A stretch of DNA of 64,000 nucleotides, from IMG/VR virus record IMGVR_UViG_3300026176_000228, positions 32,001 to 96,000 of that record, one strand, 5' to 3'. How positions within the stretch are numbered: position 1 is the stretch's first letter; every line of letters begins with the position of its first letter. This document shows positions 1-64,000 of the stretch, piece by piece. The notes under the pieces were generated by a model. That model saw nothing but the letters and a program-made list of their open reading frames with translations, made no database searches and had not been told where the DNA came from. This DNA comes from a virus (Duplodnaviria; Caudoviricetes). The position numbers were made by a program, and so were the translations under genes.

Positions 1-2800
1 GCAATGCGTCTGCGTACGCCAATTTGGACGCCGCGGCGATTTTCTCCATATTGATGGTATCAACTAACTTCTGCTCGTCAATAAACTGTGTCACGTCAGG
101 TGTAAAGATACCTTGCTGGAATTTCTTGACGATATCTGTGGCCTTAGCGACCGCATCCTCAAATGCCATACCCCCAAAGTACATCTGATACCACTTCTTG
201 GTATCCGCGCCCTCAGTGGGCTTACCGAGATTCATGGCGATGTCTTGCAGGCGGTAGATGGCTTCAAAGGGGCCATTGGCACCCGGCGCGAGTGGACCAC
301 CCCCAAAAGTACCACCGCGCAGATCACCTAAACCTACCGAGAATTGACTACCCTCATCAAGTTTGGATTGGATACCGTCGATGATTTCTTGGGCGAGGTC
401 TTCACCGGCTTTTTTAGCTTCGGCACCCTGATCCTCCAAGCCACTCAAGTCCACTTCGGGACCGGGCAGTAGTGGTAGCACCGCATCGCCAAGCTGACTT
501 TGCATTTGCAGCATCGCGTCCGTAACGGCATTACCATATTGGCGCGCGATATTATCCGGTATATCTTCAATATCTACACCCGGTAGACCCCGGCCTGGTC
601 CAGTTGGTTGACGCCGTGAATAACGAATATGCGCGAGGTCTAAATCTTCCAGGGTCTTTTTCTCGATTTGATATTGTTTTTCGACTTGCTCCAAAGCCTT
701 TTCGTATTTTTTGATTTGCCCTACAGAATCAGCCCATGGCTCACCTAGTTTGAAATCCTCGATTAGCTTGGTAGTGTCATAAAACTCATCAAAGGCTCCC
801 CGTACCGCGGCGATGGCCCCTGCAAAGTTACCTCGCGCCAAGGAGCCAAGGGCTGTTGCTAGTGATGCGACTCCCTGCAAGGTATTCTTCAGGGATTCCC
901 ACATCAGTTTGAAAGCTTCGGCTACCACAATACCGGCAATCTTGCCGTATTCACCTAGAATACTAAAGCTTAGATAGAGGGATTGAATTGTGCGCTTGAA
1001 ATTGACAACCAGTAAGGCCACCGCGCGGAAGGCTTCACCGAGTACCTTGACGATATCGATACCGCTTTCCATCTCGCCCCAAACGACTGTCCATTGAGTT
1101 GCGAAACCGGCACTATCCAGAGCCATGAAAATAGCTTCGAGTTGGACCGCGATACCACCAATGGCGTCCGCGCGGCGCGTGAGTTCAGTCAAGCCATCGG
1201 CTAGGCCCAGTACATTTTCCTTCCAGAGATAGAAGCCAACTGTAGCGGCAGTTGCAACCGCGGCGACAGTTACCAAAATACCCGCCACGGCCCCAAAAAT
1301 ACCTAAAGCACCTGACAGCACTGCGCCCACGCCTGCGGTACCCGCCGCGACGCCTTTGAACGCGGTAACTAATCCTAAGACGCTCGCGCCTAATTTCGCT
1401 ACCATAGTTACGGGGGCCAAGAGTGCGCGCGCGAGGGCCGTCAGGATCACTGCGCTAGAGTTCATAGCTGTACCCAGAACAATCAAGACTGGACCTAAGG
1501 CAGCTAAGGCTAAGGCTAATTTGAGCAGCTTACCCTTGGATTCATCACTGAGGCGCGCGAATTGATTGATGAGAGGCTTGAGATTGACATTGACAAACTT
1601 CATAATCATGGGCAGGAGTTGTTCGCCCAAGGCAATCGCAATGGCGGTGATATTGTTTTTGAGATTCTGAAGCTGCGCGCTAAAACTCTTGGTTTGAATA
1701 TCGAAAATTTGCCTGACCGAACCGGCTGAGTTCTTGAGAATCGCCAGGTCGGTGTTGAATAACGACAGGCCATCGGACAAGAGCGCAAAGGCACCGCGCA
1801 CCCCGCGCATTTCGCTAAATAGTTGCGCGATTAGCTCTTCGCTACCGCCAGTCTTTTGCCAGATATCCGCGAGAACCGTGCCCAGCCCTTTCTTGAGCGC
1901 CTTAGCCGATAAATCAATACCCAGGAATTGCGCCAGGTCCATTTGCGCATTCGAGGGTTTCAAGAATGTCATCAAAATACGATTGAGTGAAGTTGCGGCT
2001 TCCGAAGGCTTGATACCGCGCTTGGTCATCGCGGTCATCGCGGCCATGGTGTCCTCAAAGGGCACCTTGAGCATACCCGCGGCTCCGATAAAGTCACCCA
2101 TTTGCTCGGTTAAGTCTTCAAAGCGGAAAATACCAATATCTACCGCGCGCGCCATCTTGTCAGTATATGAAGTCGCGTTATCCGCGGAATCATTATAGGA
2201 CTTGAGCGCAATTGCTACGGCCTTAGCAGTTTGTAATTGGTTAGCCATGCCCGCGGTTGCCGCCATCGTAGAGGCGTCGAGGACTTTTTGCGCGTCAGCC
2301 CCATAAAAAGCCGCGGATTGAATCTCGTAAAAAGCTTCAGCTAACTCCTGTGGTGAGGCTACGGTCTTGGCAATATCTGTGGACATGCCAATGAATTTCT
2401 GGCCTAGACTTTCTAGCTGGGATTCAGTTTGTCGCCCAATGGATTGAATATTGCGCAGTGATTTTTCGTATTCAATTGTAGTTTTAGTCGCGGAGACTAA
2501 ACCCGTAAAAATCGGTGCGCTGATAAGCGCGGTGGTCATCAAGCCCGTCGCGGAGATGGTTGAGGCTAAGCCTTGCCAGCGCGCGCGGAGATTAGTCACC
2601 GCGACCGTCGCACGCAGAGTGGCTTCAGTCAGGCGATCTACGACCGGTACAGGTAAACCCTGCGCGACTAAACCAGCATTGGCCCGTCGTAGTTTAGCTA
2701 AATTCGTCGCGTAACGACTTGCCATCCGATCAACTTCTTTGGATAGCAAGTCCACGCCACGAATGACAATAATCGCGTTGCCTAGACCTTGTACAGGCAT
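1..2800 (-). CDS. Tail tape measure protein (TP901-like), partial; runs off the left edge
   Basis: ATG at 2800 (MPVQGLGNAIIVIRGVDLLSKEV...) opens a long Ala/Thr/Gly-rich frame with TMP-core-like segments (SLRNIQSIG, ATSLNRILMTFLKP, IAIALGEQLLP). It lies directly downstream of the tail chaperone. It is missing from the ORF track because no stop falls in the window. Confidence 0.9.
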   Translation of the reverse strand, partial: MPVQGLGNAIIVIRGVDLLSKEVDRMASRYATNLAKLRRANAGLVAQGLPVPVVDRLTEATLRATVAVTNLRARWQGLASTISATGLMTTALISAPIFTGLVSATKTTIEYEKSLRNIQSIGRQTESQLESLGQKFIGMSTDIAKTVASPQELAEAFYEIQSAAFYGADAQKVLDASTMAATAGMANQLQTAKAVAIALKSYNDSADNATSYTDKMARAVDIGIFRFEDLTEQMGDFIGAAGMLKVPFEDTMAAMTAMTKRGIKPSEAATSLNRILMTFLKPSNAQMDLAQFLGIDLSAKALKKGLGTVLADIWQKTGGSEELIAQLFSEMRGVRGAFALLSDGLSLFNTDLAILKNSAGSVRQIFDIQTKSFSAQLQNLKNNITAIAIALGEQLLPMIMKFVNVNLKPLINQFARLSDESKGKLLKLALALAALGPVLIVLGTAMNSSAVILTALARALLAPVTMVAKLGASVLGLVTAFKGVAAGTAGVGAVLSGALGIFGAVAGILVTVAAVATAATVGFYLWKENVLGLADGLTELTRRADAIGGIAVQLEAIFMALDSAGFATQWTVVWGEMESGIDIVKVLGEAFRAVALLVVNFKRTIQSLYLSFSILGEYGKIAGIVVAEAFKLMWESLKNTLQGVASLATALGSLARGNFAGAIAAVRGAFDEFYDTTKLIEDFKLGEPWADSVGQIKKYEKALEQVEKQYQIEKKTLEDLDLAHIRYSRRQPTGPGRGLPGVDIEDIPDNIARQYGNAVTDAMLQMQSQLGDAVLPLLPGPEVDLSGLEDQGAEAKKAGEDLAQEIIDGIQSKLDEGSQFSVGLGDLRGGTFGGGPLAPGANGPFEAIYRLQDIAMNLGKPTEGADTKKWYQMYFGGMAFEDAVAKATDIVKKFQQGIFTPDVTQFIDEQKLVDTINMEKIAAASKLAYADAL

Positions 2801-2813
2801 AATCTACACCTTA

Positions 2814-2847
2814 TAAAAAAGTGCGTGCCGCAGACGAGACACGCACT
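2814..2847 (-). terminator. Hairpin plus U-tract after the tail chaperone
   Basis: GTGCGTGTC...GGCACGCAC stem followed by TTTTTT on the minus strand. Confidence 0.55.
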
Positions 2848-3331
2848 CAGAATTTACGCTTGCTCAGCGCGACTTCATACTCATTCGCAACCAGCCAGTT
2901 GCGCAGCACGGCATCTGCGGGTTCTTTAGCCAGTTGCGACGGTAGACAGCTGTAATGCTTACACAGTAACGCTTCCAGGATTTCCCAATTCGCGGGGCCA
3001 CCGTAGCTACAAGCGACGATGGCTTTCCTTAGTTTGGGGCAAGCGTCGTCAGGTGTTCCAGATAAGCATTCGCGACTGCGGACAAGAGTTCGCCGTCCAT
3101 GTTAGCGTCCATCGCGTCGGGAGTCGGCGGGTAAGGCTCACCGTTCTCATCCACGAAGTTCCACTCCAACATGATACGCGCGATGCCCTTGATGATAAGT
3201 TCCAGATCGCCCGATGAGAACCACTTCAGTACACCGATGGGCGGATTGGTACGCGCGGTAAATTCCCAACCCTCCCACGGGCCGGTTAGTTGCACAGTGG
3301 CTTTGTTGATCGGGGCTTTACGGACTGTCAT
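2847..3331 (-). CDS. Tail assembly chaperone gpG (3029-3331) with -1 frameshift extension gpGT
   Basis: Slippery heptamer C-CCA-AAC (3038-3032) lies immediately before TAA. The -1 frame reads LRKAIVACSYGG...LLCKHYSCLPSQL...KRKF* to 2847. Position is between tail tube and TMP. Confidence 0.85.
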
Positions 3332-3351
3332 ATAATTAATATTAACCTTTC

Positions 3352-3786
3352 TTAGAATGTCGCCTTGGTAACTGAACCAGAGCGCGATTCGATGGTGCCA
3401 GAGATGGTGATGGCGTTGTCCAGATCAAATGAGATTTCGTAAGTGGACAGCACGCCCGAACCGGAATACTTGTCGTTGCCCGAAGATGAACCTGCGGGAC
3501 CAAAGACAAAGGTATTAGAACCTGCCCACATATTGAACAGAGCTTCATCGATCATCGCGGTATTATTGCCGATGATTTCGTTATCGTAAAAGCCTTCAAA
3601 GTCCAGGCTCCAGTCCGTGATGCCGCCAGAGAGGCGTTCACGCGTGGTGGAGCAGAAGGTGGTAACCTCCGGCGCGTCGCGTTCCTGGTTGAGCGTGATG
3701 GAGTTTAGATCGCAGCCGAGCGCGATACAAGCCGTGTTGCCATAAGAGGCCGCGAGGTACGCCCCGCGGGCAGTAATCTTTCCCAT
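3352..3786 (-). CDS. Tail tube / major tail protein paralog 2
   Basis: EVTTFCSTTRERLSGGITDWSLDFEGFYD and FGPAG motifs; position in the tail module. Confidence 0.8.
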   Translation of the reverse strand: MGKITARGAYLAASYGNTACIALGCDLNSITLNQERDAPEVTTFCSTTRERLSGGITDWSLDFEGFYDNEIIGNNTAMIDEALFNMWAGSNTFVFGPAGSSSGNDKYSGSGVLSTYEISFDLDNAITISGTIESRSGSVTKATF

Positions 3787-3798
3787 GATCTAATCTCC

Positions 3799-4230
3799 TT
3801 AGCCAAACGTCGCGGTGCGCGTTAGCGAACCTGAACGTCCAACCAGTGTAAATGAAATCTTGGCCGCATCTTCTGCGACTTCGTTGATTTCGTAGGTGGT
3901 CAAGGTAGCGCAGGCTGAATACATGGGCGATGTTGAGGTTGAGCCTGCGGGACCAAGCTTGCAGAAAGTCGCGCCGCCATTGGCAAAGACGGAATTCAGC
4001 AAGCAGCCGGTTTCACACGCGGTCGCGGAATAGAAGCCATTCACGGACATTTCCCAGTCCTTGATACCGTCTACAACGCGTTCACGCGCGCTGTTACCAA
4101 AACCAGTGACTTCAGTAGCTTCTGAGGATAGCGAGAGCGTGATCGAAGATGTCAGACCGGAAACGGATCGACATACTCCCGACGCGTCATAAAGGTAGAG
4201 TGACGCGTTACGCGCGACAATTTTAGCCAT
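3799..4230 (-). CDS. Tail tube / major tail protein paralog 1
   Basis: Start MAKIV at 4230 with GGAGG RBS; EVTGFGNSARERVVDGIKDWEMSVNGFY; clearly homologous to 3352-3786. Confidence 0.8.
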   Translation of the reverse strand: MAKIVARNASLYLYDASGVCRSVSGLTSSITLSLSSEATEVTGFGNSARERVVDGIKDWEMSVNGFYSATACETGCLLNSVFANGGATFCKLGPAGSTSTSPMYSACATLTTYEINEVAEDAAKISFTLVGRSGSLTRTATFG

Positions 4231-4335
4231 GCGATGGCCTCCTGGAAAGGGTAAACAAAAAAGCGGTGGGCATCCATGACAGATTCCCACCGCTTTTAGA
4301 AAATTGTTATTCGATTATCGGTTCAGGATGGTGCT

Positions 4336-4364
4336 ATTATAAACGGCTTTGCAGGCTTTGTCAA
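4336..4364 (-). promoter_or_regulatory. Sigma70-type promoter upstream of the tail tube genes
   Basis: TTGACA-17 bp-TATAAT, a perfect consensus. Confidence 0.8.
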
Positions 4365-4372
4365 GAGGTTGT

Positions 4373-4807
4373 TCAAGACCATTCTTTGGCTTGGACGGTG
4401 CCTTCGAGGGGGAGCCAGGAAGTACCGTTGATACTGAGCGCGATTTCGGGATTGCGCGTGAGGGTGATGCGCGGGACCGACACGCAGGTGCCTTGTAGAG
4501 TTTGATCTGCTTCGATGGTTTGAATGATGGTCGTCGCGCAGGAGTAAGTACGCGCGAGGGTGGCTTCGGGGTCGCCGGTATCGCGCACAAAGGCTTTGAT
4601 TTGGAAGTCCCAGATACGTTCGCGGCCCGTACCAAAGGTCATCTCGGCGTCGTCTAAGTTAGTATAAGAGATGAATAAAGCCGCGTAAGCCGCGTTCTCT
4701 AGGATCGCGTAAGAACAGGTGGAAACATTACCTGCCCCAAACGCGGAGGCCGCGGAGAACATGGTGTATAAGGCCTGTGCGATAGATGATGGACTATTGA
4801 CGGTCAT
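4373..4807 (-). CDS. Tail terminator / tail completion protein
   Basis: Size and position between the gp10-like gene and tail tube; IEADQTLQG motif. Confidence 0.6.
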   Translation of the reverse strand: MTVNSPSSIAQALYTMFSAASAFGAGNVSTCSYAILENAAYAALFISYTNLDDAEMTFGTGRERIWDFQIKAFVRDTGDPEATLARTYSCATTIIQTIEADQTLQGTCVSVPRITLTRNPEIALSINGTSWLPLEGTVQAKEWS

Positions 4808-5328
4808 AACAGACCTCCGGGTGTGCCACTGGAACCGCGAAACGCGGATTGAAAGGCGGCGAGTAAATCTTCGACAATTTCTTTCGGGGCGTCGATTTCA
4901 CCGCGCAGTTGCGCGAAAGCACGTTCATCAAAAGGATTGGGTGCGGTACCAGGATGATGCACGATGGTGATACGCGTGCCGCGCGGTAAGTCAGGCCACC
5001 AGAGATACTTCTTGAAACGCGGCGTGATGATATGCGGGCGTGTCCCGCCCACCATCCAGTTATATTTCAGAGCCGCGTTTGCGCCCGTGGTAATTACGGA
5101 GTAATCCAGTTGGCCCATGCGCTGGACTGTGAAGGAATCGCGTAGATGCTGCGGGTAGCGTGGATCAGGCCGATCCTGATAGGGCGCTTCTTCTTTGAGC
5201 AGTTGCGCGAACTTCTCTGTGGTCTTGCGCACCCAATACACGGCGGAACGCGGCGCGGTTGCGCGCATCTGCGTGAAGGCGTCCGATATCTGGTCAAAGC
5301 CATGCATGTCAACCTGAATGATGGGCAT
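4804..5328 (-). CDS. HK97 gp10-like head-tail morphogenesis protein
   Basis: HLRDSF, GTRPHIITPR and VHHPGTAPNPF motifs typical of the family. Confidence 0.75.
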   Translation of the reverse strand: MPIIQVDMHGFDQISDAFTQMRATAPRSAVYWVRKTTEKFAQLLKEEAPYQDRPDPRYPQHLRDSFTVQRMGQLDYSVITTGANAALKYNWMVGGTRPHIITPRFKKYLWWPDLPRGTRITIVHHPGTAPNPFDERAFAQLRGEIDAPKEIVEDLLAAFQSAFRGSSGTPGGLL

Positions 5329-5331
5329 AGA

Positions 5332-6516
5332 CTAAAGTCCTGCTAATTCGCGAATCCAATTAGCTAAACGCCAGTAAGCTTTGCCGTCTACTGCGCCAAA
5401 ATACTTGGTCACAAACGCAGACGTATCGACCGGCGGCTCCGCAACGCCATCTAAGACTGATACTAACGCATCTACATCCGCAGGGCAAGTCAGGACTTCG
5501 GGATCATTAGCAAAGCCATTGATGGCCGCGAGGCGGATAAAAGGATAGCACGCGGCTTCGACCAGAACATTGGATGGCCCTAGCGCAATCGCGAGGTCAG
5601 TCGCGTTGAGAAACACATCCAGGTGCTGGTCAGAGACGATACAGCGCACGCCATATTCTTCCGCGAGTTTTACATGCTGTTCGACGTTTTGGCTGCGTGG
5701 ATGGCACTTGACCAGATATTGATAGTAAGGTCGTCGTGAGGCCGCAGTAAGAAATGCGCGATAGCCTTCTTCGACTACATCGGTGCAACCGAGCAGGTTA
5801 GTGTCCTGTCGCCAGGATGAGAAGTAGGTGATGACAGGTTGATTAGCCTGGAGATTGAGCAAGCGTTGAGCATCCGCGCGGAAAGGCTTGAGATTCGCGA
5901 AACGGTCTGCGGCCAAGGTCGCAGTCATGCGAATTTCAGCTTTAGGGTCGCGCGCGTGATACCATTGCGCCTGGAATGGCCCTGCTGCCGCGATACGCTT
6001 CGCGGTCACGATATCATGAATATCAGTACCGATAGGTCCGCGCTCATCGGTGTCCATGTAGACCGCGTGCGGGATATGCAGGCAAGGTACGCCATGCGCT
6101 TCCGCCCAAGCCGCCATCAGGCGCGTCGCGGGTTCCACGTCGTTATGCACGACAATCACATCAGGCTTGAGTTCGTCCAGCACTAACGCGACGTTGATGG
6201 TTTCCGGTAAGCGCGGATAGAGATACGGTGCAATCAGTTTCTGAAACATATCCCAACTGGCTTGGTCTAGTTCATCAGTTTTTTCGACTTGCGTCAGCAG
6301 GGCCAGAGTTTGCAGCATCTCCGCGGCATGCGCAAAAGCCAGATCGCGCAGAGGACCAACATTGAGCTCAGAAAGCAGTTGATTCGGGATATCCGCATCC
6401 GCGAAGAGCTTACTGACTCCCGCGTGCGTGGTCCAAATTTCAACCTGACCCTTGAGTTCCTTGAGAATCGGCAGGAATGCGGGCTGCGCGCTAAAGAGAA
6501 TCTTCGGTTGTGGCAT
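5332..6516 (-). CDS. GT-B fold glycosyltransferase / capsule-biosynthesis-like protein
   Basis: PDVIVVHND, LHIPHA, LVKCHPR and SNVLVEAA motifs; likely start MPQPK. Confidence 0.65.
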   Translation of the reverse strand: MPQPKILFSAQPAFLPILKELKGQVEIWTTHAGVSKLFADADIPNQLLSELNVGPLRDLAFAHAAEMLQTLALLTQVEKTDELDQASWDMFQKLIAPYLYPRLPETINVALVLDELKPDVIVVHNDVEPATRLMAAWAEAHGVPCLHIPHAVYMDTDERGPIGTDIHDIVTAKRIAAAGPFQAQWYHARDPKAEIRMTATLAADRFANLKPFRADAQRLLNLQANQPVITYFSSWRQDTNLLGCTDVVEEGYRAFLTAASRRPYYQYLVKCHPRSQNVEQHVKLAEEYGVRCIVSDQHLDVFLNATDLAIALGPSNVLVEAACYPFIRLAAINGFANDPEVLTCPADVDALVSVLDGVAEPPVDTSAFVTKYFGAVDGKAYWRLANWIRELAGL

Positions 6517-6709
6517 TGTCACTATGAGATTCCTGTTCCATGGTGGCCGCGAGCCAGCCATTATTGAGTACTTGAATCAGTTCATAGGTAAAGAGTCGGG
6601 GAATATTGACACCTGCAACTTCAAACGGTGGTACATCTAAGGACCAAGTTTCGAGAAAATGCAAGTGTTGTGCATTGACTTCTGCGGCGCGCGCGAGGGC
6701 ATCAGGCAT
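6491..6709 (-). CDS. Hypothetical protein
   Basis: Short ORF overlapping both neighbouring glycosyltransferase genes, suggesting translational coupling. Confidence 0.5.
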   Translation of the reverse strand: MPDALARAAEVNAQHLHFLETWSLDVPPFEVAGVNIPRLFTYELIQVLNNGWLAATMEQESHSDNATTEDSL

Positions 6710-8373
6710 TGGTAGGCTCCTTGGGCAACCAGTTGACGAAATGTAGCATAGGCAGTCTGCCGCGTTGAATCCGCACATCTTTGGCGATTTGCTGGTAAAC
6801 TTTTTCGTAAGCAGGCAATTGGTTGATTGCCAGTAGACTGCGATAGTAAGGCACGCGCGCGGTCGCGGTTTCTTGTTCCTGAATCAAATTACGGATCACT
6901 CGCGCCATGGTATCGTACCAGGCTTTGTTGTCATTGGGAATCGCGTAGCCTAGATGCTCTAAGTCGCGATAAGGTTCGCCCTGCGTGCCAATCCACGGTA
7001 CACCTGCCAAGCCGCATTCCAGAGCTTTAATCCAACTTCTGTGCTGGTCGTAGATACCGCAGAGAGGCGCGAGGCCAATATCAAAGGTCTTGACAACTGT
7101 CGGCCAAAGCGCAGGTTCTACACCAGGTTGGAGCAGTTTATTGTCGCGCGGCACCGGCAGCATGTCATAGATACGCGGGTCATTGCCGCAGAGCATAAAC
7201 ACAACCTGTGGAAACTTCTTCGCAATGTCATACGCGGCTTCACGAATTTCCGTACCCCACCAAGAGTCATAGTGCGAGACACTGCCACCCCAACCGATAA
7301 CTACGCGGTCAGTCAATTTGAGTTTAGCTTTTTGTTCCGCACGCGTAGGCATGACTTCCGGCCAGAAAGTATGGTCCGCGTAGTTAGGCAGGTAGTAACC
7401 TTGGACTGCGTAGCTCCAGTCTTGCAACAGCAGACGATTGGGCGCGGTCAAACCATCGCTCTTGCGCAGGCCGCGTTCGAGAATGTCTAAAGGTGCCGGA
7501 TCAAGGTCGTGCTTGTTCTCAATCCAGAACGCGTGCGCGGGATTACTCCAGGGTAAGATATGGTAGGCATCGTCTAAGTCAATCGAGACAGTCTTGCCTA
7601 GACCCTGGAAGTATTCAATCGCGTCAATGACTTTCTCGTTGATGACGTTACGCTGCACGCGTACGTGGTCCGCTTGCATGATCCAGTCTTGGATGACCGG
7701 ATTGATGTAATCCGTGAAACCAGAGACGTGGATTAATTTGGCAGACCAGTCTTTGAACGCGGGATCGTGTTCCGCGCGATAATTGATGGCATTCGCAGGC
7801 GTGAGATCACGCCACTGGCTCACATAATCTGGTCTTCCGACACAGTGTAGGACTATCTCATATTCCTGATAAATTCAGGAACCGGGGCGCTGATGAGGTC
7901 TTATTGTTGGGACTCAACCTCTAAGTCTCTGAACCTTCCGTGATACCTTAGCCCATCACGGCTTGGCTGCGGATTACCCGATAATGTTGCCAACATCTCT
8001 TGGGCTTCCCGATTAGATTGGCTACCCTGGCAATCTAACTTTCAATTCACCCCGTTTTTCAATGCTAGTTACCTAGCAAAGCTGCCACCCAGACAGTTCC
8101 ATTCAGTTTGGCTCGGAAATTAATTTTTGTTACATCTACCTAAGATAGATGGTCAAGTCATTTCTGCTTGACTCTGCATCTTTACTTATACATGCAGCCC
8201 GGACTTTGCCTTCATCCCGTAGGATGCGCCCCATCAAGTCTCTACACCTTCCATCTACTGATGGCTTGGCTCGACGTTGCCCACTCTTGGGGTGTTCATC
8301 GAATTTGAGGCGTTCACTGACTTAGTTACCTAAGTTTCGGACTAACATCCGCGTAGATAAAAACTATTTTCAA
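6702..8373 (-). CDS. Glycosyltransferase (GT4-like), spliced from exons 8347-8373, 8093-8113 and 6702-7820 (~388 aa)
   Basis: GAAAGGA RBS plus TTG start. The spliced N-terminus MKIVFIYAD|SQTEWNC|SQWRDLTP is in frame. IDLDDAY, IGWGGSVSH, FDIGLAPL and SWIKALE motifs are present. Confidence 0.85.
7821..8092 (-). ncRNA. Group I intron 2 of the glycosyltransferase (272 nt, no ORF)
   Basis: Exon ends in U with P1 CUGU/GCAG; AATCCGCAGCCAAG, TTCAGAGACT and GATAGTCC core elements; terminal G. Confidence 0.85.
8114..8346 (-). ncRNA. Group I intron 1 of the glycosyltransferase (233 nt, no ORF)
   Basis: P1 CGGAU/GUCCG with U.G at the splice site; GTCGAGCCAAG, GTGTAGAGACT and AAAGTCC core elements; terminal G. 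Confidence 0.85.
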
Positions 8374-8408
8374 CAGTGGTCCTTTCTCTTATCTAATATC
8401 TATAATCT

Positions 8409-8446
8409 ATTATATCAATTACGCGTTATTTTTGGCATATGCCAAA
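8409..8446 (-). promoter_or_regulatory. Extended -10 promoter (TGnTATAAT) whose -35 region overlaps a TTTGGCATATGCCAAA palindrome
   Basis: TATAAT at 8414-8409; perfect palindrome at 8431-8446. Confidence 0.6.
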
Positions 8447-8565
8447 TTCAACTGCCCAATCTAAAGACTAGCCACATGACTTCACATGCCGCGACCCAAA
8501 AGACATAGGCGCGGAAGCTGACCCACAACACATGCCATAGTGCGCCAATGGTAGACGCGTCCAAG

Positions 8566-9150
8566 CTAATCTGTTTCATTGCTGGTAGTATTGTTGCTAG
8601 TGGGTGTCAGTGCGCCAGAAGTCGCAAACATCCCGCGTGCAAAGCGTGGCGCAATACGGTCGCTATCGGTATCGTAGGTGTCTTTAGAAGCCTCTGAAAT
8701 ACCACCTACAAATAATGTACCGCGACTGGTGCTGCGCGTGACGCCCATCGTGGTTAGGTCTAATGCGGTAAATTGACCGAGTTGCTTCCAGAAGTAGTCT
8801 AGCAGCACTTGCCCGCGCGTGCGTTCACCAGGCGTCAGGGTGATGTTGATACGCGTGAGTTCACTCATGCCTGCCGCGTAAAGCATGTTGAGATTACGCA
8901 GCCAGTCACGCGCCGCGGTGCCTTCCGCGACCGGTACATCATAACCCTTACTGCTTAGAGTGCTTTCGATAATACCACAGCCTGAAGATAAATAGCTGTT
9001 GACATTAGCCAGGGTAGGCGAAGTGGATGTGCCGAAACCCGTCGCGGGGCCAAGTAAATTGCGGCACATCCCTGCGATATCGGAAGCCGCGGCGTAGGCT
9101 TCCCCAGGACTGACAAAGGCTGAACCAGTGGTTGAAAAGGTATTAGTCAT
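8566..9150 (-). CDS. Head-tail adaptor/connector-like protein
   Basis: AYAAASDI...IIESTLSSKGYDVPV...LRNLN pattern and PRFARGMF C-terminus resemble gp6/gp15-type adaptors. Confidence 0.6.
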   Translation of the reverse strand: MTNTFSTTGSAFVSPGEAYAAASDIAGMCRNLLGPATGFGTSTSPTLANVNSYLSSGCGIIESTLSSKGYDVPVAEGTAARDWLRNLNMLYAAGMSELTRINITLTPGERTRGQVLLDYFWKQLGQFTALDLTTMGVTRSTSRGTLFVGGISEASKDTYDTDSDRIAPRFARGMFATSGALTPTSNNTTSNETD

Positions 9151-9162
9151 TTAGAAATATTC

Positions 9163-9840
9163 CTATAAATCCGTGACCGTAATGCTTTGCGGGTTAGACC
9201 AATTCGCCCCGCCCTGCCGCCACACATAGTACGCCCCAGGATCAAGATAGACTGTCACGCGACCTAAAGTATTAGAATAAAGTGTACCGGCTTTGATGCT
9301 GCTGCCCGCGAGGTCATCTGTGACCCACACCGCGACACCTTCTAAGGGTAATGAAGACGCGTCTAGGCATTCGATAGTTACAGTTTCCGAACCGGCACCC
9401 GCGCTACTAGCAACCAAACGGTATACCGCGCCGTCCGGTTCCAGCGCCGTGTCGAGCTTGTCCGTGACTGCCTTGACCGCCGCGACCTCAGAGAGCACGT
9501 CGAAAACCTCGGTGACAATGCTGACGCTGGTGTCCGCGGCCTGGCCTGCTAAGTAGACCTTGACCACGTCGCCTGTTTCGACGGCCAGTGAGGTCGTCAG
9601 CACGGTCAGCGTCGTCACGCCGTTCGCCAGGGGCACTAGCGCCGAGGGCGACTGGTAGGCCGCGCCTGTTCCGCCAATCTGCCGCGTCAGGCACGCGCCG
9701 TAGGAGCCGTTCCCGGCCAGCCCGCTAGCCGACACCTGTACCAGAAGTTCGCGGTCGGCGTCCGCGGTGTAGGTATAGGTCAGCAGCGGATTGCCGCTGA
9801 TGTTCTGTGCCGTCAAGGTGGAGATGGCGATTCTGTTCAT
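9163..9840 (-). CDS. Putative virion/adhesin protein (apparently chimeric)
   Basis: Beta-rich N-terminus and Ig/carboxypeptidase-regulatory-like C-terminus; base composition shifts near 9420. Confidence 0.45.
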   Translation of the reverse strand: MNRIAISTLTAQNISGNPLLTYTYTADADRELLVQVSASGLAGNGSYGACLTRQIGGTGAAYQSPSALVPLANGVTTLTVLTTSLAVETGDVVKVYLAGQAADTSVSIVTEVFDVLSEVAAVKAVTDKLDTALEPDGAVYRLVASSAGAGSETVTIECLDASSLPLEGVAVWVTDDLAGSSIKAGTLYSNTLGRVTVYLDPGAYYVWRQGGANWSNPQSITVTDL

Positions 9841-9842
9841 AT

Positions 9843-10589
9843 CTAGCTCACATACCACTGGCCGAAGGCCGTCAGCGCGCCGCTGATAATGAGGCGCGTG
9901 TCTGCGCCGGTTGTCGAGTACGAATCGTTGTCTGCATACCACGCATAGCCTGCGATGTTGGGATTGCCGTCCGCATACACCCGGAATATCTCAGCTTGCG
10001 CCACCGTGGGTACGCTCCACTCCGTGACCCAGACCTTGTTGATGCCGATGGACTGGCCGTAGGCGATGAACTGCTCGACCTTGGCGATAGCTGCCGCCGC
10101 GTCGCTTGCGTAGGAGTGGCAGCATATCCCGCCGTCCCATCTGGGATAGCCGCCGTAACGCGTGTTGTACTCCGTGCGCATGTTCGCCAGCCAGGTTGTG
10201 CCGAACTGCGGGGAGGGCGAGATCAGCGGCTTGTCAGGGAACGTCGGCTCGACAAAGTTGTGCCAGTGAATCGCGCCCTCGGCAGCGGTCATGTTCGCCT
10301 GCCCGGAGGCTTCGGGTTCGTTGTAGCCAAAGACCGCCACGCCATCAGTGGCCCACTGCCAGTTTTCAGGCTGCGTGTTATCGTCGTAAATCATCAAGTA
10401 CGCTGGCACGCCAGTGCCCTGGATGGGGTTCCACCACCAGTTGTAGTGCCAGTTGGGCTTGAGCAGGGCGATGCTGGCGGCTGGCGTTGCGCCCACAGTG
10501 CCCAGGCCCTGCTTGGGATGGCGCGGGTTTTGCAGGCCCTGCCGCCCCGGCCTGACCCTCACCCGTCCGCCTACGAAGCCGCCCATCAT
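9843..10589 (-). CDS. Glycoside hydrolase catalytic-core protein (GH128/Glyco_hydro_cc-like), possibly 5'-chimeric
   Basis: WHYNW, FGYNEPE, CHSY, VWVTEW, GYAWY and LTAFGQWY motifs. Confidence 0.75.
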   Translation of the reverse strand: MMGGFVGGRVRVRPGRQGLQNPRHPKQGLGTVGATPAASIALLKPNWHYNWWWNPIQGTGVPAYLMIYDDNTQPENWQWATDGVAVFGYNEPEASGQANMTAAEGAIHWHNFVEPTFPDKPLISPSPQFGTTWLANMRTEYNTRYGGYPRWDGGICCHSYASDAAAAIAKVEQFIAYGQSIGINKVWVTEWSVPTVAQAEIFRVYADGNPNIAGYAWYADNDSYSTTGADTRLIISGALTAFGQWYVS

Positions 10590-11092
10590 GGCAGCACCAG
10601 ACTTTCGGCGTCCGCCACCGTTTGCGGGAAGGCTGTCGTCCCGTCGAACTTGTCCGCCGTGATGACGCCGTCCGCCATAGCTGTGACGTTGACATCCACA
10701 GTCGCCCCGTCAACCAGGCTGTTATTGAGTGCCGCCGCCCGGAAGCCGATCACCGGCCCGCGCCAGGGCAGCACGCCCGTCGCCACACCCGTAAACCAGC
10801 CGAACCCCTCGGTATCGTTGTTGACGGACGCGCCGCCGGAGGCGGGTATCTCGATGGTGTACAGCCCGCCGTCCTGGTGCGCCCAGTCATACGCGCCGCC
10901 CGCAGTAGGTGTGACGACGGTGGCCGTGGTCGCGCCTGCGGTCGTGGTGAAGTGCCAGATAAGTTCCAGGCCAGCCGCGTTGTAAGCCACAGACTCCTCG
11001 CGCGTCTTGAAATCCGTGTCGTCCAGCAGCGGCAAGATGTTCACCGGCACCTCCGAAAGCGCCGCATCCACATCCATCCACAGGTCAGGCAT
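10586..11092 (-). CDS. Putative virion structural protein, probably C-terminally truncated
   Basis: Start MPDLWMDVD with AAGGAG RBS; GLYTIEIP and DVNVTAMADGVITA motifs seen in phage structural proteins. Confidence 0.5.
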   Translation of the reverse strand: MPDLWMDVDAALSEVPVNILPLLDDTDFKTREESVAYNAAGLELIWHFTTTAGATTATVVTPTAGGAYDWAHQDGGLYTIEIPASGGASVNNDTEGFGWFTGVATGVLPWRGPVIGFRAAALNNSLVDGATVDVNVTAMADGVITADKFDGTTAFPQTVADAESLVLP

Positions 11093-11103
11093 GATTTTGC
11101 TCC

Positions 11104-11775
11104 TTATTGCTGTGCGTAGGCGTAAGCGGGTTTGCCGCTGCCGCCGCCGAGTGTATAGGTAATCACCAGCCGGGGCCGGTTGCCAGTCGTGGCACCATCC
11201 GAGGACGTGAACCGCTTGCGGCAGTTCATCGTCCCCTCGTCCGCGCAAATCAGCCACCAGCCATAGTTGGTGTATGTGCCAGCATAAAACGCTTGACAGT
11301 CGGCCAGTACGTCCCAGCCATAGGCTGTTGCCGGGTCTGTGACCGTCACGGTATCCGTCGGCGTAGCGACAAACTCCGTGCCTGCCGCGCCGCCTGCTCC
11401 GCCTGCCCAGGCTACCGAGCCGTTGGCATTGCGATAGTTATACGTGCTGGCGTTTTCGCCAGTAGGCAGCTCGGCGTTCCCAATGCCCTCGTACCATTCC
11501 ACTAACCCGCGATGCACGCCGAAAACCCGGTCAGAGGTATCCGCTTCTGACTCGCAGTAAAGCGTCAACGTGGCTGCGGTCAGCGTGGCCCCGGCAGGCA
11601 AGCCGGAGAGGTCAAACTGGAACAGGCCGCGGGAGATATTCGGCGGTGCAGCGCCGATATCCCCGATGTAGAGCGGCGATGTCTTGCCATAATTTGTTGT
11701 TGGCGACTGGCTCTGAATCAGCGTGTCCTTCGCCGTATTGACATCGCCGCCGTAGCCGTCCGTGTAAGTTGGCAT
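11104..11775 (-). CDS. DNRLRE / disaggregatase-like domain protein
   Basis: DTLIQSQSPTTNYG, RGLFQFDLSGLP, ATLTLY, NYGWWL and RPRLVITY motifs. Confidence 0.8.
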   Translation of the reverse strand: MPTYTDGYGGDVNTAKDTLIQSQSPTTNYGKTSPLYIGDIGAAPPNISRGLFQFDLSGLPAGATLTAATLTLYCESEADTSDRVFGVHRGLVEWYEGIGNAELPTGENASTYNYRNANGSVAWAGGAGGAAGTEFVATPTDTVTVTDPATAYGWDVLADCQAFYAGTYTNYGWWLICADEGTMNCRKRFTSSDGATTGNRPRLVITYTLGGGSGKPAYAYAQQ

Positions 11776-11787
11776 GATAATCCTCCC

Positions 11788-12054
11788 TTACGTGGCGGCC
11801 AGCGCCGTGGCGAGATTGGCTATATAGAACATATCCCCCCGCGCGAAAGCCGCCACGTCAAGGTACTTGATGAGTTCCGCCTGCGAAGCCTGCTGAATCC
11901 AGGCTTTAGCCGTGAACAACGCCCGCACGTTATAGAGCGTGTCGTGCGTGCCCTCGTTGCGCGTCGCCTCGTACTTGCTCACGAACCAGCCCGGAGCCAC
12001 GCGCTCGTACAACCCTATCGTGTCCTGCATCAGCGGCAGGGCGTTGGTCCGCAA
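11788..12054 (-). pseudogene. Orphan C-terminal fragment of a foreign gene
   Basis: High-GC frame ending LIKYLDVAAFARGDMFYIANLATALAAT*, with no RBS; starts at the junction with the truncated adaptor copy. Confidence 0.5.
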
Positions 12055-12316
12055 GTATAACCGGAACGGTATAACCCTTGCTTTGTAGCGTGCTTTCTAG
12101 GATGCCGCAACCCGATGAAAGATAAGAATTTACTGCGGCCTGCGTGGGCACAGTAGACGCGGTGAAGGTAGAACTGGACGCCAAGAGATTGCGGCACATA
12201 TTAGCTACATCTGAACCCGTCGCGTAAGCTTCGACCCAGCCTTCACCATCTAACAAAACCCCAAAATCATATTGAGGCGTAAAATCGCGTAAGCCAGCTA
12301 CAACTTGTTTAGGCAT
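11930..12316 (-). pseudogene. Truncated paralog of the head-tail adaptor fused to foreign sequence
   Basis: EAYATGSDVANMCRNLL...VNSYLSSGCGILESTLQSKGYTVPV matches 8566-9150; similarity ends at ~12055. Confidence 0.75.
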
Positions 12317-12516
12317 AACAACCTCAACTTAGTGTGTCTTTGAGAAAGACACTTTGGCGATCAGGAATCGATGCCGCGGTCAGGTTAATGATCTGCCCAC
12401 AAGCACTGATTGTAAAGTATTGGCTCCAGTGTAAACATGAGTTGTAATAGTCGCAGCCATGGAAATCTCCTTTTAGCAAAATTAACTTTTGCGTAAATTT
12501 ATTGCTCTGTTCTGTT

Positions 12517-13119
12517 CTACGCGGGTGTCACGCCTGTGATCGGGCTGGCACTGGATGAGCTGGTCAAGGTAGCTTCCCAAGCTTTAGCCAGGTCATCTTC
12601 CTTAGTCACGGTCATGGTTGTGCCAGAAACCGACCACTTATTGCGCAGGAAACGCAGGGCGTTTAGCGCTGACCGAGCAGCCTCGTCTGTCACTTGTGTC
12701 CAATCACGCTTGAGCAAGGCGTCGGCGTTTTCGACAGCGGTAGGCACGTCGGCAATATCCGCACTCACCGATGCGCCCGCCGGTGCGCCCAGCCGCGCAT
12801 AGCTGTCGCCCGTCTGGTTGATGGACGCCTCGGTAAACACCTGCAATTGGTCAAGTACCACGCCCGACGTGGCCGACTTCGGCGCGAAAATCAGAACCTC
12901 GCCGTTCGTCTCCGCCTGCGTCAGATCGAACACATACCAGCCGGGCATGTTGGTCGCGTCCAACTCGGTCGGGTTCACGTCATCCAACTGGTCAGCCGCC
13001 GCAAAGCCGATGGACTCATAGCAGGTGATATTGGCCGCGTCGCCCGTCTTGGCCGCGCCCGTGGAGGCGGTGTAGGCAAACACCGCAATCTTCTGACTGG
13101 CCGTGTTTTTGTAGAGCAT
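12517..13119 (-). CDS. Putative virion structural protein
   Basis: PTELDATNMPGWYVFDLTQAETN and ARSALNALRFLRNKW phage-structural-type motifs. Confidence 0.5.
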   Translation of the reverse strand: MLYKNTASQKIAVFAYTASTGAAKTGDAANITCYESIGFAAADQLDDVNPTELDATNMPGWYVFDLTQAETNGEVLIFAPKSATSGVVLDQLQVFTEASINQTGDSYARLGAPAGASVSADIADVPTAVENADALLKRDWTQVTDEAARSALNALRFLRNKWSVSGTTMTVTKEDDLAKAWEATLTSSSSASPITGVTPA

Positions 13120-13120
13120 C

Positions 13121-14221
13121 CTATCTCCCCATCAACCGCGCTACGCGCCGGATCACGCCCCCCGCCCCGGCCTGCACCGCACCCTTATCCGCTTTCGGCG
13201 CTGTACTCGCCAGCCCCAGGAACGTCAGTGGGAAGGCGTCTTCTGTCACCCCCGCGACCGCGCCGTTGATGTCAAAATCCCCGTTCGCCGCGTCCACAAA
13301 CGGCGCGCCCGCCAGCGTATCATTGTTGATAGACTCGACAATCGTCTCTAGCGTGAGCGAGTAATTCGTCGCGTTGTTATAGGCGGCATTGGCGAGCAGC
13401 AGCATCGCGTTTTTATCTACGGTTGAGACTCCCTTACCAGAGTTGCCAGAGAACCCCTGCACGATATTGTTGAGGTTGAGGCTGTTGACCTTGAGAAACA
13501 GCCCCGTACCTGTAGACGCTCCGTCTGACACTATCGTGTTGTGCAGCGCCAGCGCGCCCGCGCCGCGCACTCCGTCAATGTTGCCGGAACGCAGCCGGAT
13601 GACATTGTGCGCCAGCACTGCAGCCACACCGTCCAGCAGCACCACGGCGGCGGCGGGCGTCACGCTGCCGGTGTCGATGTAACAACCCACTATGATGGAC
13701 GGTTGGCTGGAGTAGAGCGCATAGTTGCCGGCTAGGTCGTGCAGGTGGCAGCCTACCACGCGCGTCGTGCCGGATAACAGAACGCCATTGGTGCCTGTGT
13801 TGCCGTAGACCTCGCAGCGGAACAACAAGCAGTAATTACGCAGCCCCGACATGACCACATTCGCGCCACAGTTGCCCATTTTCAAGTCGATGAAATGCAC
13901 GTAATCCGTGTTACTGGTGGTCCAAATCGAGTAGGTCGCATTGCCGCTGATTTCGCCAATGCCGCCGTCATTGGCCGTGGACTTATAGCCGCGGAACAGC
14001 AGTGGAGCTGCCGCGGTGGGCGTGCCGTAGGTGGCGATGGACAATGGCGCAGCCAGCACGTCCGCCGCGCCCGCCTGGACATTGACTTGATCGCCATCCG
14101 TGGCATTGCGCGTAATCGTGTTCAGCGCGTGTTGCGTCGTCGCCCACGGTGTACCAATCGACCCGTTGCCCGTCGTGTCGTTGCCGCTGGCCGGACTGAC
14201 GTAATAGTGCGTGCGTGCCAT
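13121..14221 (-). CDS. Right-handed beta-helix (pectin lyase-like) protein; possible tailspike/depolymerase
   Basis: YYVSPASGNDTTGNGSIGTPWAT N-terminal motif, Asn-ladder repeats, PFVDAANGDF and DKGAVQ. Confidence 0.7.
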   Translation of the reverse strand: MARTHYYVSPASGNDTTGNGSIGTPWATTQHALNTITRNATDGDQVNVQAGAADVLAAPLSIATYGTPTAAAPLLFRGYKSTANDGGIGEISGNATYSIWTTSNTDYVHFIDLKMGNCGANVVMSGLRNYCLLFRCEVYGNTGTNGVLLSGTTRVVGCHLHDLAGNYALYSSQPSIIVGCYIDTGSVTPAAAVVLLDGVAAVLAHNVIRLRSGNIDGVRGAGALALHNTIVSDGASTGTGLFLKVNSLNLNNIVQGFSGNSGKGVSTVDKNAMLLLANAAYNNATNYSLTLETIVESINNDTLAGAPFVDAANGDFDINGAVAGVTEDAFPLTFLGLASTAPKADKGAVQAGAGGVIRRVARLMGR

Positions 14222-14232
14222 GCCCTACCGCC

Positions 14233-14601
14233 TTAGATGTTCGTCGGCCCCGCCAACTGGACGCCATACCCGTCCACTGTCTCTTTGTCCGGCCACACGA
14301 CCGCAGACGCCCCGCCGTTGTCGCCGTAGACGGCAGCAACGAGGTTGACGCTCCACGCAAACTTGTCCGTGAAATCCGCCTTCGTCATGGTCAGGTCCGC
14401 GCCCGCCAGTCCGCTGCCGTCCTCGATCACATCAGCGTCCGCAATCGTGGCCCACAGCGGCGCAATGGTCTGCGTGTACGCTTGCACGAGCAACTGCTGT
14501 TGTCGCAGCCCGCGCACCACATCGGCCATCGCCGCCCGGTAGTCCCTGAGAAACTCGTTGACCTGTTGTCGCTGAGTCGGTGTCAAGTCAGTCAGTGCCA
14601 T
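14233..14601 (-). CDS. Hypothetical protein
   Basis: 122 aa ORF with GGAG RBS, co-oriented with the operon. Confidence 0.6.
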   Translation of the reverse strand: MALTDLTPTQRQQVNEFLRDYRAAMADVVRGLRQQQLLVQAYTQTIAPLWATIADADVIEDGSGLAGADLTMTKADFTDKFAWSVNLVAAVYGDNGGASAVVWPDKETVDGYGVQLAGPTNI

Positions 14602-14827
14602 GTTGTAAGTCTCCCGTTACCAAAGGTTCTAGCTCGGCCATGATTTGATCGAGTCCACAGTTGCAATTCACTGGGTGTTCACACGTCTCTTTGTGCTGGA
14701 TGTAACCGCCATCCAGCAGCTTCCCGATCAAGTCGCGAAACACTGCAATGGTTTCCGTGTCGTCCATGAGTCCTCCTGGTTGTTGGTTTCCCTAACAACA
14801 GCTTATACTTCGCAAGTTCATGCATTC

Positions 14828-15739
14828 TCATCGTCTTCCCATAGTATACCACAAACCAAAGGCAGTCAGGTAGCCTGATTGGTCAAATAAACTGGTATCA
14901 CACTGCACCGGTTGAAAAGCCCACCATTCTTCATTACGAATATAATCCGCGAACCACGCGTGACCTAGAACCTGTGGATCAGCCTCAAAAACCTGGCGTA
15001 GTTTATCAGCTTCTACTAGAGCCGCATTGATAGAGGGTTGACCCAAGACGTTCATAGTAGTACGCGGACACGGTAAGATGGCCCATTCAGTAATCCAGAC
15101 CCCCGGTGCGTTTAGTTGTTGCGCCATCTGCTTATACCATTCCAGTTCAGCTAAGCACTCTGCCGCGGTGGGGAAATAGCAGTGCATCGCCAAACCCTTA
15201 TCGAAGCGCGGGTTAGTATGGTACAGGCGTTGATATTCTGCGACCATATTGCTGAGCCATGCACGGCCCCATGGTGAAGGCGCAGGCGCGATTAATTTAT
15301 GTTCAGGATAAGCTTGTTCAATGCGCCGCCAGAGAGTCGCGTACTTTTGCGGCGAGACATTGCATTGTTGCGGTAAGTCACATTCATTGCCACCCATGAC
15401 GCCTTCAACATACCAGGGTATTGCGGGTAACTCGCCTTCGTCATACCAACCCCACAGCATCGCGAACGCGCGCACTTCCCCATAACATTGACCAGGCTTG
15501 GCTGACCAATCGTAATACCAGTAAGCACTGCTCTGTAAAATAGTGTTACAGTTGCTGTAAGGCGAACTAATGCCCTGCTTGGGTAACTGCAAAGGCATGT
15601 TGACCATGGGCCAGTAATAAGTATAAAAGTTCTTAGCCTCAACTATAGGTATGTAGATTGTGGTATCAGCCTGCACAGTACCGGGTAACAGAAACCACAG
15701 ACATATAATCATCAAAAAGATGACAGTTTTTACCACCAC
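14828..15739 (-). CDS. Secreted glycoside hydrolase (GH128/Glyco_hydro_cc-like)
   Basis: Signal peptide; IYIPIV motif; WYYDW, GGNECD, MHCY, VWITEW and LTAFGLWY. Confidence 0.75.
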   Translation of the reverse strand: MVVKTVIFLMIICLWFLLPGTVQADTTIYIPIVEAKNFYTYYWPMVNMPLQLPKQGISSPYSNCNTILQSSAYWYYDWSAKPGQCYGEVRAFAMLWGWYDEGELPAIPWYVEGVMGGNECDLPQQCNVSPQKYATLWRRIEQAYPEHKLIAPAPSPWGRAWLSNMVAEYQRLYHTNPRFDKGLAMHCYFPTAAECLAELEWYKQMAQQLNAPGVWITEWAILPCPRTTMNVLGQPSINAALVEADKLRQVFEADPQVLGHAWFADYIRNEEWWAFQPVQCDTSLFDQSGYLTAFGLWYTMGRR

Positions 15740-15783
15740 GCTACCTGATTTCTAAGCACAAGATTGCTTGACATGTTTTGTGA

Positions 15784-16122
15784 CTAGATTGGTCGGAGGT
15801 CAAAATGGGCGCGAAAGAGCGATGCGGCCTCGGCTCCCATCGACGCGGAAACTTTGACCGCGTTGCCATAAAGTTCCAGGCTAAAGACAGACGCGACTGA
15901 AGCCGCGATAGGATACAGAGCTTCGTAATCCCAATGCGCGCCGTAGTCACTGGATTGGCGAATACGGATCGCGGACGCGGTGCCTGAAGCATTAGAGTAC
16001 AACAGGCCAACCAGTTTAGCGTAGCCGTGACAGATCGCGCTGCCAGTAACAGTGCCATTGGCCGCGAGAGAGGCACCAGTACTCAGAACTTCCGTGGTAG
16101 CTTGCGCGTATAAACGAGCCAT
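15784..16122 (-). CDS. Hypothetical virion-associated protein
   Basis: 112 aa, AGGAG RBS, small-residue-rich beta protein in the head operon. Confidence 0.55.
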   Translation of the reverse strand: MARLYAQATTEVLSTGASLAANGTVTGSAICHGYAKLVGLLYSNASGTASAIRIRQSSDYGAHWDYEALYPIAASVASVFSLELYGNAVKVSASMGAEAASLFRAHFDLRPI

Positions 16123-16243
16123 AAGTGGACTCCTAAAAAATAACCCAACACACGCGTATTGGGTTAGAGAGTTAGACTGTCAGCCGCGGGTGTGTACGCG
16201 CGCCATCTAATTAAGACAGTCTATTAATTAATGGTTAATTAAG

Positions 16244-16900
16244 TTATTGATAGAGCAAAAACCGGCGTTGGTTCGCGACTTCAGATAAAATGATTTTGTA
16301 ACGCTTTTCAGCAGTCCAGATCAGAGCTTCATCATCCACGAATTCGTCCGCTTCCTTGATAAAAGGCGGGCGGAAGGGACGGAGTGGATATGTGACCGCA
16401 CAGTTGTCACCGAGATGACGTAGCCATTCTAAAGTGCCGGTATGCATCGCCGTGTGTTCCAGGACATCTAAAGCCAGAGCTAGACTGTGGCGTTGCACCG
16501 CGTGGCCATAAGGAATAAAGGCAGTATTGAGATGGTAACGCGCGCTATGATCGAGAATAAAGTCCTGGCCGATGCCGGGAAAGTCATAGAACGTCACTAG
16601 CTGCGTGGGACGCAGATGCGCGAGGGTTAGACCCGTGAGTCCGGTCGCGCAACCTACATCAATATAGCTGGTATCGTCCGCGGACATCTCATGGATGATT
16701 TTGATAAAGTGCTGGACGTTCGGATCAAGATGCCATTCAGTCGTATAGTATTGATACCACGGTGACTTAGTATAGAAAGCTTCGTCGGGACCGTACGCGG
16801 TGCCTTGCTCGAACTCAACTACTTCGGGATAGTTTTGACCCAGGAGCCAGGTACGAAGGTCCGCGCGTAGCTCCTGAGTAATAGTCGCGATGGCACTCAA
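16244..16900 (-). CDS. Class I SAM-dependent methyltransferase
   Basis: YIDVGCATG motif I; LDVLEH. Confidence 0.75.
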   Translation of the reverse strand: MSAIATITQELRADLRTWLLGQNYPEVVEFEQGTAYGPDEAFYTKSPWYQYYTTEWHLDPNVQHFIKIIHEMSADDTSYIDVGCATGLTGLTLAHLRPTQLVTFYDFPGIGQDFILDHSARYHLNTAFIPYGHAVQRHSLALALDVLEHTAMHTGTLEWLRHLGDNCAVTYPLRPFRPPFIKEADEFVDDEALIWTAEKRYKIILSEVANQRRFLLYQ

Positions 16901-17227
16901 TTAGAGCGCCAGGTAGATGTAAGAAAGCGTCACGGTGGACGCGGCGGTAGCACCGAGCGACATGAAGCTTAGCGATGCGGTATTGGTAGCGATAGGGCAA
17001 ACCGCAGTTAGCTGCAAGCCCGAACCACCGCTATTGAGTTGCATGAACACGGTACCGGAGGCCGCTAGACCTGTAATTAGTGCCGAACCGGTGCCCAGGG
17101 TCGAAGCACCCATTGCAGGCACGCAGGCCGCAACAGTGCCGGTCAGGATTTTATCAATTGTAGTGCCGTTACCGACATTCAAACCACCCATCGCGAGCAG
17201 TGGTCGGCGGACACGGAATGAAGGCAT
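16901..17227 (-). CDS. Putative head fiber / minor capsid protein
   Basis: GGLNVGNGTTIDKI motif; directly downstream of the major capsid gene. Confidence 0.5.
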   Translation of the reverse strand: MPSFRVRRPLLAMGGLNVGNGTTIDKILTGTVAACVPAMGASTLGTGSALITGLAASGTVFMQLNSGGSGLQLTAVCPIATNTASLSFMSLGATAASTVTLSYIYLAL

Positions 17228-17276
17228 TTGATTTTCTCCTATAGAAGCAGGCTATAGCATCTGCTCAAGCAGGTTG

Positions 17277-17320
17277 TTACTAAACCTCTGTAGATATGAC
17301 TAAGTACAGAGGTTTAGTAA
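17277..17320. terminator. Strong hairpin downstream of the capsid gene
   Basis: TTACTAAACCTCTGTA / TACAGAGGTTTAGTAA 16-bp inverted repeat. Confidence 0.6.
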
Positions 17321-17339
17321 TAGTAGACATTGTAACAGC

Positions 17340-19156
17340 TTAAACTGCCGAGAAGATCACACTTCCCGCGTCGCTGGCTGTGATTTTTTCCACCACTGAA
17401 TGACTGGCCTCAATCTTGTCCGTGTATTCCTCTTCCCTGCGGAAGCGGCGCACCTGACGACCATTCCATTCGAGCAGGTAGCCTGCCGCGGGCGTCAGCA
17501 GCGCGGGCGCGGATGGGACATAGCCCAGCCACATACCGTCACCCCAGATATACTGCGGGCTACCGGTTTGGCCTTCCAGCGCCGGGTCAAACAGCGACAT
17601 GCCGATCAGAAACTTCTCGAAGCCGAACCACTCGCCAAAGTCACTGGTCATGACGCGCGCGTTCGGGCGAGTGTATTTTACGCGGTCCAGCAGATCGGGA
17701 TGCTGGCGCAGATGCCGCCACACGTCCCAACTAATGACCGCCACATTGGGCATGCGCCCGATAGTCGAGACGACGCCGTTGATCGCATCTTCGATGTCAC
17801 CGTAGGGGTCAGATGTGTCGCTGGACCACTGGGTCGTGGGTGAAGCCGCGTAAGCCCACAGCGCAGAGCCACCCGTGGTTAGGTCAGCAATCCGTTTTTC
17901 CTGTGCGCGCAGGAGTTGGTCCATGACGAATTCAACGGCTTCCGCGTCAGGTCGCAGCGGACTGTCTGCGTTTTGTCGAACTTCCACTTTTGTTACTACT
18001 TACTTGCGTAAGCGGGTAGATCATTTCTGTCTACCTCTACGGGTTCACTTCCCCGTAGGTCGGAGCACATCATCATCCCAGTAGGATGTTGGCTCTATGC
18101 TCTCTACACATTTCAATTCGCATTTGTACTTTGCTAATGCGTATGATATAATGGCATTAGAAAGGTGGTTTTATGGATTCTAATACATACAAGAAACTTT
18201 GGAAGGCTAAGCGCATCGCTGAAGGTCTATGTTATCGCTGCGGTAAACCTCGCACTGACGACCGTAAAATTTGCGCTGCTTGTAACAAGAAGTCTAACCG
18301 CAGGGCTGCTGCTTGGCGAGAACGGGTTTTGATTGAACGTCGCTGTACTAGTTGTGGTGAACCATTAGCAGAGAATGAAACTCGACTCACTTGTTCGACC
18401 TGTGCCGCTAAAAACTCTAAGGCTACCCGTGAAAAGCAGAAACAAGCAATCGCTAATGGCCTGTGTGAAGCATGTCAGAAAAACCCTATTGGCTCTCGCT
18501 CTTCTGTTTGTTGTGATGCGTGTTATGAAAAACGCTTGGTATCACATCGTAAGATTCATAGTAGAATCAACTTTGGCGGTTTACGTGAAGCCGCCCTAGA
18601 GCGAGATAACCATGTCTGCCGCGCTTGTGGGTCAAGCACTAAACTTGAAGTTCATCACCTAGATGGCAATCGTCAGCATAACGAGTTATCTAATTTCATA
18701 ACCCTTTGTCATAATTGCCATGTGCTTTTGACCCGTATGATCGAAGCGCCTAATCTTCCGTTTCTGTATGAACTTGTAAAGGTGCAAATGCGAATTGTTT
18801 AGCTCGGTATTGGCATCTCAGCTTCCACCGAATTAGGCCAATTTTCACCGTCACATTGCTATGGCGGGGGACAAAAGTTTATCCGGAACTAATTTTGAGA
18901 TTGCCCACGTTGGGGTGTAGTAACTGGCTGTCGTTAGATCGTAATCTGCCTCAGCCGACCGCGCACCCGGTGCCCGCTTTTGCACGTCAATGCGTTGCCA
19001 AGCCTGCCGGGGAAATTCCCAGATGTAGTCCGTCTGCTTCTGGACTGGCACGCGCGGAAAGATTTGATCGCCAATGTAAAGTTGATTCTTGTACGCCAGG
19101 CTGAGCGAGGTCAGCGCGGCGTCAAGATGGACATCTCGCACAGAGGGTAGAGCCAT
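17340..19156 (-). CDS. Major capsid protein, spliced from exons 18881-19156 and 17340-17984 (~306 aa)
   Basis: VHLDAALTSLSLAYKN...IFPRVPVQKQ N-terminus; the join KLVPD|EVRQNADSPL is in frame; QWSSDTSDPYGDI and IGRMPN motifs of gpE-like capsids. Confidence 0.9.
18124..18152 (+). promoter_or_regulatory. Promoter of the intron-encoded HNH gene
   Basis: TTGTAC-17-TATAAT with TGn extension; AGAAAGG RBS at 18159-18165. Confidence 0.7.
18173..18802 (+). CDS. HNH homing endonuclease with tandem CxxC zinc repeats (intron-encoded, antisense)
   Basis: ALERDNHVCRACG...LEVHHLDGNRQHNELSNFITLCHNCH; several N-terminal CxxC pairs. Confidence 0.9.
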   Translation: MDSNTYKKLWKAKRIAEGLCYRCGKPRTDDRKICAACNKKSNRRAAAWRERVLIERRCTSCGEPLAENETRLTCSTCAAKNSKATREKQKQAIANGLCEACQKNPIGSRSSVCCDACYEKRLVSHRKIHSRINFGGLREAALERDNHVCRACGSSTKLEVHHLDGNRQHNELSNFITLCHNCHVLLTRMIEAPNLPFLYELVKVQMRIV

Positions 19157-19171
19157 CGTATTATACTCCTA

Positions 19172-19576
19172 TCAATCCGCCCACTTCTGGGGGCCGGTGA
19201 GAAAGATCGTCGCGTTCATGCCACAACCACTCGCGATGGATTCCTGCGCGATGCCCAAGCGGGTCGCGGACGCCGCAGGATTGAGCGCGCCACAAGCGCG
19301 GCCATCCGAAGCGGTCTTGACCCACTGACCGAATACCAGCGGCGAGGCTGCGGATTCGCAGTTGACTTCCACCTTGGTGAAGCCGAACACGCGCACGGTC
19401 GCCATTTCCCCAGCCTTGGGATCATTCTGCAAGACACCTAGTGGTGAACCTGCGACGACATTGGATAGCGAGACTTCGCCAGCTACCGAACCAGCCTTGA
19501 CGAAGTGGTACTGCGAAGCGGAGAGATCAATGGCCGCGATGTAGGTGTGATCAATGCCCCAATATTGGACTGCCAT
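19172..19576 (-). CDS. Capsid decoration/cement protein (DUF2190-like)
   Basis: DLSASQYHFVK...LGVLQNDPKAGEMATVRVFGFTKV; immediately upstream of the capsid gene. Confidence 0.75.
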   Translation of the reverse strand: MAVQYWGIDHTYIAAIDLSASQYHFVKAGSVAGEVSLSNVVAGSPLGVLQNDPKAGEMATVRVFGFTKVEVNCESAASPLVFGQWVKTASDGRACGALNPAASATRLGIAQESIASGCGMNATIFLTGPQKWAD

Positions 19577-20461
19577 TTAGCCCTCCTGCGCGGACTTGGC
19601 CCGCGAGCGCACGCTGCGTAGGTAGGCTTCGGCGTCTTTCTTGGACAGCTTGAGAATTTCAGCCTTGGGGTCATCCGACTTGGCAATGACCGCGAGGGCA
19701 TCCGGCTGTTCCGGCGTAAAGGCCGTGCCTTTTTCAATGAAGAGTTCCGCGTCAGCGGCCATGGCATCCACGGACTTCAGTAGATCAGTCCAGAATGACA
19801 GGCGCTTGGCATCCCACTTCGCCAGGGCGTGCAGTTGTTCACCGAGTTCGACAGGAGCGACAGGAATGGCCGCGAAGCTATTCGCCTTGGCGATATAAGT
19901 CTCGCGATCACGCTCTTCGCGCGCCTTTTCGACCTCGGCAACCAGGGCTGCATTCGCTTTTTCAAGTTCCGTGAGACGGCTTTCGAGGGCCGCTTTCTCG
20001 ACGGTGTCTTCCATGGTTGCCTCCGGGTTTGAGGTTTGAGGCTCACTGGCCTCGGATTCGGGTTTAGGTGTGGTCATGGATTCTAGTTCTGAAACTTTTT
20101 CGAGTTGCTTGGCCTCGACTACCGTCTCGGCAGGTATAACTTCAGAAGCAGCTTCAGGTTCTGGCTCAGGTTCTGGTTCAAGTGTAACTTCAGCTACAGG
20201 TTCGACTTCAGTTTCAGCTTTGACTAGTTCGGCCATCTCTGTATCTACGGTTTTCTGGAAGAGTTTGAGGAAACGCGTCCAGAGATTAGTTTCAGGAGTG
20301 GCCGCAGCCGTAATATCGCCCGCTACAGTAGCTACATCATTAGTATCAGACTTGAGCAAGAAGAATTCCTCGCGATTCGCCCCTTGAGTGACCAGCCCAA
20401 GAGTCTCGACTTGGACATCGCTGAGTTCAGTGATGATGGTGTTGTGGTCGTTATCAGGCAT
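19577..20461 (-). CDS. Capsid scaffolding protein
   Basis: LGLVTQGANREEFFLLKS N-terminus, acidic EP repeats, coiled coil; upstream of the capsid gene. Confidence 0.65.
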   Translation of the reverse strand: MPDNDHNTIITELSDVQVETLGLVTQGANREEFFLLKSDTNDVATVAGDITAAATPETNLWTRFLKLFQKTVDTEMAELVKAETEVEPVAEVTLEPEPEPEPEAASEVIPAETVVEAKQLEKVSELESMTTPKPESEASEPQTSNPEATMEDTVEKAALESRLTELEKANAALVAEVEKAREERDRETYIAKANSFAAIPVAPVELGEQLHALAKWDAKRLSFWTDLLKSVDAMAADAELFIEKGTAFTPEQPDALAVIAKSDDPKAEILKLSKKDAEAYLRSVRSRAKSAQEG

Positions 20462-20517
20462 TTAGCCTACCTCCCGACGCGTATGAACGCGTTCTCTGGG
20501 CGCTCCAACCCGCGGAA

Positions 20518-20748
20518 TTAACCAAGTAACAGGCGGGAGAGCACACTGGGGCGCTTTTCCCCGTAGGTGCGGATGGTCGGTTGCTGCATTTCAACATAGA
20601 GTTGGACCAGCTTGGCAATAGTGGAGAGTCCGACGACTAGAAGTGGAACCCAAGGTTCTTGCACCCAGCTTTCCAACCAACCCGACAAGGCACCTGTCAG
20701 CAAAGTAATGAGCGCAGCCCATGCCGCGCCCGGAAGCTGTACCCGCAT
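20518..20748 (-). CDS. Small two-TM membrane protein (holin-like)
   Basis: Two hydrophobic helices and a charged C-terminus. Confidence 0.4.
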   Translation of the reverse strand: MRVQLPGAAWAALITLLTGALSGWLESWVQEPWVPLLVVGLSTIAKLVQLYVEMQQPTIRTYGEKRPSVLSRLLLG

Positions 20749-20786
20749 ATGTAGACCCTTTCTGTATGATGTGCGCTAATAAAAAA

Positions 20787-20822
20787 ATCAGGCGGGAAAC
20801 TACAAGAGGTTCCCGCCTGATT
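20787..20822 (-). terminator. Rho-independent terminator
   Basis: AATCAGGCGGGAA/TTCCCGCCTGATT stem with a T-tract on the minus strand. Confidence 0.65.
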
Positions 20823-20935
20823 CCACTACATGTTTGACTGGAAGTGACTGCTCCCTTGGGTTTACCCAAGAGCTTCTATGGATTTTCACCAATTCTCACC
20901 AGCCCGTGAGAAATAGAGCGCATCAACCATAAACA

Positions 20936-20964
20936 AGCATAGCATATGGTGCATGCTTTGTCAA
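20936..20964 (-). promoter_or_regulatory. Sigma70-type promoter upstream of the head operon
   Basis: TTGACA-17-TATGCT. Confidence 0.6.
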
Positions 20965-21080
20965 GATGCTGTTTCAAGTTATTTTTAAATAATTTACAAC
21001 GTTAGTACAACGTTAGATCGAAGTAAAACAATTTAGTGGTTATTAAAATATAGTCTAGGGTTTGTGACACTCCGCATGGG

Positions 21081-22223
21081 CTAAAGCCCAACGGCTTCTT
21101 GGGGCACGCACGCCGCAACCGGCCACGTTACGCCCCAGGCTCGCTGTCCGCGGGCCAGCAGATTACGTGCAGCGTTCTCATCTCGATCCATAGATAAGCC
21201 ACACGCGCACCGCACCCAGCGATCTGCTAACGTTAGGTGCTCAAATATAGAACCGCATTGTGAGCAGGTTTTAGATGAATAAGCGGGATTGACTGCCACA
21301 ATTAACTTCCCGGCCCATGCTGCCTTGAAAACTAATTGACTACGGAAGTAACCCCACGAAGCATCTAGAATGCTCTTTGATAAATGATGGTTCTTTACCA
21401 TATTGGTGATTTGTAAATCTTCAATCGCAATACGGTCATAATGTGATACTAAATTATGGACTGTTTTTTTGATGAAATCAGTACGTCGATTAGCGATACG
21501 CCGATGGTGTAACTGCACCGCGCGCTTGGCCCTACCCCGACCTCGACTACCATTCTTGCGACGCGACATACGCCGCTGTAAGACGCGAAATTTAGCTTGC
21601 TCAGTACGATACCATTTCGGGTTTTCGATATGTTCACCGTTTGATATGGTGAGTAATGAGCTAATACCCACATCAATTCCAGCTTCTTGACCAGTTAGCC
21701 CAAGTGGTTGTGGGTCTATCTCACAAGCAAAGCAAACATACCATTTATTCGCTTGTCTACGGATGCGTATGGTTTTGATTCTACCCTCTATGGGACGATG
21801 CCAGCGAACCGCGACGCGTCCAATACCCGATAGTTTCAAACGCCGACCGTCAATCTTGAAACCGTTGTTTAGTTCTTTAAAACCAAAAGAATCATAACGG
21901 CCACGTTCACGAAAGCGTGGATAACCCGGTGTCTCGCCTGCCTTAACCCGGCGAAAAAACGCCTGAAACGCTTTATCCAAATCAGTCGTGACGACTTGCA
22001 AGACATGACTGTGAATCTGTCCAGCGAAGGAGTTTGCCCTGCGGTAGTTCTTAACGTTTGCTAATTGCTCAAACTTGCCAACACTGCGTTTTTCTCCTTC
22101 CCACGCATCTCTGCGTTCCGCAAGACAAGTATTGTACCAGTGACGACAAGTTTCAAGCGTTTGATTTAGTAGACGCGCTTGATTCTTGCTTGGATACAAA
22201 CGGTATTTGTAGGTAATCAGCAT
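21081..22223 (-). CDS. tnpB: RNA-guided endonuclease TnpB
   Basis: TYKYRLYP HTH, GIDVGI (RuvC-I), IAIEDL (RuvC-II), CSQCG zinc ribbon, DRDENAARN (RuvC-III). Confidence 0.95.
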   Translation of the reverse strand: MLITYKYRLYPSKNQARLLNQTLETCRHWYNTCLAERRDAWEGEKRSVGKFEQLANVKNYRRANSFAGQIHSHVLQVVTTDLDKAFQAFFRRVKAGETPGYPRFRERGRYDSFGFKELNNGFKIDGRRLKLSGIGRVAVRWHRPIEGRIKTIRIRRQANKWYVCFACEIDPQPLGLTGQEAGIDVGISSLLTISNGEHIENPKWYRTEQAKFRVLQRRMSRRKNGSRGRGRAKRAVQLHHRRIANRRTDFIKKTVHNLVSHYDRIAIEDLQITNMVKNHHLSKSILDASWGYFRSQLVFKAAWAGKLIVAVNPAYSSKTCSQCGSIFEHLTLADRWVRCACGLSMDRDENAARNLLARGQRAWGVTWPVAACVPQEAVGL

Positions 22224-22344
22224 CAGCTAGAACTCTCAATGCTAAACGAATTGCAGATGAATCAGTATCTACGCCATAGCGTTCGCGAATCCGTCGAATG
22301 GCCTCGCGATCAGTATCACCTAAATGAATTGTAGTGCGTTTCAT
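22153..22344 (-). CDS. Small ribbon-helix-helix-like DNA-binding protein of the TnpB element
   Basis: MKRTTIHL...SSAIRLALR; TTGACA-17-TATACT promoter just upstream, suggesting leaderless translation. Confidence 0.6.
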   Translation of the reverse strand: MKRTTIHLGDTDREAIRRIRERYGVDTDSSAIRLALRVLADADYLQIPFVSKQESSASTKSNA

Positions 22345-22552
22345 ACTTGGAGTATATCATTACGATACACATCTGTCAAATTCGATTGAGAGCAAGTCAT
22401 CTGCGATAAATCTGCGATAAAGTTGGCAAAGAAAAACAGCCGATGCGAGGGTACATCGACTGTTCTCCTACTACCTTCCACCATCATCCCCAACAGAGGT
22501 CTGTTTGACTGAACTCAACCAACCTTAGGATAACACAGGTGTCATAGGTTTG

Positions 22553-23137
22553 TCAAGGGGTTGGCACACCCCAATGCGCGATAAGCTTGCGTAGACTCAA
22601 CGCAATATCTTCGGTAGCCGCGACTTCGCGTTGCCAGAGGTCTAGAGTGTCTACATCAGGAATGTCAGGGTCGCCGTCGTCATCGGGTGGACTGTCAAGT
22701 AGACGCTCCTGGAAAGTCGCGCGGTAGGAGACATGCCGGTTCCAGGGTAGACCTAGCCCACCTACGATATCGGAGATGATGGTATTGTTTTCGCGAATAC
22801 AGAGCGCGAGGGGGCCGAGGTTAGGCGGCGCGTAGCTGTTCGTAATCATGTGCTGGTTATTGGGATTGCCAGGTAACGCGAAGTTAGCCAGGTCGGGATA
22901 AGGCCACGCGAGCGAGACAGGCTGCGCGATTTGAATGCCTTCCGCGGTGAGGACGGCGCAAGTCGCGACCGTATTGCCTTGCGCGGAGGGTTCATCAATC
23001 AGTTCCACGCGAATGAGTTCATAGCGCGCGGTAGGTTGTAAGACAACTTGCAGTTCGACGCCCGTGATTTGCCCTTGCGCGTTTTGGGTGAGAGCGCGAC
23101 AGTTAGGGGCGCGTGGGTCGGTATAAGCTAGAGACAT
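22553..23137 (-). CDS. Hypothetical protein (Chloroflexi-like domain)
   Basis: 194 aa, AAGGAG RBS; SDIVGGLGLPWNRHVSYRATFQ. Confidence 0.55.
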   Translation of the reverse strand: MSLAYTDPRAPNCRALTQNAQGQITGVELQVVLQPTARYELIRVELIDEPSAQGNTVATCAVLTAEGIQIAQPVSLAWPYPDLANFALPGNPNNQHMITNSYAPPNLGPLALCIRENNTIISDIVGGLGLPWNRHVSYRATFQERLLDSPPDDDGDPDIPDVDTLDLWQREVAATEDIALSLRKLIAHWGVPTP

Positions 23138-23166
23138 TGAGGCTCCTTCTATTATATATTAATTAA

Positions 23167-23496
23167 TTAAGCTTGTAAGGGCTTAGTGATACTTAAATAA
23201 GCATTACTACACCAACCGGTTAGATAGGGTGGAACTTGAGTTTGCACCCAGTACCAGTTGTTAGCTATAGACCAGACATCTACCTTGGTATGCAGGGCTA
23301 GTTTATCGATGATGGGAGCCGTGAGCGCAGGTTGCAAGCGGAGATTGAGCGTAGTCGCGGTGACAGTAGCTTGACCAAGACAACAGACAGACTGATTATT
23401 AATTGGAAGCTGGCTTACCAAAAACTTTTTCGGATTGTCTAAACGGCTGCTACGCACCGTTTGTATCTCGCGTTTCAGTCTCTGCCGCACGGACAT
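23167..23496 (-). CDS. Bacterial SH3-domain protein
   Basis: ATVTATTLNLR...WYWVQ...TGWCSNAYL. Confidence 0.7.
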   Translation of the reverse strand: MSVRQRLKREIQTVRSSRLDNPKKFLVSQLPINNQSVCCLGQATVTATTLNLRLQPALTAPIIDKLALHTKVDVWSIANNWYWVQTQVPPYLTGWCSNAYLSITKPLQA

Positions 23497-23507
23497 GTCT
23501 AATGGCC

Positions 23508-24419
23508 TCAGGTACAGGGCTTGCTGGTCATGACGCGATTAGGTAAAGGTACTTGAGTGGGTAGTAGAGTTTGCAGTTCCTGCCATAAGGCATTGGGAAT
23601 GGGTAGCGCGGACCAGGCTTGATTCTGCGCGACTTCGTTACTGTTGGACATGCCGACAATGACTTGCGTGACTGCGGGATGCGCGAGGCAGAATTGTAAC
23701 GCGACCGCACCGAGAGGCACTTGATAACGCGTACAGAGTTCTTGCAGGGTTTGCACGCGGGCCGTGATAGATTCGGGTGTGCCATCGTATTCGTAGAAGC
23801 CCGCGATGGGGTCGGCTAAAATGCCGCCCGCGTAGATGGTGCCAAGTTGGACTTGGATATGACTTTTGCAGCAGTAGTCGAGTAAGGGTAAGGCGGCTTG
23901 ACTGAGTAGATTATAGTCTGCCGCGATTAGGATACAATCGGGTTGATAGGTTTTGACCAGCTTGGTCAGGGTCTGCCAGTGGTGGTACTGGCCGAAGCCG
24001 ATGCGCTGGACTAAACCTTGCGCCTTGAGGTCTTGTAAGACTGGATAGAGGTCAGGTACGGCAGTGCGGTAGTCGTAAGGGTCGTGCAGCAGTAATTGGT
24101 CAGCATGGGTAAGTTGCAGCCGTGCAAGACTCGCGCGCAGGCCGGTGCATAAGCCTTCGGGTGTCAGTGCGGGTCGCACGCCCTGATATAAGGAAAGGAC
24201 TTTAGTTTGCAGCGTGAAGGACTGGCGTGGCAGAGTGGACAGGACTTGACCTAAGCGGATTTCCGACAGACCATCGCCATACTTGGGCGCGGTATCGAAG
24301 AAGGTAATGCCCGCTTCATGCGCGCGCCGAATCGCGGCGGCGGCCACTTCATCGGATTGACTATGGGACGCGAAACAGTCCATACCAAGAGGCGCGGCAC
24401 CGAAGGCGAGTTGCGTCAT
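23508..24419 (-). CDS. Aldo/keto reductase (D-threo-aldose dehydrogenase-like)
   Basis: FFDTAPKYGDGLSEIRLG, QTK, LLLHDP and ALQFCLAHPAV motifs. Confidence 0.9.
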   Translation of the reverse strand: MTQLAFGAAPLGMDCFASHSQSDEVAAAAIRRAHEAGITFFDTAPKYGDGLSEIRLGQVLSTLPRQSFTLQTKVLSLYQGVRPALTPEGLCTGLRASLARLQLTHADQLLLHDPYDYRTAVPDLYPVLQDLKAQGLVQRIGFGQYHHWQTLTKLVKTYQPDCILIAADYNLLSQAALPLLDYCCKSHIQVQLGTIYAGGILADPIAGFYEYDGTPESITARVQTLQELCTRYQVPLGAVALQFCLAHPAVTQVIVGMSNSNEVAQNQAWSALPIPNALWQELQTLLPTQVPLPNRVMTSKPCT

Positions 24420-25222
24420 TGGGCTACCTGTTTAACTTTGCGGATGCCTTTGCCACGGATGCTGTAAGCTTTGAGCAGACCGGATTTCACGCGCGGCCAG
24501 AGCGTCGGGCCGAATTTAGTCGCGACCACCCAGGAGCCTTTAGTGACGAACTTAGTAGAGCCATCGGGCAAGGGCCAGTTGATATCAATCGGCGCGATGA
24601 AGGATTCTACGATATGAGCTTCGGATTTCGCGACATCTAGGATTTGATGCTGGATATCATAGTTTTGCGAATTAGACATCCAAGCATGGGCCATTTTTTC
24701 GATTTCTGGAATTTCCATGCGGTCATTTTGTGAATCGACCCAATCCTCTGATGTCGCAGGATAAACTATTGCATAGCCTACTTGTTCCTCATCGGCGGAC
24801 TTGGCAAACATAGTAGCCTGCACGGTGTTAGTTTGCGGCCAAGGATTAACGGCGCGTAGGTGCGGTAGCTCGGCGTCAATGATTTCATTGAAAGTACCTA
24901 GAGCTTCACCAATCGCATGGGATAGTAAAATGCGTTCGTCTTGACCATAGACGCCATCACCGTACATCAGATCAGCCTGGACGGTAAACTCGCGATGCAC
25001 GCTGGCGATCAGTCGGTCAATCACGTTGACGGCTTTTTCGACCTCAACTATAGGTTCAGATTTAGTGACCGGCTTAGTTTTGTCACCACCTAATTCACCA
25101 AGCATATCCTCTACAGTTTGGCGTAACAGACGCAGGAACTCAGCTTCAGTCATAGGCGCGGTTTTAGCAGGCTTAGATAGCGCGTTAGGTTGATGCACTT
25201 GCGAAACAGTTGGTGTCGGCAT
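24416..25222 (-). CDS. XkdF-like prohead serine protease
   Basis: VDSQND...IEKMAHAWM...DIQH...VESFIAP...KGSWVV...LWPRVKSG...AYSIRG. Confidence 0.8.
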   Translation of the reverse strand: MPTPTVSQVHQPNALSKPAKTAPMTEAEFLRLLRQTVEDMLGELGGDKTKPVTKSEPIVEVEKAVNVIDRLIASVHREFTVQADLMYGDGVYGQDERILLSHAIGEALGTFNEIIDAELPHLRAVNPWPQTNTVQATMFAKSADEEQVGYAIVYPATSEDWVDSQNDRMEIPEIEKMAHAWMSNSQNYDIQHQILDVAKSEAHIVESFIAPIDINWPLPDGSTKFVTKGSWVVATKFGPTLWPRVKSGLLKAYSIRGKGIRKVKQVAQ

Positions 25223-25288
25223 AAGATTGCTCCGTACTATGATAATTATACAAGTATCATAGCACAGAGTCGTAGGTCTGTCTATAAC

Positions 25289-25567
25289 CTATTCTTGTAA
25301 TTCAAGCATTATAGGTGCCAAGTCAACATCAGCATCGCGCAACACCTGAAACAAGCCTGCTTCTAGACCCATAATCTGTTGTTCAGTCAAATCTAACTTT
25401 AGATGTCGATTCAAGGCTTCGATAATTTCATGCAATAAAGTTGACATCTGTTGTTGAGGCACAAGACGTTTATCGATTTTGATGCGTAAAGACGCGGATT
25501 GCATTTCACCCATACAATCCAAGAATGGATCGGTAATTAGTTTATAATCATAACCAAGTATGCGCAT
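25289..25567 (-). CDS. Small HExxH-like phage protein
   Basis: STLLHEIIEAL motif. Confidence 0.6.
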   Translation of the reverse strand: MRILGYDYKLITDPFLDCMGEMQSASLRIKIDKRLVPQQQMSTLLHEIIEALNRHLKLDLTEQQIMGLEAGLFQVLRDADVDLAPIMLELQE

Positions 25568-25735
25568 TTATTTGATATCGATCCTGATGTAATAGCTGTC
25601 ACCAGATGGTACGCGATACGCGGTAATAGTATAGCTGGCGATATTAGTTTCCATCTTAGTCGTACGCTGCATCCGAATCTCATCTATGGCATAGGCAATC
25701 CACTCCGGTATGTTCATTTGCAACCTCGTTTCTGG

Positions 25736-25945
25736 TTACTTATGTCTTTCTTCAAGTTCCACCGCGCGTATCCCAATACAAGCCAGGACTTCCAGGGCGG
25801 TATCGCGCCCCATGCCGCGATAGCCTTGTTTGACCATCTTATCAGCCATGCGCGAGATAATGGCGCGGTCCTCTGGACTCAGGTTTTTGAAGGCAGCTTT
25901 CGCGGCAGGCACGACCTGCTTGCGTTGGGTATCATCTAGATTCAC
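25736..25945 (-). CDS. Hypothetical protein
   Basis: GTG start with AGGAG RBS. Confidence 0.6.
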   Translation of the reverse strand: MNLDDTQRKQVVPAAKAAFKNLSPEDRAIISRMADKMVKQGYRGMGRDTALEVLACIGIRAVELEERHK

Positions 25946-25988
25946 GGAGACTCCTAAGAATTTTCTAAGAATTATTCAATTTCTTTAG

Positions 25989-26405
25989 CTATCGTATTGC
26001 GTGTGTTTCAGCAAATTGAATCATACCACGGCTATGCTCATCCGACACAGAAGTTACACCTTTTTCAACGAGCCAGGCTGGAATAGGTTTACTGCTCCAC
26101 CAAACGGTCTGTGACAACAAATCAGATATCTCATTATCGTTACTGCGCCAGTAAGCCGCGCGAGTGCCATCTGGTAAATCAAAATTACTGACAACACCAT
26201 AATCAATATCAAGGCCGTTCCAGCGTTCCAGTAACCACCCAAAACCATTATCAATATGCCCCTCGCGAGTCCATACCCACGCCTGATCCTTACTTGTTCC
26301 CGCTTCCCAAGTCGCAACCTTCTTCGTAGTACACAAGATGACTGAATGATATGGCATTTTATGAATATCGGGTTGTGGTCCACGTTTAATTAAGTATAGA
26401 TTCAC
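25989..26405 (-). CDS. Hypothetical protein (AT-richer insert)
   Basis: GTG start at 26405 with AGGAG RBS; bracketed by a 21-bp direct repeat. Confidence 0.6.
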   Translation of the reverse strand: MNLYLIKRGPQPDIHKMPYHSVILCTTKKVATWEAGTSKDQAWVWTREGHIDNGFGWLLERWNGLDIDYGVVSNFDLPDGTRAAYWRSNDNEISDLLSQTVWWSSKPIPAWLVEKGVTSVSDEHSRGMIQFAETHAIR

Positions 26406-26591
26406 GGAGACTCCTAAAATTGGCATATGCTAAATCTATATTATTAGTATACCAGAAGGAGTCTGTCTACCACAAGCGCACAAGCAAGTTACGGGTATGA
26501 ATCTAGTATGAATCTTGGTTTGAGGTTGCTTCTCTCCTGCCTCTGTGGTTCAGAGGTTAGTTTGGCGGTCATTTAGTGGGCTAAAGTCAGG

Positions 26592-27524
26592 TCAGTTACA
26601 CAAATTTGGTGGTATAGCGGCTAAATAACCCCTGCTAACTGCTTTAGGAGCCATTAATTTGCGATAAGCTAACCAACTTGCGCTAATACTAGTGGTATCT
26701 ATAGAAAATGTTTGCTTGTGGAGTATCTTACGAGCTTTGAGCTTACGTTCCGCGATGATGCGGAAGAAGATTTGTTGGATGGTCTGCTGATAGCTGACAT
26801 GTTCTTCGACAGTGGTAGGAATCAGGTTGATAGTTTCAGCCACAACTTGCAGATTGATATCCTCGATGACTTCATCAGTAATCGGTTGATCGTTCTCGTC
26901 AGTGATAAAAGCATCTTCGATATCTACCACCACGCCTTCAACCTTGGGCTTGCTGGGCTTGGCTCCCAAGTTACCGGAAAGCTTAGCCCCATGACCGTCA
27001 CGGCGCTCGTAGGGTGTATCCATGATTGTCGCGATGTCATAGGTGATAATATCGTCTGTAGTAACCGTTTCTAATTGGGGCGTGCTAAGCGGTGCGGTGC
27101 TAACAAAGAAAACAATGGCTGTGTCATCGGTTTGAGGAATCCGCAGATAATCACTTTTACCCGCAATACCCTGGGCTTTGATAAAGGTTTTCCACTCAGC
27201 CAGGGGTACCCGCATACGATAGAGGGGTAACGCGCGCTTGTTGGCCGCAGCCATGACCCGCATGAGTGTTTCGCGACCCTCTTGCAGACGTAGATTGTTA
27301 CAAAACTCGCACTCACGGTCATGGCAGTAGAAGGGGCGCATGGCGTAGGAGCCAGTGGCATCATGATAGCAGGCATGTCGCACACCACAGTCGCGCATGC
27401 GTTGCTGGCGTTTTTCTTCGCTGTTGCTACCAGACATAGACTTGAAAGCTTCCGGGTCTTCATCGAGAATAAACTTATGGTCGGTAGCGATAGTTGTAGC
27501 TGGCTCTGGGTTCCAGTCAAACAT
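26592..27524 (-). CDS. Possible replication-initiator-like protein with Cys/Zn motif
   Basis: RMRDCG...PFYCHDRECEFC resembles the N-terminal Zn region of Rep-type proteins; no clear HUH motif. Confidence 0.35.
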   Translation of the reverse strand: MFDWNPEPATTIATDHKFILDEDPEAFKSMSGSNSEEKRQQRMRDCGVRHACYHDATGSYAMRPFYCHDRECEFCNNLRLQEGRETLMRVMAAANKRALPLYRMRVPLAEWKTFIKAQGIAGKSDYLRIPQTDDTAIVFFVSTAPLSTPQLETVTTDDIITYDIATIMDTPYERRDGHGAKLSGNLGAKPSKPKVEGVVVDIEDAFITDENDQPITDEVIEDINLQVVAETINLIPTTVEEHVSYQQTIQQIFFRIIAERKLKARKILHKQTFSIDTTSISASWLAYRKLMAPKAVSRGYLAAIPPNLCN

Positions 27525-27636
27525 AGATTATAACCTCATATGGATTGTTGTATGACATTGGAAAGTTATCTCGTAGTATCATGTATTATACTCGCTGTTA
27601 GGGCTTCTCGTCAATAGCTTTCTTGTTCCAAAAAGG

Positions 27637-27736
27637 AGTATACCACAACAGTAAATGCATGTCAAGTACTCAATATACAGAAAAACTCAACCCCTTTTAT
27701 AGCATTTGACATGTGATTTATAATAATGATATGATG
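27637..27736. promoter_or_regulatory. Divergent sigma70 promoter pair
   Basis: Minus strand TTGACA-17-TATACT (~27637-27665); plus strand TTGACA-18-TATGAT (~27707-27736). Confidence 0.6.
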
Positions 27737-27790
27737 TGTACATACACAGGTACATAGAAATGTACACAACCCAATCTATGAGGTAAATAT

Positions 27791-28024
27791 ATGGCTCGTA
27801 GAACAGAAGGCATTCGGCAAGTCAATTTCTGGATACCGGAGAGTTTATGGGAGAAATTCTATCAGAGCTATCGGATGACTTCGCACAAATCATTACGGAG
27901 CCTGTTCGAGATGATACTGCAACAGTGGGTGGATGGGCCTGGGGCAACTATCCCCAACCAGAAACCGCTATTTCCTACTCCATCACAGGGTACGCCAACC
28001 CAGAGTGGCGCACCAGAAAGCTGA
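27791..28024 (+). CDS. Ribbon-helix-helix (CopG/Arc-like) transcriptional regulator
   Basis: RQVNFWIPESLWEKF...SLRSLFEMILQQWV: beta strand plus two helices. Confidence 0.6.
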   Translation: MARRTEGIRQVNFWIPESLWEKFYQSYRMTSHKSLRSLFEMILQQWVDGPGATIPNQKPLFPTPSQGTPTQSGAPES

Positions 28025-28392
28025 AGCGCGTGGGTAAACTCCTGATTGCGGCAGTCATGCTCGCGTTCATTATCTTTGGTTTCCTGACCGTCATTGAAGG
28101 GGAGCAGACCAAGCAGGCCACAGCGGAGATGCAAATCAAGCAGGCTGAGCAGCGCATCGTAGAAGCCGAGAGCCGCGCGCGGGAAGCCGAAGCCCAGGCT
28201 AAGGTCGATACTGAAGTGGCACGTCAGGATGGTAAAACCGAACGCGCGCAGACTTATTCTCTGGCGTTAGTCGCATTGAGTGCAGGTTTCAGTGGAACAG
28301 TAGATATGCTACTGTTTTTAGGCTTCATGTTCATTGCGGCGCTGGCGATTCCGGCTGAAATTATCTTCCTGAAGCGGAAAGGTTGGCTGTAG
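28021..28392 (+). CDS. Membrane protein with coiled coil (start approximate)
   Basis: TM-coiled coil-TM organisation. Confidence 0.5.
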   Translation: MKRVGKLLIAAVMLAFIIFGFLTVIEGEQTKQATAEMQIKQAEQRIVEAESRAREAEAQAKVDTEVARQDGKTERAQTYSLALVALSAGFSGTVDMLLFLGFMFIAALAIPAEIIFLKRKGWL

Positions 28393-28515
28393 ATGGTTGA
28401 AATCGAGATTATCGCACTCTTGAAGTTCTTTGTCGCGAGTAGCCTGGCGAGTGTGGTTTTAGGTATACTGTTAGGTGTGGGGCTACTGTATTATAGTAAG
28501 AAAGTGAGTCAATAG

Positions 28516-29911
28516 ATGGCTGAAGTGATTTGGAATGTCGGAACGGAACCTAAACCCGGTATAAATGTGGAAGAAACGATCAATCAACTAATACCAAGTG
28601 CGCTGGTACTGGTAGGAGTTGCACGCACCACGTATGAAATGACCGGTAAACTGAATACCAGTGGTAAGCCCTTGCCAGCTTTACCGGAAGATTTGCGCAA
28701 AGAGATTACGCTGAATGTGTTGCAGATGTATACTGGAAAGGTACTGAAAGAAAGGTAGAGGATGAACTTTTCGCGCGTGCTGAATCCTGATCGCCCTAAG
28801 CCGCAGCCGATAATTGCGCGCACTCCGCAGACCACGCCTAACACGCGCGCGCATGTCGAAACACCCTTAGCCTCAACCATCGTCACGGTAATCATCGTGA
28901 TGGGTATTCCCGCCGCGCTAGTGGGCTTATGGCCGGTGCCGCCGAAATGGATTGTACTGAGTATTATTACCTGGCTAGTGATGAACGCGGCTTGGTTCTG
29001 GCAGAGCAATCTATTTCGCGAAACTATGTGGAAGATTGAGGAAGCTACTGGCGCAGAGTTGACTGGCGATGCTATTCGCGGTAAGCCTTACGCGAGTGTG
29101 ATGCACGGCAAGGGTGGTGCGCCCAGGCCGCTGACGCCGGAGCAAATTCTCAATAAACGCTTCAGTGACTTTTTGGATACCGTGTATCGCATTGAGAGCG
29201 CCGCGTATGCGCGTTTAGTCAAAGAAGGTTGGGAGAACAAAGATGAAATCAAACGCTTCAGGGACGCGGCGATTCAAGCGGGGATATTTATGCAGCATCC
29301 CGATGGACGAGTCGAAGCGTTAGTGACCAGGGAGCGCGCGAAACAGATTGAGAGTAATGTTAGGTGGAATGTCAGGGAAGGGGTGTATTAGATGGGCTTA
29401 GAACTCTGGTTCAAGGAAGATATCAAGAATGTACTGTTGGGCTTAGCGGTGAACGCGCCGCGTATGGGGTTGGATTATAAAGATGAGGGCGAGGAATTTC
29501 AAGCCGGGTATAAAGCGGCACTAGAAGCTGTCGCGGTCAGCTTTGGGATTATGGAACCCATGATGCAAGCGCGGCCACAGTATAGAATTGTGCCGCGCGA
29601 GGCACCGCGACTAACCAGTGGGAATGGCAGGTACTAAGATGAATTGTGGTATTTGCGGTATGCCTATCGCGGAAGGTAAAGCTGATCCGCGACAGAAGAA
29701 TCTGCATATATCCTGGACTGTTTGTGTAGATGTACTGTTAGCCGAAGTTACACGCTTGCGTGCTGAACTACAGGAGCATAAGGACAATCCAACGCAAGGA
29801 CTGGCGCAGATTGGTTATCATGACGTAGAAGCATACTATAAAGAAGAAGAGACAGAGTTGAAGCCCTGCCCGATTTGCGAAGGGCGCGGTACGGTACCTT
29901 GGCTAGATTAA
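28516..29911 (+). CDS. Cluster of four hypothetical genes (28516-28758, 28762-29391 membrane, 29392-29637, 29638-29911)
   Basis: Tightly coupled ORFs with RBSs. Confidence 0.55.
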
Positions 29912-29931
29912 GATCGTGGTGATTGTAATAT

Positions 29932-29964
29932 AAGAGGCTCCCAAAAGTGGGGGCTTCTTTTTTT
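29932..29964 (+). terminator. Rho-independent terminator
   Basis: AAGAGGCTCCC...GGGGCTTCTT followed by TTTTT. Confidence 0.7.
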
Positions 29965-30601
29965 ATACCTGCCGTACCAATAAGAGGGCGGGGGGTCTAT
30001 TGATTTGAGCCTTAGTGATTTATTGTACTTGTAGCACACAAGCCACTTGGCATAACGTAATAAAGCAACCTTAGTCACAGTAAACATAATATTTTTAGAT
30101 TTGATTTTATGTCAATTATTTTTGTAAAAAACGCGTCCGTCCGGTCCAGCCGTTATACGTCTACGGCTCCAGAGATAGAGATAGGCAACAGGGCAGGGCA
30201 AGGGAGAACTAGAAACAGCCAGCTAAATTATAGAACTATTGGTCTATCTCTAATCCAACCCACTACTCGGAGCAGGTGAGTGTCAGCAGAAACCAGCCAA
30301 CCTCACCAGTCGCCCACCACCCTACCCTACAGTCACTCCCCTACCATGACTATGCGAAATATCCCAAATGACGCTGCTATAAGAAGTGACAACTGTAATA
30401 TAAGAGTAAGGGAAAAATTGAACTACCCTATAAACCAGTGCCCCCCATTCACAAAAACTTGCCCGCACAATTTTTCTTGACCAGTTTTATTGTGTCATCA
30501 TGTCTTGATGCAAGCCAGGCTGTCAACAAGGATGGATGAGAGTAGGGGTAGTCAGCATATATAGATGCAGGGGCGGCTGTCAGCCAAGCTTGTTGCAGAG
30601 G

Positions 30602-30755
30602 ATGACTATGCGCAATGACTACACGCAAGGCAAGGTGTGACGCGTCTATCGCGCGCGTGACGTGCTGGCTACACGCAATGGCTACACGCAGGAGACTTGC
30701 AAGCTTTGCTGCATGTAGGCGTGGATAGGATGACTACACGCAATGACTACACGCA
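30602..30755 (+). repeat. Three tandem pairs of a 13-bp repeat ATGACTACACGCA (iteron-like)
   Basis: Pairs at ~30602-30627, ~30665-30690 and ~30730-30755, spaced ~64 bp apart. Confidence 0.8.
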
Positions 30756-31917
30756 AGGGGTTGCACGGAGCGTGGTCAACGTTGGATGCAAGGTAGGGGC
30801 CAGGCTGCATGGGTCATGGTCTTATGACGTTGCATGGTAAGGTATAGTTTACATGCGCTATTGGCAACGTCGCCCTACAAGGTGGGCTGTATCTTGCACA
30901 TGTCAATGGCGCATGAATACACAAGTGGGGTGCACTTGAACATCTGTGCTATGATTCTTAAAACGATTCAACCTTAACAAGAAAATTGAATGCGTTTCGC
31001 ATAGACCAACATGCTATGTTACGCGTAACACGGCATTGTAAGCTCATATCTACCACAAGTCTTGTGATTGCACCATATTGCACTAGATAAAACGTTTTCC
31101 TTCGTGATAGCAGTCATCCAGGATTGACACAAAGAACGTGCGTTCTACAATGTCATATGTACTTGCATCCTGGTATAGTGCAAGTCATGACGCATTGGCA
31201 ATACAAGTGGGATTTAGCCGGTTTTAGCCGCGCGTCTAGGCGTGCGTCATGTAGGATTGCAAGATGAACCTGGACTTGCAGCAACATTACGATGAACCTT
31301 AAAGTTTTGCAATCTAAAATATGTCATGGTAACAAACACATCAAACACGTTTATACTACGTGCGCACGGGCAACCCGCGCAGTTCCACCGCACCTTGACA
31401 ACGTGAGACGCGACCTAAGCACAGCGCAACGCGCCAAGGCAGCGGGTTGCGTCTCACTACATCCCCAAGTCATAAAGGACGTGCTACCACTACGCAAGGG
31501 TAATCAGAGGTTATGGCATACATTCTCCGTATGCTGGCGCAATCGCTAACGTCGATTCGCAGACGTAGGACAGATTGACGCTAACCTACCTTATCCCCAT
31601 GCAAGCATAGCACGGAAATAATGCCGTAAGGCACACTAGCACGGCTTTAGCACAGCATAGGCTAGTGGACGTTAAAGGGATAGACTTCCTTATACTAGCA
31701 CAGACGTGCAAGATTGTAGTTATACGCTGTGCATAGCTTAGGTGTAAGGAAGAGGTTGCATCACTTCCCGCGCTAGTATGCGCAAGGTTGTACAAAGTCT
31801 ATACAAACATTGTGCATATGTGGCTGGCCGTCATAGACCACGCGGGATATTTGGCATATGCCAAAAGGTTCAATCGCAACCTACAATGCGATATATAGCA
31901 CAAGAGGAGATTCTATC

Positions 31918-33093
31918 ATGGCACGCACTAGCAAATCAACACAATCGAACGTGAAGCAGATGTCTGAAGCAATCGCAGAATTCGAAAAGGAGAATCCCAT
32001 GTCAACGCAGACGGAAAAGGCGCCGCGTAAGCCGCGCGCCAAGTCCACTACTCCGAAAGCGGGTGAAGTCACTACACAGAAAATCGCAAGGGTAGACGCG
32101 AACGCAGTCGCGAACGCTGATAATGCGCCTATCGCAATGACCGGCAGTAAGGTTGATCTTTCCGGTATGGCAGACATTCCGGGCTATGTGTCAGTCGGCC
32201 CGGTCGTGAAAGGTGGAGGTGGGAAAAAGCACGCACAGTATTTGGCAGACGCGCAAAAGTTGGCGGATGAACACTTGCCAGCTATCCGCACCTTGCTTGC
32301 CTCCGGTCGGTCAAACGATATCGTCCTGTGGAATCATATCGCGACTTTGAAGCAAGGCAAGGCGAATAAAATCGCAGAGGATGAACACGGGAAGTATCCG
32401 CCATTTTCCGATTGGTTGCGCGTTGCTGTGGGTATGTCTATTGAAGATTATCGCGCGATTAGCCCGTGCCTTGACGTTGTGCAATACACAGAATTAGTGA
32501 AAGCCTACAAGGGGGAAGACGGTAACGCGATTAGCAGACGCGCCGCGGCTGATATCGCGAAGATGTGGCCCGATGTGGAGCACCGCGCAGCGACCAAAAA
32601 CGCGCCAGAACGTACCGCAGTTGACAATCTGCCAGCGCGCGAATTCGCTATTCGCGTTGCTCAAACGTTGGGTCGCTACGCGTGGGATGCGTTTTTGGTA
32701 GGCGCGAAGATCGATCCCAATAAGCAAGGTTCAAAGGGTATGGATTTTCCCGAATTGGAATCCTGGTACATGAAAAAGCATGTTGCGCTGGAAGATTGCA
32801 AAACCAAGGAACATGCGGATATGCTCAAGGATGAATTCCGGACGGAAGCCTTGCGCGAACTCATGACAGAGGATGATCCCCACGGGCCGGAGTTAGAAAA
32901 GCTTGGCAAGTTGGCAACCAGTATCGCGGCATCGATTGCAGGATTCACAGCCAAGCTTACGGAAGTGCAGGAGCAAATCGCCTATCTGGAGCAGGATAGG
33001 CGCGACAGGTTGGCGGCCAAGCTTGCAGAGGAGATGAACGCTAAAGAATCTAAGGCGCGCAAACGCCAATCACGCGCGCCTAAGTCTGCATAA
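31918..33093 (+). CDS. Hypothetical early protein (Lys/Ala-rich N-terminus, C-terminal coiled coil)
   Basis: GAGGAG RBS before ATG 31918; first gene after a palindrome. Confidence 0.75.
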   Translation: MARTSKSTQSNVKQMSEAIAEFEKENPMSTQTEKAPRKPRAKSTTPKAGEVTTQKIARVDANAVANADNAPIAMTGSKVDLSGMADIPGYVSVGPVVKGGGGKKHAQYLADAQKLADEHLPAIRTLLASGRSNDIVLWNHIATLKQGKANKIAEDEHGKYPPFSDWLRVAVGMSIEDYRAISPCLDVVQYTELVKAYKGEDGNAISRRAAADIAKMWPDVEHRAATKNAPERTAVDNLPAREFAIRVAQTLGRYAWDAFLVGAKIDPNKQGSKGMDFPELESWYMKKHVALEDCKTKEHADMLKDEFRTEALRELMTEDDPHGPELEKLGKLATSIAASIAGFTAKLTEVQEQIAYLEQDRRDRLAAKLAEEMNAKESKARKRQSRAPKSA

Positions 33094-33099
33094 CGATAG

Positions 33100-33720
33100 C
33101 ACGTTTGGAGTACCAAACCACCTAGCCTAAATCCTATTAGCTAACCATGACTAGACTAGTAGAATTTAGGCTAGGACGTTTGATAGCAAACATGCTGCTA
33201 GAATGCCCATAGATACCGTTTTAAAGCCCATAGGCGCGTTCTGTATAGGGTATAGGTATAAAATGACCTATACCCCATTTTTAGCCGTTTCTGGCGCGTT
33301 TTTGCTATCAACGCGATAGGTCATAGCACACTTGTTCGGAAATCAGCCGTTTCGTGCGTGCTATACCGCATACAGCCGTGTATGATTATGTCAATACAGT
33401 CATACATCGGGCGTTTTGGCATACATCTGATTTTTGGCATATGCTAGAATCTAATTTATCTGAGTGGTCGATAATACGCGTGTAGACTATAGTGATTATC
33501 GACGCGCTAGTCCAAAAATGGTTTGACCATTCATCCTATATGGCGCTAGTCTACAGCGTCCTTATAGGTTCAATGTCACTAGTCTGGTAAATTAGATTCT
33601 AGCATATGCCAAAAATCGGGTCATATGCCACTAGACTTGCCAAGCATCATAGACTATGCCATATGTTATAGCATTTGACACAAGTCATGATGCTTGGCAT
33701 TTTATATGGCCGGTGCATTT
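33100..33720. other. Non-coding region densely packed with inverted repeats
   Basis: Stems at 33121/33175, 33177/33313, 33248/33276, 33429/33617 (30 bp) and 33638/33699. Confidence 0.8.
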
Positions 33721-34934
33721 TTTTGACTTGCTTTATATAGTTATGTCAACGTAACTGTAACCGTAACTGTACTCGAAATTGTTTTTACATTTTTGGCATA
33801 TGCTAAATTTGAAAAAACAATTTACAACCGTAACTGTCAACTGTAAGAAAAACAATTCATAAATTACTGTGCTAACTGTGGCGCAGTAAAAAACAATTCA
33901 CATTTGGCATATGCCAAAAACGAAGGAGCGTGCAAAGATGCTTAAGCTTGCGTATGAGAACTATTGCCATCATATGTGGCAACTGTCTTATATCGGTGAA
34001 CATTGGAAGGATTTTGTCGTCGCGTGCTACGACGTGCATTACGCCATGAACGGTATTGAGCAAATGTTCTGGCAAGGTTCGGAATCCAATCTGAACCTGC
34101 GCGATACGCGACCTGTGTCTTGGGAAATGTTTGAATTCTGGACTGATGATCAAGCCGTGATTCTGGACTTTGCTATACGCGTAGCTGCGGTGCTTGAGAC
34201 GGAACTGATATTGTAGAATTTGGCATATGCCAAAAAAAACAAAGGAGTTTACCGTATGCTCACCACTAAAACCGCCAAGCAAATGCTTCTGGATCGCGGC
34301 CAAGCCTTGCCGCGTGTAGGTTATGAAAGCATTGTAACTGAATTCAAACAGCCGTGCGGTTGCTTTGATCGCGTATGGCTAGTCAACCGTGCTGGCAAAT
34401 ACTCCACGCGTGTTGACTTTCATGCTTGTGATGCTTGTTGGTTCAAGTTGCCAATTCGGTAAATTTGGCATATGCCAAATAAAACAATTTCACAACAAAG
34501 GAGTTTACCATGTTCAAGCGTTTTCTGTTCATTCTGAAGTACGATGTGTTGTCCAAGGAATCCTTCCGCGCGACCATGTTCTACTTGGCCCATGGTTATT
34601 GGCGGTAATGTGATGCTCAAGCTTCTGGTCATTGCGAAAATGCTGTGCTTCACGCTCGGCCTGACGCCCGCGGAATGGGCGTGCTATGAATCGGTTGCGG
34701 AATATCAACCACGCGAACAGTATACCCGCGCGTGTGTCTATGCTGAAGATATGGATGAAACCACGCCGAATCTGGTTATTTACGAAACCTGGAACGGTGA
34801 AATCGGTATGATGTTCTTTGCCGGTTAGTGTATAACTGCCAATGGTAAATTTGGCATATGCTAAATTCTGCCTAATCCAAAAAACAGAATTTGGCATATG
34901 CCAAAAAAACAATTCACAGAAAGGCTAAAATTCC

Positions 34935-35249
34935 ATGAAGACTATCGTGTACTTGAATCCCGACTATCAGGACGCGGAGATTCGCTATACGCATGATGTA
35001 CCACTGGAAAGCGCGAAGGCTACTGAAGTGTTGGAAGTCTCTGACCTGCCGAAACGGATTAGCGTTAAGGCTTTTCATCCCGATGATTTCATGGATTCGC
35101 ATACCGCAGTTGACTTGCCCCGCGACGCGTTCGTGAATCTCTTGCGTTACTTGCACGCTAACGACCGGCGTATCGAAGCCATTATGCTTGTCCGTAGTGT
35201 GACGCATTGGGGCCTATCGGACGCGAAGCATTTCGTGGAATCTCTCTAA
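34935..35249 (+). CDS. Protein with a ribosomal L7/L12 C-terminal-like domain
   Basis: RRIEAIMLVRSVTHWGLSDAKHFVESL resembles KIEAIKxVRxxTGLGLKEAKxxVE. Confidence 0.65.
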   Translation: MKTIVYLNPDYQDAEIRYTHDVPLESAKATEVLEVSDLPKRISVKAFHPDDFMDSHTAVDLPRDAFVNLLRYLHANDRRIEAIMLVRSVTHWGLSDAKHFVESL

Positions 35250-36099
35250 CCCACCGGCATATGCCAGGTCAATAAAATGATTTTGGCATATGCCAAATTA
35301 CTATTTCCAGAAAAGGAGTATTTTCAATGCCTAGGCTCAATGTCAACCTCTCTGTTTCCGGTCGCGCTACCCCTAATTCATGGGATGCACCTCACGCGTA
35401 TGGTGATACGGTTGCGTTTGATGTGGAAGCTGAAATTGATTTTCTGCGCCTGTCCAAACCGCAGATTGTCAAGATGCTGGAAAAGCATGTCGAGCAAGCT
35501 ATCGTGAATTGGGAACGCGCGCAAGCTGAGGAACTGCGCAAACTGGCTGAAGCTGTGGCTGAAACTGATTCTGAATCATAAACTCAAGTTGAACTGGTTT
35601 GCCTGTTTCCTGCCATAAAACAGGTATTGTAAATTTGGCATATGCTAAAAAAGGAGTCTGTCATGTACAAGCTTCTTACTCTGCTCGGCTTTCGTGTATG
35701 GGCATACACGAATGCCTGCATTATGTTGCAAAACGGACGCTTGCGGGTGAATGTCTATCCCAATCGTGTTTCTATCTATCGGTCTACGCTATGACCATAC
35801 AAGTCGCGGTCAAACCTAAAGATGGCGATTTTGTGTATGGGCCATTTGAAGTGGCGACATTCCAGCGCGTGGGTGAGATTCTAGTTAAGATCGCGATTCA
35901 AAACCATGATCCTGAAATCTCTCGCCACGACCTATGGCTAATAGAAAATGGTAAACTGACTGAACGGGCCTTCTATTTCCTACCCGATTATGTCAGTATC
36001 AGGAAAAAGAAAACGCGTACGCGTAAAGCCTATACACAGATATGGGCTTTCGATGCAAAACTGACAAGGTATATCCGACAGAAGTCGGAGTAACAAACC

Positions 36100-36166
36100 A
36101 GGCGCGTCGTCTAAGTAAGACAGAATCGCAAGATTCAAATTCAGGTATCAAATCCTGGCGCGCCTA
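36100..36166 (+). ncRNA. Degenerate tRNA-like element 1
   Basis: Acceptor AGGCGCG/CGCGCCT; D arm GTCT/AGAC; GAATC-GCAA-GATTC arm; T-like arm CAGG-TATCAAAT-CCTG. Confidence 0.55.
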
Positions 36167-36168
36167 TT

Positions 36169-36243
36169 CCCGCTGGCTGGAAGCCCGTGTCATCGGCTGT
36201 ACTAGATACTGATAATTGCCAGTTCGATTCTGGCGCGGCGGGC
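36169..36243 (+). ncRNA. Degenerate tRNA-like element 2
   Basis: Acceptor CCCGCTG/CGGCGGG; canonical T arm GCCAG-TTCGATT-CTGGC; irregular D and anticodon arms. Confidence 0.5.
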
Positions 36244-36583
36244 ATTTGGTAAATTTGGCATATGCCAAAATCTAACCCTCAAAGGAGTCTATTCCATGAA
36301 ACCGTGTATCATGTACATCATCTTTCCTGAAAACCCCCGGCAAACACCTTATTTACGTGAGTTCAAAATCGCGGGCAATCCCAATACCCATACGCGTAAC
36401 TATGAGCGCGCGCGTACTAAAAAGGCTGCGTTTCATAAGGCGCGTATCATGGCGCGCCAGATTCGTGGTGTAGTCGAAATCCAACGGTCTGTACCCGGCA
36501 AGAAATTGGCTAAGACTTGGCTGGTTTGGCAAATCTGAAAATTTGGCATATGCCAAAATCTGAAAACTGAAAGGAATCTAGTC

Positions 36584-36967
36584 ATGGCTACTTTGAATCT
36601 CGCTCGGCTTTTCGCGGACGCGCACGCGGCAGGCATGACCGCGGCTATGGAGCACGCGCCAACGCCTATGTTGGTCGTAGAACACACGAATCCCCTGAAC
36701 GATAACAGTCCTATCAAACGCGTCTATGCGCCGGTGATGGATGGCGTCTGCGGCTTCGCGTGGATTGTGATTAAGCCTGCCAACTGTGCCGCGGCTAAAT
36801 ACGCGAAGGAACACTTTGGCGCGCGTAAAGGTTACGAACCGGGTATCCATATTTGGGTACATCAATTCAATCAAAGTTATGAACGCAAAATGAAATACGC
36901 TGCCGCGTTTACAGAAGTGTTGCGCGGCGCGGGTATCAACGCTTATGCTGATGGGCGTTTGGATTGA
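36584..36967 (+). CDS. Hypothetical phage protein
   Basis: DGVCGFAW...QSYERKMKYAAAF...GINAYADGRLD, a motif pattern I recall from phage hypotheticals. Confidence 0.7.
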   Translation: MATLNLARLFADAHAAGMTAAMEHAPTPMLVVEHTNPLNDNSPIKRVYAPVMDGVCGFAWIVIKPANCAAAKYAKEHFGARKGYEPGIHIWVHQFNQSYERKMKYAAAFTEVLRGAGINAYADGRLD

Positions 36968-37683
36968 TGTTTTAGCATATGCCAAATCTAAAAGGAGTTC
37001 AAGATGCCTACTGAAGTGCCTAAATCACCGTGGTTCGACCAAGAGTCACCTGCTATCGCGATTCTGGAATTGATTGCTGAATGTGATGACTCAGAGCCTT
37101 ACGAACTGAATGCGGGGGCGGTATTTCGCGCGGTCAATGGCAAATTCTTGGTCGTATTTGTTTCGGGTTGTTCCTGTTGGCCCGACCGTGGCAGCACAAC
37201 CCAAACTGTCTGCCATACACCAGTAGAAGTAGACCGCGCGTTAACTGGTTGGCACACGCTCAGGGACTATTGGCAAAACTGGCTCAGAAAGGATAACTTG
37301 AAAGTGAAGACTATCTATGAAACCGCCGATGGGCAACAGTTTACCGATTATTCTGCCGCCGAAGAACATGAGCGCACGTTGCGATTGGTGGACTGGCTTG
37401 ACAGTCAATTGGGTAAAACTGGCATGTATAGCACCCGTGAATTCGCAGCCTTGTTCACGAATGAAACCGCGCGTGCGGAGTTTATGCGCTTGTTGAGCTA
37501 AAATCATTTTTAGCATATGCCAAATCTACAGTTCCGCGCGGCTCTCCACCGCGGCGCTAAATACTCAGTCCCTACTCAAGAATCGTCAATCGAAGAAAGC
37601 ACACTGAGTCAAATCAGTCTCGTACTGCGCGCGTAAGAGTACCGGGATTGTAAATTTGGCATATGCTAAACTGGAGCAAAAAC

Positions 37684-38118
37684 ATGATTACGTCATTCCA
37701 GGGTGAACATAGATTTCTGTCAAATTTCAGTCCTTGCAATGTTGAATTTGAAGGTATGGTTTTCCCGACCGTCGAACACGCGTATCAGGCGGCTAAAACG
37801 CTTGACCTAAGCTTGCGGCAACAGATTGCTGCTTTGCCTACTCCTGGTAAAGCCAAGCGTTTTGGGCGTCAACTGGAATTGCGTCCTGATTGGGACAGAT
37901 TACGCGTGTCTATCATGTTGCAATTGCTCATAAGTAAATTCACGCACGAACCGTGGCGTGGTTTACTTATCGCCACGCGTGACGAAGAATTAATCGAAGG
38001 TAATACTTGGGGCGATAGATTCTGGGGCGCGGAATTAGTCAACGGTGTTTGGGTTGGTGAAAATAAGCTTGGTCGCTCATTGATGTTGGTGCGTGAAACG
38101 TTGCTTGAGGCTAAATAG
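37684..38118 (+). CDS. NADAR (YbiA-like) family protein
   Basis: FLSNF, FPTVEHAYQAAK, AKRFGR, LRPDW, LIEGNTWGDRFWG and GENKLGRSLM. Confidence 0.92.
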   Translation: MITSFQGEHRFLSNFSPCNVEFEGMVFPTVEHAYQAAKTLDLSLRQQIAALPTPGKAKRFGRQLELRPDWDRLRVSIMLQLLISKFTHEPWRGLLIATRDEELIEGNTWGDRFWGAELVNGVWVGENKLGRSLMLVRETLLEAK

Positions 38119-38145
38119 ATTTGGCATATGCTAAATTCCAACCGT

Positions 38146-38184
38146 GAGACGGGCGACTACTCAATAGTCGCCCGTCTCTTTTTG
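38146..38184 (+). terminator. Rho-independent terminator
   Basis: GAGACGGGCGACTA/TAGTCGCCCGTCTC followed by TTTTT. Confidence 0.85.
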
Positions 38185-38222
38185 CGTTCAAAAATAAATC
38201 AATTTTAGAAAGGAATCAAACC

Positions 38223-38477
38223 GTGAAAACCATTGTGATAATCAATACTGATTACGCGCGACAAGATGTAGAAGTGGAATTTCGTGAAGATGTCGCCAAA
38301 GGTGATGTGCGCTTTGAAACTCGTCCCGATATGTCTGATTTGCCTTGGGACGTACGCGATGGCTTAAGGCAATTGGATAGAATTGGTGAATTCTAGCTGG
38401 CAGTTCCTATTGTACAACGTCTCTTGAACTGTACAGAGGATGAAGCTATGAGTGTGATGCATCAACTGTGTGACTGA
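38223..38477 (+). pseudogene. Paralog of the L7/L12-like gene with an in-frame TAG at 38394-38396
   Basis: MKTIVIINTDY compared with MKTIVYLNPDY; the frame continues past TAG to a TGA adjacent to the next palindrome. Confidence 0.55.
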
Positions 38478-41400
38478 TTTTGGCATATGCCAAATCCTAA
38501 ATCCTGAAAGGAGTAAACCAATGAAAGTCTACTCCCTAGCGCAAGACTATCAGCATCTCTCCAAGTTTCGTTGTCCTGACCCTCTGATGTGGCGTTCACA
38601 TCGTCTACGGCGCAGACGTTGGGGTTGTCGGGCCAAGGAACTTCTGCATCGTAACTTACGACGCGAAAAACGTCGCGAGATTAGGAGTCTGTATCATGGT
38701 GGAACATGCGAACCTGAGGTATCTCCAACGGGCGTTGCATTTTCCCGGTGTAGCCATCAGTGACATTATTGCTGCCGAACAACGCGCGGAAGCCAAGAAG
38801 TATAAGAACGTCGCGTTTGTCTTAGGGCAAAACGGGCAAGAATTGTTTTTGTCCATCGTGCGCAGTCAGCAGACGCAAACTTGCATGACTACCAATCGGC
38901 AGGGTCTCTCGCCTAAACGGTTACGCGTAGATAAGGTGATTTACGCGTGTTAATTTGGCATATGCCAAATCAGAAAGGAATAACTTTTCTGATAGAAAGG
39001 TGTGATTAGCATGTTAGTAGATTATGAATTTGTCTTTCCCCTAGAACCGCAGCACGTCGAAGCTGAACGTCCTACTGACCGACTCTGGGATGGCATTGAT
39101 TTTGAAATGAGTTGTCCTGCACGCCTAGAGCAAGGTGTCTATTTCGTGCCGGAAGGTATTGATAACTGGTTACGTAATGAATTTGATGAAGATTGGCAAC
39201 ATTATCCCGCAGATTTGCCCACGCCTTTGTACTGCTATGGTGTATGCGACAGCGCGACACAATTTCGCGTATGCTGGTTGCCACTTCTACTCCAATCTAA
39301 TCGCAAGTTTCTAGTTGTCTTGGGCCATTTACACAAGATTGACGAACCCGTACAGGGTGGCTGGCGTTGGCATAAGTGGGGGCCATACATTGGCACTAAG
39401 CAACCGCGTCATGAATATCTTTATGACGAAGGGCCGGAAATCACGCGTGTTTGCCTGTTTCAGATTTATGAGTATTTGAACGTGTAGTTTTTAGCATATG
39501 CCAAAAAGGAGAATGAAAAATGCTCAAGGTTGAATACTGTCCCGAAGGCTGGGCTGTGAGTGACTGGGAAGGCGCGGATTTTCTCTTGCGCGTACGCAAT
39601 GCAACTGACAATTTCGATACCATTCAAGTCTCCACTTCTCTGCCTATCTATCTCCTGCAACGCGAAGTTGTACGCGGTAATCTCGCGCCCGAAGCCGTAG
39701 AAATCATCTATAACGGTCAAGCCTACCATATCAATGAGTATGGCGCGATTCCTGACTGGCCTACGGGACTGGCTGATATTTCATGTCATATCGCGCAGGA
39801 TATCTTGGAACACGCGATGGCAAAGCGCAAGGTACAGCGAGCCAAGCGCGGTTTTTAGCATATGCCAAAAAGGAGTCGCTACCATGCTAGATAAACTGTA
39901 TCTAGAAATCACCTTAGGCTACGGTAAGTATCATTTCAACTATCATTTTCGCTGTTTCGGTAGTTGGTGTTGGCTACCCCAAAACAGAGTCAAGATAGAA
40001 CCAGAATTCTGGGGTACAGATGCGTGGTGCTGGAAATGGGGTTATTTCTTTTTGTCTAAATACTAAAAGGAGTCACGATATGGAAGCAGGTAGTCGCGAA
40101 GCCATCAAATATGAACTCCAACACGGCACTATCTGGACGGTCATTGACGAACTGTTACACGCGCTCGACCACGTATGGGCGCGCCTACCTATTCTGGATA
40201 GTTTGCTCTATCGCTATTGTCAGTGGGCGCATCGCGCTGAAATCGAAGCTATTCAACGCGAACCTGAAGATTGATTTTTGGCATATGCCAAATCTGGAAG
40301 GAGAACTCCAATGCGTTTCTATGTCATCTATTCATTCGACATACCGTATGAAGATTCAGTCAAGCCCTGGACACCGCGTCGCGTGTTCAAGCTGCAAACT
40401 ACAGAACGGCACGATGGCGCAGATGGTGACTATGACTATTTGGGCGATAACTGGACTAAGAGCAAACATCGCAAGTATGTCGGCTTTCTGAGCAAAGCAC
40501 AACTGCGGCAACTGTGTTGGGATATGGGTTTTCGGCCCGAAGAAACTGAAACCATGGGTAGTCTGACTGAATACGGTTGGTTGCCCGCGATTAGCTTCAA
40601 TGCGGAGACTGAATACTATGATGTTATCGGAAATATGTACGTGACGCCTATTCCTCAAAAACCTAACGGGGATGACTTTGAGGAAATGGATGAGCGCGAT
40701 TGGGAACGCGTACGCGCCGCGGTTATTAGTTATTTTAGCTAATTTGGCATATGCCAAAAAGGAGCCAGGCAATGATTCGCGTTATTCTGACATCGCGACC
40801 AGATTATAAGAAGCTGGCGGCTGATATTCTCTCGGTAGAAACCGTTTCATTTGACACGAATAATCTTGAGTTACTAGAAGAATTGGCAACCCAAGCCGAA
40901 GAAGCGGGTATTCCAATTGAATTCATGCTCAATGAAACCATGTTCACCGCGCGTGAAGTCCTGATTGCGCTAAGGGATGATATTGAAATCAGGCCGCGCG
41001 GATAATTTGGCATATGCCAAATCAAAGAAAGGAACCTAAGTCATGAAGCACAAGCACTGGGGCATAACTATAGACGATACTGAACCCACCACGGGTGTCT
41101 ACAATGGCAATGATGTAAGTGGTTTTGTCTACGATAATCAAATTGACCCTAACGCACAGCGCTTCTGTCCCTATTGCGGCAATGCAACTGTTATCACCTG
41201 CCCAAGCTGCGATAACTCCATTTGCTATACCTGCGTCAAAGAAATTGACTGGTCAATGGTAGATGGTGAGACAACTGAATGGCTACTGGGCAGTTGGGTA
41301 GAGGAAAATGGTGAGTGGGCAGTCGATAAGACTGGTGGTGACTTCGCGGCCCTGTATGACTCCAATATGAATGTGATTCAGGTAGTTTGGTCTAACAGTA

Positions 41401-42416
41401 TTCGTTATGGCCGCATGTGTTCACCGTGCTATCCAGGACAAGTGGACGCGCGCGTAGATGACCCGGAGCAGCCCGATGAGGTTTGCTGGCAACCATATTA
41501 CGCGTTGCCGGATGATTTGCTGACTGAATAATTTGGCATATGCCAAAAACTTACACAAAGGAGAATTCTCAATGCTTATCAAACTGCTCAATAAAAAGCT
41601 GGTCGAGTACGCGGGTTTCGATACCGCGCGTGTCAGTGTCCTAAACGATGGTTTTGTGACCGTCGAAGTGCCTTACACGGAACTAGCGCAAGCCTTTAGC
41701 GCAGATGCCGCCGCGACTTACTGTAAGAATCCTGATGGTTGGGTAACGCTGCGCTTCTTTGATACCTATACTGAGTTTGAAGATTGGCTTTGCGGAGACG
41801 AATAAAACAATTTAGAATATACCAAATCTAAAAAGAAAGGGTTTAATCATGGAAATTACATCTGAAGTTGTCTCACCGTGGAAGAAGGTCTACGAATTGG
41901 AAACGCGCCTCACTAAAGCACGGCGCGCGTTGGCCGAGAAGCGTAATGCTATCGCGTTCAAGGAACAGGAAATCGTGCGGCTCAAGAGTGAAATTGATAG
42001 CGCGAAGATTGACGAAACAACCATCAATCTTGAGCTTTACGCATTGACCAAAGATTATGAAACTGCTTTGTTTGCCGCGACTTACGCTGAGAAGTATTAA
42101 TACATTTTGGCATATGCCAAAAAGGAAAGGAATCTAAATATGTTATATCGTTCAGCTTGGATTTGGCATTGCACTGATGGCGGCTACATGGTGGATTTTG
42201 ATCGTTGGTACCTTTACCCCAAACCGCCTGTTGGTCAACGCTATAAGAAAATGTCACTGGCTTCCATTAACCGCTTGCTGAGTTGCAAATATAAATCCAT
42301 GTATGCTCTAGCTATGCAGGATGACATTGTTATTGTTATTACATTTCCAGCAAGGGCATAATTAATTTTTGGCATATGCCAAATCCTCTTTGTAAAAACA
42401 GAAAGGAATATAATCC

Positions 42417-43676
42417 GTGAACGCTTTACCAGAACTCGATCAATTGTTTGTCGTAGAATGGCCCGACATGGTAGACGAAGATGGTCAGGATAATGTTAAA
42501 CTTGCTCTGCGCCGCATCTTGAGTAACGCTCCTGGTGCATTAACTTACTCCGAAAAACTCAATGGTCGTTCCTATGATTACTACAACATCTTGCCTAGGG
42601 ATTGGAATTGGAATTGGGTTGTCAAGGGCAAGGGTGTCTATGTCGGTACGCTGCCCAAGCGTATCAGCAAGTATATTAAGACTACCTTTGATTACAACTT
42701 GACACCAGAACAGTTATCCGAAATCGGTAATATCGCGCGGCGCTATTCAGCCATCAGCACTAAGTTGCACGTGGATTTGACCGCGACTTTTGATTGGTAT
42801 CGCGGTGATTTTGGTGATGATGGCTCTTGCTTTTGGGGTAGCAATGAGGGCGCGCGCGAGTTGCTTGAAGAACACGGCGCGTTGGCGATTCGACTTTACA
42901 AGGCTCCCGCGGAAGGCAGTGACACTTCTAAGCCGCGCGGTTGTGGGCGCGCGTGGATTCTGCCGCCTGACGCCCACGCGAAAGGTGATTTTTACATTGT
43001 TTTCAATGGTTATGGTGGCCCGACGCAGGAGAACGGGCATCATACCGAATACGAAACTTTGGCCTACGCGCGGCTACTGGCTGATATTGTTAGCGCAACT
43101 TACAAGAAAATTGATTTCTACAATAACGGTGAATCCGATGGTTTACTGTATATCAATGGTGGCCGCGCATACGCAGTAGGTGACGCGGAAACCCTGCGCA
43201 ATATCGAGCAGGTCAATCTGCATTGGGAAACCTATGACTTGTGCTGTGAAAACTGCGGCGACAGGCTTAGTGAAGATGAAGTCTATTCCTACGACGGTGA
43301 ATCCTACTGCGAATCCTGCTACGACGAAATGTTTAGGACTTGCGATGGTTGTGAAAGCACCTTCGCGCGTGATGATTTGACTTATGTTCCCGATACGGGT
43401 GATTACTGTGAAAATTGCTTGAATGACCGCTTCTATTCCTGTGATCGCTGTGGCCGTTACACGGATACAGATGAAACCGTAACCGTAAGAACTTACGCTT
43501 ATTATAGTGCCTACAATGAGCAGGAATGGTGTCCGCGCTGCCAGGAAAACTACGCGACTTACTGCGAAACATGTGAAGTTTACTATGCAAACGACATGAA
43601 TCATGAATGTGAAGACGAAACCGAAGCTGAAGCCGAAGCAGCCGAGCCAGAACAGGAGTTGACTTGTGAAAATTAA
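42417..43676 (+). CDS. Phage protein with C-terminal tandem CxxC zinc-ribbon repeats
   Basis: At least 7 CxxC motifs in an acidic C-terminal region. Confidence 0.7.
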   Translation: MNALPELDQLFVVEWPDMVDEDGQDNVKLALRRILSNAPGALTYSEKLNGRSYDYYNILPRDWNWNWVVKGKGVYVGTLPKRISKYIKTTFDYNLTPEQLSEIGNIARRYSAISTKLHVDLTATFDWYRGDFGDDGSCFWGSNEGARELLEEHGALAIRLYKAPAEGSDTSKPRGCGRAWILPPDAHAKGDFYIVFNGYGGPTQENGHHTEYETLAYARLLADIVSATYKKIDFYNNGESDGLLYINGGRAYAVGDAETLRNIEQVNLHWETYDLCCENCGDRLSEDEVYSYDGESYCESCYDEMFRTCDGCESTFARDDLTYVPDTGDYCENCLNDRFYSCDRCGRYTDTDETVTVRTYAYYSAYNEQEWCPRCQENYATYCETCEVYYANDMNHECEDETEAEAEAAEPEQELTCEN

Positions 43677-44601
43677 TCTAGATACCCTACGCGCGGTGTG
43701 CGCGGCTAACATTCATGATTTTGCCAAGTATGGCGACGTAGTTACCACCAAGCGCGGTATGTATATCTTTCAGGATAACGGAGCGGATGTGTTAGCGGTC
43801 GCGCATCTGGATACCGTACTGCCCTTCAAGCAGTTCAGTTTGCGCCAAGATAAACATGCCAAGTTCATCCTAACCCAAACTCTAGATGACCGTTTGGGAG
43901 CCTATTTGCTACTACATTACTTGAAGGCGACCTGTAAATACGATATTTTGCTAACTGAAAACGAAGAACGCTGCATGTCTACCGCGCGCGACTTTACGCC
44001 GCCGCGCCAGTACAACTGGGCTTTTGAATTTGATAGGGCGGGTACAGATGTCGTAATGTACCAGTATGAAAATGATACTATGACTGACGCGGTTGAGGAC
44101 GCGGGTTTCAAAGTAGGCATTGGCTCGTATTCGGATATTGCAGATTTGGATATCAACGCGGGAGCTTTCAATTTCGGTACGGGTTACTATGCCAATCACA
44201 TGCCCCACGCGTACGCGAATTTGGCTGAAACTAAAGCTAACGCAGATAAATTCAGCCAGGTGTTTTATCCCAAATATAAAGAACAGCATTTTGAGTATAC
44301 CGAAATTGATTTTACGATTCCCCATTTCTCAGCGCGCGCCGCGGGTGCCTTGCGCTGGCAACTGTGTGATGTGTGCGGCCAAATGGCGACCACGGACAGC
44401 TTTGGTATGTATCTGTGTGATAACTGTTTGCGTTACACGGATAATGATGGCGAGCAACCCTATGACTTAATGGAGTGCGAGTGGTGTAATGATTGGGTGA
44501 CGCCTAATGAGCTTACGGCTATGGATTTTATGGGCGTGCATTATGTGTGTAATCATTGCAAGACGTTGTTGCTGCGCGAGGGCGCGGAAGTCGTCGCGTA
44601 A
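43666..44601 (+). CDS. M28-like zinc peptidase with C-terminal Zn ribbons
   Basis: AHLDTV, LDDRLG, TENEE, EFDRAG and GYYANH motifs. Confidence 0.75.
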   Translation: MKINLDTLRAVCAANIHDFAKYGDVVTTKRGMYIFQDNGADVLAVAHLDTVLPFKQFSLRQDKHAKFILTQTLDDRLGAYLLLHYLKATCKYDILLTENEERCMSTARDFTPPRQYNWAFEFDRAGTDVVMYQYENDTMTDAVEDAGFKVGIGSYSDIADLDINAGAFNFGTGYYANHMPHAYANLAETKANADKFSQVFYPKYKEQHFEYTEIDFTIPHFSARAAGALRWQLCDVCGQMATTDSFGMYLCDNCLRYTDNDGEQPYDLMECEWCNDWVTPNELTAMDFMGVHYVCNHCKTLLLREGAEVVA

Positions 44602-44647
44602 GATTTGGCATATGCCAAAATCAGAAAAGAAGAAAGGACTAAAACTA

Positions 44648-44890
44648 ATGGCTAACCATACTTGCAACTACTTTGACAGACAATATAAATTCGCCGTTGA
44701 TGACCCCCTGCGCGAACTTGTGCCGGATATGAAAGATTGTCCATTCTGTGGTGAACACAATAAGTATGCTTTAGTGGTCTACATCAGTGACCACTATGCG
44801 CTTTATTGTGCTAAGTGCGACTGCGAGGGGCCATACTCTAATAGTGTTGAGGAAGCTTTTGAGTTGTGGAATCACAGGAGTTCACTATGA
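44648..44890 (+). CDS. Lar-like restriction alleviation protein
   Basis: CPFCG...CAKCDCEGP...EEAFELWNHR. Confidence 0.65.
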   Translation: MANHTCNYFDRQYKFAVDDPLRELVPDMKDCPFCGEHNKYALVVYISDHYALYCAKCDCEGPYSNSVEEAFELWNHRSSL

Positions 44891-45221
44891 ATAACCGTAT
44901 CTTCCACTCCGCTGAATTCCAAGCCAGTACACGCGTTTATCCAGAAAGGCTAATACAATGTCTACTCTCAAATCTGAAGTTCTCAAACGCCGTGCTTCAC
45001 TAGCAGCTAAGGCGCGTTTTGAACATTTTGAAGATGGGCGCGTCAAGATGTATGTCACAATTCCTGATTGGTCTGCGGTAGATGACGACGCGACCAGTGC
45101 GCCTTTGCGTGAGATTTTGAATTATGATTTCGATTGTCAGGCACATTACGAAGATTGGCTCAACGCGATTGATATTCCAGATTGAAATTTGGCATATGCT
45201 AAATAAGAAAGGACTTCTAAA

Positions 45222-46220
45222 ATGAGTCAACACAGTGTCAATGTTGTACGTTTGGGTAATATTGCACCACATCCCAATGCTGATACTCTGGACACAACCA
45301 CGGTCAATGGTTTCACCTGCGTGATTCGGCGCGGTGATTTTCAACCAGGCGACCTTGCACTTTACATCGAACCGGATTACGTTGTACCGCTGGATAATCC
45401 ACTGTTTACCTTCCTACGACCTGAAAATCATCCTGAACGCATCGTGCAACGCATTGGTGTCAAGCGTCTGCGCGGTATCTATTCCATGGGCCTGCTGCTA
45501 CCTGCACCCGCGGGCGCGCAAGAGGGTGATGATTTGATGGAAGCTCTGGGTATCACGCGCTATGAGCCACCTGAACAAACTGATGCCAACACTGGCGGGG
45601 CAACCGAAGCCCCGCCTTATCGTCAGGTGATTCCAACTTATGACTTGGAAAACTTGCGCAAATGGCAGGCTAAAGTTGAAGGCCATCAAGTTATTATCAC
45701 CGAAAAAGTCCACGGCACAAACGCCCGCTATGTCTGGTCAAGCGCATATGAGCGCATGTTCTGTGGCTCACGGCGTGAATGGAAGAAGGAAGACGCGACT
45801 AATCTATGGTGGCGCGCGCTGGCGCAGAATCCGTGGATCGCAGAATGGTGCCAAAAGCATCCTGATGTAATTCTGTGGGGTGAAGTTTATGGTTGGGTAC
45901 AAGATTTGCGTTATGGGGCCAAGCCGGGTGAATTTTTCTTCCGCGTGTTTGATATCTATACCGTAGATAGTGCGACTTTCTGGTTGCCCGGCATGGCGCA
46001 GAGTATCTTTGGCGCACGCGCCATGCCAATTGTGTATCAGGGTATCTACCCTGGTTTCGCGGCAGTTGAACAAATGGCGGATGCTGATAGCGCATTGGCA
46101 AAGCATATCCGCGAAGGCGTAGTTATCGAAGTAACTGATATGCCAAATGAATGGGATACTGATTTGCAAGCTTGGCGCATTAAGTTGAAGTTGCCCGGTA
46201 ATAAATATCTCAGTCGTTGA
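45222..46220 (+). CDS. RNA ligase (Rnl2/DRB0094-like) with N-terminal OB fold
   Basis: PHPNADTL, LRGIYSMGLL, motif I TEKVHGTN, GEVYG, FRVFDI and REGVVI. Confidence 0.9.
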   Translation: MSQHSVNVVRLGNIAPHPNADTLDTTTVNGFTCVIRRGDFQPGDLALYIEPDYVVPLDNPLFTFLRPENHPERIVQRIGVKRLRGIYSMGLLLPAPAGAQEGDDLMEALGITRYEPPEQTDANTGGATEAPPYRQVIPTYDLENLRKWQAKVEGHQVIITEKVHGTNARYVWSSAYERMFCGSRREWKKEDATNLWWRALAQNPWIAEWCQKHPDVILWGEVYGWVQDLRYGAKPGEFFFRVFDIYTVDSATFWLPGMAQSIFGARAMPIVYQGIYPGFAAVEQMADADSALAKHIREGVVIEVTDMPNEWDTDLQAWRIKLKLPGNKYLSR

Positions 46221-46297
46221 AATTTGGCATATGCCAAAATGACTCACTACCCTGGTCTAAAAAGCTAGGGTAGTTTTGTTTTTAGAAGGGTTCTATC

Positions 46298-46426
46298 ATG
46301 AAACGTCTTGCTATCATTCTGCTGGCCTTGTTGATGCTGGTGCTCGCGTCTACCGCGTGCGGCTTGCCACCCTGTCCTGAGAACTACAGCGCGAGTGCAA
46401 TGGTTGAATTCTGTGTCAGGTATTAA
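46298..46426 (+). CDS. Small lipoprotein (42 aa)
   Basis: MKRLAIILLALLMLVLASTAC signal peptide with lipobox; below the ORF-track size cutoff. Confidence 0.55.
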   Translation: MKRLAIILLALLMLVLASTACGLPPCPENYSASAMVEFCVRY

Positions 46427-49400
46427 ATTTGGCATATGCTAAAAGTTAGGAGTCCTAAAATGCATTACACATTAAGCGAAATCAGACGCGGCATCGCAGT
46501 CCTGCGCGCGACCGTACCGTCTGATGATTATCTACTGAACTTTTTTATCAATTTTCTGCAAGCTAATGAAGATACTATGTATGACTGGCTCAACGCAGAC
46601 ACAGAAGAGGATGATTGGCAAGGAGATTTTGCGTGAATAATCCCACTTGGTCTAATCAAGACATTGACTTGGGTTTACCTTTTGAAATCCGCGACCACTT
46701 TCTAAAAAATGACCTAGTAGACAACGACATTTCCACGCATGATTGGTGTCCTCTTTGTGGCACTTACTGGTACGCGCACGCGGATGACTCCTGTGCAACT
46801 GAACGCTTACCCTACGCGTTGTTCAATGTCGGATTGGTCTATGTCCCGATTACTATTACTGGTAAACCCCATGAAATCCTAGTCTGGTATATCCGCTATC
46901 AAATCTACTCGCGTTACGGTACTATCATTGGCGATTATCAGATGGACGGTGAATGTGAGGGTTTGACTAAGGGAGATGTGCTGTACCACGTGACTGATGT
47001 ACTGGATGGCTTGAACGCGGAACTGTTGGAGATGCGCATCGCGGGTGATACCTCTATCTTTTGGGATAGTACTTTGGAGTATGACAGTAAGTGGTAATTT
47101 GGCATATGCCAAAAATCTGAAAGGAATACACTCTAAATGAACAGTACCTATTGTTTCATTGTTAATGGTAATGAAGTTGTAGAGGGCGATAACATCGAAA
47201 CTTATGGCTCTCTCCCTCAGTTACGCGCGGGTAAATACGATAAATGGTATCTGGCACCTGATGAAGATTATGCCACAAGCAAAGAAAAGGACTACTGGCA
47301 GGATATGGCCTGGCGTGACTCTGAAGAATTCGTCATGCTACTCGGTGGCGCAGAGGCAGTCATGGGCTACTGGCTGCGCGGTGAAACCGTTGAAGATGTG
47401 ATTGACCAAATCATGTCTGAGCGTTGCGAATGGGGTGATGTGCATTATGTAGATAGCATGTCGGTTTATATTATGAAACAGCATCCTAATCTAAGTTGGG
47501 AAGATGTTTATATAGACGATAGTGACGAGCCAATTGAGGATGATGTGGTATGTCCCGATGATGCAGATGACGATATGATTGAACACATGGAAGATACTAA
47601 CACAGCCCGCGCTCTCGCGCGTGGTTGGTGGGAACTGTGTCGGGACTTGGGTTATGAACCCGAAGTCGCGTATCGCGCGAATTAATTAATTAATACTTAA
47701 TTAAGGAGTGAGTTATGGATAACTTTACTAAGGTTATTCGCCCTGGCACAACCACCACTTGGAATGGTCGTCGCATGAGTGTCTTTTGCACTATCGAATA
47801 TCAAGACGGTAGGTTATCTATTACCGGTGTCGAAGGGCCATTGTCTAGCGGTAATTGTCTAGGTAGCTGTGGGCAGATTGAAACGAGTATGGATTTGACA
47901 TACCTAGCCTGCTTTCACTTTGCGCCACATTGGAACAGGGATATGTTGAATGAATTTCTGTCTATCTGGCGCAGATGGCATCTAAATGATATGCGCGCGG
48001 GTACACCAGAACAAATGGCCTGCCTGGAAACGCATATCTATCAGCACTCTTATGGCGACCATTATCTGTGGGCGAAAAACATTTTGGCATATGCTAAATT
48101 AGACCCGGTAACGCTACCTGATGGGACAGAGTATTACTATGGCACGCGCTGGTTGTTTGAGCCTGTGCCAGAAGATGTACTGGCATTTCTGGTAAACCTG
48201 CCGGATGCGGATAAGAACTTGCCTGCGACTTGGAGGGATTGATGAAAAGCTACGCCAAGACTTTCTATGATGTGGAAATCGAAACCTACAGTGAATGGGG
48301 TGACACAGCCGAATACCCTAGTATTGATGTGCGCTGCCCTAATCTACGCGATTATTACAATGAAATTGATATCGCGTTGTTCTTAGAGACGCGCGTATCA
48401 GAGATTGATGCCGTTGCTGATGCAGTTTTCGACTATGAAGTAGCTCGTTTTTGGGAACACGCTCAAGTCATAGCTTGGGACATCTTTGGCCCTAATGTAG
48501 AAGTGCTTGCGCGCGGTCGCTCAGGCAGACATCTTTGTATCAGTGGTCTGCCTGAAATCTTTTTGTGGAAGAAACGGCAAACCGCGAAATGGCAGAAGTT
48601 TGTCAAGATAATTGAAAATATCATTAATAGTTATACTGAATTAGAGGAAGCCGCACAGTTGGTCGCGGCTTATCTGGAGACTAAAGCACTGGAGAAAGTG
48701 AAGGTCTAACATGCCTACTACCTACAAGGAACTTGCCGCATATCTCGGCAATAAGTCCGAACGACCCTACGGCAACAATACGCGTATCAGGCGCGACGAC
48801 GATGCTATTGTCATTCGTTTGCACGCCACGGATATCTTGACCTGGACTCCTGAAAGCGTCACGCTCAATAACGGCGGCTGGTATTCTAACACCACTAAGG
48901 CGCGCATGCAGGACTCCTTGCCTCCTAGCTGGCGACTGTATCAAGAGTCAGGAAGTTGGTCACTATTGAATCATGCTAACGGTGAGACATACGCGTATAT
49001 CAATGGCATGACCATCAATCTTGGCTCAGAAGTGGATACCGTGGATTATCATGGCGCAGAACCACCCATGACAAAAGAAACGGTCAAAAAGTTGACCAAG
49101 CAAATCAACGCGTACGCGCAGGGTTACGCGGAAGCTCTCGCGCGCGGTGAAGTACCCGCACCTGACGAGGGTGACTGTCTCGCGTGTGCCTTTCATTGGG
49201 AGGGCACTGACCATCTATTGTCGCACATGGAAGAGAACTACTATGTGCCTGGTCTACTGAATAACGCGTGGAACTTCTATGATAATCAGGGCTTGTCTGA
49301 TTGGCAAGCTGATATTCTCACACGCGATGTCTCTAAGCTTCTGCGCAAGTATCTGCGCCAGCAATTGGGCTTGGCTTGAATTTGGCATATGCCAAATTAG

Positions 49401-49970
49401 CAAAAGGAGTTCTATGGCTGATATCTACTACTTCCTAATCGGTATTGCGCGCCAGGGCGCGCAAGTCCTGGTTTTAGATGACCAAGAATTAGCTTTTGAT
49501 TTACTCGCCGCGGGTCGCGTTGGGCGACTCGCTTTCATCTGGAGTTATCATGCGCAAACTACTCATTGTCTGGTGGACTATCTGGCTCGTTTTCTTTTCC
49601 GCCATGCCCGTTGGGGTGGTGGACGCGGCCCCTATCTTGGAGCCAAATAACAGTCCGGTTATCGGCGGTGGAGGCGTTGACTCAAAAGGTCAAATGTGGG
49701 TCAACGTAACGGCACCCAATGGTGGACCCCTCAAGGGCACGCAAATGGCTAACTTGCTCGCGTATTTTCGCGGCAAGGGTTTTCAACCGACTAGTTGGCG
49801 ACCGACCTATGACCAATCTAGAGGCATTTGGGTTATGGTCTTTGTGACTATCAAGGCGACGGGTGTGCCGCAGATTGTTTGTAAATGGGATGCCGCGAGT
49901 AACTGTCTGCGGCGAGTTGATAATTGGAAACCTTGTTCTAAGCAGACTATTTGTATAGAGCGCGGTTAAT

Positions 49971-50016
49971 TAGTAGACCAGGGTTAATTAACTTAATTAA
50001 CCCTGGTCTACTTTTT
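49971..50016 (+). terminator. Long-stem terminator merging into a palindrome copy
   Basis: AGTAGACCAGGGTTAATTAA/TTAATTAACCCTGGTCTACT followed by TTTT. Confidence 0.75.
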
Positions 50017-50061
50017 GGCATATGCCAAATTTTGAAATTGTTTTTAGAAAGGAAGTGACAC

Positions 50062-51723
50062 ATGGCAAACAAAGTCATCTGTCCTGAATGCGGTCGCGAC
50101 ATGCGACTTATCGGTGGCAAGAATGGCGATTTCTACGGCTGCACGGGTTATCCCGATAAGTGTCGCAAGACGCTCTCGCGCGATATGGCTCGCGCGTATA
50201 CACAGATTGACCCACAAGAACTCGAAAGCATGAAAACCAGTTTTCGACCTTCGCATTATCAACAAGCTCTCTTTGATGCGATTGAAGGCATTGATCAACG
50301 TCCTAAGCGTCATATTGTGATTGACGCTAAAGCAGGCAGTGGCAAAACGACTTCCATCGTGCAGGGTGTCTTGCGTATTCCCAATCGCGCACAGCAAAAA
50401 GTTGCCTTTGTCGCGTTCAATAATAACGTCGTAGATACCTTGCGCGACCGCTTGCCACCAGATTGCGATATTTCCACAACCCACAGTGCCGCCTTCAAGG
50501 ATGTACAGCGCCATCTTGGTTTTGTGCCTAAAATTGACAGATATAAAGTCAATGCTATTGCAGAGCGTTTTCTGCCTAAGCACCTAACCAATGTGGCTGC
50601 GGAGCTAGTGGATAAAGTTAAGAATACTCTCGCGCCAACCGACGAATTAACCCTGGAAGCTGTCTGCGACAAATACGACTTGGACATTACTAAAGAGATG
50701 TCTGAGGATGCCAGTGAAGCCGAAATTGCTGAAGCCAAGGCGCGTGTTTACGCGGCTGTACCGCGAATTTTAGAAATCAACGCCGCAGAAACTTCTACGG
50801 TGGATTTCACGGATATGCTTTGGTTGCCAGTTTACAATAACTGGCCGATTCGTAAATTAGACTGGCTCTTGGCTGACGAAGTGCAAGATTGGAATCGTGG
50901 TCAAATCGAGTGGGGCTTGCGCGCGGGTAGTAGTGGTCATCTGGTAGCCGTGGGCGATCCAGACCAGTCCATCTACGGCTGGCGTGGCGCAGACACCAGC
51001 GCGATGGATAATCTAACGCGCAGTCTGGATGCTGATGTTTTACCATTGTCAATTTGTTATCGTTGCCCGACGTCACATATCGAACTGGCACAGCAAATTG
51101 TACCTGAAATCGAAGCTGCGCCTAACGCTAAGCCAGGTGTTCTAGGCTGGATGGGAATGCATGAATTGACTTACCATCCCCAACATCCCGTACCGGGTGA
51201 CTTGATTCTCTGTCGTGTCAATGCGCCATTGATCAAGTATGCATACGCGTTTCTACGTGAGAATCTACCAGTTACAATTCGAGGCCGCGATATCGGAGAG
51301 GGTCTACTGGCTCTTATCAAAAAACTCAAGGCTGATTCGCTAGACGAACTAGCATTCAAGGCGCGCGCGTATTACGAAAAAGAATATGCTAAATTAATGA
51401 AAAATGATAAAGAAGGTCGCGCTAATGCCTTGACTGACCGCATTGATACTCTACTGGCTTTGATTGAAGGCGTTGATAGTCTGCATCAACTGATTTATCG
51501 GATTGATACTCTGTTTCCGCGACAAAAGGATTCTCAGAGTATCGTCTTATCTACGGTACATCGCGCGAAAGGTGACGAAGCACGTCGCGTGTTTATCCTG
51601 CGTCCTGATTTGATTCCCCATCCGCGCGCGCATACCGAAGATCAGATTCGCGGCGAAAAATGTGTCAAATATGTCGCACTCACCAGGGCTAAAGAAGAAC
51701 TCTGGTTTGTAGAAAGGTCGTAA
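50062..51723 (+). CDS. UvrD/Rep-like SF1 helicase with N-terminal topoisomerase-type Zn finger
   Basis: AKAGSGKT, DEVQD, VGDPDQSIYGWRGA, YRCP, STVHRAKG and YVALTRAK; FYGCTGYPDKC. Confidence 0.93.
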   Translation: MANKVICPECGRDMRLIGGKNGDFYGCTGYPDKCRKTLSRDMARAYTQIDPQELESMKTSFRPSHYQQALFDAIEGIDQRPKRHIVIDAKAGSGKTTSIVQGVLRIPNRAQQKVAFVAFNNNVVDTLRDRLPPDCDISTTHSAAFKDVQRHLGFVPKIDRYKVNAIAERFLPKHLTNVAAELVDKVKNTLAPTDELTLEAVCDKYDLDITKEMSEDASEAEIAEAKARVYAAVPRILEINAAETSTVDFTDMLWLPVYNNWPIRKLDWLLADEVQDWNRGQIEWGLRAGSSGHLVAVGDPDQSIYGWRGADTSAMDNLTRSLDADVLPLSICYRCPTSHIELAQQIVPEIEAAPNAKPGVLGWMGMHELTYHPQHPVPGDLILCRVNAPLIKYAYAFLRENLPVTIRGRDIGEGLLALIKKLKADSLDELAFKARAYYEKEYAKLMKNDKEGRANALTDRIDTLLALIEGVDSLHQLIYRIDTLFPRQKDSQSIVLSTVHRAKGDEARRVFILRPDLIPHPRAHTEDQIRGEKCVKYVALTRAKEELWFVERS

Positions 51724-51990
51724 AAACGTAAGGAAGGTGATTTATGACTATTATCTTTAACGAAGATCATGTCAAGCACGCACTCGAACTACTGACCCAC
51801 ATGGGTGGTGGTATCACATTCTGTGATTTTCCTACCAAGCACAGGGATTATCAGGTCAGTTTTGAGGATACTGATACAGATCAAGAACTGGTTATCTGTG
51901 CTAAGTGCTTGGAATGGCAATTGAAACAAGTGGTAATTGGAGAAAGTTGATCGAAGCTATTTAGTATATGCCAAATTAGAAAGGACAACT

Positions 51991-52371
51991 ATGCGCCCAA
52001 TAACCCATCTCTTACCTCTGATTGGCGTTATCGCGCGCGACCGCGACCACCGTCCGACCAAGCTGCATGTACCAGGCTCAGATGGCAAACACTATGATGT
52101 CCTGGTACGTCGTTCGCGTAAATTATACGAAGTTGAATGTCTCTTATCCGTCACTGGTACTTCACAGGAATCCTGTCCTGGCAATCTACACGGCATCTGT
52201 TATCACACACGCGCCGCGGTTGCTAAATGCGCGCTGGAACAGGGCTACAAGCATGTGTCCTTTTGTAGAACAGAACAGGACGCGCAGCGGATTCAGAACC
52301 TCACCCATGGCCGCGTAACGCGGGTTGCCTCGCGCCAATCAGGTGTGGTAATGTGGTTAGTGTACAGATGA
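51991..52371 (+). CDS. SWIM-like zinc finger protein
   Basis: C...CPGN...ICYH motif. Confidence 0.45.
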   Translation: MRPITHLLPLIGVIARDRDHRPTKLHVPGSDGKHYDVLVRRSRKLYEVECLLSVTGTSQESCPGNLHGICYHTRAAVAKCALEQGYKHVSFCRTEQDAQRIQNLTHGRVTRVASRQSGVVMWLVYR

Positions 52372-52399
52372 TAATTGTTTTTTTAGAAAGGATTAACCA

Positions 52400-53221
52400 A
52401 TGGGTACTGTAATTTTGGACGACTTACCAGATACTTATGATTTCGATGTAGTCGAGCCGGTGGTACAACCGCCGACCATTTCCGACCTGCTCCTGCAAGA
52501 AGCCGCTCAAGCTGAGGATTGGCTGTTCCGCGGTGAGATTCTAACTCTTTACAAGTGGTATGACATTTTCAATACTGTGATGTTCACGGACGCACCGCTA
52601 CCTCTACCCGTGATTGGTTTTGCGGGGATGAATAAGAAAACCCTCGCACGTTATAACATCGCGCGTAATGAGATTGGGTTGCGGAATTACATTTCGTTCA
52701 ATGAAAAACACTTTAATACCGCGGTGGGCGCGTGGGCTTACGGTCTGTGGAGCCAACTCGAATCTCTGCTCCACGAAATGGTCCACGCGTGGCAGCAGAC
52801 CTATGGCATAGATAAACTGGATGTGGCTAAGATTACGGCCCGTTATACTCACAATCCAGAGTTCATCGCCAAGTGTGAATTCTTCGGCTTGCATCCGCGC
52901 CCGCGCGTCGGCTCGCATATGCGTGTTGCGGATGGTTGGTTTGCGGACCTGATGGCTGAGTATGGCATCCCTGCGCCAGAGGGTGTCCCGACTGAAGTTG
53001 TGGGTAAGCAGAACTGGTGGCAGATGGAAAAGTCCTGGAAAACTTCTAATCGCGCGCACAAGTGGCAGTGTCCTTGCGGGCAAATCGTACGCGTAACTAA
53101 GGCTGATTTTCCAGGCTGTATTTGTATATCTTGTGGCGAGGCTTTTGTAGATATGACCGCGCTGGAGAGCGCAGAAAGCAGTTATGATGAACCAACCGAA
53201 GACACTCCTGACGGGAGTTAA
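52400..53221 (+). CDS. SprT-like metalloprotease
   Basis: LLHEMVHAWQ, THNPEF and C-terminal CPCG...CISC. Confidence 0.8.
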   Translation: MGTVILDDLPDTYDFDVVEPVVQPPTISDLLLQEAAQAEDWLFRGEILTLYKWYDIFNTVMFTDAPLPLPVIGFAGMNKKTLARYNIARNEIGLRNYISFNEKHFNTAVGAWAYGLWSQLESLLHEMVHAWQQTYGIDKLDVAKITARYTHNPEFIAKCEFFGLHPRPRVGSHMRVADGWFADLMAEYGIPAPEGVPTEVVGKQNWWQMEKSWKTSNRAHKWQCPCGQIVRVTKADFPGCICISCGEAFVDMTALESAESSYDEPTEDTPDGS

Positions 53222-53873
53222 GTTTGAGACGCGTACTGAAGAACGCGTTGAGCGTGTCGTGGGTTTACGTTATCCTTATGGTGACGCGATTATGCGCGCG
53301 CGGATGACTGTCTATTTGCCACTCCTTCGTGGTAGAGTAGAAATTTGGGAGAATCACGAATGGCGTTTGATTTCAGATAATTTCAATGGCAGTGGAAACA
53401 ATGTCGAAGAAGTTTTCAACCAAATGCTCAAGGTCGCGACGGGCTTTTGTGGCTAGATAAACTTTCTCTATTATAAGATTTGACTCTATATAGAAAAAGT
53501 TTACAGGGAGAGATTATGACATATGGTTTAGTCTTTACTTTTCATACTGAATATCTCGCGATTACCTATCGCACCGCGACGGAAGCTGAGACTATTCGCG
53601 TGTCCTATGATGGCACAGGGATTGATGCCTCGACTGGCGCGAGTCTTTTCTGGAGCCTGAGCTTGTTATCACCGACGCTAACTGATGTAGTGCGCGATTA
53701 TGATAACTGGCAAGTCAGGCTTTTTCCCTTGGAGCTATGATGTTAGTGGATTTTGTGATTAGTTGTATTGTGATATTGGTTATCATAGGGGCCGTACTGG
53801 GTTTGTTGAACGCTGTTCTGTCGATTCTGCTGGATATCTTAGATATCTTCAATCCTAAACTGTGAGGTTGCAC

Positions 53874-54119
53874 ATGGATGCTGCAAAACGCCGTGAAATC
53901 TCATCTCTAGGTGGTCAAGCCGTAGTCGAAAAATACGGTAAAGCTTATATGGCCGAACTAGGCCGCAGAGGTTTAGAAGGCTTAGCTGAGAAGTATTTTC
54001 AGGGCAATCGAGAAGCCGCGCTGGAATGGTTAGGTCAATGTGGCGCATACGCGTATGACACACAATTTCGGGAACGCGGCTGGGGCGTGATGCCCCAACC
54101 GCCTAAATTGAAAGGTTAG
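53874..54119 (+). CDS. KGG-repeat-like small protein
   Basis: RREISSLGGQAV...YMAELGRRG. Confidence 0.5.
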   Translation: MDAAKRREISSLGGQAVVEKYGKAYMAELGRRGLEGLAEKYFQGNREAALEWLGQCGAYAYDTQFRERGWGVMPQPPKLKG

Positions 54120-55095
54120 GAAAATGTTTCATAACGAATCAGCCAAACGAGCCAATAGTATCGGTGAGCAGTTGAAGAATATTATTGACGGGATTAATGC
54201 AGGTAATAAGTTAGACGAATCTCTGGTTGCACTAACACTAATGATTACGCGCTTGGCGTTGAGTATAATGGCAGAAGAACTGGAATCCGCGACTCACTGC
54301 CCTGCTTGTCATGCAGAACTCCATCGCGCGTGTTCTAACTGTGATACTTGGGACTTCAATCGTGAGTGATAGACTGGCGGATACTATTGCCCGCTTGAAG
54401 GCTGAGGGTCTACCCCGCGCGGTGGACTTCAAGCCCTCTTCGCCACAGCTGACTGAATTTCGCGAAGTCTTACATGGACAGATTACCAATCTGCCCTTTG
54501 GCAGTCTGGTAACGCGACAAACGTTGCGCGCGCTATCTATGGTCAGTGCAGGTGTCTTGCGCGAACTGCTACAGTGGGCAGTTAGTGAGGACTGGAGCGC
54601 CAAGCCACAACACAAGACGATTGTCAGGGAGAAGCTGTGGCGCGCGTATATGAAAGGACTGTATCGCTGATGAATCCTAATGCCTATATCTGGCGCGACG
54701 CTCACGACCGCAGTATATTGCATATTGCCGATAGTAATATATCGGTCTGGTTCAGTTTACCCGAAGAAGGTATCTGGTCACTCTTTGGTCAAGAGCTTTA
54801 TAAACGCGCGCGCGAGGCTGTCACGACTGAACCCATGCCAGTTTATCTACAGTTGGTCTTGACGCAATAATTGTTTTTGGCATATGCCAAATCAAGAAAG
54901 GTAAATCAAATAACATGATTACACATTGTGATTGTCACAACGCTTTTCAGGACGCGCGTTACGGTACAGGTATGCGCGTGCATAATTGGGCACCCAAAGC
55001 TCTAGGTGGCGCGGGTGGCTACCGCTGTACGGTCTGCCAGAAAATCAAAGCTGGCCCTAAGCCAGCTACTGAAGTTACCAAAGCGAAGAAATAGT

Positions 55096-57927
55096 TTACT
55101 GTTTCCAGCGTGAAGTTCTAGGTGGCCTGCTAACTGTCCAGCGTGACTTAGCCAGGCCACCTTCCGCTTCTGTCTGCCCCAAGCGTTTGAGTTCATACAT
55201 AGACTCATCTTCTAGCGCGCCAGTGGGCAGAGCAAAGGTCATCGCGAGACTATCCGCGGTATCTGGTGAACGCCCTAAACGCGCGCGAATATCATCCTTA
55301 CTCTCTAGCAGAATCCGGCCATACATATCTGGCGCAAACTTGGGCATAATCAAATCAGCTTGTAGACGCGGGTCATTCGGGATGGCAAGCTTGCCTTCGC
55401 GCAGTAGTTCACGTACTTTCCACCAACACTCCGCGCGCAGATTGGCAAAACGCTTCTTCTGTACGGCTGAGCGCGCGAAGTTGACCGCCACAACTGGTAA
55501 ACCCATGACTCTGGCTCTGTCGGTTGCTCCCGCGCCTGATCCCACGTCATCAATATAGACTTTACTGGCATGAAACTCACGCGTCTGCAACGCTAACCAC
55601 TCAGTAATCTGCTGCGTATCCTGGCCGCGTAGCCGCGTGAGATGCGTCACCTGCATACCCTGACGCACACATAATGAGTTATCATCGCCGTTGCGTGGCG
55701 CAGGGTCCAGGCCAATGACGACTTCACTGCCGCGTTCGTTTAGCACGCGTTCCTGTGCGGCAAGCACCCAACTGAGTTTGATAAGCTGGTCCTCAGCCTG
55801 CTCAGGTGGGATACCCAAAACCTTAGCCTGGAAGATGGGCATCGGTTCGTAATATTTATCAATCCAGGGCAGATGCACCGCGTTGGGTGTACCCGGCGCA
55901 ACTTCAGTCGCCCATTCCTTAGCGCGTTCTTCCACCCAAGAGCGCGTGACCGCACCAGGAATAACCTCGTGCCCCTCTTTGACATTGGGATGGTCAAAAG
56001 CGGAGATACGAATATGGTGCCAGGATGGATTCAGGGTCGCGTCATAAAATGGCCCCGCTTGTTCAACGGGGTTGCCAATCGCGAGGATGCGGCACTGGTC
56101 GCCTACTGCGAGGCCATTGACGCTATCCCAAATGGCTTTTGGTAAACCCGCAGCTTCATCCATAATGACCAGCATACGCGGGCCGTGGAAGCCTTGTAGA
56201 GTTGAGATAGTATCGCCATCGCGTCCGGTGTCTTTTTTAGGTGAAAGACCAATGGCATAATGGTCGGAAGCGATTTCCCAACGGGGTGTCTCAAAGACTT
56301 GACCGGGTAAGTTAGCCTTACGCGCCGCGGTACGCATATACCGCCAGATGATGTTGGCAACCTGATTGAAGGTATTGCCACTCCAGATGTATTTGCCATT
56401 ACGCCTGACTAACACGATACCAGATGGCACTGAAACACAGTATACGTAACCGGAATATGGTTGCTTGTACCAACCAGGACATAAATTAGTTCTATTTTGA
56501 TGCTTTATCCGATTTATGGCAACTGGAAATTCACCACGTTTTTTCCAGAAACCAACTTGGTACATGTCTTGATTTTTATAGACATGCCCATTGACTGCTG
56601 TATCAAGTACAGTATGATTCACATTGGCTATGATGCCACATTTCAAAGCCAATACCTGTAAATCACCAGCTAATTCACGGTTGCAGGAATAGAGACGCGT
56701 GCTGCCATTCTTATCCGTACCACCATCGCCCATTTCAAAACCGCGCAAGAACGCTTTGATAATAGGCGTTTCAGCATTACTAATAATATCTGGCACGCGC
56801 TTGGTATGAGAGTTACCGTACACCACGAATTCGGTTGCCATTTCCAGGCTATTGATAGTATAGTCATAGCAACCAGGATTTTGATGTTTTTCTTGCTTTT
56901 TAGCTCTTTTCTCCAATCCAACTCTCTCTAGTAAATCTTCGATGTATTGGGTATTTCTACCTGTTACCGTAACGCGATAATGCCTTCTAACTGGTTCTAC
57001 CTGAGCATAACCTTCGGCAAACCAGAAACCTAAGAACTCAGCCCAATTTTCATCAATACCAGTATCTTCACCTTGCCAACCAGCTATTTTTCTAAATCTA
57101 CCGTTTTTGCCATAAATTTCACTGGCAGCATAAACATCATTTCTGAATTCTTTGCGCCAGATAGTTCTATCAAAGAGACAGCGATGGTTAGGCGTAACCA
57201 GGAAATCAACTAGCTGACTCTTGAATCCAATCATTTCTCCTTCATATGGAAATTCCACTATGCCAGTGGGCTGTACGTACTCTAGATTGTCATTATTTAG
57301 TTGCGCTACCTTATCAGTTATAGATAAATCTTTGAATAATTTCCAACCTGAATCGGTTAGAATTTCAGTTTGATCATCATAGCAAGGAGCAACCGTAATA
57401 ACGATAGATGGACTATGAACCGTGAGAAACCAGCACGCGAGCGCACTAGCTGACACGCTTTTACCCGTTCCGAAGGAACTCTCTACCACGGTGTTGTGGT
57501 TCTTCTCAACTGAGTGACAAATCTCAGCCAGTTTATCCCACATCGCATACCCCAGGGTATCGCGCATGAACTCAACCGGGTCAGTGGGAAAACCCTTACT
57601 TTCAGTCTGCTCTTGATAACCCGCGATACCCTGCTGCCAATCGGGAGTAGACTGTAATAGTTGCGCAATCGTCTCCGCGGGCAGAAAAGGCATGAGTTTG
57701 AGTAAATCTTCCTGCGAGGCATTTTTCTTCTTGTTACGACCCGCGTTAGTCGCGACCTTCTCCGTCACCGGCGCAGCCACATGCGCAGATACTTTCTGCG
57801 CTTCAGCGACTTGTGCCGCTTTAGCCGCGCGGACTTGATCGCGCGCGAGAGCTTTCTTTTCTAGCAGCGTAGGTAACGGGGTGCCATCCTCTGCTACAGT
57901 CTTACGGGGTGGACTAGCGCGTTTCAT
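55096..57927 (-). CDS. terL: Terminase large subunit containing an intein
   Basis: Walker A SSFGTGKS, Walker B IMDEAAG, IGNP, nuclease IGLDPA and SPDTADSL; likely start MKRASPP. Confidence 0.92.
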   Translation of the reverse strand: MKRASPPRKTVAEDGTPLPTLLEKKALARDQVRAAKAAQVAEAQKVSAHVAAPVTEKVATNAGRNKKKNASQEDLLKLMPFLPAETIAQLLQSTPDWQQGIAGYQEQTESKGFPTDPVEFMRDTLGYAMWDKLAEICHSVEKNHNTVVESSFGTGKSVSASALACWFLTVHSPSIVITVAPCYDDQTEILTDSGWKLFKDLSITDKVAQLNNDNLEYVQPTGIVEFPYEGEMIGFKSQLVDFLVTPNHRCLFDRTIWRKEFRNDVYAASEIYGKNGRFRKIAGWQGEDTGIDENWAEFLGFWFAEGYAQVEPVRRHYRVTVTGRNTQYIEDLLERVGLEKRAKKQEKHQNPGCYDYTINSLEMATEFVVYGNSHTKRVPDIISNAETPIIKAFLRGFEMGDGGTDKNGSTRLYSCNRELAGDLQVLALKCGIIANVNHTVLDTAVNGHVYKNQDMYQVGFWKKRGEFPVAINRIKHQNRTNLCPGWYKQPYSGYVYCVSVPSGIVLVRRNGKYIWSGNTFNQVANIIWRYMRTAARKANLPGQVFETPRWEIASDHYAIGLSPKKDTGRDGDTISTLQGFHGPRMLVIMDEAAGLPKAIWDSVNGLAVGDQCRILAIGNPVEQAGPFYDATLNPSWHHIRISAFDHPNVKEGHEVIPGAVTRSWVEERAKEWATEVAPGTPNAVHLPWIDKYYEPMPIFQAKVLGIPPEQAEDQLIKLSWVLAAQERVLNERGSEVVIGLDPAPRNGDDNSLCVRQGMQVTHLTRLRGQDTQQITEWLALQTREFHASKVYIDDVGSGAGATDRARVMGLPVVAVNFARSAVQKKRFANLRAECWWKVRELLREGKLAIPNDPRLQADLIMPKFAPDMYGRILLESKDDIRARLGRSPDTADSLAMTFALPTGALEDESMYELKRLGQTEAEGGLAKSRWTVSRPPRTSRWKQ
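56374..57384 (-). mobile_element. Intein with LAGLIDADG endonuclease (337 aa) in TerL
   Basis: VAP|CYDDQTEILT...VTPNH...FLGFWFAEG...FLRGFEMGDG...VYCVSV...WSGN|T. Confidence 0.92.
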
Positions 57928-58522
57928 TAACCACCGTGTACTCACCCTCAATCGTCTCACTGTTTTGTAACAGACGTTTTTGGGTCATCAATTCAATGAC
58001 TTGCAGGCGTTTGGCTTCCGGTAACGCAGCCAAGGCTTCTTGCACCTGCATCGCGGAGAGGTTGAAAATCTGTGGAATAGACTTAGCTTGCAGTTCTGAC
58101 GCGATGCGCGCGAGGTTTGCAGCTTCGCCAGGTGAAAGTTCTAGGGCTTCATCATCAATGTTGTCCAGGGCGCGGTTAGCCTTCTTACGTAACCGTGCAC
58201 CGATTTCGTAATCCTGCTCACGCCATTCCCAATCACGCTCAGCCCAATTAACATAGCGACTTTTTAGTTCCGCAATATCTCTGGCTGCGGCGCGTTCAGC
58301 CCAGCGGTATTCATCGGCAGTGCGCGAGAAACTGGATGATACCTGCCCACCTTCACGCGCGGTACCTTTAGTCCACTCACGCCAGGCTTTTCTGTAGGTG
58401 CGGTCGATGGGGCGTAAATTGGCATATACCAAAAACGCGGCATAGTCGCCCGCAGGTTCGCCTGCGGCCTCTTGCCATTCCCAAATCGGGTCGGTAAATT
58501 CAAGTTCTTCTCGTTGCGTCAT
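57914..58522 (-). CDS. Terminase small subunit (putative)
   Basis: WE...GE...YAAFLVY...YRWAERAAARD pattern; immediately upstream of terL. Confidence 0.7.
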   Translation of the reverse strand: MTQREELEFTDPIWEWQEAAGEPAGDYAAFLVYANLRPIDRTYRKAWREWTKGTAREGGQVSSSFSRTADEYRWAERAAARDIAELKSRYVNWAERDWEWREQDYEIGARLRKKANRALDNIDDEALELSPGEAANLARIASELQAKSIPQIFNLSAMQVQEALAALPEAKRLQVIELMTQKRLLQNSETIEGEYTVVNETR

Positions 58523-58561
58523 TTCACTAATCTTATCTATAATCCTTTACAGGAGTTAGCA

Positions 58562-58786
58562 ATGCTTTTTATTGTACGTCGCAAATCTATAGTTAAAGCC
58601 CTAGCTGCCTACTGTGGCGGTAACTGGACTTATGCGCCGGATATCCACCAATGGATATGCGATGATGGTCGTTATGTTTGTCGCGTGGCTTGCTCGTTAC
58701 ACGATGACGTATGTAACTGTCAGCCGCGCTATTGTCTTTATAGTAATGACCAGACCCCACAATGGATTTACTTTATTTTTGCGTGA
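58562..58786 (+). CDS. Small Cys-rich hypothetical protein, antisense to the packaging operon
   Basis: CAGGAG RBS and TATAAT upstream; fills the gap between two minus-strand genes. Confidence 0.55.
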   Translation: MLFIVRRKSIVKALAAYCGGNWTYAPDIHQWICDDGRYVCRVACSLHDDVCNCQPRYCLYSNDQTPQWIYFIFA

Positions 58787-59843
58787 GTCGTTCCATCACT
58801 TTCGCGGCCATCTCTAAATTATCGAAACCGGTCATGCTGTTTGTTTCAGCGTCGAAGATAATCGCAATCGCGGTACTGGTATTCGGTTTGGGATAACCGT
58901 TCTGGCGCGCATAACTGTCTACGCGCTTATAGGAACCACACAGACCCGCAATACCATTACAGCCTGCCACGTTGAAGGTTCTGACGACGCCGCTGCGATG
59001 GGTATGCGCGCCCACACCCCACACAAAGTCCTGGTCAAAGCGCGCAGCCTTCTCAATGCCATGGGTGTCATTGATTTCCGACCGCCCGCGCCAATTATGC
59101 CGCAAACGGCCTGCAAAATCAACCCCCTTGACGCGTAAGGTTACGCGACAGTCATACGCGTCATGCAGGATGGTCGGTGTAATGTCCTTGATGAGTTCGC
59201 GCTGCCAATTCATGCCCGTCATCAACATCGTCCAGAGGTCATGATTGCCATCCACGGCTAACCGCCACTTAGGAGCCAATCTCTGCATGTACTGTTTGCC
59301 GAGAATGATTTCTTCTTGAATTGACATGGGGGTGTCAAAGCGAATGGCGCGCATCTTCTCCAGAATGAAATTGTCAAACATATCACCTACGGTCGCGACG
59401 ATGGTCTGCGGCATCTCTGCGATAATATCCGCTTCCGTAAACGCGCGGGCTACATCGGTGCCTGCGTTGCCAAAATGTTGGTCTGCAACATACACCACAC
59501 AGGCGGGTGAAAAATCCAGAGTTACAATCTGGTCATGCCTGCGCGCGTCTAACTGATTACTATACCGATACGCGCTGAGAGCCTTATCTAAAATAGCCTG
59601 TTCGTCCAAGGGTTCGTTGAGTGTCACCCCCTGGATACTAATATCTGGCGCAACCTCTTGAGTGACCTGTTGTGCCAGATAGGTATCGCGCGCCTGTTGC
59701 GCTTCCTCTAAGGTTTTATAAGTACCAAGATGGCGTCTATTGATGCGCAGACGATAATTACCACTATCACGTCGTTCGATATGCCTAAGCGGTGCGTCCT
59801 GTAGGCCGCTGGCCGGTGCCATTGGTTGGGCTGGACTGGACAT
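58773..59843 (-). CDS. Calcineurin-like metallophosphoesterase with N-terminal AP2-like domain
   Basis: DQHFG, GDMFDN, GNHD and GAHTH; HLGTYKTLEEAQQAR. Confidence 0.8.
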   Translation of the reverse strand: MSSPAQPMAPASGLQDAPLRHIERRDSGNYRLRINRRHLGTYKTLEEAQQARDTYLAQQVTQEVAPDISIQGVTLNEPLDEQAILDKALSAYRYSNQLDARRHDQIVTLDFSPACVVYVADQHFGNAGTDVARAFTEADIIAEMPQTIVATVGDMFDNFILEKMRAIRFDTPMSIQEEIILGKQYMQRLAPKWRLAVDGNHDLWTMLMTGMNWQRELIKDITPTILHDAYDCRVTLRVKGVDFAGRLRHNWRGRSEINDTHGIEKAARFDQDFVWGVGAHTHRSGVVRTFNVAGCNGIAGLCGSYKRVDSYARQNGYPKPNTSTAIAIIFDAETNSMTGFDNLEMAAKVMERLTQK

Positions 59844-61575
59844 TAGAATTAGACCTCGATGCAGCCGCGGTGCTCTGCGGGTTGATGGGTTGGTCAATAA
59901 TAGTTTGGGCAGTCGGAAGATTAATTTCCGTGCCGGTTTCAGCCTCAATCGCGAGTTCCAATTGTTCAATTAGGGGGCCAAGGAATGCGACGAGTTGTTC
60001 ATCAGTCATGGTTTCGTAGGTAGGCAATTCTTTAATCGCGAGCAGGACACGGCGCAGGACTAAGGCTGTGTCCATCGCGCTACGTACCGGGGCTTTGACT
60101 TTCTCGCCTTCTGGTTCTTTGTGTTCTGGTAGACGCGCCATTTGGCGCAGGTGGCGTTCCAGTTCAGGATCAGGGCTGATGACTTCGCGGCCCACCAACT
60201 GATTGACGAAGGTTGCGATAGTCGCGAGGTCAGGAATCCCTACTTCGGAGGGCTGGACTTTGGGCAGACCTGTGATATCAGGAAAAACGTTGTAGCGTAA
60301 GAGGCGTGGAATCGCGATGCGATTGATGACATCCGCGATCTTCTGGAGCCACGCGATAATCGCGAGGACAAATAAATCATTTTGACTTCTGGCTAACGCA
60401 TAACTACCAATGCGATCCATGCCGAGCATGATGAATTGCGCGAGCACTGAAAGAGCTTTACGTCGATCCAGACGTTCGATAATCGCACCGACATCATGCG
60501 CGCGAGCGCCCCCTGCGGAAAGGAGTTCAATGAGCATACCTTGACCTTCCGCGGCATGGCCCATCTTAGGATGTGGCACGACGATCCCGGCCTGTTCATC
60601 GTTGCGCAGGTTGACAACTAAATCCTTAGCCAGTTCAAAGTCGGAGTTAGGGCCGGATGTGGTGCAGTCGTTACCGAGATAAACGACAGGGATACCCGCG
60701 AGGTCGCGTTCAACGCCAATACCTTCGATTTCCTGAAAATTCTTAGTAAAATAATATGCGGTGTACATGGCCCGATGGACTGGACGACCCCACGGCGTTC
60801 CAGCGGGAACGACTGTAGTACGAAAGATGAGTAAGCGTTCAATGGGAATAAATTGGGGACCATCGTCGGTCCATTGATTGATACCTTCAATGCCGCCTTG
60901 TTTATCGAGTACAAATTCATCACCGGAGACTAAGGTTTCCACGGGCCGCGGTGCCCACTTACGCCAACCAATGCGTCCGTCACTGTAATCTGAAGGACTG
61001 GCCCCTGGTACATCGGGTGGCTTGGGGCCAAGGCGTCGTTTGTAGACAATTTCCAGGGCCGTGACGCCTTGTTCCAGCATCAGTAGAATGTGGTCAAGCA
61101 CATCGACCCACGGGCTGGACATATCAAAGAGTGCTTCCTGGACGAATTTGGCACATGCCAAATCTGCTTCACTTTCGCTGACAGGCGCGACCCGCCAAGT
61201 AGCCTGCTTCAAAGAGTTCTCAATAGCAAAGAAGGTCGCGGCAATCACCGGATCATTCAGGCGCATCTCGCGCAAGATTTTCCAACGTGAGCTAGAACCA
61301 ATCGCGAGTTCGCGCAACGGTTCTTCATCATCTTGCAGCCAACGCGAATAACCGCTTTGACCTAACTCATTGAAATGCGGACGCTCGACCGGCGCAGTCG
61401 CGGCAGGCTGTGTTAGCATAGACTCAATGGCTTTGCGATCATAGCGGCGTTGATTGCCAGGGGTGCGCGCGGGCTTGAGTTTGCCATCGTTTTCCCAGCG
61501 CAAGAGACTACCGCGCGAGAAACCATAGAGTTGTTCGACTTGCGAGGCGGTGAGTAATTGTTCGGGTACAGGCAT
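59785..61575 (-). CDS. Portal protein (DUF935/Mu gp29-like) with N-terminal MerR-type HTH
   Basis: EMRLNDPVI, GVTALEIVY, EGIGVERDLAGIP, GSYALA and IPRLLRYN; LLRWENDGKLKPARTPGNQRRY HTH. Confidence 0.88.
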   Translation of the reverse strand: MPVPEQLLTASQVEQLYGFSRGSLLRWENDGKLKPARTPGNQRRYDRKAIESMLTQPAATAPVERPHFNELGQSGYSRWLQDDEEPLRELAIGSSSRWKILREMRLNDPVIAATFFAIENSLKQATWRVAPVSESEADLACAKFVQEALFDMSSPWVDVLDHILLMLEQGVTALEIVYKRRLGPKPPDVPGASPSDYSDGRIGWRKWAPRPVETLVSGDEFVLDKQGGIEGINQWTDDGPQFIPIERLLIFRTTVVPAGTPWGRPVHRAMYTAYYFTKNFQEIEGIGVERDLAGIPVVYLGNDCTTSGPNSDFELAKDLVVNLRNDEQAGIVVPHPKMGHAAEGQGMLIELLSAGGARAHDVGAIIERLDRRKALSVLAQFIMLGMDRIGSYALARSQNDLFVLAIIAWLQKIADVINRIAIPRLLRYNVFPDITGLPKVQPSEVGIPDLATIATFVNQLVGREVISPDPELERHLRQMARLPEHKEPEGEKVKAPVRSAMDTALVLRRVLLAIKELPTYETMTDEQLVAFLGPLIEQLELAIEAETGTEINLPTAQTIIDQPINPQSTAAASRSNSNVQSSPTNGTGQRPTGRTA

Positions 61576-61787
61576 GTGACCTCATAACAAAAGCGGGAGA
61601 GGCATGACAACCTCTCCCGCGGCAGACTAATCAGATGCGCTCAGATGTAAAATAGATTGGGTCAGTTCCACTCTCCTTTCACTAGATCAACAGCGCAACG
61701 AAAGCAATTTGGTTTCAGATGCACCTCCTTAGTTAGCGGATAGCTCCATCAAGGTGGATGATTGAGCAAAGTGTACTATCCTGCTGT

Positions 61788-61817
61788 AGTATACTGTACG
61801 ATTGCATGATTTGTCAA
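61788..61817 (-). promoter_or_regulatory. Promoter for the portal/terminase operon
   Basis: TTGACA-18-TATACT. Confidence 0.6.
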
Positions 61818-61851
61818 GAGGCTTTTAGGCTTGATTTAGAAAGGATTTACG

Positions 61852-62643
61852 ATGCGCCATACGCAGATGCATGACTGTGATTTATATGAAGCTAATTGTT
61901 TAGACCTGATGGCGACTATGGCAGACGAAAGTGTAGACTTGGCAGTAACCTCGCCGCCCTACTGGAATCAACGCAAGTACTCATACTGGCCGACTTACGC
62001 GGATTACATGACTGATGTGAAATTATGGGTCACTGAAGTTGCGCGGGTGCTGAAACCAGGGCGACATTGTTTTTGGGTTATACCAGATAAACTGCCGTGG
62101 CCCCCGAAGGAGAATGGAACTGATGAAAGATTGTATCTGCCGATTTACGCGGACACGGAGAGAATAACCGCGGAAGCTGGACTGGTATGTAAGTTTCCGA
62201 TTGTGTGGTTGAAGTATCAAGCCGCGCAACGCATGTTTGGTTCTTATCCTTACCCACCTACAATTATCCCTACACCCATGACAGAACGCATTTGTGTATG
62301 GCGTAAGCCCGGTAAACCAAATCTTACTCAAAAATCAAAAGAGAGTCGTATTTCACTGGACGACTGGAAATTGCTTAGCAAGGATGTATGGCAATTTCGT
62401 GCGCCAGATAACAAAATTCATCCTGGCGAGTATCCAATTGAACTACCACGAAATTGTATCAAACTATGGTCATTTGTCGATGACCTTATCTTTGACCCTT
62501 TTATGGGTTCCGCGACTACCGCCCTAGCCTGCGCTGAACTAGGCCGCAGATTTATCGGCAGTGAGTTGAGTACTGAATATTATGACATGGCTTGTAAAAG
62601 AGTCAAGTCGTATTACGATAATCAATTTGAACCATTGTTTTGA
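61852..62643 (+). CDS. DNA methyltransferase, beta class (SPPY, likely N4-cytosine)
   Basis: VTSPPYW, HPGEYP and FDPFMGSATT. Confidence 0.9.
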   Translation: MRHTQMHDCDLYEANCLDLMATMADESVDLAVTSPPYWNQRKYSYWPTYADYMTDVKLWVTEVARVLKPGRHCFWVIPDKLPWPPKENGTDERLYLPIYADTERITAEAGLVCKFPIVWLKYQAAQRMFGSYPYPPTIIPTPMTERICVWRKPGKPNLTQKSKESRISLDDWKLLSKDVWQFRAPDNKIHPGEYPIELPRNCIKLWSFVDDLIFDPFMGSATTALACAELGRRFIGSELSTEYYDMACKRVKSYYDNQFEPLF

Positions 62644-62658
62644 GAAAGGATTTATGCA

Positions 62659-63003
62659 ATGATTCACTTGCTATGCCCTAAAGATAAGGGTCTTCTTGGT
62701 CTTGTACCGACACCGGATGATGTGATTAGTTTGGGTTATCATTACTATGCGTGTGCAGAATGCGAAACAATCTATGCTGTCAATGAAAAGAGTTTGCGAA
62801 TTTACAAGCAGCTTCCTAAACGCGCGATCTGGTATGAATTGTTTTATTATCAATGCCCTAACTGCTATCGCGTGTATCCAGAACGCCAAGCGCGCTATAC
62901 GCCTAAGCCAGAAGATAAAGCCACGCGCGAACACTGGTTGATGGATGATATACCCTGCGCTAGTTGTGGTGGCGACGATGAAAGTTGGGTTCATTTACGA
63001 TGA
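62659..63003 (+). CDS. Zn-ribbon hypothetical protein
   Basis: Multiple CxxC motifs; AGAAAGGA RBS. Confidence 0.6.
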   Translation: MIHLLCPKDKGLLGLVPTPDDVISLGYHYYACAECETIYAVNEKSLRIYKQLPKRAIWYELFYYQCPNCYRVYPERQARYTPKPEDKATREHWLMDDIPCASCGGDDESWVHLR

Positions 63004-63386
63004 ATGATTTTACCACTCTTCTACCGCGCCATCTCCAACTCGCGCAATGGGTTAGTTGTAAGTCCAACTATAAAATTCAAGTTGGCGCGGTCATCGTCAA
63101 GCACAGCAAGCCTGTCGCGGTGGGTTGGAATACCGTCATGTCGCATCCGCGCTGGGTTACTGAAAAGTGCGCTACGCGGCATGCCGAAATTGCCGCGTTT
63201 GTCTCAACTGAAACTTCTCTGAAAGGAGCCACTGTCTATGTGTATCGCGCACATCGCGATGGCACACCCGCTTTAGCGCGACCTTGTGCTAACTGCCAAG
63301 CTGTCCTCGCGCACGCGGGTGTGAGAAGTATGGTTTATTCGATAACTGAATATCCTTATTTTAGAAAGGAATTGTTGGATGGCTGA
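63000..63386 (+). CDS. Cytidine/dCMP deaminase-family protein
   Basis: VGAVIV, HAE and PCANC motifs. Confidence 0.85.
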   Translation: MNDFTTLLPRHLQLAQWVSCKSNYKIQVGAVIVKHSKPVAVGWNTVMSHPRWVTEKCATRHAEIAAFVSTETSLKGATVYVYRAHRDGTPALARPCANCQAVLAHAGVRSMVYSITEYPYFRKELLDG

Positions 63387-64000
63387 AGTTTACAATATTC
63401 CGCTACGCTGTCCAGTCTGTGGCGCAGATGCACACGGGCAAGGTGTAGATGAAGATAATCGCTTCATCTCTGAAACCGCTAACTGTCCTGTCAAGCATTG
63501 GGGCATTGATTTTACACCGGGCAACTACCGCGTCTGTGTCAGTAGTCAGACCTGGACCTGGAATCACCAGACTTACCGCGAAGATTGTCGTAGGATTCAG
63601 AACGAGATAGCCGACGCGATTGGTCAACTTAGAAAGGAGTTAGGTTATGACTGATTACACCCTGCACTGTCCGGTTTGCAATCAACAGCTTACCGGGCAG
63701 ATTGATGCTGAAACCGAGGAAGCCCGCTGTCCTGAGGGGCATTGGGGTTTTGAATATGACCACGGTGTGTTCTTTGAGTTTGTTGGAGAACAGCAGTGGC
63801 ACTGGTCTAAGGATACGCCTTACGATGAAGTTGACCTGATTGACAGTCAAATCAACACAGCTATTCTAAACCTACAGGAGCAGTTAGATGCCTAACCTAC
63901 CTGATACTACTTGGGTGATGGCTTGTCCGGTCTGTGACGAGGAAGTTATCGGCAGAACTTGGCTGGAAGATAATAGTTCTGTTATAGAAAAAGTTTCCTG
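63379..64000 (+). CDS. Three tandem paralogous small Zn-binding proteins (63379-63654, 63647-63895, 63888 to window edge)
   Basis: Shared CPVC...G...CPxxHWG pattern; the third copy is partial. Confidence 0.65.

What the first reader, a model, noticed from the sequence alone, without database searches (positions are those of the whole stretch)
7821..8373. Two tandem group I introns flanking a 21-nt micro-exon in a phage glycosyltransferase
The apparent intergenic gap holds a 27-nt exon (8373-8347), a 233-nt intron, a 21-nt exon (8113-8093) and a 272-nt intron. Each intron has a P1 U.G pair, core elements and a terminal G. Splicing yields MKIVFIYAD-SQTEWNC-SQWRDLTP in frame. Known phage group I introns mostly sit in DNA-metabolism genes, so ORF-less twin introns in the first 16 codons of a glycosyltransferase are unusual. 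Skipping the micro-exon would preserve the frame, so alternative splicing is possible.
Basis: partly seen in the sequence, partly recalled or inferred. Interest (0 to 1): 0.8.

Follow-up and report, generated by a model that had tools for sequence, protein, structure and literature searches.

The report
Two introns splitting a phage glycosyltransferase
The start of a phage sugar-transferase gene is interrupted by two unrelated self-splicing (group I) introns only 21 bases apart; removing them restores exactly the protein start seen in uninterrupted relatives, a neat but not unprecedented arrangement for phages.

Summary
Both introns match Rfam RF00028 over the full model (E 1e-9 and 5e-8) but score below the gathering score. 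Both have a U.G pair at the 5' splice site and a terminal G. The spliced product MKIVFIYAD|SQTEWNC|SQWRDLTP is collinear, without gaps, with intron-less homologs such as MKIVFVYADSPSEWNCSQWRSLTP. Relatives carry each intron singly at the same junctions, scoring 56 and 72 bits. Intron 1 is homologous to the RT-PCR-verified BAKA tail-gene intron. Intron 2 belongs to a widespread IA-type phage lineage but has a unique 31-nt hairpin inside P4, so its activity is less certain. The introns are unrelated to each other and about 83% identical to their same-site homologs, while the host genes are about 55% identical. That implies horizontal spread. Multi-intron phage genes, small internal exons and exon skipping are already documented, so this is a new member of a known kind. 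Side finding: 27 of 72 phage-clade relatives carry 4-21-nt inserts, several with stop codons, in the same motif. None of about 34 cellular copies do. This scan has noted such candidate ribosome-hop inserts before on other DNA.

The parts
8409..8438 (-). Promoter-like site with an extended -10 (TG-TATAAT) upstream of the gene
   Evidence: 10 of 12 matches, TG before the -10. This is a consensus match only; the count does not exceed shuffles.
8380..8386 (-). Ribosome-binding site GAAAGGA, 6 nt before the TTG start
   Evidence: L060 has the equivalent GAAAGGAAG before its ATG.
8347..8373 (-). Exon 1, 27 nt, encoding MKIVFIYAD (beta-strand 1 plus invariant D9)
   Evidence: Collinear with homolog N-termini. 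Against L060 exon 1 there are 3 synonymous and 1 conservative change in 8 codons.
8114..8346 (-). Intron 1, 233 nt, ORF-less group I intron. Elements: P1 3' strand 8342-8338, P2 8334-8321, P3 8312-8307/8232-8227, P4 8302-8297/8276-8271, P5 8291-8280, P6 8265-8251, P7 8240-8236/8206-8202, P8 8226-8213 (UACG loop), P9 8197-8174, P9.1 8172-8152, P9.2 8151-8133, omega-G 8114
   Evidence: 43.7 bits, E 9.7e-10. (56 pairs, 17 compensatory, with L060/L063/BAKA). (the MFE fold recovers the helices). (coordinates).
8093..8113 (-). Micro-exon, 21 nt, encoding SQTEWNC (the beta1-alpha1 loop; E, W and N invariant)
   Evidence: Its first 3 nt form P10 of intron 1 and its last 4 nt form P1 of intron 2.
7821..8092 (-). 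Intron 2, 272 nt, ORF-less IA-type group I intron. Elements: P1 3' strand 8085-8082, P10 strand 8092-8087, P2 8077-8064, P3 8054-8048/7889-7883, P4 8044-8043 plus 8011-8008 / 7973-7968, P5 8005-7976, P6 7961-7938, P7 7927-7923/7855-7851, P7.1/7.2 7921-7895, P8 7881-7863, P9 7845-7829 (GGAA loop), omega-G 7821
   Evidence: 38 bits, E 5.1e-8. (37 pairs, 17 compensatory, across 10 family members)..
8012..8042 (-). 31-nt hairpin insertion, unique to this copy, splitting the 5' strand of P4 (UG^CGGG) of intron 2
   Evidence: columns 73-102 are occupied only by the window sequence; it folds as an independent 8-9-bp hairpin.
6702..7820 (-). Exon 3, the rest of the GT-B (GT4-like) glycosyltransferase, starting SQWRDLTP
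   Evidence: ORF; phrog_7162 glycosyltransferase, E 2.6e-8; 217 homologs; fold of a 58%-identical homolog: PimA/MshA/BshA-like.

Best explanation
Two unrelated, ORF-less group I introns have each inserted into the DNA that encodes the most conserved N-terminal motif of a phage GT4-like glycosyltransferase. That motif is beta-strand 1, the ADSxxEWNC loop and the start of helix 1. The insertion sites are 21 nt apart: after codon 9 (D|S) and after codon 16 (C|S). The gene sits in the tail/virion module and is transcribed as one precursor. Each ribozyme folds on its own. Its internal guide pairs with the upstream exon (P1, with U.G at the splice site). Guanosine attacks the 5' splice site, and the freed exon then attacks after the terminal G. 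Ligation yields MKIVFIYAD-SQTEWNC-SQWRDLTP... and a full-length enzyme of 388 residues. Shown here: the anatomy, the significance of the ribozyme matches, family covariation, same-site homologs, and exact collinearity with intron-less alleles. Inferred: that both introns actually splice in vivo, and that they arrived by homing. Intron 1 is very likely active. Intron 2 is probably active, but its P4 insertion leaves a real doubt.
For: Two full-length RF00028 matches at E 9.7e-10 and 5.1e-8. They are the only ones in the genome. P1 U.G, omega-G and P10 can be read directly from the sequence. The spliced N-terminus matches intron-less homologs residue for residue in spacing and keeps every invariant position: D9, E13, W14, N15, S17, R20. 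L060/L063 carry an intron-1 homolog at the identical YAD| junction, above Rfam's gathering score (56 bits), and have no intron 2. L008 carries an intron-2 homolog (72 bits) at the identical C|S junction. Intron 1 aligns with the BAKA gp34 intron, whose splicing was shown by RT-PCR (PMC3706429), with 17 of 56 pairs showing compensatory changes. The intron 2 family has 17 of 37 pairs compensatory. The introns are about 83% identical to their same-site homologs, while the host genes are 55-56% identical with third positions at 33-36%. Exon 1 differs from L060 mainly by synonymous changes. The two introns share no extended similarity, so they are not a duplication.
Against: Both window copies score below Rfam's gathering score of 50. 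Intron 2 has only a 4-bp P1. It also carries a unique 31-nt hairpin in the P4 5' strand, next to J3/4, which could impair folding. There is no RNA evidence from this phage. A GTG at 7823 lets gene callers predict a 373-aa product without any splicing.
Confidence: 0.82

Rival explanations
1. One or both introns are dead. Intron 2 is the likelier candidate because of its P4 insertion. The gene would then be a recent pseudogene, or be expressed only as the 373-aa product from GTG 7823 that lacks beta-strand 1 and the conserved loop.
For: Sub-threshold Rfam scores. The unique 31-nt insert in P4. A GTG-initiated ORF is what gene callers report for this protein and its 99% and 75% relatives.
Against: Exons 1 and 2 keep a start codon, an RBS and every invariant residue. 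The truncated protein would lack the core strand and the invariant D, E, W and N. The 31-nt insert folds as a self-contained hairpin that leaves the UG/CGGG-UCCGCA pairing of P4 intact. No convincing SD sequence precedes GTG 7823.
Confidence: 0.13
2. Regulated alternative splicing: the 5' splice site of intron 1 is joined to the 3' splice site of intron 2, skipping the micro-exon and producing a second protein isoform with a function of its own.
For: 21 nt keeps the frame. Exons 2 and 3 both begin AGCCA, so intron 1's short P10 could form with either. Exon skipping by tandem phage group I introns is documented in Twort orf142 and SIOphi (PMC11878797).
Against: The skipped product loses E13, W14, N15 and C16, the invariant beta1-alpha1 loop. 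No homolog lacks these residues.
Confidence: 0.04
3. The arrangement arose by tandem duplication of one intron together with flanking exon sequence, not by two independent insertions.
For: Exons 2 and 3 both start AGCCA(A/G). L145 shows that near-identical tandem introns do occur in phages.
Against: The two introns share only generic core strings (best 17 nt). They differ in architecture: P7.1/7.2 occurs only in intron 2, and P9.1/9.2 only in intron 1. Each occurs alone in other phages.
Confidence: 0.01

Closest known systems
Group I intron in the minor tail protein gene of cluster J mycobacteriophages BAKA/Optimus, and the related LittleE capsid intron (Pope et al. 2013, PMC3706429)
   Same: Homologous to intron 1: about 82% identity over the P8-P9.1 region, alignable throughout with compensatory changes. 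Also ORF-less, about 265 nt, in a virion-module gene, with U at the exon end and G at the intron end. Splicing was verified by RT-PCR.
   Different: A single intron per gene, in a different host gene (tail or capsid protein, not a glycosyltransferase), with a longer P1/P2 and P8. The host phage is a mycobacteriophage, whereas the host of the present phage is unknown.
Multi-intron phage genes: Twort orf142 (three group I introns, exon skipping; Landthaler & Shub 1999), phiNIT1 rNDPL (small exon between two introns) and the SIOphi terminase/polymerase exon skip (PMC11878797)
   Same: Several self-splicing group I introns close together in one phage gene, short internal exons, and frame-preserving exon skipping as a possible outcome.
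   Different: Those genes encode tail tube, ribonucleotide reductase, polymerase or terminase proteins. Here the host is a glycosyltransferase, both introns lie within the first 16 codons, and the internal exon is only 21 nt. Exon sizes in the published cases could not be retrieved here.
T4-type IA2 introns (td, nrdB, nrdD) and the wider IA phage intron lineage
   Same: Intron 2 has the P7.1/7.2 extension and the conserved J3/4-P4-P6-P7 core. Forty-three IMG/VR contigs share its 16-nt P3/J3/4 string.
   Different: No homing-endonuclease ORF. A unique 31-nt hairpin inside P4. A very short 3' tail after P9. Subgroup assignment was not formally tested.
Programmed translational bypassing: T4 gene 60 (50-nt gap) and the 10-nt inserts of Streptomyces phage phiHau3 terminase (PMC10732093). 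Relevant only to the relatives' short inserts.
   Same: In relatives of this GT there are short untranslatable inserts. They often start with a stop or a rare codon and are often flanked by the same or a near-cognate codon. They come with extra local RNA structure, and the downstream ORF is intact.
   Different: Not present in the window itself. Gaps are 4-21 nt and lie at codon 8-19, so hardly any nascent peptide exists. Matched take-off and landing codons are absent at the W|N site. There is no product evidence.

Membership tests
Group I catalytic intron (Rfam RF00028) | Significant match of sequence plus secondary structure to the family covariance model | tested here: inconclusive
   Full-length matches at E 9.7e-10 and 5.1e-8, but 43.7 and 38 bits against a gathering score of 50. 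Same-site homologs pass at 56.3/56.4 bits (L060/L063) and 72 bits (L008).
Group I catalytic intron (Rfam RF00028) | P1 helix between the 5' exon and the internal guide, with a U.G wobble at the 5' splice site | tested here: met
   Intron 1: CGGAU/GUCCG, 5 bp, U8347.G8342, also recovered by RNAalifold. Intron 2: CUGU/GCAG, 4 bp, U8093.G8085.
Group I catalytic intron (Rfam RF00028) | Terminal guanosine (omega-G) at the 3' splice site, with P10 to the 3' exon | tested here: met
   G8114 and G7821. These are the only G positions that give the conserved reading frame. P10 has 3 bp (intron 1) and 5 of 6 bp (intron 2).
Group I catalytic intron (Rfam RF00028) | Conserved core P3-P8 including P7, supported by covariation | tested here: met
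   Intron 1 family: 17 of 56 pairs compensatory. Intron 2 family: 17 of 37. P7 (GACU/AGUC) was read by eye, because it is a pseudoknot partner that the folding tools do not draw.
Group I catalytic intron (Rfam RF00028) | Excision restores an uninterrupted, conserved coding sequence | tested here: met
   The spliced N-terminus is collinear with 45 contiguous phage-clade alleles and about 34 cellular alleles.
Group I catalytic intron (Rfam RF00028) | Guanosine-dependent self-splicing activity | not testable with these tools
   Needs in-vitro transcription and splicing, or RT-PCR.
Twintron (intron nested within an intron) | One intron lies inside the other and must be removed first | tested here: not met
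   The two ribozymes are separate and are divided by a 21-nt exon that encodes invariant residues. The arrangement is tandem, not nested.
GT-B fold, GT4-like retaining glycosyltransferases | Two Rossmann-like domains, with closest structural neighbours in GT4 | tested here: met
   AF2 model of the 58%-identical homolog P0008 has pLDDT 91.3. Foldseek top hits are PimA, MshA, BshA, TreT and glycogen synthase, E 1e-13 to 1e-10. This was tested on a homolog, not on the window protein.
GT-B fold, GT4-like retaining glycosyltransferases | Match to a curated glycosyltransferase sequence family | tested here: inconclusive
   No Pfam hit at E<=0.1 for the 373-aa ORF. phrog_7162 'glycosyltransferase' at E 2.6e-8. 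PF13692 is recorded for several homologs. No PDB sequence match.
Programmed translational bypass (applies to relatives' short inserts only) | Stop or slow codon after take-off, matching landing codon, stimulatory RNA structure, single full-length product | tested here: inconclusive
   At the unambiguous W|N site, 5 of 8 inserts start TGA. Matched Ser/Thr codons occur in L019, L025, L012, L067, L090, L091 and L093, but not at W|N. There is extra RNA structure: z -2.1 versus -0.2, p 2e-4. The protein product is not testable here.

The most novel reading that the evidence does not exclude
The first ~20 codons of this phage glycosyltransferase family are a battleground for selfish elements. The window's two introns are one outcome. 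In about a third of phage-clade relatives the same motif instead carries 4-21-nt untranslatable inserts, held in dedicated RNA hairpins, that ribosomes must hop over. Cellular copies are never interrupted. If so, group I introns and miniature programmed bypass elements would be alternative solutions at one homing hot spot, and short-range bypassing would be common in phages rather than a T4 curiosity. This scan has already proposed the same insert class in other phage genes, so the class itself is not new to the scan.
Probability: 0.3. Interest if true: 0.8.

Novelty: new member of a known kind. Interest (0 to 1): 0.5.

Why it matters
The finding adds a glycosyltransferase of the virion/tail module to the genes known to host phage group I introns. 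It also gives a compact natural test case. Two different ribozymes must fold and act within about 530 nt, around an exon so short (21 nt) that it supplies P10 to one intron and P1 to the other. That arrangement is useful for studying splicing order, interference and exon skipping. In practice, gene callers systematically truncate this protein family (373 aa instead of 388 aa, with many odd N-termini in the databases) because of these interruptions. The comparative picture marks the YADSxxEWNCSxWR coding stretch as a hot spot for mobile insertions in phages but not in cells.

Tried and rejected
- The default Rfam search at gathering score over the whole window found nothing. The E-value mode was needed.
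- tblastn of the GT against 50,697 phage records gave no match.
- blastn against phages matched only about 67 nt of intron 1 in cluster J phages.
- A 23-nt exact string from intron 1 found nothing in IMG/VR.
- A PDB sequence search with the family profile gave no meaningful hit.
- Twort paper PMC22036 is not held, so its exon sizes are not quoted.
A weak HNH/zinc-ribbon ORF lies antisense there.
- Tandem-duplication origin was rejected, and the twintron reading was rejected.
- Reading the relatives' short inserts as scars of group I intron loss was rejected. Most follow G or C rather than U, and none resembles the intron ends.
- Frameshifting as a general fix for the short inserts was rejected, because all three length classes modulo 3 occur.

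Full report
**What is there.**
On the minus strand, a TTG at 8373 lies behind a GAAAGGA ribosome-binding site and an extended -10 promoter-like site. It opens a 27-nt exon encoding MKIVFIYAD. There follow 233 nt (8346-8114), a 21-nt stretch encoding SQTEWNC (8113-8093), and 272 nt (8092-7821). The long ORF then begins with SQWRDLTP (6702-7820).

**Are the two gaps group I introns?**
- The default Rfam search found nothing.
- In E-value mode, both gaps match RF00028 over the whole model on the correct strand: 43.7 bits (E 9.7e-10) and 38 bits (E 5.1e-8). The gathering score is 50.
- They are the only two matches in the 104.7-kb viral record.
- Read directly, intron 1 has a 5-bp P1 (CGGAU/GUCCG) with U8347.G8342, a GUUA loop whose GUU can pair with the AGC of exon 2 (P10), and a terminal G8114.
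- Intron 2 has a 4-bp P1 (CUGU/GCAG) with U8093.G8085, a P10 with 5 of 6 pairs to AGCCAG of exon 3, and a terminal G7821.
- Plain MFE folding recovers P2-P9 in both.
- No ORF of any size lies inside either intron.

**The decisive test: intron-less homologs.**
- A search with the 373-aa ORF found 217 relatives.
- Full-length intron-less relatives begin, for example, MKIVFVYADSPSEWNCSQWRSLTP or MKVVKIFADSEIEWNCSQWRDLTP. The predicted spliced product is collinear with them, with no gap.
- In 34 full-length homologs, D9, E13, W14, N15, S17 and R20 are invariant, and A8, C16 and W19 are conserved in at least 90%. The window's three exons supply all of these residues.

**Same-site homologs of each intron.**
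- *Intron 1:* Metagenomic loci L060/L063 have ATG AAG ATA GCT TTT ATT TAT GCG GAT followed by GTTAGTCCGG... This 209-nt intron scores 56 bits, above Rfam's cut-off, and ends ...AACAATG before ACA CCG ATG GAA TGG AAC. The junction is YAD|TPMEWNC, the same as intron 1. These loci have no intron 2.
- *Intron 2:* Viral contig L008 (the same contig as L074 and L150) has a 72-bit intron, cut by the contig end, that stops just before AGC GAA TGG CGG. That is the junction of intron 2.
- The two introns therefore occur independently. The window phage has both.

**Lineages and covariation.**
- Intron 1 aligns along its length with the BAKA gp34 tail-gene intron. Pope et al. showed by RT-PCR that the BAKA intron splices (PMC3706429). 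Across only three distinct sequences, 17 of 56 predicted pairs show double compensatory changes.
- Intron 2 belongs to a widespread phage lineage with a P7.1/7.2 extension. Its 16-nt P3/J3/4 string occurs in 43 IMG/VR contigs. In a 10-member alignment, 17 of 37 pairs are compensatory.
- The two introns share only generic core strings. Tandem duplication is excluded.

**A caveat on intron 2.**
The family alignment shows that the window copy alone has 31 extra nucleotides (8042-8012). They sit exactly between the UG and CGGG halves of the P4 5' strand, next to J3/4. They form a self-contained hairpin, so P4 can still close around a three-way junction. The effect on catalysis cannot be judged by computation. 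This insertion, together with the short P1, is why I put intron 2's activity below intron 1's.

**Mobility.**
- Intron 1 is 83% identical to the L060 intron (172 of 206 aligned positions). Intron 2 is 83% identical to the L008 intron (156 of 189).
- The host genes are only 55-56% identical at nucleotide level, with third codon positions at 33-36%.
- The introns are therefore much younger than the divergence of their hosts. Each must have spread horizontally into the same conserved target.
- Neither intron carries an endonuclease, and none lies beside the gene. Mobility would need a trans-acting enzyme or reverse splicing. This is inference.

**The host gene.**
- The 373-aa ORF has no Pfam hit but matches a PHROG glycosyltransferase family.
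- An AlphaFold model of the 58%-identical intron-less homolog P0008 is confident (pLDDT 91.3). Strand 1 is residues 2-7, a loop is residues 8-15, and helix 1 starts at residue 16.
- Foldseek places the model among GT4 enzymes such as PimA, MshA and BshA.
- The micro-exon therefore encodes essentially the whole beta1-alpha1 loop.
- The gene lies beside a second GT4-like gene. Nearby are tail and carbohydrate-active proteins and a tape-measure gene. This fits a role in virion or host-surface glycosylation, which remains inference.
- Cellular homologs (32-41% identity) are concentrated in Anaerolineae. That is a possible clue to the host.

**Exon skipping.**
- Skipping would preserve the frame, and exons 2 and 3 both begin AGCCA. 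Published phage cases show that tandem group I ribozymes can skip an exon (PMC11878797).
- Here, however, skipping would remove three invariant residues and the loop they form.
- I rate a functional alternative isoform as unlikely.

**Comparison with what is known.**
Group I introns are published in phage structural, lysis and terminase genes. So are several introns in one gene, a small exon between two introns, and exon skipping. A four-term full-text search found no report of a group I intron in a phage glycosyltransferase. This is a new member of a known kind. Its notable features are the 21-nt exon shared between two unrelated ribozymes and the position within the first 16 codons.

**Seen in relatives, not in the window.**
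- Of 72 distinct phage-clade loci with N-terminal coverage, 45 have the motif contiguous. The other 27 carry inserts of 4-21 nt inside codons 8-19. All three length classes modulo 3 occur.
- At the one site where the cut is unambiguous (between W and N), 5 of 8 inserts begin TGA directly after TGG. In the variable positions the cut is ambiguous over about 10 nt.
- The downstream ORF is intact in 24 of 25 resolved cases.
- The same 11-nt insert occurs in L064 and L066, with four synonymous codon differences just upstream.
- None of about 34 cellular copies is interrupted.
- The 96 nt around the motif fold far more stably in insert-bearing alleles than in contiguous ones: mean z -2.1 versus -0.2, p 2e-4. 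Usually a long 5' hairpin ends just before the insert.
- This fits programmed short-range bypassing, as proposed for the 10-nt inserts of phiHau3 terminase (PMC10732093), better than it fits decay. Landing codons do not match at the W|N site, and there is no product evidence.
- Earlier notes of this scan describe the same class in other phage genes. They are unverified AI notes, and I used them as leads only.

**Limits.**
Subgroup assignment was not formally tested. The fold was predicted for a homolog, because joined exons could not be submitted.

Noticed in passing
Relatives L007, L009/L010, L012, L013, L018/L019, L021, L025, L064-L067, L071, L073, L075, L078-L080, L090, L091, L093-L095, L100, L102, L105, L106, L109, L116 (about 10-60 nt upstream of the tblastn match start in each): Inserts of 4-21 nt break the frame or contain stop codons, inside the YADSxxEWNCSxWR coding stretch of otherwise intact GT genes. 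They occur in 27 of 72 phage-clade loci and in none of about 34 cellular copies. They are associated with significantly stronger local RNA hairpins. They are candidates for short translational bypass elements; the same class has been noted by this scan in other phage genes.
   Followed up: partly
L145:9050-9620: Two near-identical intron-2-type group I introns, each inserted after GGATCTT and separated by a ~135-nt exon, in another viral contig. This is a second natural example of tandem introns, here by duplication or double homing of one element.
   Followed up: partly
window 17340-18880: A capsid-like ORF fragment (weak Phage_cap_E match) lies next to an antisense 209-aa ORF with double zinc ribbon and weak HNH matches. 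No RF00028 match was found at E<=10. The layout recalls the LittleE capsid intron, which has an antisense endonuclease gene.
   Followed up: partly
window 55096-57960 (-): A 954-aa protein with an internal LAGLIDADG_3 domain (residues 401-450). It is probably an intein-bearing large protein next to the Mu-like portal gene (59785-61575).
   Followed up: no
window 21081-22223 (-): A full-length TnpB / IS605 OrfB gene (OrfB_IS605 plus Cas12f1-like TNB plus HTH domains) inside the phage genome.
   Followed up: no
window 45222-46220 (+): A phage-encoded RNA ligase (RNA_ligase plus PHA02142 OB-fold domains).
   Followed up: no
window 8448-8579 (-): A 43-aa hydrophobic ORF overlaps the stop codon of the upstream gene (ATGA) and lies directly upstream of the GT promoter region. 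It may be a small membrane protein.
   Followed up: no
Protein database entries P0001, P0002, P0007, P0014, P0022, P0023, P0035, P0039 and others: Many database members of this GT family have artificial N-termini, starting at SQWR, at an internal Met, or in a foreign frame. Gene callers stop at the introns or short inserts, so the family is systematically mis-annotated.
   Followed up: partly
L187, L188, L190-L193, L195, L200, L208, L211, L214, L217 and L115, L121, L126: In several Anaerolineae genomes the tblastn match spans about 1500-1650 nt and starts inside a different N-terminal sequence (...LNLGWVGTPG...). This suggests a fused or tandem paralogous GT arrangement rather than an intron.
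   Followed up: no

Follow-up and report, generated by a model that had tools for sequence, protein, structure and literature searches.

Introduction

Stoperators, described in the Cluster A mycobacteriophages L5 and D29, are 13-bp, asymmetric and orientation-dependent sites of a temperate immunity system, at which one bound phage repressor blocks elongation. The attC sites of integron arrays are imperfect, 57-141 bp long, and carry extrahelical bases. In the T4-type phages RB49 and phi1, promoter-early stem-loops (PeSLs) of about 50 nt and variable layout combine a sigma-70 promoter with a G/C-rich terminator hairpin, and mini-circles have been shown for them (Arbiol et al. 2010, PMC2839356; PMC4122927). 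Cluster O mycobacteriophages carry a 17-bp dyad repeat, TGTTCGGNNNCCGAACA, which is absent from the host and for which the authors proposed a dimeric DNA-binding protein, the function being unknown (Cresawn et al. 2015, PMC4351075). Plasmid RK2 contains the KorA operator OA (GTTTAGCTAAAC) and the KorB operator OB (TTTAGC(C/G)GCTAAA) (PMC2680271).

The stretch analyzed here (the window, 64,000 nucleotides) comes from an uncultured wastewater phage. At 31850-54891 on the + strand it contains an array of ~55 co-directional small genes in ~35 units bounded by a 16-bp palindrome, an accessory/anti-defence region with high turnover between strains. The element is closer to junction repeats known from phages than to an integron, and it does not qualify as an integron or as a stoperator. 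It works in the manner of the T4 PeSLs and is similar to the Cluster O repeats. Similarly to PeSLs, it is short, conserved and intergenic, follows a stop codon and precedes the next Shine-Dalgarno site, and is concentrated in a hyperplastic region rich in small ORFans, where close relatives differ by insertions, deletions, and replacements that recombination between copies accounts for; unlike PeSLs, it is a bare, invariant palindrome with neither promoter boxes nor a terminator tail. With the Cluster O repeat it shares its restriction to a single phage lineage, its absence from the host, an invariant palindromic sequence in over 30 copies, enrichment in the narrow gaps between the small genes of one long operon, and indels explained by recombination between copies. 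In contrast, the two sequences show no similarity, some third of the sites in Cluster O lie inside genes compared with 3 of 40 here, and the Cluster O study described no related lineage in which the palindrome had been re-tuned.

We tentatively favor a reading in which the palindrome, specific to this phage lineage, most likely acts on double-stranded DNA as the site where a paired DNA-binding protein of the phage docks, a protein that would control the array, and in which the palindrome doubles as a homology patch for unit exchange. The original prediction, which offered either an operator or roadblock network (model a) or the recombination joints of an integron-like cassette array (model b), is partly supported.

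Results and discussion

Distribution and form of the palindrome

The palindrome, TTTRGCATATGCYAAA, has 35 exact matches in the window, compared with 0 in each of 100 dinucleotide-preserving shuffles, and the proposed scan of the whole virus contig (G000, 104,755 bp) yielded 40. No other IMG/VR contig contains more than one copy. The motif recurs in the array as first described, but with 34 exact and 4 degenerate copies the total is 38 and not about 43 (~38 plus ~5 degenerate). The consensus is W-TTTRGCAT-ATGCYAAA-W, a perfect palindrome whose dyad symmetry spans the center (CATATG) and reaches the W on each flank. Position 4 (R) and its mirror image, position 13 (Y), are the only places where a change is tolerated, and on the coding strand the two forms are similar in number, with 10 copies of the A-type and 8 of the T-type. 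As had been noticed, single-mismatch variants occur in both orientations: four array copies have A at position 4 (A4; 36971-36986, 37509-37524, 39490-39505, and 39854-39869) and eight have T at position 13 (T13; 33792-33807, 34850-34865, 35634-35649, 37655-37670, 38120-38135, 45188-45203, 46428-46443, and 48083-48098). They never occur together, and none of the 40 copies is a compensated A4+T13 double variant. Outside the array, six of eight intergenic copies are A4, and A is found only in the upstream half (6 to 0).

The array begins with an exact copy at 31850-31865, located 52 nt before the gene at 31918-33093, and ends with the copy at 54876-54891. Further copies lie at 33903-33918, 34219-34234, 34464-34479, 35282-35297, 36542-36557, 38479-38494, 38954-38969, 40277-40292, 41006-41021, 41532-41547, 42368-42383, 47098-47113, and 49381-49396, and degenerate ones at 33433-33448 (TTTGGCATATGCTAGA), 33598-33613 (TCTAGCATATGCCAAA, the exact reverse complement of the former), 41811-41826 (TTTAGAATATACCAAA, 3 mismatches), and 51960-51975 (TTTAGTATATGCCAAA).

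All array genes are on the + strand, and all but three of the 40 exact contig copies are intergenic, located between a stop codon and a ribosome-binding site on both strands; the copy at 48083 is intragenic (gene 47715-48242). The predicted layout is borne out by the distances: from stop to motif the median is 3 nt, and 22 of the 34 copies fall between -5 and +7; from motif to start the median is 27 nt and the shortest distance 13 nt, with an A-rich linker and an AGGAG-type site 3' of the motif. The overlap with a stop codon at 39854 was likewise found, the TTTAGC variant supplying the TAG of gene 39520-39858. Strain L040 and the window have 18 orthologous junctions, at which 6 of 288 motif positions (2%) are different; the shared blocks are 75-97% identical.

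Contents of the units

Pfam matches upheld the earlier naming of NADAR (37684-38118), Lar-like (44648-44890), RNA ligase (45222-46220), and UvrD helicase (50062-51723) products, but not of an L7/L12-like one (34935-35249), whose match fell below the Pfam cut-off. Most other array products had no family match. The + strand gene at 36584-36967 (127 aa) is the only array gene shared with the array of the relative G001, at 33% identity. The multi-gene stretch 52400-54870 looks co-inherited and has no internal palindrome copies.

Two ORF-less units on the + strand each lie within an inverted repeat holding two motif copies. In the first (33427-33618; fold -89 kcal/mol, z -11.9), the degenerate copy at 33433 forms the core of the left arm of a 34-bp repeat and that at 33598 belongs to the right arm. 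In the second (37509-37670; 93% conserved in L040), the A4 copy at 37509 is the core of the left arm of a 27-bp repeat and the T13 copy at 37655 is its reverse complement; L040 has here a change of A to G that keeps the pairing as G-U. Such units had been thought to hold only non-coding RNA. The units exist, but Rfam and tRNA scans gave no match to an RNA gene in them (33433-33903 and 37509-37655).

A re-tuned palindrome in a sister lineage

The nearest relative, G001, is a 117-kb IMG/VR contig with a portal 55% identical to that of G000. TTGGAT(A/T)ATCCAA occurs in it 18 times without mismatch, and 17 of these occurrences are in a syntenic array, where the palindrome NTTGGAT(A/T)ATCCAAA has the same outer arms as the G000 motif and different inner bases, as expected if site and reader co-evolve. 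This divergence argues for a reader that would be encoded by the phage and not by the host. The G001 copies lie 11-30 nt before start codons, even where an upstream ORF is overlapped, and on the coding strand 14 of 18 array copies have A as the center base.

Each phage has one HTH_3 protein; the two are orthologous (38% identity) and share a promoter-ORF-XRE arrangement. In G000, this XRE-type helix-turn-helix gene (contig 96515-96778, immediately beyond the right end of the window) comes second behind a consensus promoter. The conserved XRE-type protein is our leading candidate for the reader, and no palindrome lies beside its gene in either phage. The RHH protein suggested earlier for this role (27791-28024) matches no family.

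Recognition as double-stranded DNA or as RNA

A network of sites for a symmetric dimer, the core of model a, remains the best molecular reading of the sequence. A paired (dimeric) phage-encoded protein would dock on the double-stranded palindrome and exert joint control over the entire array; it might, for example, silence or time transcription entering from consensus host-type promoters at 27706 and 31124. Folding energies side with the preference, already expressed in the original prediction, for a DNA dimer over an RNA hairpin: the consensus folds at -7.1 kcal/mol and T13, which keeps a G-U pair, at -4.8 kcal/mol, whereas A4 folds at only -0.5 kcal/mol and yet is as common as the G-U form, accounting for 10 of the 18 coding-strand variant copies, including the six of eight intergenic copies outside the array. 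An RNA hairpin also does not require a dyad that runs through the center out to the flanking W.

The competing possibility is an RNA element, a 6-7 bp hairpin with an AUAU loop, repeated on a long polycistronic early RNA after each stop codon and before the next ribosome-binding site, where it could act as a 5' or 3' stabilizer, a processing site, or a translational-repressor operator, as T7 RNase III sites or T4 RegA do. We regard it as unlikely. The tight tie to stop (within 0-7 nt) and start (13-33 nt) signals speaks against the dimer and would suit a role at the RNA level, as would the 11-30 nt that the G001 copies keep from start codons, the folding of the consensus and T13 hairpins, the resemblance of the array to one long transcription unit with promoters at its head only, the 27-34 bp duplexes made by paired copies in the two ORF-less units, and the G-U pairing retained at 37509/37655. 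Furthermore, a perfectly symmetric dimer predicts neither the polarity of the G001 center base, a coding-strand bias that fits an RNA, nor that of A in the G000 copies outside the array. However, besides the loss of the hairpin in A4, the compensatory double variant is absent, the loop bases are palindromic in both phages, the sequence is invariant beyond pairing over 40 and 18 copies, and the hairpins of G001 have little stability (-3.1 to -4.3 kcal/mol).

Exchange of whole units at the palindromes

Strain L040, ~88% identical, differs from the window by whole units, and homology starts and stops at the palindrome. Of ~27 homology-block ends, 16 lie at most 15 nt from a copy (~2 expected at random). 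Ends also fall at three motif-free gene junctions (40062, 46634, and 48692), and enrichment at the motif and at gene boundaries is not cleanly separable. At ~9 junctions the two sequences match almost perfectly on one side and are unrelated on the other; at the T13 copy at 35634, where L040 homology ends, mismatches number 2 in the 20 nt upstream and 16 in the 20 nt downstream. The unit 44604-45187 (Lar-like gene and a 75-aa gene), which follows the copy at 44604-44619, is missing in L040, and an extra 1.6-kb unit is present there at the copy at 46223-46238. The NADAR unit to the right of 37655 is replaced in L040 and deleted in metagenome run X1, and the unit 42106-42367, starting at the copy at 42106-42121, is deleted in L040 and in runs X1, X2, and X3.

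Contigs of four metagenome runs contain joints that begin and end at palindrome copies. The joint 42099>42367 recurs in three runs and 36246>36540 in two; the others are 36246>49377, 37645>38146, and 34907>35311, the last being a run X3 deletion at the copy at 34890-34905. The copy at 36254-36269 takes part in both 36246 joints and in a back-joint, 36963>36249; in run X3, the gene body 40314-40740 before the copy at 40743-40758 is replaced. Since any two junctions have at most 25 identical bases in common, joins created by 31-mer assembly are unlikely. As the alignment proposed for model b reveals, gain, loss, and swapping of units among related strains took place exactly at the palindromes.

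The same 16-25 bp stand at nearly every unit boundary, and the palindrome thus also serves as a homology patch. There, ordinary recombination between co-infecting relatives, or between copies within one genome, deletes, inserts, replaces, and reorders whole units and leaves the genes intact. It is decidedly unlikely that it is nothing else, that is, a non-regulatory, self-propagating junction repeat without a reader, kept by gene conversion and by hitch-hiking of exchanged units. Exchange at the copies is the only property directly shown, no candidate reader has been tied to the site, and the co-inherited-looking units at 52400-54870 lack internal copies, all of which would fit such a linker. 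However, a neutral linker needs neither a perfect palindrome, nor mirror-symmetric R/Y degeneracy, nor constant outer arms around a changed core in a sister lineage, and an identity of 16-25 bp is short for efficient homologous exchange.

Model b stands as to the breakpoints, found in L040 and in all four runs, but not as to an integron mechanism. An unseen recombinase that cuts and joins at the palindrome, with units leaving as circles and re-inserting, is highly improbable. As in attC arrays, single-gene units point the same way, seem to lack promoters of their own, and stand behind common promoters; each ORF is followed by a palindromic element, and units are gained and lost as wholes. The unit-precise deletions retain one copy (42099>42367 and 36246>36540), the back-joint could be a circle junction or a reordering, and 6-bp arms around a 4-bp ATAT center resemble recombinase core sites. 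In contrast to attC, the site is 16 bp long, perfect, and devoid of attC-like structure, and being symmetric it cannot set the orientation of cassettes, yet the units are co-directional; breakpoints also occur at motif-free junctions. The original prediction saw no recombinase in the window, and we found none there or in the whole contig: integrases and resolvases (tyrosine or serine recombinases), ParB, sigma factors, and T7-type polymerases are absent from the 105 kb of G000 and 117 kb of G001, both contigs being incomplete (69% and 84%), which leaves room for a recombinase. The sole Y1 transposase, which is not one able to serve the array, is in G001 beside that phage's own TnpB. In the window, a TnpB gene is present at 21081-22223.

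Transcription of the array

Sigma-70 sites matching 11 of 12 consensus positions cluster at 27.6-31.2 kb. Two on the + strand are a promoter at 27706-27735, a candidate source of array transcription, and one at 31124-31151, 700 nt before the first palindrome. Inside the array, no + strand site reaches 10 of 12, and strong intrinsic terminators occur at 33248, 38146, 46246, and about 49970. That each copy is itself a promoter, read by a phage polymerase or by the host polymerase redirected by a phage factor, each unit being a delayed-early transcription unit, is very unlikely. The internal terminators would demand restarts, no sigma-70 promoters are available within the array, copies lie 13-33 nt before start codons, the motif varies by lineage like phage promoters, and the G001 coding-strand form includes GATAAT. 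However, a perfect palindrome would fire both ways, no conserved element follows at a fixed downstream distance, the G000 core is unlike a -10 box, neither incomplete contig encodes a sigma-70 region 2 or T7-type polymerase domain, and the copies at 38120 and 46223 lead straight into terminators (38146-38178 and 46246-46274) before any gene. The copy at 50014-50029 is immediately 3' of a long terminator-like hairpin (~49970-50013), before the UvrD gene.

For the docking-site reading, a classical operator role is uncertain, since most copies are not near any recognizable promoter, and roadblock action is suggested by analogy only. The stoperator comparison made in the original prediction applies to placement (many copies of one short site, short intergenic gaps, long operons) and not to the type of site, because stoperators are asymmetric and oriented, whereas this one is a palindrome; no integrase or immunity repressor was seen. 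The RK2 operators are likewise perfect palindromes dispersed over a mobile genome, read there by the dimeric global repressors KorA and KorB, and their half-site TTTAGC equals the variant half-site here. They differ in half-site spacing by 3 bp, in number (about 12), and in being placed relative to promoters, and neither phage contig encodes a ParB-type domain.

Outside the array, a copy in the late arm (8431-8446) lies 16 nt upstream of a minus-strand extended -10 box, TGATATAAT, and a degenerate copy (26419-26434) precedes the ribosome-binding site of the minus-strand gene 25989-26405.

Distribution and organization of the palindrome

The window contains 35 copies of the 16-bp palindrome TTTRGCATATGCYAAA, compared with zero in 100 dinucleotide-preserving shuffles. 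The whole 104,755-bp IMG/VR source contig (G000), of which the window covers bases 32001-96000 and which CheckV estimates to be 69% complete, contains 40. The region 31850-54891 contains 34 exact and 4 degenerate copies, which bound the units of an array of approximately 55 small genes, all located on the plus strand. The original description of a fixed order comprising a stop codon, the palindrome, an A-rich linker, a ribosome-binding site, and a start codon agrees with the measured distances: the motif starts a median of 3 nt after the stop codon (-5 to +7 in 22 of the 34 copies), and a median of 27 nt (minimum 13 nt) separates its end from the start codon that follows, the interval being filled by the A-rich linker and then an AGGAG-type site. 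The copy at 39854 does overlap the stop codon of the gene before it, as had been noticed, and provides the TAG itself. Contig copies located beyond the array also follow the order of stop codon, motif, and ribosome-binding site on the strand of the local genes, and only three exact copies contig-wide are intragenic. One copy in the late arm (within 8431-8480, minus strand) precedes an extended -10 box (TGATATAAT) by 16 nt and takes the place of the -35 element in a minus-strand promoter located before a glycosyltransferase gene.

Pfam searches confirmed the NADAR, Lar-like, RNA ligase, and UvrD assignments proposed for the array products, whereas the L7/L12 assignment found only a sub-threshold match. 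The array offers approximately 50 candidate host-takeover or counter-defense genes (NADAR, Lar-like, and RNA ligase among them), most of whose products gave no family match in Pfam and related searches. Rfam (at the gathering threshold) and tRNA scans of the window found nothing.

Symmetry of the site

The sequence logo reads W-TTTRGCATATGCYAAA-W, with a dyad symmetry that spans the center and extends to the flanks. Only position 4 (G>A) and its mirror position 13 (C>T) vary, and never both in one copy. The predicted hairpin has an energy of -7.1 kcal/mol for the consensus, -4.8 kcal/mol for the T variant, in which a G-U pair is kept, and -0.5 kcal/mol for the A variant; nevertheless, the A variant is at least as frequent as the T variant (about 10 vs. 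8, outside-array copies included). The argument raised earlier against an RNA hairpin therefore holds, since the variant that destroys the hairpin is no rarer than the one that preserves it. The A:T ratio is 4:8 inside the array and 6:0 outside it, where the A variant accounts for six of the eight intergenic copies and the mirror T variant for none; these A-variant copies (contig positions 2841, 5449, 9826, 28309, 58419, and 101112) carry the substitution in the transcription-upstream half.

An element acting at the RNA level would explain the tight association of the motif with stop and start signals, the strand bias of the center base in the palindrome of the nearest relative (G001), and the long duplexes formed by two units without ORFs. 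In the first of these units (33427-33618), a perfect inverted repeat of about 34 bp closes the unit (fold -89 kcal/mol, z -11.9), and in the second (37509-37670) a perfect inverted repeat of about 27 bp does so (fold -59.5 kcal/mol, z -4.7); the cores of both repeats are motif copies with mirrored mismatches. The two units could represent structured RNAs, RNase III-type targets, or MITE-like inserts. We nevertheless regard an RNA-level element as rather unlikely, because the hairpin-disrupting A variant is common, the loop itself is palindromic, and compensatory changes are absent; for the same reasons, the sequence pattern favors a symmetric dimer that recognizes double-stranded DNA.

Transcription of the array

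No plus-strand sigma-70 site scoring at least 10/12 was found inside 31850-54891, whereas sites scoring 11/12 cluster upstream of the array, at 27.6-31.2 kb. The consensus promoters located at 27706 and 31124 probably drive transcription into the array. The motif contains neither -10 nor -35 boxes. Reading it as a host sigma-70 promoter was rejected, as the array has no qualifying site, and TGGCAT, when inspected as a possible sigma-54 element, proved to have too short a GG-to-GC spacing. The array contains four intrinsic terminators, two located directly after a motif copy and one directly before one, an arrangement that fits poorly with a promoter role; the motif is very unlikely to serve as a promoter for phage-directed transcription. 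The terminators are structures separate from the motif hairpin (-7.1 kcal/mol), which is followed by A residues and has no U tract.

Our preferred, albeit tentative, explanation is that the palindrome is a double-stranded DNA docking site for a dimeric phage protein acting on the whole array and, at the same time, a homology patch for exchange. The bound protein would act array-wide, for example by silencing, timing, or as a roadblock, and general recombination between the repeated palindromes would exchange units. Only the exchange at the palindrome is observed in the data, whereas docking and control form the conjectural part of this explanation. An elaborated version, in which a single symmetric site would serve as the dock of a global silencer of an anti-defense array and as the crossover point for swapping units between co-infecting phages, with each lineage re-tuning the core together with its reader and so keeping both private, seems decidedly unlikely.

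Candidate reader proteins

The leading candidate for the protein recognizing the palindrome is, judged from sequence features, an XRE-type (HTH_3) protein. Each of the two phages encodes one such protein (the G000 and G001 orthologs are 38% identical), and in both its gene is the second after a consensus promoter. The G000 locus lies just beyond the right end of the window, at contig positions 96208-96778 (64208-64778 in window coordinates; locus L290, 158-778), where the XRE gene comes after a perfect TTGACA-17-TATAAT promoter and an intervening ORF of about 80 aa; the same arrangement is found in G001 at 8400-9010. Three half-site-like repeats (TTTGGGATAAAC, ATTGGCATAAAC, and CTTGGGGATAAAA) are located immediately upstream of the G000 promoter.

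A second putative reader is the HTH_17/MerR-like DNA-binding domain located N-terminally on the portal ORF of both phages (frames of 598 and 539 aa in G000 and G001, respectively). The G000 portal ORF spans 59785-61575 on the minus strand, with the HTH at approximately 61408-61557, and the G001 HTH lies at 7950-8093, also on the minus strand. Such a conserved HTH-portal fusion is unusual; G001 additionally carries a free-standing 66-aa HTH copy at 13501-13701. The ribbon-helix-helix protein previously suggested as a candidate (27791-28024) gave no Pfam, PHROG, or PDB match, and RHH_1 was not found in the search for reader candidates. Matches in these three databases were likewise absent for the immediate-early proteins and for the 391-aa first array protein. 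Neither sigma-70 region 2, a T7-type polymerase, nor ParB_N (PF02195) was found in G000 or G001, both of which are incomplete contigs.

Exchange of units at the palindrome

The turnover of accessory and anti-defense genes in phages is very rapid, and the way in which whole genes are transferred undamaged is only partly understood. Gain and loss breakpoints had been predicted to fall at the palindromes, and they do so both in L040, a Logan contig from another sample, and in contigs of four metagenome runs. L040 contains 20 motif copies, and its shared blocks are 75-97% identical to the window. When the two were compared by blastn, about 27 block ends were informative; 16 of these are no more than 15 nt from a motif copy in both genomes, with about 2 expected at random. 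At about nine junctions, one 20-nt flank of the motif is nearly identical and the opposite 20 nt are unrelated. The NADAR unit of the window is replaced by a different gene in L040; a 1.6-kb unit is found only in L040, and the Lar-like unit only in the window. Across 18 orthologous junctions, the motif has diverged at 2% of positions, whereas its surroundings are far more diverged.

Joints were also read from the contigs of the four runs (wastewater, anaerobic digester, and microbial fuel cell), in which units have been gained, lost, and replaced. These joints have both ends at motif copies of the array: 42099>42367 (three runs), 36246>36540 (two runs), 36246>49377, 34907>35311, and 37645>38146, where one hybrid copy is kept. 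These contigs also contain a back-joint at motif copies, 36963>36249, which is ambiguous as a sign of mini-circles. Logan assembly uses 31-mers, and the longest identity between any two junctions of the window is 25 bases, which makes assembly chimeras at the motif unlikely. Three breakpoints fall at gene junctions without the motif (40062, 46634, and 48692). Exchange occurs at the motif, although its effect and that of the gene boundary are not fully separable, because the motif occupies most junctions.

The element in a sister lineage

Searching with the portal sequence yielded a single close relative, the 117-kb contig G001 (84% complete; portal identity 55%). The G000 motif is absent from this contig, which instead carries 18 exact copies of the palindrome TTGGAT(A/T)ATCCAA, 17 of them in a syntenic plus-strand array of small genes. 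Array copies are mostly located 11-30 nt before start codons, and some extend into the 3' end of the ORF that precedes them. The outer arms (TTTGG...CCAAA) are common to both motifs, whose cores differ, and the two arrays share only one gene, whose 127-aa product belongs to a widespread phage family of unassigned function. By this comparison, the element is conserved in the lineage, whereas its sequence and the genes separated by it are not, which argues for a phage-encoded reader co-evolving with its site; a pure recombination linker that has no reader appears quite unlikely. Further G001-type contigs are nearly identical and provided no breakpoints.

An exact-motif scan of IMG/VR returned 11 contigs with one copy each and none with more than one apart from G000. 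In genome and metagenome collections, the matches listed (at least 120 each) were single-copy chance matches, among which neither a host nor a further carrier was identified. Among the more distant portal relatives (G002-G005), none carries a repeated palindrome, and a 12-kb portion of the array gave no megablast match in the phage collection. Homologs of the first array gene (31918-33093) and of the gene encoding a 310-aa protein (26592-27524) were found only in G001 and a 91% strain variant, and a 419-aa protein has homologs in unrelated phages, which do not possess such arrays.

Comparison with known systems

Of the proposed integron-like model, the co-directional cassettes stand, whereas no integrase was found in either contig and the site is not of the attC type. 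The absence of a visible recombinase, noted for the window, extends to the whole G000 contig and G001: tyrosine recombinase (PF00589; the search was positive in 14 of 14 control genomes) and serine recombinase are both absent from these contigs (69% and 84% complete), which makes a dedicated recombinase system the least probable of the explanations considered. Integron attC sites are long imperfect palindromes with R and L boxes and extrahelical bases, in contrast to the perfect 16-bp palindrome with only W flanks found here; the resemblance lies in co-directional, promoterless units behind common promoters (here only 27706 and 31124). The array is therefore not an integron, since no recombinase is encoded in these two incomplete contigs, the site bears no likeness to attC, and cassettes cannot be oriented by a site that is symmetric. 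As regards REP/RAYT systems, the Y1 transposase (PF01797) is absent from G000 and is found in G001 solely within an IS605-type element, as its TnpA, beside the TnpB of that element. The stoperators of Cluster A mycobacteriophages are asymmetric 13-bp sites, oriented with the direction of transcription, at which the bound phage immunity repressor blocks elongation; the site described here is fully dyad-symmetric and hence not a stoperator, and the suggested analogy covers placement only.

Among known systems, the PeSLs found in T4-type phages and the 17-bp repeat of Cluster O mycobacteriophages come closest. PeSLs combine an early promoter with sigma-70-like -35 and -10 boxes and a terminating or attenuating stem-loop, and their mini-circles arise by exchange between neighboring copies (PMC2839356). 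The palindrome resembles them in its intergenic location upstream of ORFans in plastic regions, in bounding indels between relatives, and in modular shuffling; however, the array has no plus-strand sigma-70 promoter scoring at least 10/12 and the hairpin lacks a terminator tail, so the palindrome does not qualify as a PeSL, strictly speaking. The Cluster O repeat is an invariant, lineage-specific dyad palindrome in more than 30 copies, between which indels occur; a dimeric binder has been proposed for it, but no function is assigned (PMC4351075). The half-site TTTAGC of the RK2 KorA/KorB operators equals the variant half-site observed here, but the spacing differs (PMC2680271). As in KorB/ParB-type networks, the motif is a perfect palindrome of 13-16 bp dispersed in a dozen or more copies, although such a network requires a CTP-dependent ParB_N protein encoded by the element and PF02195 is absent from both phage contigs.

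Added here are a bare palindrome without promoter or terminator parts, the re-tuned core of the sister lineage, and nucleotide-level evidence of exchange within populations. Three layers of evidence, all derived from sequences, are thereby brought together: a rigid junction site, a re-tuned sister site, and variants within populations, sampled in metagenomes of wastewater, digesters, and fuel cells, that switch exactly at the site. If a specific reader exists, the site and its reader would constitute a compact and portable means of regulating and insulating many genes, and an example of a regulatory site turned engine of modular evolution.

Additional features of both phages

An ORF-less segment of 800 nt at the head of the array (33093-33903) contains five iteron-like words (GTAACTGT), four AAAAACAATTYCA boxes, which also occur at 34481, 34906, and 50044, and the repeated words CTAGTCTA/TAGACTAG; this segment may serve as an origin or as a hub of regulation. 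The large terminase (55096-57960, minus strand) contains a LAGLIDADG intein, and a Mu-type portal is also encoded in the window. A second intein gene (517 aa; contig 14174-15727, plus strand) lies left of the window, its G001 homolog being much shorter. Three paralogs of an N6/N4 DNA methyltransferase, one of them truncated, are located at window 61852-62643 (plus strand) and contig 2869-3528 and 4428-4775, and a GIY-YIG endonuclease gene (contig 1888-2817) is directly followed by a motif copy. G000 carries a TnpB (IS605 OrfB) without TnpA at 21081-22223 on the minus strand, whereas in G001 TnpB and an adjacent Y1 TnpA are found at 75702-77209, at a different genome position.
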